Part shown: piece after piece, positions 1 through 64,000 of the stretch
Position numbering within the stretch: position 1 is the stretch's first letter
How the letters are laid out: each line of letters begins with the position of its first letter
Source: Stegostoma tigrinum
Lineage: Eukaryota
Direction of reading: 5' to 3'
NCBI RefSeq assembly: GCF_030684315.1
Contig: NC_081370.1
Location: forward strand, 34,180,728 to 34,244,727
DNA: 64,000 nt
The notes under the pieces: generated by a model
The model's input: the letters and a program-made list of their open reading frames with translations, nothing else
What the model was told of the DNA's origin: nothing
Databases searched by the model: none
Translations under genes and position numbers: made by a program

Positions 1-240
1 CTCACATTTTTTTCCAGTTTAAACTCCAGCTGCCATTTCTCTGCCCAAATCTGCAATCCGTCTATTTCCTGCTGTATCCTTTGACAATCCTCCTCACTAT
101 CTGCAACTCCATCAGTTTTGGTGTTGTCACCAAACTTAATACTCAAATTACCTACATTTTTCTCCAGATCATTGATATATATACTACAAACAGCAAAGGT
201 TGCAGCAACAATTGCAACCCTCCCTCATCCTCCAATAACC
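1..240 (-). mobile_element. Degenerate CR1 LINE reverse transcriptase fragment
   Basis: The reverse complement resembles the region around FADDTK/LQRDID/WAERWQMEFN of the CR1 at 1794-4851; heavily decayed. Confidence 0.6.
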
Positions 241-1332
241 TCTCTTTATCTTGTGTGATTACCTGATAACCAGGAATGTCGAGCTGCCAATCTTGCCATC
301 TTTCAGGAAGTCTCGTCATAGCTAAGGTATCAAACATTCTTGTGCCTATCTGTGTCATTCCTCACGATCCTGCTGTTGAAAAACATTCAATTTAATCATG
401 CTTATGTCACTTCTTTTGTTATGTAGCCTATGTTTCCTCTACCTTCCAGACTCACTGACTTGTATTCTGACTTCTAATTCTATCACAGCCTTTGACCCCT
501 CTGCAGTACTTGTCAGGATTCCATTCCCTGCCAATCTGGTTTAAATCCACCGCAACAGCATTAGCAAACCTCACCACATGAAAATTGTTCCCATTCCTGT
601 TTGTATAGAACCTGACCATCCTGTACAGGTCCCACCTTCCTCACAAACAGTTGCAAAGCCTCAGAATGTAAAGCTCTCCTTCCTGCACTATCTCTCCAGC
701 TGCATATTCATGCAAGCTTTGTCCTTCTATTCTTATACTCATTGCTGTGTGGCACCGGGAGTGATCCGAAAGTTACGACCTTTGAAGCCCTGCTTTAGAA
801 TTTCCTACCTTACTCCCTCATTCTACTTTCAAAGCCACAGTTCTCTTTTGTCCTGTGTCATTGGTCCAAATATAGACTACAACCTCTGGCAGTTCACCCT
901 TCTTGTGCAGAATGCCTTGCAGCCTTGACGTCAAGAGAGGCTGCGTACCTTCATGGAGTAACTGTTATAGTGGCAAAAGCACCTGTTTTTTCGCTTCACT
1001 GACAAAACCCCTTCAATACTTACCCATCCCCATCTTGAGCAGCTGGGTCACCCTTAGTAAGATGGTCTTAGCTCTAAGTGGCCTCCACATAGAAATTGTC
1101 ACTATCACCATCTTCTGAGGCCAAGAAATATTCTGTGAGCAAGCTGCACTCTGGGGAGCTCCTTGCTACCTATCAGGTCCCCTTCTTTTGTGTCGGTAGG
1201 CTGTTGTGGAGGTGGGTGAGGGTGGTTGTGCCATGGTATCCCCAGGCTGCCACTCAATCTCCATAATCCAGAACTCCAACTGGAGACACCTCCTGTCGAC
1301 TTTGTCATCCAGACTATCAGAAATACTAAGTT

Positions 1333-1406
1333 GTTGCTGTGGCTTAGTTGGTTAAAGTACCTGCCCAATAAACAGGAGATTCTGTGTTCAAATCCTAGTG
1401 GTGCCT
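1333..1406 (+). pseudogene. tRNA-Thr(AGT)-derived pseudogene
   Basis: The 74-nt sequence gttgctgtggcttagttggttaaagtacctgcccaataaacaggagattctgtgttcaaatcctagtggtgcct aligns without gaps to vertebrate tRNA-Thr-AGT as recalled. It has A and B boxes, CpG-type decay, an anticodon changed to AAT and an anticodon-stem mismatch. Confidence 0.75.
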
Positions 1407-1487
1407 ATCACTTATGGGGTGGTTATCTAGCCAAAACTTATCATAAACCGGGTACAGCTGGCTTGCTGCCTGCATTTACTCTTACTA

Positions 1488-1793
1488 GCACGGTGGCTCA
1501 GTGGTTAGCACTGCAGCCTCACAGCGCCAGGGACCCAGGTTCAATTCCAGCCTCAGGCGACTGTCTGTGTGGAGTTTGCACATTCTCCCCTTGTCTGCGT
1601 GGGTTTGCTCCGGTTTCCTCCCACAGTCCAAAAGATGTGCAGGCTGGGTGGATTGGCCATGCTAAATTACCGGTAGTGTTCAGGAATGTGTGGGTTATAG
1701 GGTGTGGGTCTGGGTGGGATGTTGCAAGGGGCTGTGTGGACTTGTTGGGCTGAAGGGCCTGTTTACACGCTGTAGGGAATCTAATCTAATCTA
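1488..1793 (+). mobile_element. HE1-like tRNA-derived V-SINE
   Basis: tRNA-like head (gcacggtggctcagtggttagcact...ggttcaattcc), V-domain core (tgtgtggagtttgcacattctcccc...ggtttcctcccacagtccaaaagatgtg) and a CR1-type tail ending in (aatct)n. Confidence 0.85.
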
Positions 1794-4700
1794 CTGGGTT
1801 TAAACAAGATGGTCTTCACCTGAACCAGAGGGGTACCGATATCCTGGGGGGGAAATTTGCTAAGACTGTTCGAGTGGGTTTAAACTAATTCAGCAGAGGG
1901 ATGGGCACCAAAATTGTAGTTCGACTATAGAAAAGGTTGACAGTAGCATGGTCCGCAATAAAGTTTCAGGCAAGCAAGATGGCACCGGCAAGCAAGAAGT
2001 CGGATTGAAGTGTGTCTACTTCAATGCCAGGAGCGTCCATAATAAGGTGGGTGAACTTGCAGCATGGGTTAGTACCTGGGACATCGATGTTGTGGCCATT
2101 TCGGAGACATGGATACAGCAGGGACAGGAATGGCTGTTGCAGGTTCCGGGATTTAGGTGTTTCAGTAAGAACAGAGAAGATGGTAAAAGGGGCGGAGGTG
2201 TGGCATTGTTGGTCAAGGACAGTATTACAGTTGCAGACAGGATGTTTGGGGACTCTTCAACTGAGGTAGTATGGGCTGAGGTTAGAAACAGGAAAGGAGA
2301 GGTCACCCTGTTGGGAGTTTTCTATAGGCCTCTGAATAGTTCCAGAGATGTAGAGGAAAGGATAGCAAAGATGATTCTCGGTAGGAGTGAGAGAGACAGG
2401 GTAGTTGTCATGGGGGACTTCAACTTTCCAAATATTGACTGGGAACACTATAGTTCGAGTACTATAGATGGGTCAGTTTTTATCCAGTGTGTGCAGGAGG
2501 GCTTCCTGACGCAGTATGTAGATAGGCCAACAAGGGGCAAAGCCACATTAGATTTGGTACTGGGTAATGAGCCCGGCTACGTGTTAGATTTGGAAGTAGG
2601 TGAGCACTTCGGTGATAGCGATCATAATTCTGTTATGTTTACTTTAGTGATGGAAAGGGATAGGTATATACCACTGGGCAAGAGTTGTAGCTGGGGGAAA
2701 GGCAATTACGATGAGATTAGGCAAGATTTAGGGAGCATAGAATGGGGAAGGAAACTGCAGGGGATGGGCACATTAGAAATGTGGAGCTTATTCAAGGAAA
2801 AGCTCCTGTGTGTCCTAGATAAATATGTACCTGTCAGGCAGGGAGGAAGCTGTAGAGTGCGGGAGCGGTGGTTTATGAAGGAGGTGGAATCTCTGGTCAA
2901 GAGGAAGAAGAAGGCTTATGTTAGGATGAGATGTGAAGGCTCAGTTAGGGCACTTGAGGGCTACGAGGTAGCGAGGAAAGACCTAAAGAGAGAGCTCAGA
3001 AGAGCCAGGAGGAGACATGAGAAGTTGTTGGCGGACAGGATCAGGGTAAACCCTAAGGCTTTCTATAGGTATTTAAGGAATAAAAGAATGATGAAAGTAA
3101 GATTAGGCCCAATCAAGGATAGTAGTGGTAAGTTGTGTGTGGAGTCAGATGAGATAGGGGAAGCGCTAAATGAATATTTTTCAACAGTATTCACTCTAGA
3201 AAACGACAATGTTGTCGAGGAGAATACTGAGATACAGGCTACGAGACTAGGTGGGATTGAGGTTCACAAGGAAGAGGTATTAGAAATCCTTCAGAAGGTG
3301 AAGATAGATAAGTCCCCTGGGCCGGATGGGATTTATCCTTGGATCCTCTGGGAAGCCAGGGAGGAGATTGCCGAGCCTTTGGCATTGATCTTTAACTCGT
3401 CATTGTCTACAGGAATAGTGCCAGATGACTGGAGGATAGCAAATGTGGTTCCCCTGTTCAAGAAGGGGAGTAGAGACAACCCTGGTAATTATAGACCAGT
3501 GAGCCTTACCTCAGTTGTTGGTAAAGTGTTGGAAAAGGTTATAAGGGATAGGATTTATAATCATCTAGAAAAGAATAAATTGATTAGGGATAGTCAGCAC
3601 GGTTTTGTGAATGGAAGGTTGTGCCTCACAAACCTTACTGAGTTCTTTGAGAAGGTGACCAAAAAGGTAGATAAGAGTAAACCGGTTGATGTGGTGTAGA
3701 TGGATTTCAGCAAGGCGTTCGATAAGGTTCCCCACAGTAGGCTATTGTACAAAATGCAGAGGAATGGAATTGTGGGAGATATAGCAGTTTCGATCGGAAA
3801 TTAGCTTGCTGAAAGAAGACAGAGGGTGGTAGTTGATGGGAAATGTTCATCCTGGAGACCAGTTACTAGTGGTGTACCGCAAGGGTCGATGTTGGATCCA
3901 CTGCTGTTTGTCATTTTTATAAATGACCTGGATGAGGGCATAGAAGGATGGGTTAGTAAATTTGCAGACGACACTAAGGTCGGTGGAGTTGTGGATAGTG
4001 ACAAAGGATGCTGTAGGTTGCAGAGAGACATAGATAAGCTGCAGAGCTGGGCTGAGAGGTGGCAAATGGAGTCTAATGCAGACAAGTGTGAGGTGATGCA
4101 CTTTGGTAGGAGTAGTCGGAAGGCAAAGTACAGGGCTAATGGTAAGATTCTTAGCAGTGTAGATGAGCGGAGAGATCTCGGTGTCCATGTACACAGATCC
4201 TTGAAAGTTGCCACCCAGGTTGACAGGGCTGTTAAGAAGGCATACAGTGTTTTAGCTTTTATTAATAGAAGGATCGAGTTCCGGAACCAAGAGGTTATGG
4301 TGAAGCTGTACAAAACTCTGGTGCGGCCGCACTTGGAGTATTGTGTACAGTTCTGGTCACCGCATTATAAGAAGGATGTGGAAGCTTTGGAAAGGGTGCA
4401 GAGGAGATTTACTAGGATGTTGCCTGGTATGGAGGGAAGGTCTTACGAGGAAAGGCTGAGGGACTTGAGGCTGTTTTCGTTAGAGAGAAGAAAGTTGAGA
4501 GGTGACTTAATTGAAACATATAAAATAATCAGAGGGTTAAATAGGGTGGATAGGGAGAGCCTTTTTCCTAGGATGGTGACAGCGAGCACGAGGGGGCATA
4601 GCTTTAAATTGAGGGGTGAAAGATATAGGACAGATGTCAGAGGTAGTTTCTTTACTCAGAGTAGTAAGGGAATGGAACGCTTTCCCTGCAACGGTAGTAG

Positions 4701-4851
4701 ATTTGCCAACTTTAGGTACATTTAAGTCATCATTGGATAAGCATATGGACGTACATGGAATAGTGTAGGTTAGATGGGCTTGAGATCGGTATGACAGGTC
4801 GGCACAACATTGAGGGCCGAAGGGCCTGTACTGTGCTCTAATGTTCTATGT
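1794..4851 (+). mobile_element. CR1 LINE, 5'-truncated, young but inactivated
   Basis: ORF1 C-terminus with the SGNH-esterase motif DGLHLN..G (stop at 1886-1888). ORF2 has the APE domain (YFNARS, SETW, GDFN, SDHN) and the RT domain (PGPDG, NYRPVSLTS, GVPQGS, FADD). The 3' tail reads gggccgaagggcctgtactgtgct...ttctatg. Confidence 0.95.
1948..4745 (+). pseudogene. CR1 ORF2 (APE endonuclease plus reverse transcriptase), disrupted
   Basis: ORF track entries 1948-3699 and 3826-4725 are in the same frame. In-frame TAG codons sit at 3697-3699 (in place of Y before MDFSKAFD) and 3802-3804 (in place of W), and there is a frameshift near 4660. Confidence 0.9.
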
Positions 4852-5059
4852 AAATACCTAGGATTTTCCACGTAGTTCGGACGTGTTAATCACAGATAGT
4901 GCTTTTCCCAGATATACCTTTATCTTAAAAGAAGATAGACCCTTTCTTTCATTTTATCATTGCCCCTAATTTAGTATAGCCTAGAAAAATCTGATATTTT
5001 CTGCACCATGAGTTCCACTAACATCCAATATATCCTGCCTCAATAGTTTTCATTTTAAA

Positions 5060-6300
5060 AATATTTTTTATTCATTAAAAATACATATATTGTCACAAAT
5101 GCAGTTTGGTTTTGTACATTAACATATCAAGTGGACAAATAAACATTTGAGTTTGACTCTATCCCAAAAAACAAGATTATATTTTGTTGCATTAAGGCAT
5201 TAGGATGGTCCGATAACTGAATGAACTCCCTCTTACTTTCAGCAGAAAGACTTCACACAGTGGTATTTCCACTGCACACTGGCAGCAGTTGCCCCAGGCT
5301 TTACTGTGTCCCTCAGCATGTAGTCCTGCACCTTGGACTGTGCCAGTCTGCAACACTCAGTCGGTGTCAACTCCTTGTTCTGGAAGACCTACGAGTTCCG
5401 GGCAGAGCAAAGAGCATCTTTCACTGAGTTGATGGTCCTCCAGGAGCAATCGATGTTTGCCTTGATGCGTGTCCTGGGGATCAGACTGTAGAGTAGAGGG
5501 TCCTGCGTCTCAGGGCTGCTCAGGACAAACTTTAACAAAAACTGTTGCATCTCTCTCTAGATATCCTTTGCAAAGTCACATTCCAAGAGGAGATGTGTGA
5601 CAGTGTCAATTTTCCCACAGCCACTTAGAGGGCAGCATGTGGTGGCACAGGCTGACAAGGGGTGCATGAGGGATCTGACAGGTGGTGCCCTTCTCACCAC
5701 CAGCCAAGTGATGTGTTGGTGCTTGTTGGCAAATTCTGGTGATGAAGCATCCTCCCAGATGACTTTGGCAGTCTGCTCAGGGAGCCATACAACAGGATCC
5801 ACCCTCCTTTTCTCTGTGTCTCGAGGATGCTCTGTGCTTACCACTTCCTGATGGACTTGTGCTCAAAGGTGTTTCCCTTTGCAAATTTCTCCACAAAAGG
5901 CAGGTGGTACAGAATGGTCCAAGTACTGGGAGCATTCCACGGCAATGAGGCTAGTCCCATCCGTCACAACACCAGGGCCAGGTAGAACCTTAGCACATAG
6001 TGATACTTGGTGTTTGATGCAGCTGCACACAAAGGTGGCCATCAGGATGAGGGTGATGTTGGGTATGTTCTTCCCCCATATCCAGAGTTTTGTACAAGGA
6101 GTTCCTGCAAATTCGGTCCATCTAAGACCTCCAGCTGAAGTGCAAGATGGCTCGTGTGACGAAAAAGATAAGTTTTGGGAATGGCCAGACCTGTGCCACG
6201 TGCTGGTCTTCCTGCCCCTCTGCAAGGGTCCCATTTCACTAGCTACTCTCCATGGTACTCATTTCCTGGTCCCAGGGTCCTCACTTCACACTATCCTCTC
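5060..6300 (-). mobile_element. Tx1/L1-clade LINE 3' fragment, degenerate
   Basis: Minus-strand peptides WLVVRRAPPVRS and CPLSGCGKIDTVTHLLLECDFAK match the C-terminal zinc-knuckle region of Tx1-type ORF2. Many frameshifts; boundaries approximate. Confidence 0.7.
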
Positions 6301-6786
6301 AGTGATTGCTGACTGCTTGTCACAGGGCCCCCACACTGCATGCACCTGTCTGTGATGCTGACTGGGGATTTGCTCCTCTCCAGAAAAGCATGTTTCACTC
6401 AACAGCATTCAGTATATTTGCTTTCCTTTTTCCACCATATGCACTCGCTGCTGGATGGGGACAGGAATCAGAAATGATCAACATTGAGAGTTTTTTCAAA
6501 TGAGATTATGACCATGTGTCTCTTTGTTCTAGTCTAATTTCAAAATACATGCCAGAGGAAAAAAAAATTAAACAGAAACATGTAGGATTGCATTACAAAG
6601 GCTAATTGTATTCAGATTTGAAAAGGTCTGTTTTGAAACGTTAAACAAGAAAAATAAGGTATTTGATCAGATTAATTTTCTAGTTTTATAGTAACTTATC
6701 TGTACAGTCTTACCAGCATCTTGCTTTACTGTTGATGAGCTACACAAGCCAGCATCTAATGAAGTTTATGTTTTCTTTCCACACAG

Positions 6787-7137
6787 CTCAGCCAAACGTT
6801 AGTTTATCCACACAATCTCTTACAATTTTGAATGGTTCAGAGGACTCTGTGAGCTGTGACGTGACTGGATTTTATCCTGAACTATTAAAGATCAGCTGGA
6901 TCAAAGTATCAAAACAGAGAACAGAAAATATTACATTCCTAAGTTACAGAAAGAAGTTTGGCAGGAAAAGTGATAAAACGTTTTATAAATCCAGTCAACT
7001 GAACATTAAACCAACAATAAAGGATGATGGTGACAGATACAGATGTGTCGTGGAGCATTCAACATTTCCTAATGGACTGACAATGGAATGTGCACTCACT
7101 GTACAAGTTGAGTCCGCTATTAACAGAACTCTGAATG
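6787..7137 (+). CDS. Ig C1-set domain exon of an IgSF type I membrane protein (B7-H6/NCR3LG1-like; SIRP-like or tapasin-like not excluded)
   Basis: Acceptor ttttctttccacacag, donor AATG|gtgagt; 351 bp, phase 1-1. Encodes AQPNVSLS...VSCDVTGFYPELLKISWIK...TFYKSSQLNIKPTIKDDGDRYRCVVEHSTF...LTVQ, with the C1-set motifs C.V.GFYP, W and Y.C.V.H. N-glycosylation sequons: NVS, NGS, NIT, NRT. Confidence 0.9.
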
Positions 7138-7294
7138 GTGAGTAGAAGGAAGGAAAAGAGTGAGTCAGAGAAGTGATGGGGAGCAGGATGGGAAGGTGGT
7201 TACATGGCAGGGAAAGAGAAAGTGGCTGGTATTGCACTAACGTCTCAATATTGACAACAAATTCAAAATGCTACACAAGCAGGGTTGGGTTAAT

Positions 7295-8730
7295 GACCTG
7301 ATGATAGTGTTGAAAGATTATTAATCCAGAAATTTGGCAAACGTTCTGGGGACCTTTGTTCAAATCCTGTCACAGCAGATAGTGGAATTTGAATTCAATA
7401 AAAAATATCAAAGTCTACTGATATCCATGAAACCCTGAGATGGCACAATGGCTTAGTAATTAGCACTGATGCCTCGCAGTGCCAGGATTTAGTTCCACCC
7501 TCAGGCAATGGAGTTTGCACATTCTTCCTGTCTTTGTGTGGGTTTCCTCTGGGTGCTCACATTTCCTTCTACAGTTCACAGATTTTCAGGTTAAGGTGGA
7601 TTGGCCATGCTACATTGTCCATAGTGTCCAGGGATGTACAGGCTAGGTGGATTAGCGATGGGAAAATGCAGGATTACAGAGATAGGGTGGATTTGGGTAG
7701 GATGCTCTTTGAAGGGCTGTTGTGGTCTTGATGGGCTGAATGGCCTACATCTGAACTGTAGGGATTCTATGATTCTATGATTGACGATAGTCAGAAGCCA
7801 CCTGGCTCACTAATGCCCTTCAGGAAAGGAAATCTGCCTTCCTCACCTGGTCTGGCGACAGCAATGTGATTGACTTTCAGTAGCCCCCTGGACTGGCCTG
7901 GCAAGCCACTCATTTCTATCAACTGGTACAAATTCTCAAAGAAATGAAACTGGAAGAACCACCTGGCAGTGATCTAGGCACCGGAAAAGACAATGGCAGG
8001 AACAGCCCCATAAATCCTGCAAAGTCCACCTCACTAACATCTGGGGGCTAGTGCCAAACTGGGAGAGCTCTGTCACAGACACGTTAAGCAACAGTTTGTC
8101 ATATTCAAACTCACTAAGTCATACCTGACAAACAAATCTGACCAGATACCACTGTCACCATCCCTGGATATGTCCTGTCTCACCGGCAGGACAGACCCAG
8201 CAGAGGCGGCGGGCTCAGTGGTAAACAGTCAGGAAGTAGCTGCCCTGGGAGTCCTCAACATTGACTTCAGATTCCCGAAGTCTCATGCCTTCAGGCTAAA
8301 CACAGGCAAGGAAACAGCCAGCTGGTGACCATGTACCATCCCTCCTCAGCTGATGAATCAATACTCTTCAATGTTGAACAACAGCAAGGTTGCAATATGT
8401 ACTCTAGGTGGGAGATTTCAATGTTCACCAGCAGGAGTAGTTCAGCAGCAGTTCTACTGATTGAGATGGTTGAGTCTTAAAGGAGATAACTGCTAGATAG
8501 AGTCTGTTGCAAGGGTGAAGGAACTAACGAGGGAAAAATATACTTGATCTCATCCTTATCAATCTATCTGTGACAGTATTGATAAGAGTGACCACAGCAC
8601 AGACCTTGTGGAGAGGATGTCCTGTCTTCACACTGAGAATATCCTTTATTAAATTGCATGGCACTATCACCATGCTACATGGGACAGACTTTAAACAGAT
8701 CGAGCAACTCAAGACTGGGCCATCAACACT
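7295..8730 (+). mobile_element. Degenerate LINE 5' portion (tRNA-like head followed by APE endonuclease), interrupted by an HE1-like SINE
   Basis: 7295-7440 plus 7781-7900 match the SINE at 9641-9890. Downstream are decayed APE motifs NIWGLVP, HRQDRPSRGGG and GDFNVH. Boundaries approximate. Confidence 0.65.
7441..7780 (+). mobile_element. HE1-like V-SINE, older copy
   Basis: Same head and V-core as 1488-1793; the tail ends gggattctatgattctatga. Confidence 0.8.
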
Positions 8731-8734
8731 GGGA

Positions 8735-8945
8735 TAGGAACAAAAACAAAGTTGCTGGAAAAACTCAGCAGGGTCTGGCAGCATCTGTGAAGAAAAAATC
8801 AGAGTTAACATTCTCAGTTCTGAAATGTTAACCCAAAAGGTTAACTTTGATTTTTTCTTCACAGAAGCTGTCAGACCTGCTGAGCTTTTCCAGCATCTTT
8901 GTTCATGTTTCTGATTTACAGCATTCTCAGTAACTTTGGTTTTTA
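8735..8945. mobile_element. Palindromic Penelope pLTR-derived element
   Basis: Long imperfect inverted repeat: gctggaaaaactcagcagggtctggcagcatctgtgaagaaaaaatcagagttaac pairs with gttaactttgattttttcttcacagaagctgtcagacctgctgagcttttccagc. Confidence 0.6.
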
Positions 8946-8959
8946 TTAAGACTGGGAAA

Positions 8960-10070
8960 GGAAACTGGTCGGCAGAGAGGAAACAAAGAATAAGCATTAA
9001 TGGGTCCTTTTCAAATTGGCAGGCAGTAACGAGTGGGATGCCACAGGGATCAATCCTGGGACCCAAACTATTCGCAATATATATTAACGATTTGGATGAG
9101 GGAACAAAACGTAACATCTCCAGGTTTGCAGATGATACCAAATTGGGTGGGAGGGTGAACTGTGACGAGGATGCAGAGATCCTTTAGCATGATGTAAACA
9201 AGTTGGGTGAGTGGGCAAATCAATGGCAGATACTGTATAATTTGGATAAACGTGAGGTTATTCAATTCAGGAGTAAAAACAAGAAGGCAGATTACCTGAA
9301 CGGCTGTTAATTTGGAGAGAGGAGTGTGCAGCGGGACCTGGGTGTCCTTGTGCATCAGTCACTGAAGGTAAGCGTGCAGGCGCAGCAGGTGGTAGAGAAG
9401 GCAAATTGTGTGTTGGCTTTCATTGCAAGAGATTTTGAGGACAGAAGCAAGGATGTTGCAGTTGTACATGGCCTTGGTGAGACCATACCTGGAATATTTT
9501 GTCCAATTTTGGTTTCCTCTTCTGAGAAAGGGAGTGCAGCTAAGGATTACCAGGCTGATTCCAGGGATGGTAGGTCTGACATATGAGGAGAGATTGACTA
9601 GGTTGGGATTGTTTTTGCAAGAGTACAGACATATAGGAGAGGCAATGGCCTAGTGGTAATATCGCTGGACTGTTAATCCAGAGACCCAAATAAAATTCTG
9701 AGACCTGGTGTTCGAATCCCGCCATGGCAGGATTAAAAGTCTAATGATGACCGTGAATCCATTGTCAATTGTTGGAAAAACCCATCTGGTTCACCGATGC
9801 CCTTTAGGGAAAGAAACTGCCATCCTTACCTGGTCTGGCCTACATGTGACCCCAGCCCCACAGCAATGTAGTTGATTCTCAACTGCCCGGTGTGTAATTA
9901 GGGATGGGCGATAAATGCTGCCTAGCCAGCAACGCCTGCATTCCATGAATGAATAAGGAAAAAGAAAATGAGGGAGTCTCATTGAGACCTATAAAATTCC
10001 AACAGGACTGGACAGAGGTAGAGAGGATATTCCTGATGGTGGGTGTGTCCAGAACCAGGGGTCACAGGAT
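8960..10070 (+). mobile_element. CR1 RT/3' fragment interrupted by a SINE
   Basis: Peptides SGMPQGSILGPKLFAIYINDLD, SRFADDTKLGG, QRDLGVLVH and LYMALVRPYLEY; the element resumes after about 9960. Confidence 0.85.
9641..9957 (+). mobile_element. tRNA-derived SINE (second family)
   Basis: A box tggcctagtggt and B box gttcgaatcc; tail agggatgggcgataaatgctgcctagccagcaacgcctgcattccatgaatgaa. Another copy lies at 15536-15757 on the minus strand. Confidence 0.8.
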
Positions 10071-10129
10071 GACGATCCAGTATCAAACAATGGTTAGCAC
10101 CATATATGACTCCTCAGATACTGAAGAAT

Positions 10130-10750
10130 GTTGAAATGCAACAAAATCTGAACAATATCTAGGCTTGGACTGACAAGTTGCAAGAAACTTTCATTTTACA
10201 CAAATGCCATGCAATTACTATCTACCGACCGCCTCTTGACATTCTATGATGTTACCATTACTGAATCCACCACTACCAGCGTTTACCATTGACAGAAACT
10301 CAACTGAACTCACCACATAAAGACAATGCTACAAAAGCAGGTCAGAGGTGAGAAATACTGCGATGAGTAACTCACCATCTCTCTCCCCAAAGCCTGTCAA
10401 CCATCTACAAGGCACAAGTCAGGAGTGTGATGGAATACTCCCCGCTTGCCTGGATGGTGCAGCTCTAACACTCAAGAAGTTTGACACCATCCAGGAAAAA
10501 GCAGACTACTTGACTGACATCACATCCACACATATCCACTCACCCCAACACTGACACTCATTAGCAGCAGTGTATACTATCTACAAGATGAACTGCTGAA
10601 AGTCACCAAAGATCCTTAGACAGTACCTTATAGATGCTCGATTACTTCTCTCTGGAAAGTCAAGAGTGGTAGATATATGGGAATACCACTAGCTCCAACT
10701 TGCCCTCCAAGCCACTCACCATCCTGACTTGGAAGTATATTGCCTTCTTT
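10130..10750 (+). mobile_element. CR1/L2-group LINE 3' fragment, degenerate
   Basis: Decayed QQNLNNI*AWTDKLQ and YKAQVRSVMEYSPLAWM / LKKFDTIQEKA motifs. Confidence 0.7.
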
Positions 10751-11519
10751 CACTTGTACTTGAACATCGAATTTGTTTTGACATAATAGGCAAAGCATTG
10801 TGAATAAAATCTATAACTTAGACATGGAATAGCAGATATTACAATGAAGATCCCAGTTATTGAGATGACAGCCCACATTATTTGTAGGTCAAATTTGTAG
10901 CTTCACAACTCTTCTAAATCAAATTCCATTCCTTTCTTTCAAGCACTTCGTTGATTCTCTCCAGGCAGCAACAGTACCTAGCTGTACAGGTCTTCACTGT
11001 ACCATTGTTCACTGTCTGGTGTTTGATTGATCATTCCATAATCTTCTCAACTTCTCTTTTGGTGTTTCTGCTTCTTTTTCTCGATCTGCATGTCTATACT
11101 GGCTCCCTTATTCCTCTAGGTCTTCATTCTGGCTTCTGTACATTATTTGCTTTCCAGTCAAGGATCAGCAAGTGACATGGAACAATATTTCTTCTTATAC
11201 AATGAAATTATAATTGATCTCTTTATAAGGTGTACAAAATCTTAAGATTTTCTTTCAAGCATGTAAAATACCAATTACCATTATGCTGTTTCATTATTGT
11301 TGCTGCTTTGAGGCCAGAAACTACCACAACATAGTATATATTCTTTCCATTCTTGCAGATTGTATTGATGATCCTATCATTTGATGCAGTGAATACAAGT
11401 GGCAGCAAACACATTGTATAGACTGCCACTACTCTGTTCACAATGAAAAATAGGGTGATCAGTTGTACAACATTGATGACCAGATGCCCACTTGATGTAA
11501 CTGTAGATGAACCTCCTCT

Positions 11520-12160
11520 GACACAGCACCTCCTTCCTTAGATACAGGGCCCAAAGCTGTTCACAGTATTCTAATGCAGCCTGACCAGAGCCATATACAG
11601 TCTCAGCAGTACATATTCTACTCTTGTATTCTATTCTCTTGAAATGAATACTAACATTGCATTTGCTTTCCTAACTGCCAACTGAACGTTTTAAGAGAAT
11701 TTTGAACTGTGCCTCCAAAGCCACTTTTTGCTTCAGATTTCCAGATCCTTTCCTCACACCTCTACACCTCTATTCTTCATACCAAACTGTAGGACCTCAC
11801 ACTTTCCGACATTGTATTCCATTTGTCACTTATTTTCCCCGTCTCCCAGCCTGTCCAAGTCCTTCTGCAGCATCTCTGTTTTCCTCAATACTACCTGTCC
11901 CTCTACCTATGTTCGTGTTACCTGCAGGCTAAGCAACAATGCCCTCAGTTCGTTCATACATATAATGTATAACATGAATATTGCCGACCCAATACCGATT
12001 CCTGTGAGACTCCATACTCAACGCTTGCCATCCTGAAAATAGCCCCTTTATCCCCATTCTCTGCCTCCTGCCAGTCAGCCAATCCTCTATTCATGCCAAT
12101 ACCTTTCTCACTAACATCATGGGCTCTTATTTAGCAGCTTTCTGTGTGGTACCTTTCGTT
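11520..12160 (-). mobile_element. CR1 RT fragment, degenerate
   Basis: The reverse complement matches the CR1 RT 3' half (CEVLQFG and ALVRLH*EYCEQLWA-like segments). Confidence 0.75.
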
Positions 12161-12407
12161 GAGATATATTCTGATGTTCCCTTGTAAATACCCCAAGGAT
12201 AGAATCACTTATAGTATTGACATTGATTTTCTCCTTTTTATTTATGATACCAGTTGTTCATTTTCTAAGGTTTGCTGTTCTGAGGACCTGAATGTTAAAA
12301 TGAAAGCAGCTTGAGCAATTTGTCAAACATCATGGATCATTACCAATTTACCTAAAGTTTTGATTTAATTTAAACCGCTATTTATTCTTGTATTTTATAA
12401 TTTTCAG

Positions 12408-12506
12408 AATCCCGTGATTATTTAGCCCGTGCCTTGGTTATAATTTGTGCGGTATTATTACTTATGATACTTGTTGGAATATACCTTTGGACAAAACGGT
12501 CAGAAG
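12408..12506 (+). CDS. Transmembrane exon of the IgSF gene
   Basis: Acceptor tattttataattttcag, donor GAAG|gtaaga; 99 bp, phase 1-1, in frame with the Ig exon. Encodes (E)SRDYLARALVIICAVLLLMILVGIYLWTKRSE: a ~20-aa hydrophobic span followed by KR. Confidence 0.9.
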
Positions 12507-12564
12507 GTAAGAAAATCCTTAATCTTACAAACAAATGAAACAATATTTTATTAATTTGTTTTCT

Positions 12565-12775
12565 TTTGTTCATTTTGGTCAATGGAAGTTATTAGCAAGG
12601 CCATCATTTACAATCCATCCCTTGTTGCCCCTGAAAATGTGCTGGTGGGTTTTCAGGTTGAATTCTGTACTCTGCATGATGAAGGTATTCCCACATTGCT
12701 CCTGGCTAGGGTGCACTAGAATTTTGAGACAATGATGATGAAGCAATGTGATCTATGTTTGAATCACAGGCCTGA
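12565..12775 (-). mobile_element. LINE 3' end, same family as 10130-10750
   Basis: Carries the reverse complement of the SINE-type tail (catttacaatccatcccttgttgccc) joined to sequence resembling 10715-10745. Confidence 0.5.
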
Positions 12776-14473
12776 ATCTCTGAGCACTAACATTGTTGAG
12801 TGGATTAAGGCTTTACTTGGAAACTCCCCAGCTTAAGGCTGCTGCACATTGCTTTTGGGATGTTACACTGAATTGCATACAGCACAGCGTTCCTTGGGTA
12901 ACTGTGAGAATGGATTAGGGAGAGCACAGGACAGGCCCCGTTTATACACCAATTATCACATAGCAACTTTATAGGTCCAGTCTTTTAACATTATTAAATG
13001 AATGAGTGAATAGATGAGTGGTTAATTGGTTAACAGGGTGAGTGAGTGATTGGGTAAGTGAATGGTTAGTTGCATGAGGTTGATTGTGTGGGTAAGTGGT
13101 TAGCTGGGTGAATGGGTACTCAGGTTGTGAGTGAGTCAGGGTTGGGCCACATTAGAGGAATTGTCAAACAGTTGGGGGTGTGTTAGCGATGCAGTTGGCT
13201 GATTGGAGGCAGTTGGGTCATATTGGGAGGGTACTTGTGTCAGGGTAGGGGATTGTAAACACAGAATTTTCCCTGATGCTGTGGACAATGATTATTGCTT
13301 AACCAACTTGGATGGATTTTGGATACCCTATCATATTGATGTTTGTGGAAGCTTGTTGAAATGAAGCTAAATGCCACACTTCCAGCATTACTAATAAGAC
13401 CACACTTTGAAAATACTTCATTGCCTTTAAAGCATCTTTAGATATACTGAGATTGTTATAAAAATGCAAGTCTTTCTTCCTAATTTATTTTTGTGTTAAT
13501 AATGAACAAAAAGATAATATTCATACATAAAATGACTTCACCGAAACCCCATACATTATTGAGTGATTTCAATAATATGATTAAAACGTCAATCGGTTTT
13601 CTGATACGTGTGATATTAAAAAAAATCATCTTTTATACTTTGATGAGACCCAACAAGATAAATGTTTGTTCCCACAAGTCAAGTACTGATGCTGCAACAG
13701 AAGAAAAGGAGAAAGTGGATACTAACTGGGCCACTGTGTTGGAGATAGTAGACCAGAATAGGGAACATATGGTCTGTAAGTTATTAGGTCCTCTCATGGC
13801 ATGGGCTGATGCAACTATCCTTGTGTGCCATCAGTGATAACGTAGTAAAGTAAGTGCCAACGTCTAAGAACAGGGGTGTTGCCATGATGTCATGCTTTGT
13901 TTGGAAGACTTGGGTCAGAAAAGCCTGTAATCTTTACAAGTGAAATATCTTTCCTTTGCTTGAGTGCTGTGTCAAACCCAGACAGCACATAAGATAGCAG
14001 TGCCAGAGAAAAGGACATACAAATAAGCCATTGCTAGAGAAGTGCTCAGAAAAGAAAATGCTAATGGGGGAAACAGATGGTAGAGGCAACAAATGTGATG
14101 AAATGTTTTTGTACTATTTAAAGTGGAAATAAAAACATTGTTTGTCACTCAGGCATTGAAACCACAAAATACGACTTCAGATATTCACGGAAATAATAGC
14201 TGTGTCATTCAGAAACTGTTACTGTGTGTTAAAACAGAGTGACCACTCCAGAAAAGTCCCTTGAAGTTGGTGTTTCAGAGTGTTTCGTGTTACTTAAGCT
14301 TATAAGTTACTCAGAGCAACTTAGACAATCTATTCTGACCTGTGGTCAATCAATTAATTTGCCCCTTGACTTACCACTGAACTTGTAACTACCTACCAGC
14401 TATGACCACTGAGCTCAACTAAATACATACTGTATGTTTATAATATTTCTTGTGTATCTTTGTGCTTATGTAG

Positions 14474-14569
14474 AATTACAGAACACCCCCTCAAAGGCTG
14501 AAGCCGGTACTAACAATCAAGTGAAACGTTCTGATGAGTGTCAAAATCTGATGGGGACAGAACCTGAAG
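14474..14569 (+). CDS. Cytoplasmic exon A (96 bp)
   Basis: tgtgcttatgtag|AA...GAAG|gtaggc; phase 1-1; encodes (E)LQNTPSKAEAGTNNQVKRSDECQNLMGTEPE. Confidence 0.8.
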
Positions 14570-14818
14570 GTAGGCTTGGACTCACTCATGTTAAATGTTA
14601 CTCAAGGAAAGTTAGCCAATTAACAACCTACTCTAACCTGTATGTAACTATTCAATTCACCCCTTGACTTGACTACTGAACATCTAACTACTTCCCTGCT
14701 ATGATCATTGAGCTGAATTAAATATGTAGGCATTTTTCAATGACAAAGATATTGTTGCTATAGTTTCCATCATACTACATGTTTACAACATTTCTTGTGT
14801 ATTTTTGTGCTTTTGTAG

Positions 14819-14914
14819 AATCACAGAACACTCTCTCAAAAGATAAAGTCGGGATTGACGAACAAGTGGAACTTTCGGATGAAACGCAAAATCTGATTGG
14901 AATAGAAAATGAGG
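14819..14914 (+). CDS. Cytoplasmic exon B (96 bp), paralogue of exon A
   Basis: tgtgcttttgtag|AA...GAGG|gtaggt; phase 1-1; encodes (E)SQNTLSKDKVGIDEQVELSDETQNLIGIENE. Confidence 0.8.
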
Positions 14915-15535
14915 GTAGGTTTGGACACACTTCAGTTAAAAGTTACTCCACGAAAGTAAGCTAATTAATATCTACTCTAACCTGTGGATAACTATTTAAT
15001 TTATCCAAGGCTTACGATCCAAATATCCTCTAACTCTGACCATTACCACCTCTGTCCCAACACTACCTGAATCTAATCTCCCAGACGCTCCCCCATGACT
15101 CAATTCCACCTGGCCCAGAAACCAATTGCCGCTGCTGAATCCAGCAGATGCTGATCTCAAGGTTTGACATACCTTAAACACCTGTCTGTTTATCTGGGCG
15201 CCAAACTCTCACTCTTGCACCCGACTGCCTTGCCCACCTGAACCCATAATCTCACACACATCAACCCCACCACCTCACCCAGCTGGAAACCTAGACCCTC
15301 ACCCAGTGGTATCCAACACCCACACACATACTACTCAACCCTGTACCAACTAACAGTCCGCTCCTACACACAACTGGCACATAACCTGCTACTGACTGCC
15401 ACCAAATCCCCACACCTACATGTTTATCCTTTCACCGTCGCTGTCAAAGTAGCTGTTGTTTGTTTAACCCAAAGAATACAATACTTGCTGATGTAAGAGA
15501 AGGTTTAATTTCAATGATGATCTTCCCTATTGTTT

Positions 15536-15757
15536 TATTTATTCATGGGATGTAGAAATCATTGACTAGGCCAGGATTTATTACCCATCCCTAATTCCCC
15601 AGAGAGCAGTTGAGAGTCACTTACACTGCTGAGGGTCTGGAGTCACATGTAGGCCAGACTCCAGGTGAGGATGGTAGATTTCCTTCCCTAAAAGACATTA
15701 GTGAACCAAATAGGTATTTCCCCTCACAACTGGCAACAGTTTCATGGTCATCATTCA
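15536..15757 (-). mobile_element. tRNA-derived SINE, partial copy of the 9641-9957 family
   Basis: The reverse complement matches about 9740-9955. Confidence 0.75.
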
Positions 15758-17754
15758 ATTCTTACCTCCATAATTTTGCTTCCATCCTTTGGAGAAGCTA
15801 TCAGTGAATCTTCCTGAATAAAATGACAATAAACCATGTAAACAGATGGTGTAAAGGTGCAGGAATTCAGTGATCATGCTTTTGGCTTAAATTAAAAGAA
15901 CACATATGGATATGTTTGAACATAATACACTTCTGTCTGCATATCGGTGCTACCATTTCCAGTTAAATGTTGCATTAATGAACTTACAGACAATGCAGAG
16001 TTGTTATCTACTATTGACATTAATTGTAGGTAGACTTCTAATTGTGCTGGCCTGAATATTCCTGAAGCAGCAAGTTTCATACATTGGCATTCAATATTTG
16101 GTTCTTCAAGATACCATGGAATTTATTCCAAAATTATCTTTGTGGTGTTCAATCATTGCTCAAATAATTCTACTTTAATGGAAGGATATGTGGAATTTCT
16201 TACAATAAATTTCAGTGTTCAAGTAATTTCCAAATGTGATGATAACCGTATGAATGTATTATTGCATCACAATTATTCCATGCTTGAGTCAAGATATTTG
16301 CTCAGCTTTGTGACTGCAGCTTTAACAGACAGGCCTAGAACTCCAGGCATTTCATAAAATACACACGTACACTTAATTGACTCCACTGTGGACATTTCTG
16401 GACAGGAATCAACTGTCATGAAAAGACCATGAACTGTCATGAGATCTGGCAAGTCATTATTTACCGTCAGTAATTGCACATGAGAAACCCTACTGAGAAA
16501 GGAAAATAATGTTCAAAAGATGATGGAGGCAATAAACGTGATAAAATGCATTCTGTGAGATTTAAAGTGGTGAAAAAAATCATGATTCACCCATTCAGGA
16601 ATTGAATCTGCACATGGTTAATATTTCCATAAACAGTTGAAATCACAATGTCATTGAGAAATCCTGTCTGTGAGCTAACGGAGAGATGTCCTTGGAATGT
16701 ATTGATTGGGGTTTCAAGTTGGAACTATGTAGAAATCCTAAACCAACTGACCGAGGAAATTTCCCATGAAACTGAAAATTCCATTTGGCAATTCTCCAGC
16801 ACCTGGAACATTCTACAGAATATATTTAAAGTTGATGATTTTGGAGGGATCTGACTCAACTGATCAGTAGCTACCCCGGAAAAGTTTGAGGATCAAAACC
16901 TACTCTATTTCCACTGACCCCTCAGCCCTTTCCTGGAGTGACACCACAAACTACCCCCTCCAAGCCCTGAAACACTTGATCAGGATCTGATTTCCAACCC
17001 CAGTGTCTCCTAACAGCTGATGTGACCCCACAGGACCTCACGCTTGTCCGCAACAAATCAGCAAGCTCACTCTCAAACAACAACAGCCGCCAACCCCAGC
17101 CACTGGATCTGTAACCTTCCTGCCCCAATATGATGCCCTATTCTAAGATAGTAAAGAACTCTTTGCTGGAAGGATCAATGAACAGATTTTAAGGTCAGGA
17201 GCAGCAGGTCTAGAGGGGATGTGAGGAAATTTATTTTTAATCCAGAGGGTCATGGGAATATGGAACTCACAGCCAATAAGAGTGGAAAAGGCAGAAATCC
17301 TCATCTGATTTAAATGTGCTATTATGATGCCAAGGCCAACAAGTCTATAGACAGATGCTTGAAAAGGTGTTAGAATGGTTAGGATAGTATCAGAGATAAT
17401 GGGAACTGCAGATGCTGGAGAATTCCAAGATAATAAAATGTGATAAAATGTGAGGCTGGATGAACACAGCAGGCCAAGCAGCATCTCAGGAGCACAAAAG
17501 CTGACGTTTCGGGCCTAGACCCTTCATCAGAGAGGGGGATGGGGAGAGGGAACTGGAATAAATGGGGAGAGAGGGGGAGGCGGACCGAAGATGGAGAGTA
17601 AAGAAGATAGGTGGAGAGAGTATAGGTGGGGAGGTAGGGAGGGGATAGGTCAGTCCAGGGAAGACGGACAGGTCAAGGAGGTGGCATGAGGTTAGTAGGT
17701 AGATGGCGGTGCGGCTTGGGGTGGGAGGAAGGGATGGGTGAGAGGAAGAACCAG

Positions 17755-18264
17755 TTAGGGAGGCAGAGACAGGTTGGACTGGTTTTGGGATGCAGTGGGT
17801 GGGGGGGAAGAGCTGGGCTGGTTGTGTGGTGCAGTGGGGGGAGGGGACGAACTGGGCTGGTTTAGGGATGCAGTAGGGGAAGGGGAGATTTTGAAACTGG
17901 TGAAGTCCACATTGATACCATATGGCTGCAGGGTTCCCAGGCGGAATATGAGTTGCTGTTCCTGCAACCTTCGAGTGGCATCATTGTGGCAGTGCAGGAG
18001 GCCCATGATGGACATGTCATCTAGAGAATGGGAGGGGGAGTGGAAATGGTTTGCGACTGGGAGGTGCAGTTGTTTGTTGCGAACTGAGCGGAAGACTGGG
18101 AGGTGCAGTTGTTTGTTGCGAACTGAGCGGAGGTGTTCTGCAAAGCAGTCCCCAAGCCTCCGCTTGGTTTCCCCAATGTAGAGGAAGCCGCACCGGGTAC
18201 AGTGGATGCAGTATACCACATTGGCAGATGTGCAGGTGAACCTCTGCTTAATGTGGAATGTCAT
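17755..18264 (-). pseudogene. Penelope GIY-YIG endonuclease domain
   Basis: FTCTSANVVYCIHCTRCGFLYIGETKRRL..FAEH...VANHF...LGTLQPYGIN, with an in-frame 39-bp duplication (copies start at 18055 and 18094). Confidence 0.9.
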
Positions 18265-18868
18265 CTTGGGGCCTGGGATAGGGGTGAGGGAGGAGGTGTG
18301 GGGACAAGTGTAGCATTTCCTGCGGTTGCATGGGAAGGTGCCGGGTGTGGTGGGGTTGGAGGGCAGTGTGGAGCGAACAAGGGAGTCACGGAGAGAGTGG
18401 TCTCTCCGGAAAGCAGACAGGGGTGGGGATGGAAAAATGTCTTGGGTGGTGGGGTCGCATTGTAAATGGCGGACACTTCCAACGTTTCGGGCCTAGACCC
18501 TTCATCAGAGAGCTTGGGGATGATCTGGTTCCGTAGGCAGGTGCTGAGGAAGGTGATGTGGCTGTGGTACCTGGTCTGCTTCAGGACATGGTCGAGCAGT
18601 TTCAAGGCCGAAGCGATTACAAAAGAGTTGCAATGGGAGAGAAATTCCCTGAGGTTGGTCCGGAGGGAGGAGGGTAACTTCTTCAGGTTAGGCATCCCTG
18701 GAAGAGGCTTCGCAGTGAGGTTAAAATAGTATCAGAGATAATGGGAACTGCAGATGCTGGAGAATTCCAAGATAATAAAATGTGAGGCTGGATGAACACA
18801 GCAGGCCAAGCAGCATCTCAGGAGCACAAAAGCTGACATTTCGGGCCTAGACCCTTCATCATCGCTCT

Positions 18869-18900
18869 CTGATGAAGGGTCTAGGCCTGAAACGTCAGCT
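18869..18900 (+). ncRNA. Minimal type I hammerhead ribozyme-like motif in the Penelope pLTR
   Basis: CTGATGA-agggtctaggcct-GAAA-CGTC. Minus-strand copies lie at about 17500-17530, 18481-18510 and 18833-18861. Confidence 0.65.
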
Positions 18901-19129
18901 TTTGAGCTCCTGAGATGCTGCTTGGCCTGCTGTGTTCATCCAGCCTCACATTTTATTATGTTAGAATGGTTAGATGTTTTAGTTTTGAACAGCACGTACT
19001 CAATGGGCCAAAGGCTTTTTTTCTGCCCTGTAGATCTTGAAGACTTTAAGATTCTAACTTGACACCACAATGCCCAACTCAACCCATCATCTATCCTAAT
19101 CTCTTTTCCACATACCTGCCTGCCTACCA

Positions 19130-19640
19130 TTTCACCCACCAGCACATTATCTCCTCATACACCTCCCATCATCACCCCACACACACCAGTTTCCCATCCC
19201 CTCACACACCTACCATCATCACCCTACACCCACCAACACCCTATCCCCTCACACACCTCCCATCATCACCCTACATCCACCAGCACCCTATCCCCTCACA
19301 CACCTCCCATCATCACCCTACATCCACCAGCACCCTATCCCCTCACACACCTCCCATCATCACCCTACATCCACCAGCACCCTATCCCCTCACACACCTC
19401 CCATCATCACCCTACATCCACCAGCACCCTATCCCCTCACACACCTCCCATCATCACCCTACATCCACCAGCACCCTATCCCCTCACACACCTCCCATCA
19501 TCACCCTACATCCACCAGCACCCTATCCCCTCACACACCTCCCATCATCACCCTACATCCACCAGCACCCTATCCCCTCACACGCCTCCCATCTTCACCC
19601 TACACCCACCAGCAGACTATCTCCTCACACACCTCATGCC
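19130..19640. repeat. 47-bp C-rich minisatellite at the start of every array unit
   Basis: Monomer cacacctcccatcatcaccctacatccaccagcaccctatcccctca. Unit 1 has two more monomers, and unit 5 one fewer, than units 2, 3, 4, 6 and 7. Confidence 0.95.
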
Positions 19641-19910
19641 CTAACCCTCAACTTCTGACACTCTAAACCCTATACCACTCTGCCCTCAAGAAACACCTTA
19701 ATTCTGACACAGTAACTGTCCCTGTATTGATCTCCACCCTTCATTCGTATCCTCCAAACATCTGCCAAACTTCTGCAACTCCCTCCAACTCATTCCTGTA
19801 CATACTTTGAGCACTTACACTTCCACGCAATGTGTCAGACTGGCTGCTGGATATTTACACCACAGCATATAGCACTGACTGCTGTCAATGGAGGCTTGCG
19901 TGGAGACTGT

Positions 19911-20001
19911 CTGATGAAGGGTGTAGGCCTGAAACGTCAGCTTTTGTGCTCCTGAGATGCAGCTGGGCCTGCTGTGTTCGTCCAGCCTCACACTTTATTA
20001 T
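19911..20001 (+). mobile_element. Solo Penelope pLTR fragment with a hammerhead-like core, one per unit (also starting at 26280, 32648, 39016, 45338, 51706, 58075)
   Basis: ctgatgaagggtgtaggcctgaaacgtcagcttttgtgctcctgagatgc...ccagcctcacactttatt matches 18869-18958. Confidence 0.85.
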
Positions 20002-21675
20002 ACTGGCTTGCAACTCGTAATGCTTTTCCCCAGTGCAGCCTCCGGTGGTTCCTGGACAGGCTTTTTTGTGACGGTATGTTTCTGTCCAGGGAAATCCAGA
20101 GGAGAAGCTTGAAAAGTGTCAGTGATTAATTTGTTTTTGATCTTTTTGGCAATGGTATCCCCCGCCCCGATCACAAATTTTAGACCTGCCTGTTAAATTT
20201 CCAATCTAGAAATTGAGCAAGTACTTTGACAAATACAGAGAACACTTTTGATGGAATGATGTATTCCTACATTTGGAGGAAGCAAAACAGGTGAATTTCA
20301 GAATTTTGCGCCAAGACCATGACTGCTGTTCTGGAAGACCTTTAATAACCTGATTGTGCCTGAGTTCATTTACAAAAGGCATTTCCTGCCAACTGCACCA
20401 CAAACCATATTTACTACATCTCCATCATCTAACTGCCAATAATCAGTTCTCAAATCTCAATTTACCTGCTGAACTCATTAATCTCACATTGAACGCTGTG
20501 TCAAAACTTACATCCATAACTCAACGCACAAATAGTGGCAGCTTTTCAATGATGTAGAATTCAATGATTGTACACTTTTCCAAAATCTTTTATCATCTAA
20601 GATGATTGCGCATGAAACAGAGATTTCCCAGAGCTGTGCTTACCTGTGAAAGATGAAAGCAGTTGGCCATGAATACAGTGCCATTCAACATGCATGACCT
20701 TCAATGAAATGTGTACATACCTGACCCGAACCATGACCAGGTTCCTGACAACAATAGCTATCCTTCTGGTAGTGACAGCATCAGCACTTAGGAAACTCTG
20801 CCCACCAAGATCACTGGGGTCTGTCTGCCTATCTTCTTGCCCCAAACCTACTGACCTCAGGCATAAGCATAGATACTTCCTGCAGGTGCAGGTTCAGCAA
20901 TAGTTACCACTGATGATGGGACTGCTGAGACTGCCAATATTGATGGCTGTCTAATAGGACACATGGATCTAGATGGACAGGTCATTCTATTTGCAAGATG
21001 GCAGCCTCAGCCATCAGCAACCTGGGTGAGAAATTACACCAAAGCTGATTGGTTACTGAATTGTACCTGTGGGGGACCTCCTTATTCTCTGGAATATCAA
21101 CCATAAACACACTTCAGCAAGCATTACCCTTTTTGTCCTTGGCACTATTGGTGCCATTCTAGTATCCATCATTCAGCACATTCTCATTATGTCAGATTGT
21201 TGTGTCGTGAATGTCCCATCCCAGTGCTTGAGCAAATTCCATCTTGGAAACTCCAGAACATCATTATTGGAAAGACACATTTTCATAGTTGACATCATTT
21301 GGGTAAGTTATAATTCCTGGTAACTCAAATTCAAGAATTGATGACATTTTCATCTGAGAACTCCAGTAATCTATCTTGTAGAAAAACATTTGATTTGTTC
21401 AATGATTTGATCACTTTGAGACATTTTGCAACTGCAGTACAGGACTATTTGAATCACCAAGTTATCGAGTTCTTCAAAAAATAGCTACTTTGCATTGACT
21501 GAGGTAAAAGAAGAATGGGGTGTATATGCACAGTGAGTAGCAGCTCTGCAAAGATAGAGACAATATTAATGCAGCATTAATCTGAAAACTGGTATAATAT
21601 ATCTTGAGGTAAATTTGTAAAGATCTTATGTTACTAGGTTTACCCTGACTATCTTGTATCTTTATGATGATGTAG

Positions 21676-21756
21676 AATCACAAGAGGTCTCTGAAAGTCA
21701 ACAAAGTCATACTTGGGATACAAAACAAGATACAGAGAATCAGTCATTAGAGAAAC
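21676..21756 (+). CDS. Cytoplasmic repeat exon C, unit 1 (81 bp)
   Basis: tcttgtatctttatgatgatgtag|AA...AAAC|gtaagt; phase 1-1, no stop; encodes (E)SQEVSESQQSHTWDTKQDTENQSLEK. Confidence 0.78.
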
Positions 21757-23154
21757 GTAAGTTGCTACAATTTAAAAGTGTGACCGATTAAGAAATTGTC
21801 TGGGTGCAATACCTGATCTAATGCAATACTCTCACACTGGAATTGAATCATTGCCTGCTAAATTGGTACAGGTCTGACAGTATGTGTTTAATTCTTGTCT
21901 CTGGATCACAGGCTGTGCTGTACCATTTGCTACCTGCTGACTTACTTGATTTCAGGATGCTGCCAATGATATCCATGTTGTTCATTGGATGCATGCATTA
22001 GCAGAACCTTTTATTGTGCGAGGCTAAAGTTACTTAAAGACAATCTCCAGATCTGATAGGAGGAGTTGTTATTGCAAAAATTAGTGCACTCAGTTGCAAA
22101 ATAAACTTATGCTCTGATGCTTTGACCAAAAGTTAACTGTGTGAGGTAGCATCCAGTGAAGTCTTTCAGGAGGCTCAGAACTAGAGAACTAGGGTCAGCT
22201 ATGAAAGAAGAAAGCCCTTCGGCCAGAAGTCAGTGCCATTGAACATACGTGAACTCAATTGGATATATGAATAGATTCTATCTAGCCCATGAACAGGCTG
22301 TTTAGTAGCTAAAGGCATCCCGAAGGCAGTGACAGCATCAGCATTCTGGGCAACCTCAGCCCTTTAAGATCACCACGGTCAAATGGGAGAAAGGTTGTCT
22401 CCTTGCGAAATGATGGCCTCGACCATGAGCAACACTGGGTCCTACATTGCACCAAAGTAGATTTATTTATAACGTTGCAGCTGGGGGATGACCTCCCTAC
22501 TCATCAGAATATTCAAACCCAAATATCCTTTGGAAAGGATCTCCTATTTGATTCGTTTGCACTACTGATGCGAATCTAATGTCCACCATTCAGCACTTGT
22601 CCTATGTGTCAGATCATTCTGTGCTGATCTCCATTCTCAGTTCTAAGGCAAATTCCATCATGGAACCTCCAGTACACCATGATTGAAAAGATACAGTTTG
22701 GCAGTTGAAATCACTTGGGGAAAGTAAAATTTCTGTCTTCTCAAATTCAAGACTTGATTGGCGTTTTCTGACAAAAATGCAATGATCAATCCTTGCAACT
22801 AACTGTATGATTTGTACAATGATTTGACCACTTCAAGACATTTCACATGTGCACACCAGGACCATTTGAATCACTGATACATAGAATTCTTCAAAGAATA
22901 ATTGTCCGAGGTAAATGTATAGCATCAACAGAAGCACAGGACAAATGACACACAGTGAGCAGCAGCTCTGCAATACTTCAGAGAAAATTAACGCAGCACT
23001 CATAAGAAGATTTGCCTCATCTGTGCATAGATGTATTTGGACTGAGCTCAAATGAACGTGCGAACTACGTGAACGCACAAAATCATTTTCACTGCGGTTT
23101 CTACTTGCTTATGTAGCTGAGTTTATGCTATCTTGTATTTTTGTGATGATATAG

Positions 23155-23240
23155 AAACACTGATCATTGCTGAGCATGAACAAAGCATTGCTACAAATAC
23201 AAAAAAAAGACACAGAGGATCACTCAAAAGGGAAAGATAG
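23155..23240 (+). pseudogene. Degenerate or alternative terminal exon D, unit 1 (copies start at 29524, 35892, 42260, 48582, 54950, 61319)
   Basis: Homologous to exon C with an intact acceptor (gatatag|AA). One extra A in an A8 run shifts the frame, the donor position reads AAAG|atagat, and read-through reaches TAG at 23238-23240. Confidence 0.7.
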
Positions 23241-24112
23241 ATGCAATTATTTAAAACTAAGTGCAATTAAAAATAATTATCTGAATGAAACAGGTGATCT
23301 AATACAAAACTGTAATGATTGAATCTGTTGAAGCCCTGGAAAATTTGGATGGAGATGACAGTGTGATTTAATTCCTGACTTTGCATGACAGACACACTGC
23401 ACATTTTTCTTGGCTGCTAACTTCACTTTTCTGCCAATGAAATGCATTCTGTTAATTGAATTCAAGTATCAGCAGGGCCTTATATTGCCAGAAGGAGAAG
23501 TTACCAAAACCAAATCTCCATTTCATACAGTGGCCTCGTATAGTTACTGCACAGACTGGAGAAATCCTTTTGAAAATAAAATTCTGCTCTGGCCTGATTA
23601 ACATCCGCCACGTTATTCAAAACATGCAGGATACAAGTACAGTTCAGAGAATATTTCCCCTTTTGATCCTTTGCACAATTGGTACAACTGTTACGGACAT
23701 CATTCCACTCGTTTCTCTCTGTGGCAGAGTCAAATTGTTGGGTGATGCACTTGCATTCCAGTGCTTGAGCAAATTTGGTTTAGTAACCTCCAGAACATCA
23801 ATGTTGAAAAGATACATTTTCATAGATAACATCACAATCAGGCAAGATGACATTTCCGATTTGTCAACATCAAGAACTGCTTACTTTTTAACCTGAGTTC
23901 TGTCCCTCCAGAAAACAACATGGGTTGTACAATGATTTGACCACTTTCCAATATTGTGCAAGTTCATTCCAGGTTATTTGAATCACCAAACTATTGCATT
24001 CATTGTACTGATCTCAAGGTAACATGTGTGAATGTCATTCTTGCACAAAAGCACTACTCTCTTATATTACTGGGCTTACTCTGCACATCTTGTATTTTTT
24101 ATTATGATGTAG

Positions 24113-24190
24113 AATCACCAGTAACAACTGAATCTCATCAAAATGCTGCTACGAATAAAGAAGGTGCAGAGGATCAATCAAAACAGAACG
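24113..24190 (+). CDS. Cytoplasmic repeat exon E, unit 1 (78 bp)
   Basis: tcttgtattttttattatgatgtag|AA...AACG|gtgcgt; phase 1-1; encodes (Q/E)SPVTTESHQNAATNKEGAEDQSKQN. Confidence 0.75.
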
Positions 24191-24954
24191 GTGCGTTATC
24201 ATGATATAAAAATGTGACTAATTAATAAGTAATTATTTGGGTGCAAGGCCAGAACTAATGCAAAACTCTGACAATGGAATTTGACAAAGCCCTTTTAAAC
24301 TAAGTAAATCGAGTTGACTGTACATATTTAATGGTGCATTATGCATTTTCGGTACCTGCTACATCATTTAACTTCAGTGAGCTTTAACGACATCCAACTT
24401 GTACATTGGCTTCTTGCATGAGTAGGTCCTTATATTGTGAGTAGCACAAGTTACTCAAAGACAACATCCAGCTCCTAAACTGACTTACATTGTTACCTCA
24501 AAATGGGGTACACACACACATTCCGAAAATAAACTTTTGCTCTGACATTTCAACCAATGGTTAACATGTGTGAGATATAAAGCACTAAGCTTTTCACTAG
24601 GTGCAAAATTAGAGATCCAGGTGGAAAAATTAAAAAGGAGCATTGTGCTGTGTTCTGAGGGGAGCACGACGTATTCATGCAGGTATTCAGAAGCTAATAG
24701 AAAGAGAGCAGGTGAATTTCAGAATGTTGCTCCAAGCCCATGGATGCTGTTCAGGAAGAACTTTAAAAATCTGACTCAATTTGACCATATGAATGAGTTC
24801 ATATAGAGAGGGCATCCATGCCAACTACACCATTCAGCCCATTCACCACATCTCCAACATCTAATTCCCAACAGCCAGCCTTCAAATACAAACTAATGTC
24901 ATGAACTCCTGAATCACTCACTGAACACAATTTGCACACACAACATTAAGCCGT

Positions 24955-25105
24955 TAAAAGAAAAGAGAAATTGCTGGAGAAGCTCACCAGATCTGGTAGC
25001 ATCGATGAAGAGAAATCAGAGTTAACATTTTAGGTCTGGTGGCCAATCCGAGCATCCTCTGTTTTTGTTTCTGCTTTGAAGCACCTGCAGTGCTTTCAAT
25101 AGTTT
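24955..25105. mobile_element. Decayed Penelope pLTR-derived fragment, one per unit
   Basis: aaattgctggagaagctcaccagatctggtagcatcgatgaagagaaatcagagttaac is similar to 8750-8810. Confidence 0.55.
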
Positions 25106-28044
25106 TATTTCATGGCACTTTGTGGCTTTTCACTACCTGCTGCATTATTTGACTTCAGTGTGCTTCAACAAAATCCAAATTGTTCATTAGGTCCTTGCAG
25201 GAATAGGTCATAAAATTTGAGAAGCACAAATTTTTTAAGACAATCTCCATCTCCTAGATGGCCTTACATTGTTCCTCTAAAAGGTTGGTGCACACATTTT
25301 TGAAATAATCTTGTGCTCTGACTTTTCGACCAGTGGTTAAAATGTATGACGTAGAATGTACTAACCTTTTCACTCGACACAGAATTAAAGGTCCAGGTAG
25401 AGAAATTGAAAAGGAGCAATGTACTGGTATTATAAATATTTATCTGAGTGAAGTACCTGATCTAGTACAAAACGATAACGATTGAATTTGATCAAGCCCT
25501 GAAGACATTAAAATTCTAACTTGATACCACAATGCCCAACTCAACCCCTCATCTATCCTAATCTCTTTTCCACATACCTGCCAGCCTACCATTTCACCCA
25601 CCAGCACTCTATCTCCTCATACACCTCCCATCATCACCCCATGCACACCAGTTTCCCATCTCCTCACACACCTACCATCATCACCCTACACCGACCAGCA
25701 CCCTATCCCCTCACACACCTCCCATCATCACCCTACACCCACCAGCACCCTATCCCCTCACACACCTCCCATCATCACCCTACACCCACCAGCACCCTAT
25801 CCCCTCACACGCCTCCCATCATCACCCTACATCCACCAGCACCCTATCCCCTCACACGCCTCCCATCATCACCCTACACCCACCAGCACCCATATCCCCT
25901 CACACGCCTCCCATCATCACCCTACATCCACCAGCACCCTATCCCCTCACACACCTCCCATCTTCACCCTACACCCACCAGCACACTATCTCCTCACACA
26001 CCTCATGCCCTAACCCTCAACTTCTGACGCTGTAAACCCTATACCACTCTGCCCTCAAGAAACACCTTAATTCTGACACAGTAACTGTCCCTGTATTGAT
26101 CTCCACCCTTCATTCGTATCCTCCAAACATCTGCCAAACTTCTGCAACTCTCTCCAACTCATTCCTGTACATACTTTGAGCACTTACACTTCCACGCAAT
26201 GTGTCAGACTGGCTGCTGGATATTTACACCACAGCATATAGCACTGACTGCTGTCAATGGAGGCTTGCGTGGAGACTGTCTGATGAAGGGTGTAGGCCTG
26301 AAACGTCAGCTTTTGTGCTCCTGAGATGCAGCTGGGCCTGCTGTGTTCGTCCAGCCTCACACTTTATTATACTGGCTTGCAACTCATAATGCTTTTCCCC
26401 AGTGCAGCCTCCGGTGGTTCCTGGACAGGCTTTTTTGTGACGGTATGTTTCTGTCCAGGGAAATCCAGAGGAGAAGCTTGAAAAGTGTCAGTGATTAATT
26501 TGTTTTTGATCTTTTTGGCAATGGTATCCCCCGCCCCGATCACAAATTTTAGACCTGCCTGTTAAATTTCCAATCTAGAAATTGAGCAAGTACTTTGACA
26601 AATACAGAGAACACTTTTGATGGAATGATGTATTCCTACATTTGGAGGAAGCAAAACAGGTGAATTTCAGAATTTTGCGCCAAGACCATGAATGCTGTTC
26701 TGGAAGACCTTTAATAACCTGATTGTGCCTGAGTTCATTTACAAAAGGCATTTCCTGCCAACTGCACCACAAACCATATTTACTACATCTCCATCATCTA
26801 ACTGCCAATAATCAGTTCTCAAATCTCAATTTACCTGCTGAACTCATTAATCTCACATTGAACGCTGTGTCAAAACTTACATCCATAACTCAACGCACAA
26901 ATAGTGGCAGCTTTTCAATGATGTAGAATTCAATGATTGTACACTTTTCCAAAATCTTTTATCATCTAAGATGATTGCACAAGAAACAGAGATTTCCCAG
27001 AGCTGTGCTTACCTGTGAAAGATGAAAGCAGTTGGTCATGAATACAGTGCCATTCAACATGCATGACCTTCAATGAAATGTGTACATACCTGACCCGAAC
27101 CATGACCAGGTTCCTGACAACAATAGCTGTCCTTCTGGTAGTGACAGCATCAGCACTTAGGAAACTCTGCCCACCAAGATCACTGGGGTCTGTCTGCCTA
27201 TCTTCTTGCCCCAAACCTACTGACCTCAGGCATAAGCATAGATACTTCCTGCAGGTGCAGGTTCAGCAATAGTTACCACTGATGATGGGACTGCTGAGAC
27301 TGCCAATATTGATGGCTGTCTAATAGGACACATGGATCTAGATGGACAGGTCATTCTATTTGCAAGATGGCAGCCTCAGCCATCAGCAACCTGGGTGAGA
27401 AATTACACCAAAGCTGATTGGTTACTGAATTGTACCTGTGGGGGACCTCCTTATTCTCTGGAATATCAACCATAAACACACTTCAGCAAGCATTACCCTT
27501 TTTGTCCTTGGCACTATTGGTGCCATTCTAGTATCCATCATTCAGCACATTCTCATTATGTCAGATTGTTGTGTCGTGAATGTCCCATCCCAGTGCTTGA
27601 GCAAATTCCATCTTGGAAACTCCAGAACATCATTATTGGAAAGACACATTTTCATAGTTGACATCATTTGGGTAAGTTATAATTCCTGGTAACTCAAATT
27701 CAAGAATTGATGACATTTTCATCTGAGAACTCCAGTAATCTATCTTGTAGAAAAACATTTGATTTGTTCAATGATTTGATCACTTTGAGACATTTTGCAA
27801 CTGCAGTACAGGACTATTTGAATCACCAAGTTATCGAGTTCTTCAAAAAATAGCTACTTTGCATTGACTGAGGTAAAAGAAGAATGGGGTGTATATGCAC
27901 AGTGAGTAGCAGCTCTGCAAAGATAGAGACAATATTAATGCAGCATTAATCTGAAAACTGGTATAATATATCTTGAGGTAAATTTGTAAAGATCTTATGT
28001 TACTAGGTTTACCCTGACTATCTTGTATCTTTATGATGATGTAG

Positions 28045-28125
28045 AATCACAAGAGGTCTCTGAAAGTCAACAAAGTCATACTTGGGATACAAAACAAGAT
28101 ACAGAGAATCAGTCATTAGAGAAAC
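28045..28125 (+). CDS. Repeat exon C, unit 2
   Basis: Same sequence and splice sites as 21676-21756. Confidence 0.72.
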
Positions 28126-30481
28126 GTAAGTTGCTACAATTTAAAAGTGTGACCAATTAAGAAATTGTCTGGGTGCAATACCTGATCTAATGCAATACTC
28201 TCACACTGGAATTGAATCATTGCCTGCTAAATTGGTACAGGTCTGACAGTATGTGTTTAATTCTTGTCTCTGGATCACAGGCTGTGCTGTACCATTTGCT
28301 ACCTGCTGACTTACTTGATTTCAGGATGCTGCCAATGATATCCATGTTGTTCATTGGATGCATGCATTAGCAGAACCTTTTATTGTGCGAGGCTAAAGTT
28401 ACTTAAAGACAATCTCCAGCTCTGATAGGAGGAGTTGTTATTGCAAAAATTAGTGCACTCAGTTGCAAAATAAACTTATGCTCTGATGCTTTGACCAAAA
28501 GTTAACTGTGTGAGGTAGCATCCAGTGAAGTCTTTCAGGAGGCTCAGAACTAGAGAACTAGGGTCAGCTATGAAAGAAGAAAGCCCTTCGGCCAGAAGTC
28601 AGTGCCATTGAACATACGTGAACTCAATTGGATATATGAATAGATTCTATCTAGCCCATGAACAGGCTGTTTAGTAGCTAAAGGCATCCCGAAGGCAGTG
28701 ACAGCATCAGCATTCTGGGCAACCTCAGCCCTTTAAGATCACCACGGTCAAATGGGAGAAAGGTTGTCTCCTTGCGAAATGATGGCCTCGACCATGAGCA
28801 ACACTGGGTCCTACATTGCACCAAAGTAGATTTATTTATAACGTTGCAGCTGGGGGATGACCTCCCTACTCATCAGAATATTCAAACCCAAATATCCTTT
28901 GGAAAGGATCTCCTATTTGATTCGTTTGCACTACTGATGCGAATCTAATGTCCACCATTCAGCACTTGTCCTATGTGTCAGATCATTCTGTGCTGATCTC
29001 CATTCTCAGTTCTAAGGCAAATTCCATCATGGAACCTCCAGTACACCATGATTGAAAAGATACAGTTTGGCAGTTGAAATCACTTGGGGAAAGTAAAATT
29101 TCTGTCTTCTCAAATTCAAGACTTGATTGGCGTTTTCTGACAAAAATGCAATGATCAATCCTTGCAACTAACTGTATGATTTGTACAATGATTTGACCAC
29201 TTCAAGACATTTCACATGTGCACACCAGGACCATTTGAATCACTGATACATAGAATTCTTCAAAGAATAATTGTCCGAGGTAAATGTATAGCATCAACAG
29301 AAGCACAGGACAAATGACACACAGTGAGCAGCAGCTCTGCAATACTTCAGAGAAAATTAACGCAGCACTCATAAGAAGATTTGCCTCATCTGTGCATAGA
29401 TGTATTTGGACTGAGCTCAAATGAACGTGCGAACTACGTGAACGCACAAAATCATTTTCACTGCGGTTTCTACTTGCTTATGTAGCTGAGTTTATGCTAT
29501 CTTGTATTTTTGTGATGATATAGAAACACTGATCATTGCTGAGCATGAACAAAGCATTGCTACAAATACAAAAAAAAGACACAGAGGATCACTCAAAAGG
29601 GAAAGATAGATGCAATTATTTAAAACTAAGTGCAATTAAAAATAATTATCTGAATGAAACAGGTGATCTAATACAAAACTGTAATGATTGAATCTGTTGA
29701 AGCCCTGGAAAATTTGGATGGAGATGACAGTGTGATTTAATTCCTGACTTTGCATGACAGACACACTGCACATTTTTCTTGGCTGCTAACTTCACTTTTC
29801 TGCCAATGAAATGCATTCTGTTAATTGAATTCAAGTATCAGCAGGGCCTTATATTGCCAGAAGGAGAAGTTACCAAAACCAAATCTCCATTTCATACAGT
29901 GGCCTCGTATAGTTACTGCACAGACTGGAGAAATCCTTTTGAAAATAAAATTCTGCTCTGGCCTGATTAACATCCGCCACGTTATTCAAAACATGCAGGA
30001 TACAAGTACAGTTCAGAGAATATTTCCCCTTTTGATCCTTTGCACAATTGGTACAACTGTTACGGACATCATTCCACTCGTTTCTCTCTGTGGCAGAGTC
30101 AAATTGTTGGGTGATGCACTTGCATTCCAGTGCTTGAGCAAATTTGGTTTAGTAACCTCCAGAACATCAATGTTGAAAAGATACATTTTCATAGATAACA
30201 TCACAATCAGGCAAGATGACATTTCCGATTTGTCAACATCAAGAACTGCTTACTTTTTAACCTGAGTTCTGTCCCTCCAGAAAACAACATGGGTTGTACA
30301 ATGATTTGACCACTTTCCAATATTGTGCAAGTTCATTCCAGGTTATTTGAATCACCAAACTATTGCATTCATTGTACTGATCTCAAGGTAACATGTGTGA
30401 ATGTCATTCTTGCACAAAAGCACTACTCTCTTATATTACTGGGCTTACTCTGCACATCTTGTATTTTTTATTATGATGTAG

Positions 30482-30559
30482 AATCACCAGTAACAACTGA
30501 ATCTCATCAAAATGCTGCTACGAATAAAGAAGGTGCAGAGGATCAATCAAAACAGAACG
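30482..30559 (+). CDS. Repeat exon E, unit 2
   Basis: Same sequence and splice sites as 24113-24190. Confidence 0.7.
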
Positions 30560-33500
30560 GTGCGTTATCATGATATAAAATGTGACTAATTAATAAGTAA
30601 TTATTTGGGTGCAAGGCCAGAACTAATGCAAAACTCTGACAATGGAATTTGACAAAGCCCTTTTAAACTAAGTAAATCGAGTTGACTGTACATATTTAAT
30701 GGTGCATTATGCATTTTCGGTACCTGCTACATCATTTAACTTCAGTGAGCTTTAACGACATCCAACTTGTACATTGGCTTCTTGCATGAGTAGGTCCTTA
30801 TATTGTGAGTAGCACAAGTTACTCAAAGACAACATCCAGCTCCTAAACTGACTTACATTGTTACCTCAAAATGGGGTACACACACACATTCCGAAAATAA
30901 ACTTTTGCTCTGACATTTCAACCAATGGTTAACATGTGTGAGATATAAAGCACTAAGCTTTTCACTAGGTGCAAAATTAGAGATCCAGGTGGAAAAATTA
31001 AAAAGGAGCATTGTGCTGTGTTCTGAGGGGAGCACGACGTATTCATGCAGGTATTCAGAAGCTAATAGAAAGAGAGCAGGTGAATTTCAGAATGTTGCTC
31101 CAAGCCCATGGATGCTGTTCAGGAAGAACTTTAAAAATCTGACTCAATTTGACCATATGAATGAGTTCATATAGAGAGGGCATCCATGCCAACTACACCA
31201 TTCAGCCCATTCACCACATCTCCAACATCTAATTCCCAACAGCCAGCCTTCAAATACAAACTAATGTCATGAACTCCTGAATCACTCACTGAACACAATT
31301 TGCACACACAACATTAAGCCGTTAAAAGAAAAGAGAAATTGCTGGAGAAGCTCACCAGATCTGGTAGCATCGATGAAGAGAAATCAGAGTTAACGTTTTA
31401 GGTCTGGTGGCCAATCCGAGCATCCTCTGTTTTTGTTTCTGCTTTGAAGCACCTGCAGTGCTTTCAATAGTTTTATTTCATGGCACGTTGTGGCTTTTCA
31501 CTACCTGCTGCATTATTTGACTTCAGTGTGCTTCAACAAAATCCAAATTGTTCATTAGGTCCTTGCAGGAATAGGTCATAAAATTTGAGAAGCACAAATT
31601 TTTTAAGACAATCTCCATCTCCTAGATGGCCTTACATTGTTCCTCTAAAAGGTTGGTGCACACATTTTTGAAATAATCTTGTGCTCTGACTTTTCGACCA
31701 GTGGTTAAAATGTATGACGTAGAATGTACTAACCTTTTCACTCGACACAGAATTAAAGGTCCAGGTAGAGAAATTGAAAAGGAGCAATGTACTGGTATTA
31801 TAAATATTTATCTGAGTGAAGTACCTGATCTAGTACAAAACGATAACGATTGAATTTGATCAAGCCCTGAAGACATTAAAATTCTAACTTGATACCACAA
31901 TGCCCAACTCAACCCCTCATCTATCCTAATCTCTTTTCCACATACCTGCCAGCCTACCATTTCACCCACCAGCACTCTATCTCCTCATACACCTCCCATC
32001 ATCACCCCATGCACACCAGTTTCCCATCTCCTCACACACCTACCATCATCACCCTACACCGACCAGCACCCTATCCCCTCACACACCTCCCATCATCACC
32101 CTACACCCACCAGCACCCTATCCCCTCACACACCTCCCATCATCACCCTACACCCACCAGCACCCTATCCCCTCACACGCCTCCCATCATCACCCTACAT
32201 CCACCAGCACCCTATCCCCTCACACGCCTCCCATCATCACCCTACACCCACCAGCACCCATATCCCCTCACACGCCTCCCATCATCACCCTACATCCACC
32301 AGCACCCTATCCCCTCACACACCTCCCATCTTCACCCTACACCCACCAGCACACTATCTCCTCACACACCTCATGCCCTAACCCTCAACTTCTGACGCTG
32401 TAAACCCTATACCACTCTGCCCTCAAGAAACACCTTAATTCTGACACAGTAACTGTCCCTGTATTGATCTCCACCCTTCATTCGTATCCTCCAAACATCT
32501 GCCAAACTTCTGCAACTCTCTCCAACTCATTCCTGTACATACTTTGAGCACTTACACTTCCACGCAATGTGTCAGACTGGCTGCTGGATATTTACACCAC
32601 AGCATATAGCACTGACTGCTGTCAATGGAGGCTTGCGTGGAGACTGTCTGATGAAGGGTGTAGGCCTGAAACGTCAGCTTTTGTGCTCCTGAGATGCAGC
32701 TGGGCCTGCTGTGTTCGTCCAGCCTCACACTTTATTATACTGGCTTGCAACTCATAATGCTTTTCCCCAGTGCAGCCTCCGGTGGTTCCTGGACAGGCTT
32801 TTTTGTGACGGTATGTTTCTGTCCAGGGAAATCCAGAGGAGAAGCTTGAAAAGTGTCAGTGATTAATTTGTTTTTGATCTTTTTGGCAATGGTATCCCCC
32901 GCCCCGATCACAAATTTTAGACCTGCCTGTTAAATTTCCAATCTAGAAATTGAGCAAGTACTTTGACAAATACAGAGAACAGTTTTGATGGAATGATGTA
33001 TTCCTACATTTGGAGGAAGCAAAACAGGTGAATTTCAGAATTTTGCGCCAAGACCATGAATGCTGTTCTGGAAGACCTTTAATAACCTGATTGTGCCTGA
33101 GTTCATTTACAAAAGGCATTTCCTGCCAACTGCACCACAAACCATATTTACTACATCTCCATCATCTAACTGCCAATAATCAGTTCTCAAATCTCAATTT
33201 ACCTGCTGAACTCATTAATCTCACATTGAACGCTGTGTCAAAACTTACATCCATAACTCAACGCACAAATAGTGGCAGCTTTTCAATGATGTAGAATTCA
33301 ATGATTGTACACTTTTCCAAAATCTTTTATCATCTAAGATGATTGCACAAGAAACAGAGATTTCCCAGAGCTGTGCTTACCTGTGAAAGATGAAAGCAGT
33401 TGGTCATGAATACAGTGCCATTCAACATGCATGACCTTCAATGAAATGTGTACATACCTGACCCGAACCATGATCAGGTTCCTGACAACAATAGCTGTCC

Positions 33501-34412
33501 TTCTGGTAGTGACAGCATCAGCACTTAGGAAACTCTGCCCACCAAGATCACTGGGGTCTGTCTGCCTATCTTCTTGCCCCAAACCTACTGACCTCAGGCA
33601 TAAGCATAGATACTTCCTGCAGGTGCAGGTTCAGCAATAGTTACCACTGATGATGGGACTGCTGAGACTGCCAATATTGATGGCTGTCTAATAGGACACA
33701 TGGATCTAGATGGACAGGTCATTCTATTTGCAAGATGGCAGCCTCAGCCATCAGCAACCTGGGTGAGAAATTACACCAAAGCTGATTGGTTACTGAATTG
33801 TACCTGTGGGGGACCTCCTTATTCTCTGGAATATCAACCATAAACACACTTCAGCAAGCATTACCCTTTTTGTCCTTGGCACTATTGGTGCCATTCTAGT
33901 ATCCATCATTCAGCACATTCTCATTATGTCAGATTGTTGTGTCGTGAATGTCCCATCCCAGTGCTTGAGCAAATTCCATCTTGGAAACTCCAGAACATCA
34001 TTATTGGAAAGACACATTTTCATAGTTGACATCATTTGGGTAAGTTATAATTCCTGGTAACTCAAATTCAAGAATTGATGACATTTTCATCTGAGAACTC
34101 CAGTAATCTATCTTGTAGAAAAACATTTGATTTGTTCAATGATTTGATCACTTTGAGACATTTTGCAACTGCAGTACAGGACTATTTGAATCACCAAGTT
34201 ATCGAGTTCTTCAAAAAATAGCTACTTTGCATTGACTGAGGTAAAAGAAGAATGGGGTGTATATGCACAGTGAGTAGCAGCTCTGCAAAGATAGAGACAA
34301 TATTAATGCAGCATTAATCTGAAAACTGGTATAATATATCTTGAGGTAAATTTGTAAAGATCTTATGTTACTAGGTTTACCCTGACTATCTTGTATCTTT
34401 ATGATGATGTAG

Positions 34413-34493
34413 AATCACAAGAGGTCTCTGAAAGTCAACAAAGTCATACTTGGGATACAAAACAAGATACAGAGAATCAGTCATTAGAGAAAC
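34413..34493 (+). CDS. Repeat exon C, unit 3
   Basis: Same as unit 1 exon C. Confidence 0.72.
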
Positions 34494-36849
34494 GTAAGTT
34501 GCTACAATTTAAAAGTGTGACCAATTAAGAAATTGTCTGGGTGCAATACCTGATCTAATGCAATACTCTCACACTGGAATTGAATCATTGCCTGCTAAAT
34601 TGGTACAGGTCTGACAGTATGTGTTTAATTCTTGTCTCTGGATCACAGGCTGTGCTGTACCATTTGCTACCTGCTGACTTACTTGATTTCAGGATGCTGC
34701 CAATGATATCCATGTTGTTCATTGGATGCATGCATTAGCAGAACCTTTTATTGTGCGAGGCTAAAGTTACTTAAAGACAATCTCCAGCTCTGATAGGAGG
34801 AGTTGTTATTGCAAAAATTAGTGCACTCAGTTGCAAAATAAACTTATGCTCTGATGCTTTGACCAAAAGTTAACTGTGTGAGGTAGCATCCAGTGAAGTC
34901 TTTCAGGAGGCTCAGAACTAGAGAACTAGGGTCAGCTATGAAAGAAGAAAGCCCTTCGGCCAGAAGTCAGTGCCATTGAACATACGTGAACTCAATTGGA
35001 TATATGAATAGATTCTATCTAGCCCATGAACAGGCTGTTTAGTAGCTAAAGGCATCCCGAAGGCAGTGACAGCATCAGCATTCTGGGCAACCTCAGCCCT
35101 TTAAGATCACCACGGTCAAATGGGAGAAAGGTTGTCTCCTTGCGAAATGATGGCCTCGACCATGAGCAACACTGGGTCCTACATTGCACCAAAGTAGATT
35201 TATTTATAACGTTGCAGCTGGGGGATGACCTCCCTACTCATCAGAATATTCAAACCCAAATATCCTTTGGAAAGGATCTCCTATTTGATTCGTTTGCACT
35301 ACTGATGCGAATCTAATGTCCACCATTCAGCACTTGTCCTATGTGTCAGATCATTCTGTGCTGATCTCCATTCTCAGTTCTAAGGCAAATTCCATCATGG
35401 AACCTCCAGTACACCATGATTGAAAAGATACAGTTTGGCAGTTGAAATCACTTGGGGAAAGTAAAATTTCTGTCTTCTCAAATTCAAGACTTGATTGGCG
35501 TTTTCTGACAAAAATGCAATGATCAATCCTTGCAACTAACTGTATGATTTGTACAATGATTTGACCACTTCAAGACATTTCACATGTGCACACCAGGACC
35601 ATTTGAATCACTGATACATAGAATTCTTCAAAGAATAATTGTCCGAGGTAAATGTATAGCATCAACAGAAGCACAGGACAAATGACACACAGTGAGCAGC
35701 AGCTCTGCAATACTTCAGAGAAAATTAACGCAGCACTCATAAGAAGATTTGCCTCATCTGTGCATAGATGTATTTGGACTGAGCTCAAATGAACGTGCGA
35801 ACTACGTGAACGCACAAAATCATTTTCACTGCGGTTTCTACTTGCTTATGTAGCTGAGTTTATGCTATCTTGTATTTTTGTGATGATATAGAAACACTGA
35901 TCATTGCTGAGCATGAACAAAGCATTGCTACAAATACAAAAAAAAGACACAGAGGATCACTCAAAAGGGAAAGATAGATGCAATTATTTAAAACTAAGTG
36001 CAATTAAAAATAATTATCTGAATGAAACAGGTGATCTAATACAAAACTGTAATGATTGAATCTGTTGAAGCCCTGGAAAATTTGGATGGAGATGACAGTG
36101 TGATTTAATTCCTGACTTTGCATGACAGACACACTGCACATTTTTCTTGGCTGCTAACTTCACTTTTCTGCCAATGAAATGCATTCTGTTAATTGAATTC
36201 AAGTATCAGCAGGGCCTTATATTGCCAGAAGGAGAAGTTACCAAAACCAAATCTCCATTTCATACAGTGGCCTCGTATAGTTACTGCACAGACTGGAGAA
36301 ATCCTTTTGAAAATAAAATTCTGCTCTGGCCTGATTAACATCCGCCACGTTATTCAAAACATGCAGGATACAAGTACAGTTCAGAGAATATTTCCCCTTT
36401 TGATCCTTTGCACAATTGGTACAACTGTTACGGACATCATTCCACTCGTTTCTCTCTGTGGCAGAGTCAAATTGTTGGGTGATGCACTTGCATTCCAGTG
36501 CTTGAGCAAATTTGGTTTAGTAACCTCCAGAACATCAATGTTGAAAAGATACATTTTCATAGATAACATCACAATCAGGCAAGATGACATTTCCGATTTG
36601 TCAACATCAAGAACTGCTTACTTTTTAACCTGAGTTCTGTCCCTCCAGAAAACAACATGGGTTGTACAATGATTTGACCACTTTCCAATATTGTGCAAGT
36701 TCATTCCAGGTTATTTGAATCACCAAACTATTGCATTCATTGTACTGATCTCAAGGTAACATGTGTGAATGTCATTCTTGCACAAAAGCACTACTCTCTT
36801 ATATTACTGGGCTTACTCTGCACATCTTGTATTTTTTATTATGATGTAG

Positions 36850-36927
36850 AATCACCAGTAACAACTGAATCTCATCAAAATGCTGCTACGAATAAAGAAG
36901 GTGCAGAGGATCAATCAAAACAGAACG
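36850..36927 (+). CDS. Repeat exon E, unit 3
   Basis: Same as unit 1 exon E. Confidence 0.7.
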
Positions 36928-39900
36928 GTGCGTTATCATGATATAAAATGTGACTAATTAATAAGTAATTATTTGGGTGCAAGGCCAGAACTAATGCAAA
37001 ACTCTGACAATGGAATTTGACAAAGCCCTTTTAAACTAAGTAAATCGAGTTGACTGTACATATTTAATGGTGCATTATGCATTTTCGGTACCTGCTACAT
37101 CATTTAACTTCAGTGAGCTTTAACGACATCCAACTTGTACATTGGCTTCTTGCATGAGTAGGTCCTTATATTGTGAGTAGCACAAGTTACTCAAAGACAA
37201 CATCCAGCTCCTAAACTGACTTACATTGTTACCTCAAAATGGGGTACACACACACATTCCGAAAATAAACTTTTGCTCTGACATTTCAACCAATGGTTAA
37301 CATGTGTGAGATATAAAGCACTAAGCTTTTCACTAGGTGCAAAATTAGAGATCCAGGTGGAAAAATTAAAAAGGAGCATTGTGCTGTGTTCTGAGGGGAG
37401 CACGACGTATTCATGCAGGTATTCAGAAGCTAATAGAAAGAGAGCAGGTGAATTTCAGAATGTTGCTCCAAGCCCATGGATGCTGTTCAGGAAGAACTTT
37501 AAAAATCTGACTCAATTTGACCATATGAATGAGTTCATATAGAGAGGGCATCCATGCCAACTACACCATTCAGCCCATTCACCACATCTCCAACATCTAA
37601 TTCCCAACAGCCAGCCTTCAAATACAAACTAATGTCATGAACTCCTGAATCACTCACTGAACACAATTTGCACACACAACATTAAGCCGTTAAAAGAAAA
37701 GAGAAATTGCTGGAGAAGCTCACCAGATCTGGTAGCATCGATGAAGAGAAATCAGAGTTAACGTTTTAGGTCTGGTGGCCAATCCGAGCATCCTCTGTTT
37801 TTGTTTCTGCTTTGAAGCACCTGCAGTGCTTTCAATAGTTTTATTTCATGGCACGTTGTGGCTTTTCACTACCTGCTGCATTATTTGACTTCAGTGTGCT
37901 TCAACAAAATCCAAATTGTTCATTAGGTCCTTGCAGGAATAGGTCATAAAATTTGAGAAGCACAAATTTTTTAAGACAATCTCCATCTCCTAGATGGCCT
38001 TACATTGTTCCTCTAAAAGGTTGGTGCACACATTTTTGAAATAATCTTGTGCTCTGACTTTTCGACCAGTGGTTAAAATGTATGACGTAGAATGTACTAA
38101 CCTTTTCACTCGACACAGAATTAAAGGTCCAGGTAGAGAAATTGAAAAGGAGCAATGTACTGGTATTATAAATATTTATCTGAGTGAAGTACCTGATCTA
38201 GTACAAAACGATAACGATTGAATTTGATCAAGCCCTGAAGACATTAAAATTCTAACTTGATACCACAATGCCCAACTCAACCCCTCATCTATCCTAATCT
38301 CTTTTCCACATACCTGCCAGCCTACCATTTCACCCACCAGCACTCTATCTCCTCATACACCTCCCATCATCACCCCATGCACACCAGTTTCCCATCTCCT
38401 CACACACCTACCATCATCACCCTACACCGACCAGCACCCTATCCCCTCACACACCTCCCATCATCACCCTACACCCACCAGCACCCTATCCCCTCACACA
38501 CCTCCCATCATCACCCTACACCCACCAGCACCCTATCCCCTCACACGCCTCCCATCATCACCCTACATCCACCAGCACCCTATCCCCTCACACGCCTCCC
38601 ATCATCACCCTACACCCACCAGCACCCATATCCCCTCACACGCCTCCCATCATCACCCTACATCCACCAGCACCCTATCCCCTCACACACCTCCCATCTT
38701 CACCCTACACCCACCAGCACACTATCTCCTCACACACCTCATGCCCTAACCCTCAACTTCTGACACTGTAAACCCTATACCACTCTGCCCTCAAGAAACA
38801 CCTTAATTCTGACACAGTAACTGTCCCTGTATTGATCTCCACCCTTCATTCGTATCCTCCAAACATCTGCCAAACTTCTGCAACTCTCTCCAACTCATTC
38901 CTGTACATACTTTGAGCACTTACACTTCCACGCAATGTGTCAGACTGGCTGCTGGATATTTACACCACAGCATATAGCACTGACTGCTGTCAATGGAGGC
39001 TTGCGTGGAGACTGTCTGATGAAGGGTGTAGGCCTGAAACGTCAGCTTTTGTGCTCCTGAGATGCAGCTGGGCCTGCTGTGTTCGTCCAGCCTCACACTT
39101 TATTATACTGGCTTGCAACTCATAATGCTTTTCCCCAGTGCAGCCTCCGGTGGTTCCTGGACAGGCTTTTTTGTGACGGTATGTTTCTGTCCAGGGAAAT
39201 CCAGAGGAGAAGCTTGAAAAGTGTCAGTGATTAATTTGTTTTTGATCTTTTTGGCAATGGTATCCCCCGCCCCGATCACAAATTTTAGACCTGCCTGTTA
39301 AATTTCCAATCTAGAAATTGAGCAAGTACTTTGACAAATACAGAGAACACTTTTGATGGAATGATGTATTCCTACATTTGGAGGAAGCAAAACAGGTGAA
39401 TTTCAGAATTTTGCGCCAAGACTATGAATGCTGTTCTGGAAGACCTTTAATAACCTGATTGTGCCTGAGTTCATTTACAAAAGGCATTTCCTGCCAACTG
39501 CACCACAAACCATATTTACTACATCTCCATCATCTAACTGCCAATAATCAGTTCTCAAATCTCAATTTACCTGCTGAACTCATTAATCTCACATTGAACG
39601 CTGTGTCAAAACTTACATCCATAACTCAACGCACAAATAGTGGCAGCTTTTCAATGATGTAGAATTCAATGATTGTACACTTTTCCAAAATCTTTTATCA
39701 TCTAAGATGATTGCACAAGAAACAGAGATTTCCCAGAGCTGTGCTTACCTGTGAAAGATGAAAGCAGTTGGTCATGAATACAGTGCCATTCAACATGCAT
39801 GACCTTCAATGAAATGTGTACATACCTGACCCGAACCATGACCAGGTTCCTGACAACAATAGCTGTCCTTCTGGTAGTGACAGCATCAGCACTTAGGAAA

Positions 39901-40780
39901 CTCTGCCCACCAAGATCACTGGGGTCTGTCTGCCTATCTTCTTGCCCCAAACCTACTGACCTCAGGCATAAGCATAGATACTTCCTGCAGGTGCAGGTTC
40001 AGCAATAGTTACCACTGATGATGGGACTGCTGAGACTGCCAATATTGATGGCTGTCTAATAGGACACATGGATCTAGATGGACAGGTCATTCTATTTGCA
40101 AGATGGCAGCCTCAGCCATCAGCAACCTGGGTGAGAAATTACACCAAAGCTGATTGGTTACTGAATTGTACCTGTGGGGGACCTCCTTATTCTCTGGAAT
40201 ATCAACCATAAACACACTTCAGCAAGCATTACCCTTTTTGTCCTTGGCACTATTGGTGCCATTCTAGTATCCATCATTCAGCACATTCTCATTATGTCAG
40301 ATTGTTGTGTCGTGAATGTCCCATCCCAGTGCTTGAGCAAATTCCATCTTGGAAACTCCAGAACATCATTATTGGAAAGACACATTTTCATAGTTGACAT
40401 CATTTGGGTAAGTTATAATTCCTGGTAACTCAAATTCAAGAATTGATGACATTTTCATCTGAGAACTCCAGTAATCTATCTTGTAGAAAAACATTTGATT
40501 TGTTCAATGATTTGATCACTTTGAGACATTTTGCAACTGCAGTACAGGACTATTTGAATCACCAAGTTATCGAGTTCTTCAAAAAATAGCTACTTTGCAT
40601 TGACTGAGGTAAAAGAAGAATGGGGTGTATATGCACAGTGAGTAGCAGCTCTGCAAAGATAGAGACAATATTAATGCAGCATTAATCTGAAAACTGGTAT
40701 AATATATCTTGAGGTAAATTTGTAAAGATCTTATGTTACTAGGTTTACCCTGACTATCTTGTATCTTTATGATGATGTAG

Positions 40781-40861
40781 AATCACAAGAGGTCTCTGAA
40801 AGTCAACAAAGTCATACTTGGGATACAAAACAAGATACAGAGAATCAGTCATTAGAGAAAC
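40781..40861 (+). CDS. Repeat exon C, unit 4
   Basis: Same as unit 1 exon C. Confidence 0.72.
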
Positions 40862-43217
40862 GTAAGTTGCTACAATTTAAAAGTGTGACCAATTAAGAAA
40901 TTGTCTGGGTGCAATACCTGATCTAATGCAATACTCTCACACTGGAATTGAATCATTGCCTGCTAAATTGGTACAGGTCTGACAGTATGTGTTTAATTCT
41001 TGTCTCTGGATCACAGGCTGTGCTGTACCATTTGCTACCTGCTGACTTACTTGATTTCAGGATGCTGCCAATGATATCCATGTTGTTCATTGGATGCATG
41101 CATTAGCAGAACCTTTTATTGTGCGAGGCTAAAGTTACTTAAAGACAATCTCCAGCTCTGATAGGAGGAGTTGTTATTGCAAAAATTAGTGCACTCAGTT
41201 GCAAAATAAACTTATGCTCTGATGCTTTGACCAAAAGTTAACTGTGTGAGGTAGCATCCAGTGAAGTCTTTCAGGAGGCTCAGAACTAGAGAACTAGGGT
41301 CAGCTATGAAAGAAGAAAGCCCTTCGGCCAGAAGTCAGTGCCATTGAACATACGTGAACTCAATTGGATATATGAATAGATTCTATCTAGCCCATGAACA
41401 GGCTGTTTAGTAGCTAAAGGCATCCCGAAGGCAGTGACAGCATCAGCATTCTGGGCAACCTCAGCCCTTTAAGATCACCACGGTCAAATGGGAGAAAGGT
41501 TGTCTCCTTGCGAAATGATGGCCTCGACCATGAGCAACACTGGGTCCTACATTGCACCAAAGTAGATTTATTTATAACGTTGCAGCTGGGGGATGACCTC
41601 CCTACTCATCAGAATATTCAAACCCAAATATCCTTTGGAAAGGATCTCCTATTTGATTTGTTTGCACTACTGATGCGAATCTAATGTCCACCATTCAGCA
41701 CTTGTCCTATGTGTCAGATCATTCTGTGCTGATCTCCATTCTCAGTTCTAAGGCAAATTCCATCATGGAACCTCCAGTACACCATGATTGAAAAGATACA
41801 GTTTGGCAGTTGAAATCACTTGGGGAAAGTAAAATTTCTGTCTTCTCAAATTCAAGACTTGATTGGCGTTTTCTGACAAAAATGCAATGATCAATCCTTG
41901 CAACTAACTGTATGATTTGTACAATGATTTGACCACTTCAAGACATTTCACATGTGCACACCAGGACCATTTGAATCACTGATACATAGAATTCTTCAAA
42001 GAATAATTGTCCGAGGTAAATGTATAGCATCAACAGAAGCACAGGACAAATGACACACAGTGAGCAGCAGCTCTGCAATACTTCAGAGAAAATTAACGCA
42101 GCACTCATAAGAAGATTTGCCTCATCTGTGCATAGATGTATTTGGACTGAGCTCAAATGAACGTGCGAACTACGTGAACGCACAAAATCATTTTCACTGC
42201 GGTTTCTACTTGCTTATGTAGCTGAGTTTATGCTATCTTGTATTTTTGTGATGATATAGAAACACTGATCATTGCTGAGCATGAACAAAGCATTGCTACA
42301 AATACAAAAAAAAGACACAGAGGATCACTCAAAAGGGAAAGATAGATGCAATTATTTAAAACTAAGTGCAATTAAAAATAATTATCTGAATGAAACAGGT
42401 GATCTAATACAAAACTGTAATGATTGAATCTGTTGAAGCCCTGGAAAATTTGGATGGAGATGACAGTGTGATTTAATTCCTGACTTTGCATGACAGACAC
42501 ACTGCACATTTTTCTTGGCTGCTAACTTCACTTTTCTGCCAATGAAATGCATTCTGTTAATTGAATTCAAGTATCAGCAGGGCCTTATATTGCCAGAAGG
42601 AGAAGTTACCAAAACCAAATCTCCATTTCATACAGTGGCCTCGTATAGTTACTGCACAGACTGGAGAAATCCTTTTGAAAATAAAATTCTGCTCTGGCCT
42701 GATTAACATCCGCCACGTTATTCAAAACATGCAGGATACAAGTACAGTTCAGAGAATATTTCCCCTTTTGATCCTTTGCACAATTGGTACAACTGTTACG
42801 GACATCATTCCACTCGTTTCTCTCTGTGGCAGAGTCAAATTGTTGGGTGATGCACTTGCATTCCAGTGCTTGAGCAAATTTGGTTTAGTAACCTCCAGAA
42901 CATCAATGTTGAAAAGATACATTTTCATAGATAACATCACAATCAGGCAAGATGACATTTCCGATTTGTCAACATCAAGAACTGCTTACTTTTTAACCTG
43001 AGTTCTGTCCCTCCAGAAAACAACATGGGTTGTACAATGATTTGACCACTTTCCAATATTGTGCAAGTTCATTCCAGGTTATTTGAATCACCAAACTATT
43101 GCATTCATTGTACTGATCTCAAGGTAACATGTGTGAATGTCATTCTTGCACAAAAGCACTACTCTCTTATATTACTGGGCTTACTCTGCACATCTTGTAT
43201 TTTTTATTATGATGTAG

Positions 43218-43295
43218 AATCACCAGTAACAACTGAATCTCATCAAAATGCTGCTACGAATAAAGAAGGTGCAGAGGATCAATCAAAACAGAACG
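43218..43295 (+). CDS. Repeat exon E, unit 4
   Basis: Same as unit 1 exon E. Confidence 0.7.
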
Positions 43296-46200
43296 GTGCG
43301 TTATCATGATATAAAAATGTGACTAATTAATAAGTAATTATTTGGGTGCAAGGCCAGAACTAATGCAAAACTCTGACAAAGGAATTTGACAAAGCCCTTT
43401 TAAACTAAGTAAATCGAGTTGACTGTACATATTTAATGGTGCATTATGCATTTTCGGTACCTGCTACATCATTTAACTTCAGTGAGCTTTAACGACATCC
43501 AACTTGTACATTGGCTTCTTGCATGAGTAGGTCCTTATATTGTGAGTAGCACAAGTTACTCAAAGACAACATCCAGCTCCTAAACTGACTTACATTGTTA
43601 CCTCAAAATGGGGTACACACACACATTCCGAAAATAAACTTTTGCTCTGACATTTCAACCAATGGTTAACATGTGTGAGATATAAAGCACTAAGCTTTTC
43701 ACTAGGTGCAAAATTAGAGATCCAGGTGGAAAAATTAAAAAGGAGCATTGTGCTGTGTTCTGAGGGGAGCACGACGTATTCATGCAGGTATTCAGAAGCT
43801 AATAGAAAGAGAGCAGGTGAATTTCAGAATGTTGCTCCAAGCCCATGGATGCTGTTCAGGAAGAACTTTAAAAATCTGACTCAATTTGACCATATGAATG
43901 AGTTCATATAGAGAGGGCATCCATGCCAACTACACCATTCAGCCCATTCACCACATCTCCAACATCTAATTCCCAACAGCCAGCCTTCAAATACAAACTA
44001 ATGTCATGAACTCCTGAATCACTCACTGAACACAATTTGCACACACAACATTAAGCCGTTAAAAGAAAAGAGAAATTGCTGGAGAAGCTCACCAGATCTG
44101 GTAGCATCGATGAAGAGAAATCAGAGTTAACGTTTTAGGTCTGGTGGCCAATCCGAGCATCCTCTGTTTTTGTTTCTGCTTTGAAGCACCTGCAGTGCTT
44201 TCAATAGTTTTATTTCATGGCACGTTGTGGCTTTTCACTACCTGCTGCATTATTTGACTTCAGTGTGCTTCAACAAAATCCAAATTGTTCATTAGGTCCT
44301 TGCAGGAATAGGTCATAAAATTTGAGAAGCACAAATTTTTTAAGACAATCTCCATCTCCTAGATGGCCTTACATTGTTCCTCTAAAAGGTTGGTGCACAC
44401 ATTTTTGAAATAATCTTGTGCTCTGACTTTTCGACCAGTGGTTAAAATGTATGACGTAGAATGTACTAACCTTTTCACTCGACACAGAATTAAAGGTCCA
44501 GGTAGAGAAATTGAAAAGGAGCAATGTACTGGTATTATAAATATTTATCTGAGTGAAGTACCTGATCTAGTACAAAACGATAACGATTGAATTTGATCAA
44601 GCCCTGAAGACATTAAAATTCTAACTTGATACCACAATGCCCAACTCAACCCCTCATCTATCCTAATCTCTTTTCCACATACCTGCCAGCCTACCATTTC
44701 ACCCACCAGCACTCTATCTCCTCATACACCTCCCATCATCACCCCATGCACACCAGTTTCCCATCTCCTCACACACCTACCATCATCACCCTACACCGAC
44801 CAGCACCCTATCCCCTCACACACCTCCCATCATCACCCTACACCCACCAGCACCCTATCCCCTCACACGCCTCCCATCATCACCCTACATCCACCAGCAC
44901 CCTATCCCCTCACACGCCTCCCATCATCACCCTACACCCACCAGCACCCATATCCCCTCACACGCCTCCCATCATCACCCTACATCCACCAGCACCCTAT
45001 CCCCTCACACACCTCCCATCTTCACCCTACACCCACCAGCACACTATCTCCTCACACACCTCATACCCTAACCCTCAACTTCTGACACTGTAAACCCTAT
45101 ACCACTCTGCCCTCAAGAAACACCTTAATTCTGACACAGTAACTGTCCCTGTATTGATCTCCACCCTTCATTCGTATCCTCCAAACATCTGCCAAACTTC
45201 TGCAACTCTCTCCAACTCATTCCTGTACATACTTTGAGCACTTACACTTCCACGCAATGTGTCAGACTGGCTGCTGGATATTTACACCACAGCATATAGC
45301 ACTGACTGCTGTCAATGGAGGCTTGCGTGGAGACTGTCTGATGAAGGGTGTAGGCCTGAAACGTCAGCTTTTGTGCTCCTGAGATGCAGCTGGGCCTGCT
45401 GTGTTCGTCCAGCCTCACACTTTATTATACTGGCTTGCAACTCATAATGCTTTTCCCCAGTGCAGCCTCCGGTGGTTCCTGGACAGGCTTTTTTGTGACG
45501 GTATGTTTCTGTCCAGGGAAATCCAGAGGAGAAGCTTGAAAAGTGTCAGTGATTAATTTGTTTTTGATCTTTTTGGCAATGGTATCCCCCGCCCCGATCA
45601 CAAATTTTAGACCTGCCTGTTAAATTTCCAATCTAGAAATTGAGCAAGTACTTTGACAAATACAGAGAACACTTTTGATGGAATGATGTATTCCTACATT
45701 TGGAGGAAGCAAAACAGGTGAATTTCAGAATTTTGCGCCAAGACCATGAATGCTGTTCTGGAAGACCTTTAATAACCTGATTGTGCCTGAGTTCATTTAC
45801 AAAAGGCATTTCCTGCCAACTGCACCACAAACCATATTTACTACATCTCCATCATCTAACTGCCAATAATCAGTTCTCAAATCTCAATTTACCTGCTGAA
45901 CTCATTAATCTCACATTGAACGCTGTGTCAAAACTTACATCCATAACTCAACGCACAAATAGTGGCAGCTTTTCAATGATGTAGAATTCAATGATTGTAC
46001 ACTTTTCCAAAATCTTTTATCATCTAAGATGATTGCACAAGAAACAAAGATTTCCCAGAGCTGTGCTTACCTGTGAAAGATGAAAGCAGTTGGTCATGAA
46101 TACAGTGCCATTCAACATGCATGACCTTCAATGAAATGTGTACATACCTGACCCGAACCATGACCAGGTTCCTGACAACAATAGCTGTCCTTCTGGTAGT

Positions 46201-47102
46201 GACAGCATCAGCACTTAGGAAACTCTGCCCACCAAGATCACTGGGGTCTGTCTGCCTATCTTCTTGCCCCAAACCTACTGACCTCAGGCATAAGCATAGA
46301 TACTTCCTGCAGGTGCAGGTTCAGCAATAGTTACCACTGATGATGGGACTGCTGAGACTGCCAATATTGATGGCTGTCTAATAGGACACATGGATCTAGA
46401 TGGACAGGTCATTCTATTTGCAAGATGGCAGCCTCAGCCATCAGCAACCTGGGTGAGAAATTACACCAAAGCTGATTGGTTACTGAATTGTACCTGTGGG
46501 GGACCTCCTTATTCTCTGGAATATCAACCATAAACACACTTCAGCAAGCATTACCCTTTTTGTCCTTGGCACTATTGGTGCCATTCTAGTATCCATCATT
46601 CAGCACATTCTCATTATGTCAGATTGTTGTGTCGTGAATGTCCCATCCCAGTGCTTGAGCAAATTCCATCTTGGAAACTCCAGAACATCATTATTGGAAA
46701 GACACATTTTCATAGTTGACATCATTTGGGTAAGTTATAATTCCTGGTAACTCAAATTCAAGAATTGATGACATTTTCATCTGAGAACTCCAGTAATCTA
46801 TCTTGTAGAAAAACATTTGATTTGTTCAATGATTTGATCACTTTGAGACATTTTGCAACTGCAGTACAGGACTATTTGAATCACCAAGTTATCGAGTTCT
46901 TCAAAAAATAGCTACTTTGCATTGACTGAGGTAAAAGAAGAATGGGGTGTATATGCACAGTGAGTAGCAGCTCTGCAAAGATAGAGACAATATTAATGCA
47001 GCATTAATCTGAAAACTGGTATAATATATCTTGAGGTAAATTTGTAAAGATCTTATGTTACTAGGTTTACCCTGACTATCTTGTATCTTTATGATGATGT
47101 AG

Positions 47103-47183
47103 AATCACAAGAGGTCTCTGAAAGTCAACAAAGTCATACTTGGGATACAAAACAAGATACAGAGAATCAGTCATTAGAGAAAC
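47103..47183 (+). CDS. Repeat exon C, unit 5
   Basis: Same as unit 1 exon C. Confidence 0.72.
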
Positions 47184-49539
47184 GTAAGTTGCTACAATTT
47201 AAAAGTGTGACCGATTAAGAAATTGTCTGGGTGCAATACCTGATCTAATGCAATACTCTCACACTGGAATTGAATCATTGCCTGCTAAATTGGTACAGGT
47301 CTGACAGTATGTGTTTAATTCTTGTCTCTGGATCACAGGCTGTGCTGTACCATTTGCTACCTGCTGACTTACTTGATTTCAGGATGCTGCCAATGATATC
47401 CATGTTGTTCATTGGATGCATGCATTAGCAGAACCTTTTATTGTGCGAGGCTAAAGTTACTTAAAGACAATCTCCAGCTCTGATAGGAGGAGTTGTTATT
47501 GCAAAAATTAGTGCACTCAGTTGCAAAATAAACTTATGCTCTGATGCTTTGACCAAAAGTTAACTGTGTGAGGTAGCATCCAGTGAAGTCTTTCAGGAGG
47601 CTCAGAACTAGAGAACTAGGGTCAGCTATGAAAGAAGAAAGCCCTTCGGCCAGAAGTCAGTGCCATTGAACATACGTGAACTCAGTTGGATATATGAATA
47701 GATTCTATCTAGCCCATGAACAGGCTGTTTAGTAGCTAAAGGCATCCCGAAGGCAGTGACAGCATCAGCATTCTGGGCAACCTCAGCCCTTTAAGATCAC
47801 CACGGTCAAATGGGAGAAAGGTTGTCTCCTTGCGAAATGATGGCCTCGACCATGAGCAACACTGGGTCCTACATTGCACCAAAGTAGATTTATTTATAAC
47901 GTTGCAGCTGGGGGATGACCTCCCTACTCATCAGAATATTCAAACCCAAATATCCTTTGGAAAGGATCTCCTATTTGATTCGTTTGCACTACTGATGCGA
48001 ATCTAATGTCCACCATTCAGCACTTGTCCTATGTGTCAGATCATTCTGTGCTGATCTCCATTCTCAGTTCTAAGGCAAATTCCATCATGGAACCTCCAGT
48101 ACACCATGATTGAAAAGATACAGTTTGGCAGTTGAAATCACTTGGGGAAAGTAAAATTTCTGTCTTCTCAAATTCAAGACTTGATTGGCGTTTTCTGACA
48201 AAAATGCAATGATCAATCCTTGCAACTAACTGTATGATTTGTACAATGATTTGACCACTTCAAGACATTTCACATGTGCACACCAGGACCATTTGAATCA
48301 CTGATACATAGAATTCTTCAAAGAATAATTGTCCGAGGTAAATGTATAGCATCAACAGAAGCACAGGACAAATGACACACAGTGAGCAGCAGCTCTGCAA
48401 TACTTCAGAGAAAATTAACGCAGCACTCATAAGAAGATTTGCCTCATCTGTGCATAGATGTATTTGGACTGAGCTCAAATGAACGTGCGAACTACGTGAA
48501 CGCACAAAATCATTTTCACTGCGGTTTCTACTTGCTTATGTAGCTGAGTTTATGCTATCTTGTATTTTTGTGATGATATAGAAACACTGATCATTGCTGA
48601 GCATGAACAAAGCATTGCTACAAATACAAAAAAAAGACACAGAGGATCACTCAAAAGGGAAAGATAGATGCAATTATTTAAAACTAAGTGCAATTAAAAA
48701 TAATTATCTGAATGAAACAGGTGATCTAATACAAAACTGTAATGATTGAATCTGTTGAAGCCCTGGAAAATTTGGATGGAGATGACAGTGTGATTTAATT
48801 CCTGACTTTGCATGACAGACACACTGCACATTTTTCTTGGCTGCTAACTTCACTTTTCTGCCAATGAAATGCATTCTGTTAATTGAATTCAAGTATCAGC
48901 AGGGCCTTATATTGCCAGAAGGAGAAGTTACCAAAACCAAATCTCCATTTCATACAGTGGCCTCGTATAGTTACTGCACAGACTGGAGAAATCCTTTTGA
49001 AAATAAAATTCTGCTCTGGCCTGATTAACATCCGCCACGTTATTCAAAACATGCAGGATACAAGTACAGTTCAGAGAATATTTCCCCTTTTGATCCTTTG
49101 CACAATTGGTACAACTGTTACGGACATCATTCCACTCGTTTCTCTCTGTGGCAGAGTCAAATTGTTGGGTGATGCACTTGCATTCCAGTGCTTGAGCAAA
49201 TTTGGTTTAGTAACCTCCAGAACATCAATGTTGAAAAGATACATTTTCATAGATAACATCACAATCAGGCAAGATGACATTTCCGATTTGTCAACATCAA
49301 GAACTGCTTACTTTTTAACCTGAGTTCTGTCCCTCCAGAAAACAACATGGGTTGTACAATGATTTGACCACTTTCCAATATTGTGCAAGTTCATTCCAGG
49401 TTATTTGAATCACCAAACTATTGCATTCATTGTACTGATCTCAAGGTAACATGTGTGAATGTCATTCTTGCACAAAAGCACTACTCTCTTATATTACTGG
49501 GCTTACTCTGCACATCTTGTATTTTTTATTATGATGTAG

Positions 49540-49617
49540 AATCACCAGTAACAACTGAATCTCATCAAAATGCTGCTACGAATAAAGAAGGTGCAGAGGA
49601 TCAATCAAAACAGAACG
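49540..49617 (+). CDS. Repeat exon E, unit 5
   Basis: Same as unit 1 exon E. Confidence 0.7.
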
Positions 49618-52600
49618 GTGCGTTATCATGATATAAAATGTGACTAATTAATAAGTAATTATTTGGGTGCAAGGCCAGAACTAATGCAAAACTCTGACAA
49701 AGGAATTTGACAAAGCCCTTTTAAACTAAGTAAATCGAGTTGACTGTACATATTTAATGGTGCATTATGCATTTTCGGTACCTGCTACATCATTTAACTT
49801 CAGTGAGCTTTAACGACATCCAACTTGTACATTGGCTTCTTGCATGAGTAGGTCCTTATATTGTGAGTAGCACAAGTTACTCAAAGACAACATCCAGCTC
49901 CTAAACTGACTTACATTGTTACCTCAAAATGGGGTACACACACACATTCCGAAAATAAACTTTTGCTCTGACATTTCAACCAATGGTTAACATGTGTGAG
50001 ATATAAAGCACTAAGCTTTTCACTAGGTGCAAAATTAGAGATCCAGGTGGAAAAATTAAAAAGGAGCATTGTGCTGTGTTCTGAGGGGAGCACGACGTAT
50101 TCATGCAGGTATTCAGAAGCTAATAGAAAGAGAGCAGGTGAATTTCAGAATGTTGCTCCAAGCCCATGGATGCTGTTCAGGAAGAACTTTAAAAATCTGA
50201 CTCAATTTGACCATATGAATGAGTTCATATAGAGAGGGCATCCATGCCAACTACACCATTCAGCCCATTCACCACATCTCCAACATCTAATTCCCAACAG
50301 CCAGCCTTCAAATACAAACTAATGTCATGAACTCCTGAATCACTCACTGAACACAATTTGCACACACAACATTAAGCCGTTAAAAGAAAAGAGAAATTGC
50401 TGGAGAAGCTCACCAGATCTGGTAGCATCGATGAAGAGAAATCAGAGTTAACGTTTTAGGTCTGGTGGCCAATCCGAGCATCCTCTGTTTTTGTTTCTGC
50501 TTTGAAGCACCTGCAGTGCTTTCAATAGTTTTATTTCATGGCACGTTGTGGCTTTTCACTACCTGCTGCATTATTTGACTTCAGTGTGCTTCAACAAAAT
50601 CCAAATTGTTCATTAGGTCCTTGCAGGAATAGGTCATAAAATTTGAGAAGCACAAATTTTTTAAGACAATCTCCATCTCCTAGATGGCCTTACATTGTTC
50701 CTCTAAAAGGTTGGTGCACACATTTTTGAAATAATCTTGTGCTCTGACTTTTCGACCAGTGGTTAAAATGTATGACGTAGAATGTACTAACCTTTTCACT
50801 CGACACAGAATTAAAGGTCCAGGTAGAGAAATTGAAAAGGAGCAATGTACTGGTATTATAAATATTTATCTGAGTGAAGTACCTGATCTAGTACAAAACG
50901 ATAACGATTGAATTTGATCAAGCCCTGAAGACATTAAAATTCTAACTTGATACCACAATGCCCAACTCAACCCCTCATCTATCCTAATCTCTTTTCCACA
51001 TACCTGCCAGCCTACCATTTCACCCACCAGCACTCTATCTCCTCATACACCTCCCATCATCACCCCATGCACACCAGTTTCCCATCTCCTCACACACCTA
51101 CCATCATCACCCTACACCGACCAGCACCCTATCCCCTCACACACCTCCCATCATCACCCTACACCCACCAGCACCCTATCCCCTCACACACCTCCCATCA
51201 TCACCCTACACCCACCAGCACCCTATCCCCTCACACGCCTCCCATCATCACCCTACATCCACCAGCACCCTATCCCCTCACACGCCTCCCATCATCACCC
51301 TACACCCACCAGCACCCATATCCCCTCACACGCCTCCCATCATCACCCTACATCCACCAGCACCCTATCCCCTCACACACCTCCCATCTTCACCCTACAC
51401 CCACCAGCACACTATCTCCTCACACACCTCATGCCCTAACCCTCAACTTCTGACACTGTAAACCCTATACCACTCTGCCCTCAAGAAACACCTTAATTCT
51501 GACACAGTAACTGTCCCTGTATTGATCTCCACCCTTCATTCGTATCCTCCAAACATCTGCCAAACTTCTGCAACTCTCTCCAACTCATTCCTGTACATAC
51601 TTTGAGCACTTACACTTCCACGCAATGTGTCAGACTGGCTGCTGGATATTTACACCACAGCATATAGCACTGACTGCTGTCAATGGAGGCTTGCGTGGAG
51701 ACTGTCTGATGAAGGGTGTAGGCCTGAAACGTCAGCTTTTGTGCTCCTGAGATGCAGCTGGGCCTGCTGTGTTCGTCCAGCCTCACACTTTATTATACTG
51801 GCTTGCAACTCATAATGCTTTTCCCCAGTGCAGCCTCCGGTGGTTCCTGGACAGGCTTTTTTGTGACGGTATGTTTCTGTCCAGGGAAATCCAGAGGAGA
51901 AGCTTGAAAAGTGTCAGTGATTAATTTGTTTTTGATCTTTTTGGCAATGGTATCCCCCGCCCCGATCACAAATTTTAGACCTGCCTGTTAAATTTCCAAT
52001 CTAGAAATTGAGCAAGTACTTTGACAAATACAGAGAACACTTTTGATGGAATGATGTATTCCTACATTTGGAGGAAGCAAAACAGGTGAATTTCAGAATT
52101 TTGCGCCAAGACCATGACTGCTGTTCTGGAAGACCTTTAATAACCTGATTGTGCCTGAGTTCATTTACAAAAGGCATTTCCTGCCAACTGCACCACAAAC
52201 CATATTTACTACATCTCCATCATCTAACTGCCAATAATCAGTTCTCAAATCTCAATTTACCTGCTGAACTCATTAATCTCACATTGAACGCTGTGTCAAA
52301 ACTTACATCCATAACTCAACGCACAAATAGTGGCAGCTTTTCAATGATGTAGAATTCAATGATTGTACACTTTTCCAAAATCTTTTATCATCTAAGATGA
52401 TTGCACAAGAAACAGAGATTTCCCAGAGCTGTGCTTACCTGTGAAAGATGAAAGCAGTTGGTCATGAATACAGTGCCATTCAACATGCATGACCTTCAAT
52501 GAAATGTGTACATACCTGACCCGAACCATGACCAGGTTCCTGACAACAATAGCTGTCCTTCTGGTAGTGACAGCATCAGCACTTAGGAAACTCTGCCCAC

Positions 52601-53470
52601 CAAGATCACTGGGGTCTGTCTGCCTATCTTCTTGCCCCAAACCTACTGACCTCAGGCATAAGCATAGATACTTCCTGCAGGTGCAGGTTCAGCAATAGTT
52701 ACCACTGATGATGGGACTGCTGAGACTGCCAATATTGATGGCTGTCTAATAGGACACATGGATCTAGATGGACAGGTCATTCTATTTGCAAGATGGCAGC
52801 CTCAGCCATCAGCAACCTGGGTGAGAAATTACACCAAAGCTGATTGGTTACTGAATTGTACCTGTGGGGGACCTCCTTATTCTCTGGAATATCAACCATA
52901 AACACACTTCAGCAAGCATTACCCTTTTTGTCCTTGGCACTATTGGTGCCATTCTAGTATCCATCATTCAGCACATTCTCATTATGTCAGATTGTTGTGT
53001 CGTGAATGTCCCATCCCAGTGCTTGAGCAAATTCCATCTTGGAAACTCCAGAACATCATTATTGGAAAGACACATTTTCATAGTTGACATCATTTGGGTA
53101 AGTTATAATTCCTGGTAACTCAAATTCAAGAATTGATGACATTTTCATCTGAGAACTCCAGTAATCTATCTTGTAGAAAAACATTTGATTTGTTCAATGA
53201 TTTGATCACTTTGAGACATTTTGCAACTGCAGTACAGGACTATTTGAATCACCAAGTTATCGAGTTCTTCAAAAAATAGCTACTTTGCATTGACTGAGGT
53301 AAAAGAAGAATGGGGTGTATATGCACAGTGAGTAGCAGCTCTGCAAAGATAGAGACAATATTAATGCAGCATTAATCTGAAAACTGGTATAATATATCTT
53401 GAGGTAAATTTGTAAAGATCTTATGTTACTAGGTTTACCCTGACTATCTTGTATCTTTATGATGATGTAG

Positions 53471-53551
53471 AATCACAAGAGGTCTCTGAAAGTCAACAAA
53501 GTCATACTTGGGATACAAAACAAGATACAGAGAATCAGTCATTAGAGAAAC
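53471..53551 (+). CDS. Repeat exon C, unit 6
   Basis: Same as unit 1 exon C. Confidence 0.72.
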
Positions 53552-55907
53552 GTAAGTTGCTACAATTTAAAAGTGTGACCGATTAAGAAATTGTCTGGGT
53601 GCAATACCTGATCTAATGCAATACTCTCACACTGGAATTGAATCATTGCCTGCTAAATTGGTACAGGTCTGACAGTATGTGTTTAATTCTTGTCTCTGGA
53701 TCACAGGCTGTGCTGTACCATTTGCTACCTGCTGACTTACTTGATTTCAGGATGCTGCCAATGATATCCATGTTGTTCATTGGATGCATGCATTAGCAGA
53801 ACCTTTTATTGTGCGAGGCTAAAGTTACTTAAAGACAATCTCCAGCTCTGATAGGAGGAGTTGTTATTGCAAAAATTAGTGCACTCAGTTGCAAAATAAA
53901 CTTATGCTCTGATGCTTTGACCAAAAGTTAACTGTGTGAGGTAGCATCCAGTGAAGTCTTTCAGGAGGCTCAGAACTAGAGAACTAGGGTCAGCTATGAA
54001 AGAAGAAAGCCCTTCGGCCAGAAGTCAGTGCCATTGAACATACGTGAACTCAGTTGGATATATGAATAGATTCTATCTAGCCCATGAACAGGCTGTTTAG
54101 TAGCTAAAGGCATCCCGAAGGCAGTGACAGCATCAGCATTCTGGGCAACCTCAGCCCTTTAAGATCACCACGGTCAAATGGGAGAAAGGTTGTCTCCTTG
54201 CGAAATGATGGCCTCGACCATGAGCAACACTGGGTCCTACATTGCACCAAAGTAGATTTATTTATAACGTTGCAGCTGGGGGATGACCTCCCTACTCATC
54301 AGAATATTCAAACCCAAATATCCTTTGGAAAGGATCTCCTATTTGATTTGTTTGCACTACTGATGCGAATCTAATGTCCACCATTCAGCACTTGTCCTAT
54401 GTGTCAGATCATTCTGTGCTGATCTCCATTCTCAGTTCTAAGGCAAATTCCATCATGGAACCTCCAGTACACCATGATTGAAAAGATACAGTTTGGCAGT
54501 TGAAATCACTTGGGGAAAGTAAAATTTCTGTCTTCTCAAATTCAAGACTTGATTGGCGTTTTCTGACAAAAATGCAATGATCAATCCTTGCAACTAACTG
54601 TATGATTTGTACAATGATTTGACCACTTCAAGACATTTCACATGTGCACACCAGGACCATTTGAATCACTGATACATAGAATTCTTCAAAGAATAATTGT
54701 CCGAGGTAAATGTATAGCATCAACAGAAGCACAGGACAAATGACACACAGTGAGCAGCAGCTCTGCAATACTTCAGAGAAAATTAACGCAGCACTCATAA
54801 GAAGATTTGCCTCATCTGTGCATAGATGTATTTGGACTGAGCTCAAATGAACGTGCGAACTACGTGAACGCACAAAATCATTTTCACTGCGGTTTCTACT
54901 TGCTTATGTAGCTGAGTTTATGCTATCTTGTATTTTTGTGATGATATAGAAACACTGATCATTGCTGAGCATGAACAAAGCATTGCTACAAATACAAAAA
55001 AAAGACACAGAGGATCACTCAAAAGGGAAAGATAGATGCAATTATTTAAAACTAAGTGCAATTAAAAATAATTATCTGAATGAAACAGGTGATCTAATAC
55101 AAAACTGTAATGATTGAATCTGTTGAAGCCCTGGAAAATTTGGATGGAGATGACAGTGTGATTTAATTCCTGACTTTGCATGACAGACACACTGCACATT
55201 TTTCTTGGCTGCTAACTTCACTTTTCTGCCAATGAAATGCATTCTGTTAATTGAATTCAAGTATCAGCAGGGCCTTATATTGCCAGAAGGAGAAGTTACC
55301 AAAACCAAATCTCCATTTCATACAGTGGCCTCGTATAGTTACTGCACAGACTGGAGAAATCCTTTTGAAAATAAAATTCTGCTCTGGCCTGATTAACATC
55401 CGCCACGTTATTCAAAACATGCAGGATACAAGTACAGTTCAGAGAATATTTCCCCTTTTGATCCTTTGCACAATTGGTACAACTGTTACGGACATCATTC
55501 CACTCGTTTCTCTCTGTGGCAGAGTCAAATTGTTGGGTGATGCACTTGCATTCCAGTGCTTGAGCAAATTTGGTTTAGTAACCTCCAGAACATCAATGTT
55601 GAAAAGATACATTTTCATAGATAACATCACAATCAGGCAAGATGACATTTCCGATTTGTCAACATCAAGAACTGCTTACTTTTTAACCTGAGTTCTGTCC
55701 CTCCAGAAAACAACATGGGTTGTACAATGATTTGACCACTTTCCAATATTGTGCAAGTTCATTCCAGGTTATTTGAATCACCAAACTATTGCATTCATTG
55801 TACTGATCTCAAGGTAACATGTGTGAATGTCATTCTTGCACAAAAGCACTACTCTCTTATATTACTGGGCTTACTCTGCACATCTTGTATTTTTTATTAT
55901 GATGTAG

Positions 55908-55985
55908 AATCACCAGTAACAACTGAATCTCATCAAAATGCTGCTACGAATAAAGAAGGTGCAGAGGATCAATCAAAACAGAACG
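55908..55985 (+). CDS. Repeat exon E, unit 6
   Basis: Same as unit 1 exon E. Confidence 0.7.
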
Positions 55986-58900
55986 GTGCGTTATCATGAT
56001 ATAAAAATGTGACTAATTAATAAGTAATTATTTGGGTGCAAGGCCAGAACTAATGCAAAACTCTGACAATGGAATTTGACAAAGCCCTTTTAAACTAAGT
56101 AAATCGAGTTGACTGTACATATTTAATGGTGCATTATGCATTTTCGGTACCTGCTACATCATTTAACTTCAGTGAGCTTTAACGACATCCAACTTGTACA
56201 TTGGCTTCTTGCATGAGTAGGTCCTTATATTGTGAGTAGCACAAGTTACTCAAAGACAACATCCAGCTCCTAAACTGACTTACATTGTTACCTCAAAATG
56301 GGGTACACACACACATTCCGAAAATAAACTTTTGCTCTGACATTTCAACCAATGGTTAACATGTGTGAGATATAAAGCACTAAGCTTTTCACTAGGTGCA
56401 AAATTAGAGATCCAGGTGGAAAAATTAAAAAGGAGCATTGTGCTGTGTTCTGAGGGGAGCACGACGTATTCATGCAGGTATTCAGAAGCTAATAGAAAGA
56501 GAGCAGGTGAATTTCAGAATGTTGCTCCAAGCCCATGGATGCTGTTCAGGAAGAACTTTAAAAATCTGACTCAATTTGACCATATGAATGAGTTCATATA
56601 GAGAGGGCATCCATGCCAACTACACCATTCAGCCCATTCACCACATCTCCAACATCTAATTCCCAACAGCCAGCCTTCAAATACAAACTAATGTCATGAA
56701 CTCCTGAATCACTCACTGAACACAATTTGCACACACAACATTAAGCCGTTAAAAGAAAAGAGAAATTGCTGGAGAAGCTCACCAGGTCTGGTAGCATCGA
56801 TGAAGAGAAATCAGAGTTAACGTTTTAGGTCTGGTGGCCAATCCGAGCATCCTCTGTTTTTGTTTCTGCTTTGAAGCACCTGCAGTGCTTTCAATAGTTT
56901 TATTTCATGGCACGTTGTGGCTTTTCACTACCTGCTGCATTATTTGACTTCAGTGTGCTTCAACAAAATCCAAATTGTTCATTAGGTCCTTGCAGGAATA
57001 GGTCATAAAATTTGAGAAGCACAAATTTTTTAAGACAATCTCCATCTCCTAGATGGCCTTACATTGTTCCTCTAAAAGGTTGGTGCACACATTTTTGAAA
57101 TAATCTTGTGCTCTGACTTTTCGACCAGTGGTTAAAATGTATGACGTAGAATGTACTAACCTTTTCACTCGACGCAGAATTAAAGGTCCAGGTAGAGAAA
57201 TTGAAAAGGAGCAATGTACTGGTATTATAAATATTTATCTGAGTGAAGTACCTGATCTAGTACAAAACGATAACGATTGAATTTGATCAAGCCCTGAAGA
57301 CATTAAAATTCTAACTTGATACCACAATGCCCAACTCAACCCCTCATCTATCCTAATCTCTTTTCCACATACCTGCCAGCCTACCATTTCACCCACCAGC
57401 ACTCTATCTCCTCATACACCTCCCATCATCACCCCATGCACACCAGTTTCCCATCTCCTCACACACCTACCATCATCACCCTACACCGACCAGCACCCTA
57501 TCCCCTCACACACCTCCCATCATCACCCTACACCCACCAGCACCCTATCCCCTCACACACCTCCCATCATCACCCTACACCCACCAGCACCCTATCCCCT
57601 CACACGCCTCCCATCATCACCCTACATCCACCAGCACCCTATCCCCTCACACGCCTTCCATCATCACCCTACACCCACCAGCACCCATATCCCCTCACAC
57701 GCCTCCCATCATCACCCTACATCCACCAGCACCCTATCCCCTCACACACCTCCCATCTTCACCCTACACCCACCAGCACACTATCTCCTCACACACCTCA
57801 TGCCCTAACCCTCAACTTCTGACACTGTAAACCCTATACCACTCTGCCCTCAAGAAACACCTTAATTCTGACACAGTAACTGTCCCTGTATTGATCTCCA
57901 CCCTTCATTCGCATCCTCCAAACATCTGCCAAACTTCTGCAACTCTCTCCAACTCATTCCTGTACATACTTTGAGCACTTACACTTCCACGCAATGTGTC
58001 AGACTGGCTGCTGGATATTTACACCACAGCATATAGCACTGACTGCTGTCAATGGAGGCTTGCGTGGAGACTGTCTGATGAAGGGTGTAGGCCTGAAACG
58101 TCAGCTTTTGTGCTCCTGAGATGCTGCTGGGCCTGCTGTGTTCGTCCAGCCTCACACTTTATTATACTGGCTTGCAACTCATAATGCTTTTCCCCAGTGC
58201 AGCCTCCGGTGTTTCCTGGACAGGCTTTTTTGTGACGGTATGTTTCTGTCCAGGGAAATCCAGTTGAGAAGCTTGAAAAGTGTCAGTGATTAATTTGTTT
58301 TTGATCTTTTTGGCAATGGTATCCCCCGCCCCGATCACAAATTTTAGACCTGCCTGTTAAATTTCCAATCTAGAAATTGAGCAAGTACTTTGACAAATAC
58401 AGAGAACACTTTTGATGGAATGATGTATTCCTACATTTGGAGGAAGCAAAACAGGTGAATTTCAGAATTTTGCGCCAAGACCATGAATGCTGTTCTGGAA
58501 GACCTTTAATAACCTGATTGTGCCTGAGTTCATTTACAAAAGGCATTTCCTGCCAACTGCACCACAAACCATATTTACTACATCTCCATCATCTAACTGC
58601 CAATAATCAGTTCTCAAATCTCAATTTACCTGCTGAACTCATTAATCTCACATTGAACGCTGTGTCAAAACTTACATCCATAACTCAACGCACAAATAGT
58701 GGCAGCTTTTCAATGATGTAGAATTCAATGATTGTACACTTTTCCAAAATCTTTTATCATCTAAGATGATTGCACAAGAAACAAAGATTTCCCAGAGCTG
58801 TGCTTACCTGTGAAAGATGAAAGCAGTTGGTCATGAATACAGTGCCATTCAACATGCATGACCTTCAATGAAATGTGTACATACCTGACCCGAACCATGA

Positions 58901-59839
58901 CCAGGTTCCTGACAACAATAGCTGTCCTTCTGGTAGTGACAGCATCAGCACTTAGGAAACTCTGCCCACCAAGATCACTGGGGTCTGTCTGCCTATCTTC
59001 TTGCCCCAAACCTACTGACCTCAGGCATAAGCATAGATACTTCCTGCAGGTGCAGGTTCAGCAATAGTTACCACTGATGATGGGACTGCTGAGACTGCCA
59101 ATATTGATGGCTGTCTAATAGGACACATGGATCTAGATGGACAGGTCATTCTATTTGCAAGATGGCAGCCTCAGCCATCAGCAACCTGGGTGAGAAATTA
59201 CACCAAAGCTGATTGGTTACTGAATTGTACCTGTGGGGGACCTCCTTATTCTCTGGAATATCAACCATAAACACACTTCAGCAAGCATTACCCTTTTTGT
59301 CCTTGGCACTATTGGTGCCATTCTAGTATCCATCATTCAGCACATTCTCATTATGTCAGATTGTTGTGTCGTGAATGTCCCATCCCAGTTCTTGAGCAAA
59401 TTCCATCTTGGAAACTCCAGAACATCATTATTGGAAAGACACATTTTCATAGTTGACATCATTTGGGTAAGTTATAATTCCTGGTAACTCAAATTCAAGA
59501 ATTGATGACATTTTCATCTGAGAACTCCAGTAATCTATCTTGTAGAAAAACATTTGATTTGTTCAATGATTTGATCACTTTGAGACATTTTGCAACTGCA
59601 GTACAGGACTATTTGAATCACCAAGTTATCGAGTTCTTCAAAAAATAGCTACTTTGCATTGACTGAGGTAAAAGAAGAATGGGGTGTATATGCACAGTGA
59701 GTAGCAGCTCTGCAAAGATAGAGACAATATTAATGCAGCATTAATCTGAAAACTGGTATAATATATCTTGAGGTAAATTTGTAAAGATCTTATGTTACTA
59801 GGTTTACCCTGACTATCTTGTATCTTTATGATGATGTAG

Positions 59840-59920
59840 AATCACAAGAGGTCTCTGAAAGTCAACAAAGTCATACTTGGGATACAAAACAAGATACAGA
59901 GAATCAGTCATTAGAGAAAC
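59840..59920 (+). CDS. Repeat exon C, unit 7
   Basis: Same as unit 1 exon C. Confidence 0.72.
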
Positions 59921-62276
59921 GTAAGTTGCTACAATTTAAAAGTGTGACCGATTAAGAAATTGTCTGGGTGCAATACCTGATCTAATGCAATACTCTCACA
60001 CTGGAATTGAATCATTGCCTGCTAAATTGGTACAGGTCTGACAGTATGTGTTTAATTCTTGTCTCTGGATCACAGGCTGTGCTGTACCATTTGCTACCTG
60101 CTGACTTACTTGATTTCAGGATGCTGCCAATGATATCCATGTTGTTCATTGGATGCATGCATTAGCAGAACCTTTTATTGTGCGAGGCTAAAGTTACTTA
60201 AAGACAATCTCCAGCTCTGATAGGAGGAGTTGTTATTGCAAAAATTAGTGCACTCAGTTGCAAAATAAACTTATGCTCTGATGCTTTGACCAAAAGTTAA
60301 CTGTGTGAGGTAGCATCCAGTGAAGTCTTTCAGGAGGCTCAGAACTAGAGAACTAGGGTCAGCTATGAAAGAAGAAAGCCCTTCGGCCAGAAGTCAGTGC
60401 CATTGAACATACGTGAACTCAGTTGGATATATGAATAGATTCTATCTAGCCCATGAACAGGCTGTTTAGTAGCTAAAGGCATCCCGAAGGCAGTGACAGC
60501 ATCAGCATTCTGGGCAACCTCAGCCCTTTAAGATCACCACGGTCAAATGGGAGAAAGGTTGTCTCCTTGCGAAATGATGGCCTCGACCATGAGCAACACT
60601 GGGTCCTACATTGCACCAAAGTAGATTTATTTATAACGTTGCAGCTGGGGGATGACCTCCCTACTCATCAGAATATTCAAACCCAAATATCCTTTGGAAA
60701 GGATCTCCTATTTGATTCGTTTGCACTACTGATGCGAATCTAATGTCCACCATTCAGCACTTGTCCTATGTGTCAGATCATTCTGTGCTGATCTCCATTC
60801 TCAGTTCTAAGGCAAATTCCATCATGGAACCTCCAGTACACCATGATTGAAAAGATACAGTTTGGCAGTTGAAATCACTTGGGGAAAGTAAAATTTCTGT
60901 CTTCTCAAATTCAAGACTTGATTGGCGTTTTCTGACAAAAATGCAATGATCAATCCTTGCAACTAACTGTATGATTTGTACAATGATTTGACCACTTCAA
61001 GACATTTCACATGTGCACACCAGGACCATTTGAATCACTGATACATAGAATTCTTCAAAGAATAATTGTCCGAGGTAAATGTATAGCATCAACAGAAGCA
61101 CAGGACAAATGACACACAGTGAGCAGCAGCTCTGCAATACTTCAGAGAAAATTAACGCAGCACTCATAAGAAGATTTGCCTCATCTGTGCATAGATGTAT
61201 TTGGACTGAGCTCAAATGAACGTGCGAACTACGTGAACGCACAAAATCATTTTCACTGCGGTTTCTACTTGCTTATGTAGCTGAGTTTATGCTATCTTGT
61301 ATTTTTGTGATGATATAGAAACACTGATCATTGCTGAGCATGAACAAAGCATTGCTACAAATACAAAAAAAAGACACAGAGGATCACTCAAAAGGGAAAG
61401 ATAGATGCAATTATTTAAAACTAAGTGCAATTAAAAATAATTATCTGAATGAAACAGGTGCTCTAATACAAAACTGTAATGATTGAATCTGTTGAAGCCC
61501 TGGAAAATTTGGATGGAGATGACAGTGTGATTTAATTCCTGACTTTGCATGACAGACACACTGCACATTTTTCTTGGCTGCTAACTTCACTTTTCTGCCA
61601 ATGAAATGCATTCTGTTAATTGAATTCAAGTATCAGCAGGGCCTTATATTGCCAGAAGGAGAAGTTACCAAAACCAAATCTCCATTTCATACAGTGGCCT
61701 CGTATAGTTACTGCACAGACTGGAGAAATCCTTTTGAAAATAAAATTCTGCTCTGGCCTGATTAACATCCGCCACGTTATTCAAAACATGCAGGATACAA
61801 GTACAGTTCAGAGAATATTTCCCCTTTTGATCCTTTGCACAATTGGTACAACTGTTACGGACATCATTCCACTCGTTTCTCTCTGTGGCAGAGTCAAATT
61901 GTTGGGTGATGCACTTGCATTCCAGTGCTTGAGCAAATTTGGTTTAGTAACCTCCAGAACATCAATGTTGAAAAGATACATTTTCATAGATAACATCACA
62001 ATCAGGCAAGATGACATTTCCGATTTGTCAACATCAAGAACTGCTTACTTTTTAACCTGAGTTCTGTCCCTCCAGAAAACAACATGGGTTGTACAATGAT
62101 TTGACCACTTTCCAATATTGTGCAAGTTCATTCCAGGTTATTTGAATCACCAAACTATTGCATTCATTGTACTGATCTCAAGGTAACATGTGTGAATGTC
62201 ATTCTTGCACAAAAGCACTACTCTCTTATATTACTGGGCTTACTCTGCACATCTTGTATTTTTTATTATGATGTAG

Positions 62277-62354
62277 AATCACCAGTAACAACTGAATCTC
62301 ATCAAAATGCTGCTACGAATAAAGAAGGTGCAGAGGATCAATCAAAACAGAACG
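62277..62354 (+). CDS. Repeat exon E, unit 7
   Basis: Same as unit 1 exon E. Confidence 0.7.
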
Positions 62355-64000
62355 GTGCGTTATCATGATATAAAAATGTGACTAATTAATAAGTAATTAT
62401 TTGGGTGCAAGGCCAGAACTAATGCAAAACTCTGACAAAGGAATTTGACAAAGCCCTTTTAAACTAAGTAAATCGAGTTGACTGTACATATTTAATGGTG
62501 CATTATGCATTTTCGGTACCTGCTACATCATTTAACTTCAGTGAGCTTTAACGACATCCAACTTGTACATTGGCTTCTTGCATGAGTAGGTCCTTATATT
62601 GTGAGTAGCACAAGTTACTCAAAGACAACATCCAGCTCCTAAACTGACTTACATTGTTACCTCAAAATGGGGTACACACACACATTCCGAAAATAAACTT
62701 TTGCTCTGACATTTCAACCAATGGTTAACATGTGTGAGATATAAAGCACTAAGCTTTTCACTAGGTGCAAAATTAGAGATCCAGGTGGAAAAATTAAAAA
62801 GGAGCATTGTGCTGTGTTCTGAGGGGAGCACGACGTATTCATGCAGGTATTCAGAAGCTAATAGAAAGAGAGCAGGTGAATTTCAGAATGTTGCTCCAAG
62901 CCCATGGATGCTGTTCAGGAAGAACTTTAAAAATCTGACTCAATTTGACCATATGAATGAGTTCATATAGAGAGGGCATCCATGCCAACTACACCATTCA
63001 GCCCATTCACCACATCTCCAACATCTAATTCCCAACAGCCAGCCTTCAAATACAAACTAATGTCATGAACTCCTGAATCACTCACTGAACACAATTTGCA
63101 CACACAACATTAAGCCGTTAAAAGAAAAGAGAAATTGCTGGAGAAGCTCACCAGATCTGGTAGCATCGATGAAGAGAAATCAGAGTTAACGTTTTAGGTC
63201 TGGTGGCCAATCCGAGCATCCTCTGTTTTTGTTTCTGCTTTGAAGCACCTGCAGTGCTTTCAATAGTTTTATTTCATGGCACGTTGTGGCTTTTCACTAC
63301 CTGCTGCATTATTTGACTTCAGTGTGCTTCAACAAAATCCAAATTGTTCATTAGGTCCTTGCAGGAATAGGTCATAAAATTTGAGAAGCACAAATTTTTT
63401 AAGACAATCTCCATCTCCTAGATGGCCTTACATTGTTCCTCTAAAAGGTTGGTGCACACATTTTTGAAATAATCTTGTGCTCTGACTTTTCGACCAGTGG
63501 TTAAAATGTATGACGTAGAATGTACTAACCTTTTCACTCGACACAGAATTAAAGGTCCAGGTAGAGAAATTGAAAAGGAGCAATGTACTGGTATTATAAA
63601 TATTTATCTGAGTGAAGTACCTGATCTAGTACAAAACGATAACGATTGAATTTGATCAAGCCCTGAAGACATTAAAATTCTAACTTGATACCACAATGCC
63701 CAACTCAACCCCTCATCTATCCTAATCTCTTTTCCACATACCTGCCAGCCTACCATTTCACCCACCAGCACTCTATCTCCTCATACACCTCCCATCATCA
63801 CCCCATGCACACCAGTTTCCCATCTCCTCACACACCTACCATCATCACCCTACACCGACCAGCACCCTATCCCCTCACACACCTCCCATCATCACCCTAC
63901 ACCCACCAGCACCCTATCCCCTCACACACCTCCCATCATCACCCTACACCCACCAGCACCCTATCTCCTCACACGCCTCCCATCATCACCCTACATCCAC

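What the first reader, a model, noticed from the sequence alone, without database searches (positions are those of the whole stretch)
6787..64000. Immune-type Ig receptor whose cytoplasmic tail is encoded by a 6.4-kb intragenic macrosatellite of symmetric micro-exons
Seen: a C1-set Ig exon, a TM exon, and then at least 16 small exons (A, B and 7 x [C+E]). All are AG/GT-bounded, phase 1-1, multiples of 3 (96, 96, 81, 78 bp) and free of stops. C and E lie inside a near-identical 6.37-kb tandem unit that runs off the window. Spliced in order they give TM-KRSE-A-B-[ESQEVSESQQSHTWDTKQDTENQSLEK-QSPVTTESHQNAATNKEGAEDQSKQN]x7 or more. That is 53 aa per unit and over 430 aa of polar, acidic, probably disordered tail. 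Known: exon-repeat expansions usually lengthen extracellular or structural regions (LPA kringles, complement receptor 1, nebulin), whereas here the expansion is on the cytoplasmic side of an IgSF receptor. Inference: tail length could vary with array copy number between alleles and with in-frame exon skipping between transcripts. I cannot confirm the exons are used or that this is undescribed.
Basis: partly seen in the sequence, partly recalled or inferred. Interest (0 to 1): 0.88.

Follow-up and report, generated by a model that had tools for sequence, protein, structure and literature searches.

The report
Shark receptor tail encoded by macrosatellite
A shark B7-H6-like immune surface gene builds its long, floppy, acidic inner tail from two small exons that sit in each copy of a nearly identical 6.4-kb tandem repeat, and a transcript contig shows the two exons are spliced together as predicted.

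Summary
From about 19038 to the window's end there are seven 6368-6369-bp units, 99.5-100% alike. Each carries an identical 81-bp exon C and 78-bp exon E, AG/GT-bounded and phase 1-1. A C1-set Ig exon (6787-7137, not 7140), a TM exon and two 96-bp exons A and B lie upstream.

Exon syntax alone proves little: one unit holds 80 chance segments of that form. Three other lines carry the case.
- Run X5, which behaves as a transcriptome, has a 189-nt contig joining 21756 to 24113 (GT..AG). Its length equals 81+78+30, as expected for a closed C-E cycle at k=31.
- The closest relative (Chiloscyllium plagiosum XP_043561701.1, 71% identical in C1) is V-C1-TM, an A-like exon and about twelve 27-residue acidic cassettes. 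Its RefSeq isoforms differ by whole cassettes.
- The 40 nt before each exon are better conserved between old exon copies than the exons themselves.

The family's ectodomain matches human B7-H6 best. The tail is predicted disordered.

The repeat layout resembles LPA KIV-2. Not tested: the B>C junction, units per transcript and copy-number variation. An overlapping window of this genome also noted the array (s1-882123).

The parts
6787..7137 (+). C1-set Ig exon (351 nt, phase 1-1) of the B7-H6-like gene. The V exon lies upstream of the window.
   Evidence: Pfam C1-set E 1.8e-13. AG before the exon and GTGAGT after it. 69-71% identical to Chiloscyllium XP_043561701.1 residues 111-230.
12408..12506 (+). 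Transmembrane exon (99 nt, phase 1-1): about 20 hydrophobic residues followed by a basic stop-transfer K-R.
   Evidence: Translation and splice sites. 45-50% identical to the TM region of the Chiloscyllium homologue.
14474..14569 (+). Tail exon A (96 nt, phase 1-1). Carries SDExQNLM, an acidic-dileucine-like motif.
   Evidence: 55% identical to P0005 residues 271-301, E 1e-6. tblastn hit.
14819..14914 (+). Tail exon B (96 nt, phase 1-1), a 345-bp tandem duplicate of A. Carries SDExQNLI.
   Evidence: A/B block 79% identical. (50% to P0005 residues 270-301). The 40 nt upstream are 90% conserved against 74% for the exon.
19038..64000 (+). Tandem array of 6368-6369-bp units: first partial unit, six full units and a cut one. 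It runs off the window. Each unit holds an older triplication of an exon-plus-intron block (C, D, E).
   Evidence: left boundary at 19038, matching 25500 in the next unit. (C/D/E blocks 66-70% alike). (unit-specific variants).
19136..19635 (.). 47-bp C/A-rich minisatellite just inside the array's left boundary. It recurs once per unit (25595, 31963, 38331, 44700, 51021, 57390, 63759) with 7.7-10.6 copies.
21676..21756 (+). Exon C, copy 1 (81 nt, phase 1-1).
   Evidence: Covered by X5 contig record 30 and joined to E.
23155..23238 (+). Exon D, a decayed homologue of C and E. The acceptor is kept, the donor is lost, and it ends in an in-frame TAG. It repeats in each unit.
   Evidence: No X5 coverage.
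24113..24190 (+). Exon E, copy 1 (78 nt, phase 1-1).
   Evidence: Joined to C in the X5 contig, joint 21756>24113 GT..AG.
28045..28125 (+). Exon C, copy 2.
30482..30559 (+). Exon E, copy 2.
34413..34493 (+). Exon C, copy 3.
36850..36927 (+). Exon E, copy 3.
40781..40861 (+). Exon C, copy 4.
43218..43295 (+). Exon E, copy 4.
47103..47183 (+). Exon C, copy 5.
49540..49617 (+). Exon E, copy 5.
53471..53551 (+). Exon C, copy 6.
55908..55985 (+). Exon E, copy 6.
59840..59920 (+). Exon C, copy 7.
62277..62354 (+). Exon E, copy 7.

Best explanation
This is the 3' two-thirds of an expressed shark gene of the B7-H6-like (NCR3LG1-like) IgSF family. It encodes a type I membrane protein. The order is V (upstream of the window), C1, TM, two membrane-proximal exons A and B that each carry a conserved SDExQNL[MIL] motif, and then a run of alternating 27- and 26-residue acidic, Ser/Thr/Gln-rich cassettes.

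The two cassettes (C, E) sit in every copy of a 6.37-kb higher-order repeat. That repeat arose in two steps. First came an old tandem triplication of one exon with its intron, giving C, D and E, now 62-70% alike, with D decayed. Then the whole 6.37-kb block was amplified recently to at least 7 copies (99.5-100% alike). The likely mechanism is unequal exchange, and the array boundary lies next to a 47-bp minisatellite.

Every intron is phase 1 and every exon is a multiple of three. The tail therefore stays in frame whatever the number of units, and whichever cassettes are skipped.

Shown: the array, the exon anatomy, the C>E splice in RNA, homology of C1/TM/A/B to a bamboo-shark protein with the same architecture, and predicted disorder of that homologue's tail.

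Inferred: E>C splicing (from the contig length), B>C splicing, and the cytoplasmic location (type I topology plus K-R after the TM).

My guess at function carries about 0.3 confidence. A and B would provide adaptor-binding sorting signals. The repeats would form a disordered acidic extension whose length is set by copy number and splicing, acting as a spacer or multivalent docking region.
For: - Array and exons.
- Older C/D/E triplication.
- RNA: X5 holds all sampled words of the Ig exon. It covers only C and E within 5.7 kb of the unit, while DNA runs X2 and X4 cover all of it. Its 189-nt contig matches C and E without a mismatch and joins 21756>24113 with GT..AG. 189 = 81+78+30.
- Homologues: P0005 (XP_043561701.1, Chiloscyllium plagiosum) is 71% identical in C1, and is V-C1-TM, an A-like exon and about 12 x 27-aa units.
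- Isoforms: X12-X20 differ by whole units. The junction residue switches between G, R and E, as expected for a phase-1 split codon.
- Exon-level homology: A and B match P0005 residues 271-301 at 50-55% identity.
- Family assignment: the V-C1 of the 67%-identical basking-shark relative matches human B7-H6 best, at 5e-29, against 1.7e-15 for the next family.
- Splice-signal constraint: acceptor regions are more conserved than exons (A/B 90% against 74%; C/E 78% against 63%).
- Disorder: charge-hydropathy. AF2 of P0005 gives V and C1 pLDDT above 90, a TM helix, and tail residues 267-645 below 50 with no secondary structure.
- Units are distinct copies, with private and shared variants.
Against: - No read evidence links B to C or TM to A. 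Only one read-laying run was allowed, and B and C lie 6.8 kb apart.
- E>C splicing rests on the contig's length, not on a listed joint.
- X5 is not on record as RNA. Its nature is inferred from its behaviour.
- C and E match the Chiloscyllium repeats only through short motifs (E 0.02-0.5), so the repeats evolve fast and no sequence constraint on them is shown.
- No variable site falls in C or E, but only about one would be expected.
- The gene's end lies outside the window.
- The RefSeq isoforms are computed models.
- The functional reading is motif- and composition-based only.
Confidence: 0.8

Rival explanations
1. C and E belong to a separate downstream transcription unit, an acidic repeat protein or a non-coding transcript. 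The B7-H6-like gene would end after exon B or earlier, so the receptor has no macrosatellite tail.
For: No junction from B (14914) to C (21676) was observed, because the stretch laid did not include B. No protein of this species spanning both parts was found.
Against: - The closest homologue joins V-C1-TM-A directly to the repeated cassettes in one RefSeq model, with many isoforms.
- A, B, C, D and E are homologous exons with homologous flanks, in the same phase and on the same strand.
- B ends in a good donor with no in-frame stop.
- No start exon or promoter-like feature stands out between 14914 and 21676. tblastn of relatives finds nothing there.
- X5 holds both the Ig exon and the C-E contig.
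Confidence: 0.08
2. The array is inflated or created by assembly. Only one to three units exist, so the long tail is an artefact even though C and E are real exons.
For: Units are 99.5-100% identical, which is hard to assemble. Short-read contigs of X2 and X4 collapse the array to one unit, so they give no copy number.
Against: - Units carry private and block-shared variants, and a 47-bp deletion shared by units 5 and 8.
- The DNA contigs carry the letters of the later units rather than those of unit 1 at 9 sites. X2 and X4 resolve site 21786 differently, so several unit types are present in the reads.
- A closed C-E cycle in RNA needs at least two consecutive units.
- The bamboo-shark homologue has about 12 cassettes.
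Confidence: 0.05
3. The array exons are spliced only into minor or aberrant transcripts.
For: - D keeps its acceptor and ends in a stop, with AATAAA/ATTAAA-type hexamers downstream.
- The acceptors of C and E have purine-rich, weak pyrimidine tracts, typical of cassette exons.
- Short relatives exist, such as the 273-aa Cetorhinus protein.
Against: X5 has no contig over D, while the C-E contig is the only and well-supported X5 record there. Contig depth is no measure of isoform share, so this rival is weakened but not excluded.
Confidence: 0.07

Closest known systems
Chicken BG genes (butyrophilin/B7 superfamily), and the heptad exons of butyrophilins
   Same: A type I IgSF membrane protein of the B7 superfamily. 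Its long cytoplasmic tail is encoded by many small in-frame exons derived by tandem duplication. Exon number differs between genes and alleles, and alternative splicing changes the tail (13-36 exons; PMC4046983).
   Different: BG exons are 21 (or 24) nt heptads predicted to form a coiled coil, separated by short introns. Here the exons are 78-96 nt and the tail is acidic and polar, predicted to lack structure. There are two exons per 6.37-kb near-identical unit. The ectodomain is V-C1 of B7-H6 type, not a single V.
Human LPA kringle IV type 2 copy-number repeat
   Same: An intragenic tandem array of about 5.5-5.6-kb near-identical units, each with two in-frame exons. Protein length follows copy number (PMC6314250 and PMC4378929).
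   Different: KIV-2 encodes a folded extracellular kringle in a secreted protein. Here the unit encodes 53 residues of disordered sequence behind a TM segment. Copy-number polymorphism is documented for LPA and untested here.
Chiloscyllium plagiosum 'ribosome-binding protein 1-like' (XP_043561695-703), and related shark and chimaera RefSeq models
   Same: The closest relative: 71% identical in C1, with homologous TM and A exons. It has the same V-C1-TM-A-cassette order, 27-residue phase-1 cassettes, and isoforms that differ by whole cassettes. Other B7-H6-like genes with acidic repetitive tails occur in Chiloscyllium (43-aa units), Stegostoma, Heptranchias and Callorhinchus.
   Different: These are computed models with uninformative names. 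I found no paper on them. Their cassettes differ from each other by a few residues, whereas here all copies are identical and alternate between two types.
Human B7-H6 (NCR3LG1)
   Same: A V-C1 ectodomain. The full ectodomain of a 67%-identical shark relative matches B7-H6 structures best, at 5e-29. The window's C1 alone matches B7-H6 at 2.5e-7.
   Different: From my own knowledge, the human tail is a single non-repetitive region with tyrosine-based and SH2/SH3-binding motifs. The tail exons here contain no tyrosine at all. Orthology and NKp30 binding are untested.

Membership tests
B7-H6 (NCR3LG1)-like IgSF | Membrane-proximal C1-set Ig domain | tested here: met
   Pfam C1-set at E 1.8e-13, above the cut-off. 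Canonical C..W..C pattern.
B7-H6 (NCR3LG1)-like IgSF | N-terminal V domain, with the whole ectodomain closest to B7-H6 | tested here: inconclusive
   The V exon is not in the window. The test was made on relatives: the V-C1 of P0007 (67% identical in C1) matches B7-H6 at 5e-29, against CD276 at 1.7e-15. The window's C1 alone scores better with IgM C-mu (7e-13) than with B7-H6 (2.5e-7).
B7-H6 (NCR3LG1)-like IgSF | Single-pass type I membrane anchor after C1 | tested here: met
   TM exon 12408-12506 with K-R after the hydrophobic run. The homologue's model has a helix at residues 220-265.
B7-H6 (NCR3LG1)-like IgSF | Binds NKp30; orthologous position | not testable with these tools
This needs binding assays and synteny.
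B7-H6 (NCR3LG1)-like IgSF | Human-type cytoplasmic tail with tyrosine-based motifs | tested here: not met
   There is no tyrosine in A, B, C or E.
BG/butyrophilin-type cytoplasmic exon arrays | Tail encoded by many small, symmetric, tandemly duplicated exons | tested here: met
   A, B, C and E are homologous, phase 1-1 and multiples of 3. The C>E splice was seen.
BG/butyrophilin-type cytoplasmic exon arrays | 21-nt heptad exons forming a coiled coil | tested here: not met
   Exons are 78-96 nt with 1-8 hydrophobic residues each. They lie on the disordered side of the charge-hydropathy plot. The homologue's tail model has no helix.
BG/butyrophilin-type cytoplasmic exon arrays | B30.2 domain at the C-terminus (butyrophilins) | not testable with these tools
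   The gene's end lies beyond the window. The Chiloscyllium homologue has none.
Coding macrosatellite (LPA KIV-2 type) | Kilobase-scale, near-identical tandem units inside a gene | tested here: met
   Units of 6368-6369 bp at 99.5-100% identity, at least 7 of them.
Coding macrosatellite (LPA KIV-2 type) | Each unit contributes in-frame exons that are present in RNA | tested here: met
   Joint 21756>24113 in the X5 contig with no mismatches. The contig length fits a closed cycle.
Coding macrosatellite (LPA KIV-2 type) | Copy number varies between alleles and sets protein size | not testable with these tools
   Only contigs of one or two samples were available, and they give no depth.

The most novel reading that the evidence does not exclude
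The array is a copy-number-polymorphic coding macrosatellite, comparable to LPA KIV-2 but in an NK-ligand-like immune gene. Individuals and alleles would differ by steps of 53 residues in a disordered cytoplasmic tail. Combinatorial skipping of phase-1 cassettes would add a second ladder of lengths. Tail length would tune trafficking or signalling of a rapidly evolving B7-H6-like ligand family that is so far undescribed in cartilaginous fish.
Probability: 0.3. Interest if true: 0.75.

Novelty: new variant of a known kind. Interest (0 to 1): 0.6.

Why it matters
Transcribed macrosatellites that add protein modules are rare, and the best known ones encode folded extracellular domains. Here one encodes at least 370 residues in the window of disordered cytoplasmic sequence, in a member of an immune ligand family. 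If an unchecked note on the array's extent is right, the figure is about 600 residues.

The case also shows that cartilaginous fish carry a whole set of B7-H6-like genes with long cassette-built tails. These are hidden in databases under names such as 'ribosome-binding protein 1-like' or 'retinitis pigmentosa 1-like 1'.

This gives a second, independent example, beside chicken BG genes, of B7-superfamily members evolving through tail-exon arrays. It also offers a tractable system for asking what tail length does for such receptors.

Tried and rejected
- I searched the open frame around exon C (window:27990-28157) in the 5.8-billion-protein collection. No candidate came back.
- Two searches with the Chiloscyllium protein (whole, and residues 113-300) found no protein of the window's own species.
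- Run X1 (another organism, possibly RNA) gave nothing on C or E.
- Exon D as a repeated alternative terminal exon: no transcript coverage in X5.
- The coiled-coil or heptad reading was rejected on composition and on the AF2 model.
- Rfam found nothing relevant.
- No V exon is in the window, and no further exon between B and the array was found by tblastn with relatives.
- Testing selection on C and E from variation between units has no power: 0 sites observed against about 1 expected.
- Papers PMC4594805 and PMC3709836 on B7H6 evolution are not held.
- I neither built nor searched the joined sequence.
Full report
**1. What is in the sequence**

The right two-thirds of the window is a tandem array.
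- Self-comparison peaks at shifts of 6368 and 6369.
- One unit laid on the window gives full-length matches at 23632, 30001, 36369, 42737, 49059 and 55427, and a cut copy from 61796. Identity is 99.4-100%.
- A first, partial and slightly older unit (98.96%) begins at 19038/19203.
- A 47-bp C/A-rich minisatellite starts about 100 nt inside the left boundary and recurs once per unit, with 7.7-10.6 copies.
- The window has no N.

Each unit also holds three diverged copies of a block of about 1.2-1.4 kb, made of one exon plus intron. These are C, D and E, 66-70% alike. The array therefore has two levels: an old single-exon triplication, then a recent amplification of the 6.37-kb block.

**2. The exons**

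- All seven C copies (81 nt) and all seven E copies (78 nt) are identical. They follow AG, precede GT, and are open in phase 1-1.
- A and B (96 nt each) are a 345-bp tandem pair.
- The TM exon is 12408-12506.
- The Ig exon has its donor (GTGAGT) at 7138, so it is 6787-7137, 351 nt. It is a C1-set domain (Pfam E 1.8e-13; PDB matches).
- D (23155-23238) has lost its donor and ends in TAG.

Syntax alone is weak evidence. One unit contains 80 AG..GT segments of 60-120 nt that are multiples of three and open in this phase.

A better internal signal comes from the old paralogous copies. The 40 nt upstream of the acceptor are more conserved than the exon or the other flanks: A/B 90% against 74%, C/E 78% against 63%. 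This fits selection on splicing signals combined with fast-evolving coding sequence.

**3. RNA evidence**

The Ig exon was used to find runs. Four runs of one organism hold all of its sampled words, and none is on record as RNA.

I laid 19800-25500, chosen to avoid the minisatellite.
- X2 and X4 cover the whole stretch with long contigs, so they are DNA.
- X5 (55 Mb of contigs) covers nothing in the unit apart from dispersed-repeat pieces and one 189-nt contig.
- That contig matches 21675-21756 and 24113-24190 without a mismatch. It joins 21756 to 24113, skipping 2356 nt with GT..AG ends.

This is exactly the predicted C>E junction. X5 therefore behaves as a transcriptome in which the gene is expressed.

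The contig has 26 further letters before C and 3 after E, and 189 = 81+78+30. That is the length a closed C-E-C cycle yields in a k=31 graph. I take this as indirect evidence for the E>C junction, and hence for at least two consecutive units in RNA. It is an inference, because the 'go back' joint was not among the rows shown.

D is not covered in X5. TM>A>B>C could not be tested: one call of at most 6 kb was allowed, and B and C lie 6.8 kb apart.

**4. Is the array an assembly artefact?**

No, on present evidence.
- Units differ at about 35 sites outside the minisatellite, some private and some shared by blocks. Units 5-7 share two sites, and units 5 and 8 share a 47-bp deletion.
- The DNA contigs carry the later units' letters at the nine sites where unit 1 differs. 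X2 and X4 choose different letters at 21786, a site that differs among units.

Copy number itself cannot be read from contigs. An unchecked note from the next window puts the array's end about 31.5 kb beyond this window (s1-882123), which would make about 12 units.

**5. Relatives**

A full HMMER scan with the C1 exon found P0005 as the best single-Ig relative. This is XP_043561701.1, 'ribosome-binding protein 1-like isoform X18' of Chiloscyllium plagiosum, 71% identical.
- Its order is V, C1, TM, a segment 50-55% identical to exons A and B (E 1e-6), about twelve 27-residue acidic units, and a short end piece.
- Isoforms X12-X20 (591-675 aa) differ by presence or absence of whole units.
- The residue at unit junctions switches between G, R and E. 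That is what a phase-1 split codon does when the upstream exon changes.

The exon phase and cassette logic are therefore shared between species.

C and E match those units only through short motifs at the unit's start and end, so the repeats evolve quickly.

Other B7-H6-like proteins with repetitive acidic tails are a neighbouring Chiloscyllium gene (43-aa units, at least 10 isoforms), and models from C. punctatum, Stegostoma, Heptranchias and Callorhinchus. All carry automatic names that reflect low complexity.

**6. Family**

The whole V-C1 ectodomain of the 67%-identical basking-shark relative, which RefSeq names NCR3LG1-like, matches human B7-H6 structures at 5e-29. The next best are CD276 at 1.7e-15 and TAPBPR at 1e-13. 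The family is therefore B7-H6-like.

For the window itself only C1 is visible. On its own it is closer to IgM C-mu than to B7-H6. Earlier notes of the scan place the V exon and intron 1 just upstream, and describe a cluster of such genes downstream.

**7. How it probably works**

The topology is type I, so the exons after the TM are cytoplasmic. This rests on the K-R after the hydrophobic run and on homologues that have signal peptides.

A, B, C and E contain no tyrosine and few hydrophobic residues, and they lie on the disordered side of the charge-hydropathy plot.

AlphaFold2 on the Chiloscyllium protein, with a 19-sequence alignment, gives confident V and C1 domains (pLDDT above 90) and a TM helix. 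Tail residues 267-645 score below 50 and have no secondary structure.

The only motif conserved between species is SDExQNL[MIL] in A, B and the bamboo-shark exon. It fits the acidic dileucine pattern [DE]xxxL[LI] that binds AP adaptors. That pattern is my own knowledge and was not tested here.

My best guess is that A and B carry sorting signals, and that the C/E run is a flexible acidic extension. Its length would be set by unit number in the genome and by which cassettes are spliced in.

**8. Comparison with what is known**

Two precedents bracket the finding.
- Chicken BG genes (B7/butyrophilin superfamily) encode their cytoplasmic tails with 13-36 exons of 21 nt (PMC4046983). Cytoplasmic exon-array expansion in an IgSF receptor is therefore known, but those exons are heptads for a coiled coil.
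- The LPA KIV-2 repeat is a 5.5-5.6-kb unit with two exons, whose copy number sets protein size (PMC6314250 and PMC4378929). It encodes a folded extracellular domain.

Nurse-shark UrIg2 shows near-identical duplications of two adjacent Ig exons (PMC12227049).

I found no paper on shark B7-H6-like tails. Two key B7H6 papers are not held.

**9. Verdict**

I class it as a new variant of known kinds. The open points are the B>C junction, the number of units per mRNA, copy-number variation and function.

The joined sequence was neither built nor searched.

Noticed in passing
proteins P0006, P0058, P0153, P0013, P0001 and many others: Most of the best 150 relatives of the C1 exon have a TM segment at about residue 230-330. 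This is followed by 300-1500 residues that contain further C1-like Ig stretches, that is, Ig-like domains behind the membrane anchor. They come from sharks, skate, chimaera and coelacanth. This agrees with other first-stage notes on this genome.
   Followed up: partly
window 14474-14569 and 14819-14914; P0005 residues 289-296: The motif SDExQNL[MIL] is conserved in exons A and B and in the bamboo-shark homologue. It looks like a serine-preceded acidic dileucine sorting signal.
   Followed up: partly
window 1948-4725 (+): Two long LINE ORFs, an endonuclease/exonuclease/phosphatase domain plus reverse transcriptase, lie in the intron before the C1 exon. They are on the same strand as the gene. 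A further RT fragment lies at about 8.5-9.7 kb in the C1-TM intron.
   Followed up: partly
window 1333-1406 (+): A tRNA-like Rfam match just above threshold (30.8 bits), probably the head of a SINE.
   Followed up: no
window 17755-18264 (-): A 169-aa ORF with a GIY-YIG-looking stretch and a short internal duplication, just upstream of the array. It could be a Penelope-like element remnant, which is my own recollection. Pfam gave no hit.
   Followed up: partly
window 19907-20001, 24957-25041, 17443-17534, 18772-18959: Short dispersed repeat pieces (SINE-like, in both orientations) flank the minisatellite. They have enormous k-mer depth in every run, including the other organism's run X1.
   Followed up: no
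window 42737-49058 and 61796-64000: Units 5 and 8 share a 47-bp minisatellite deletion and two nearby variants. Units 5-7 share two SNPs. This suggests that blocks of several units were copied together.
   Followed up: partly
Chiloscyllium plagiosum XP_043561671-82 (P0146 cluster): A second B7-H6-like gene on the same bamboo-shark contig has 43-residue acidic cassettes and at least 10 isoforms. They are named 'retinitis pigmentosa 1-like 1', 'myb-like protein X' and 'midasin-like'.
   Followed up: partly
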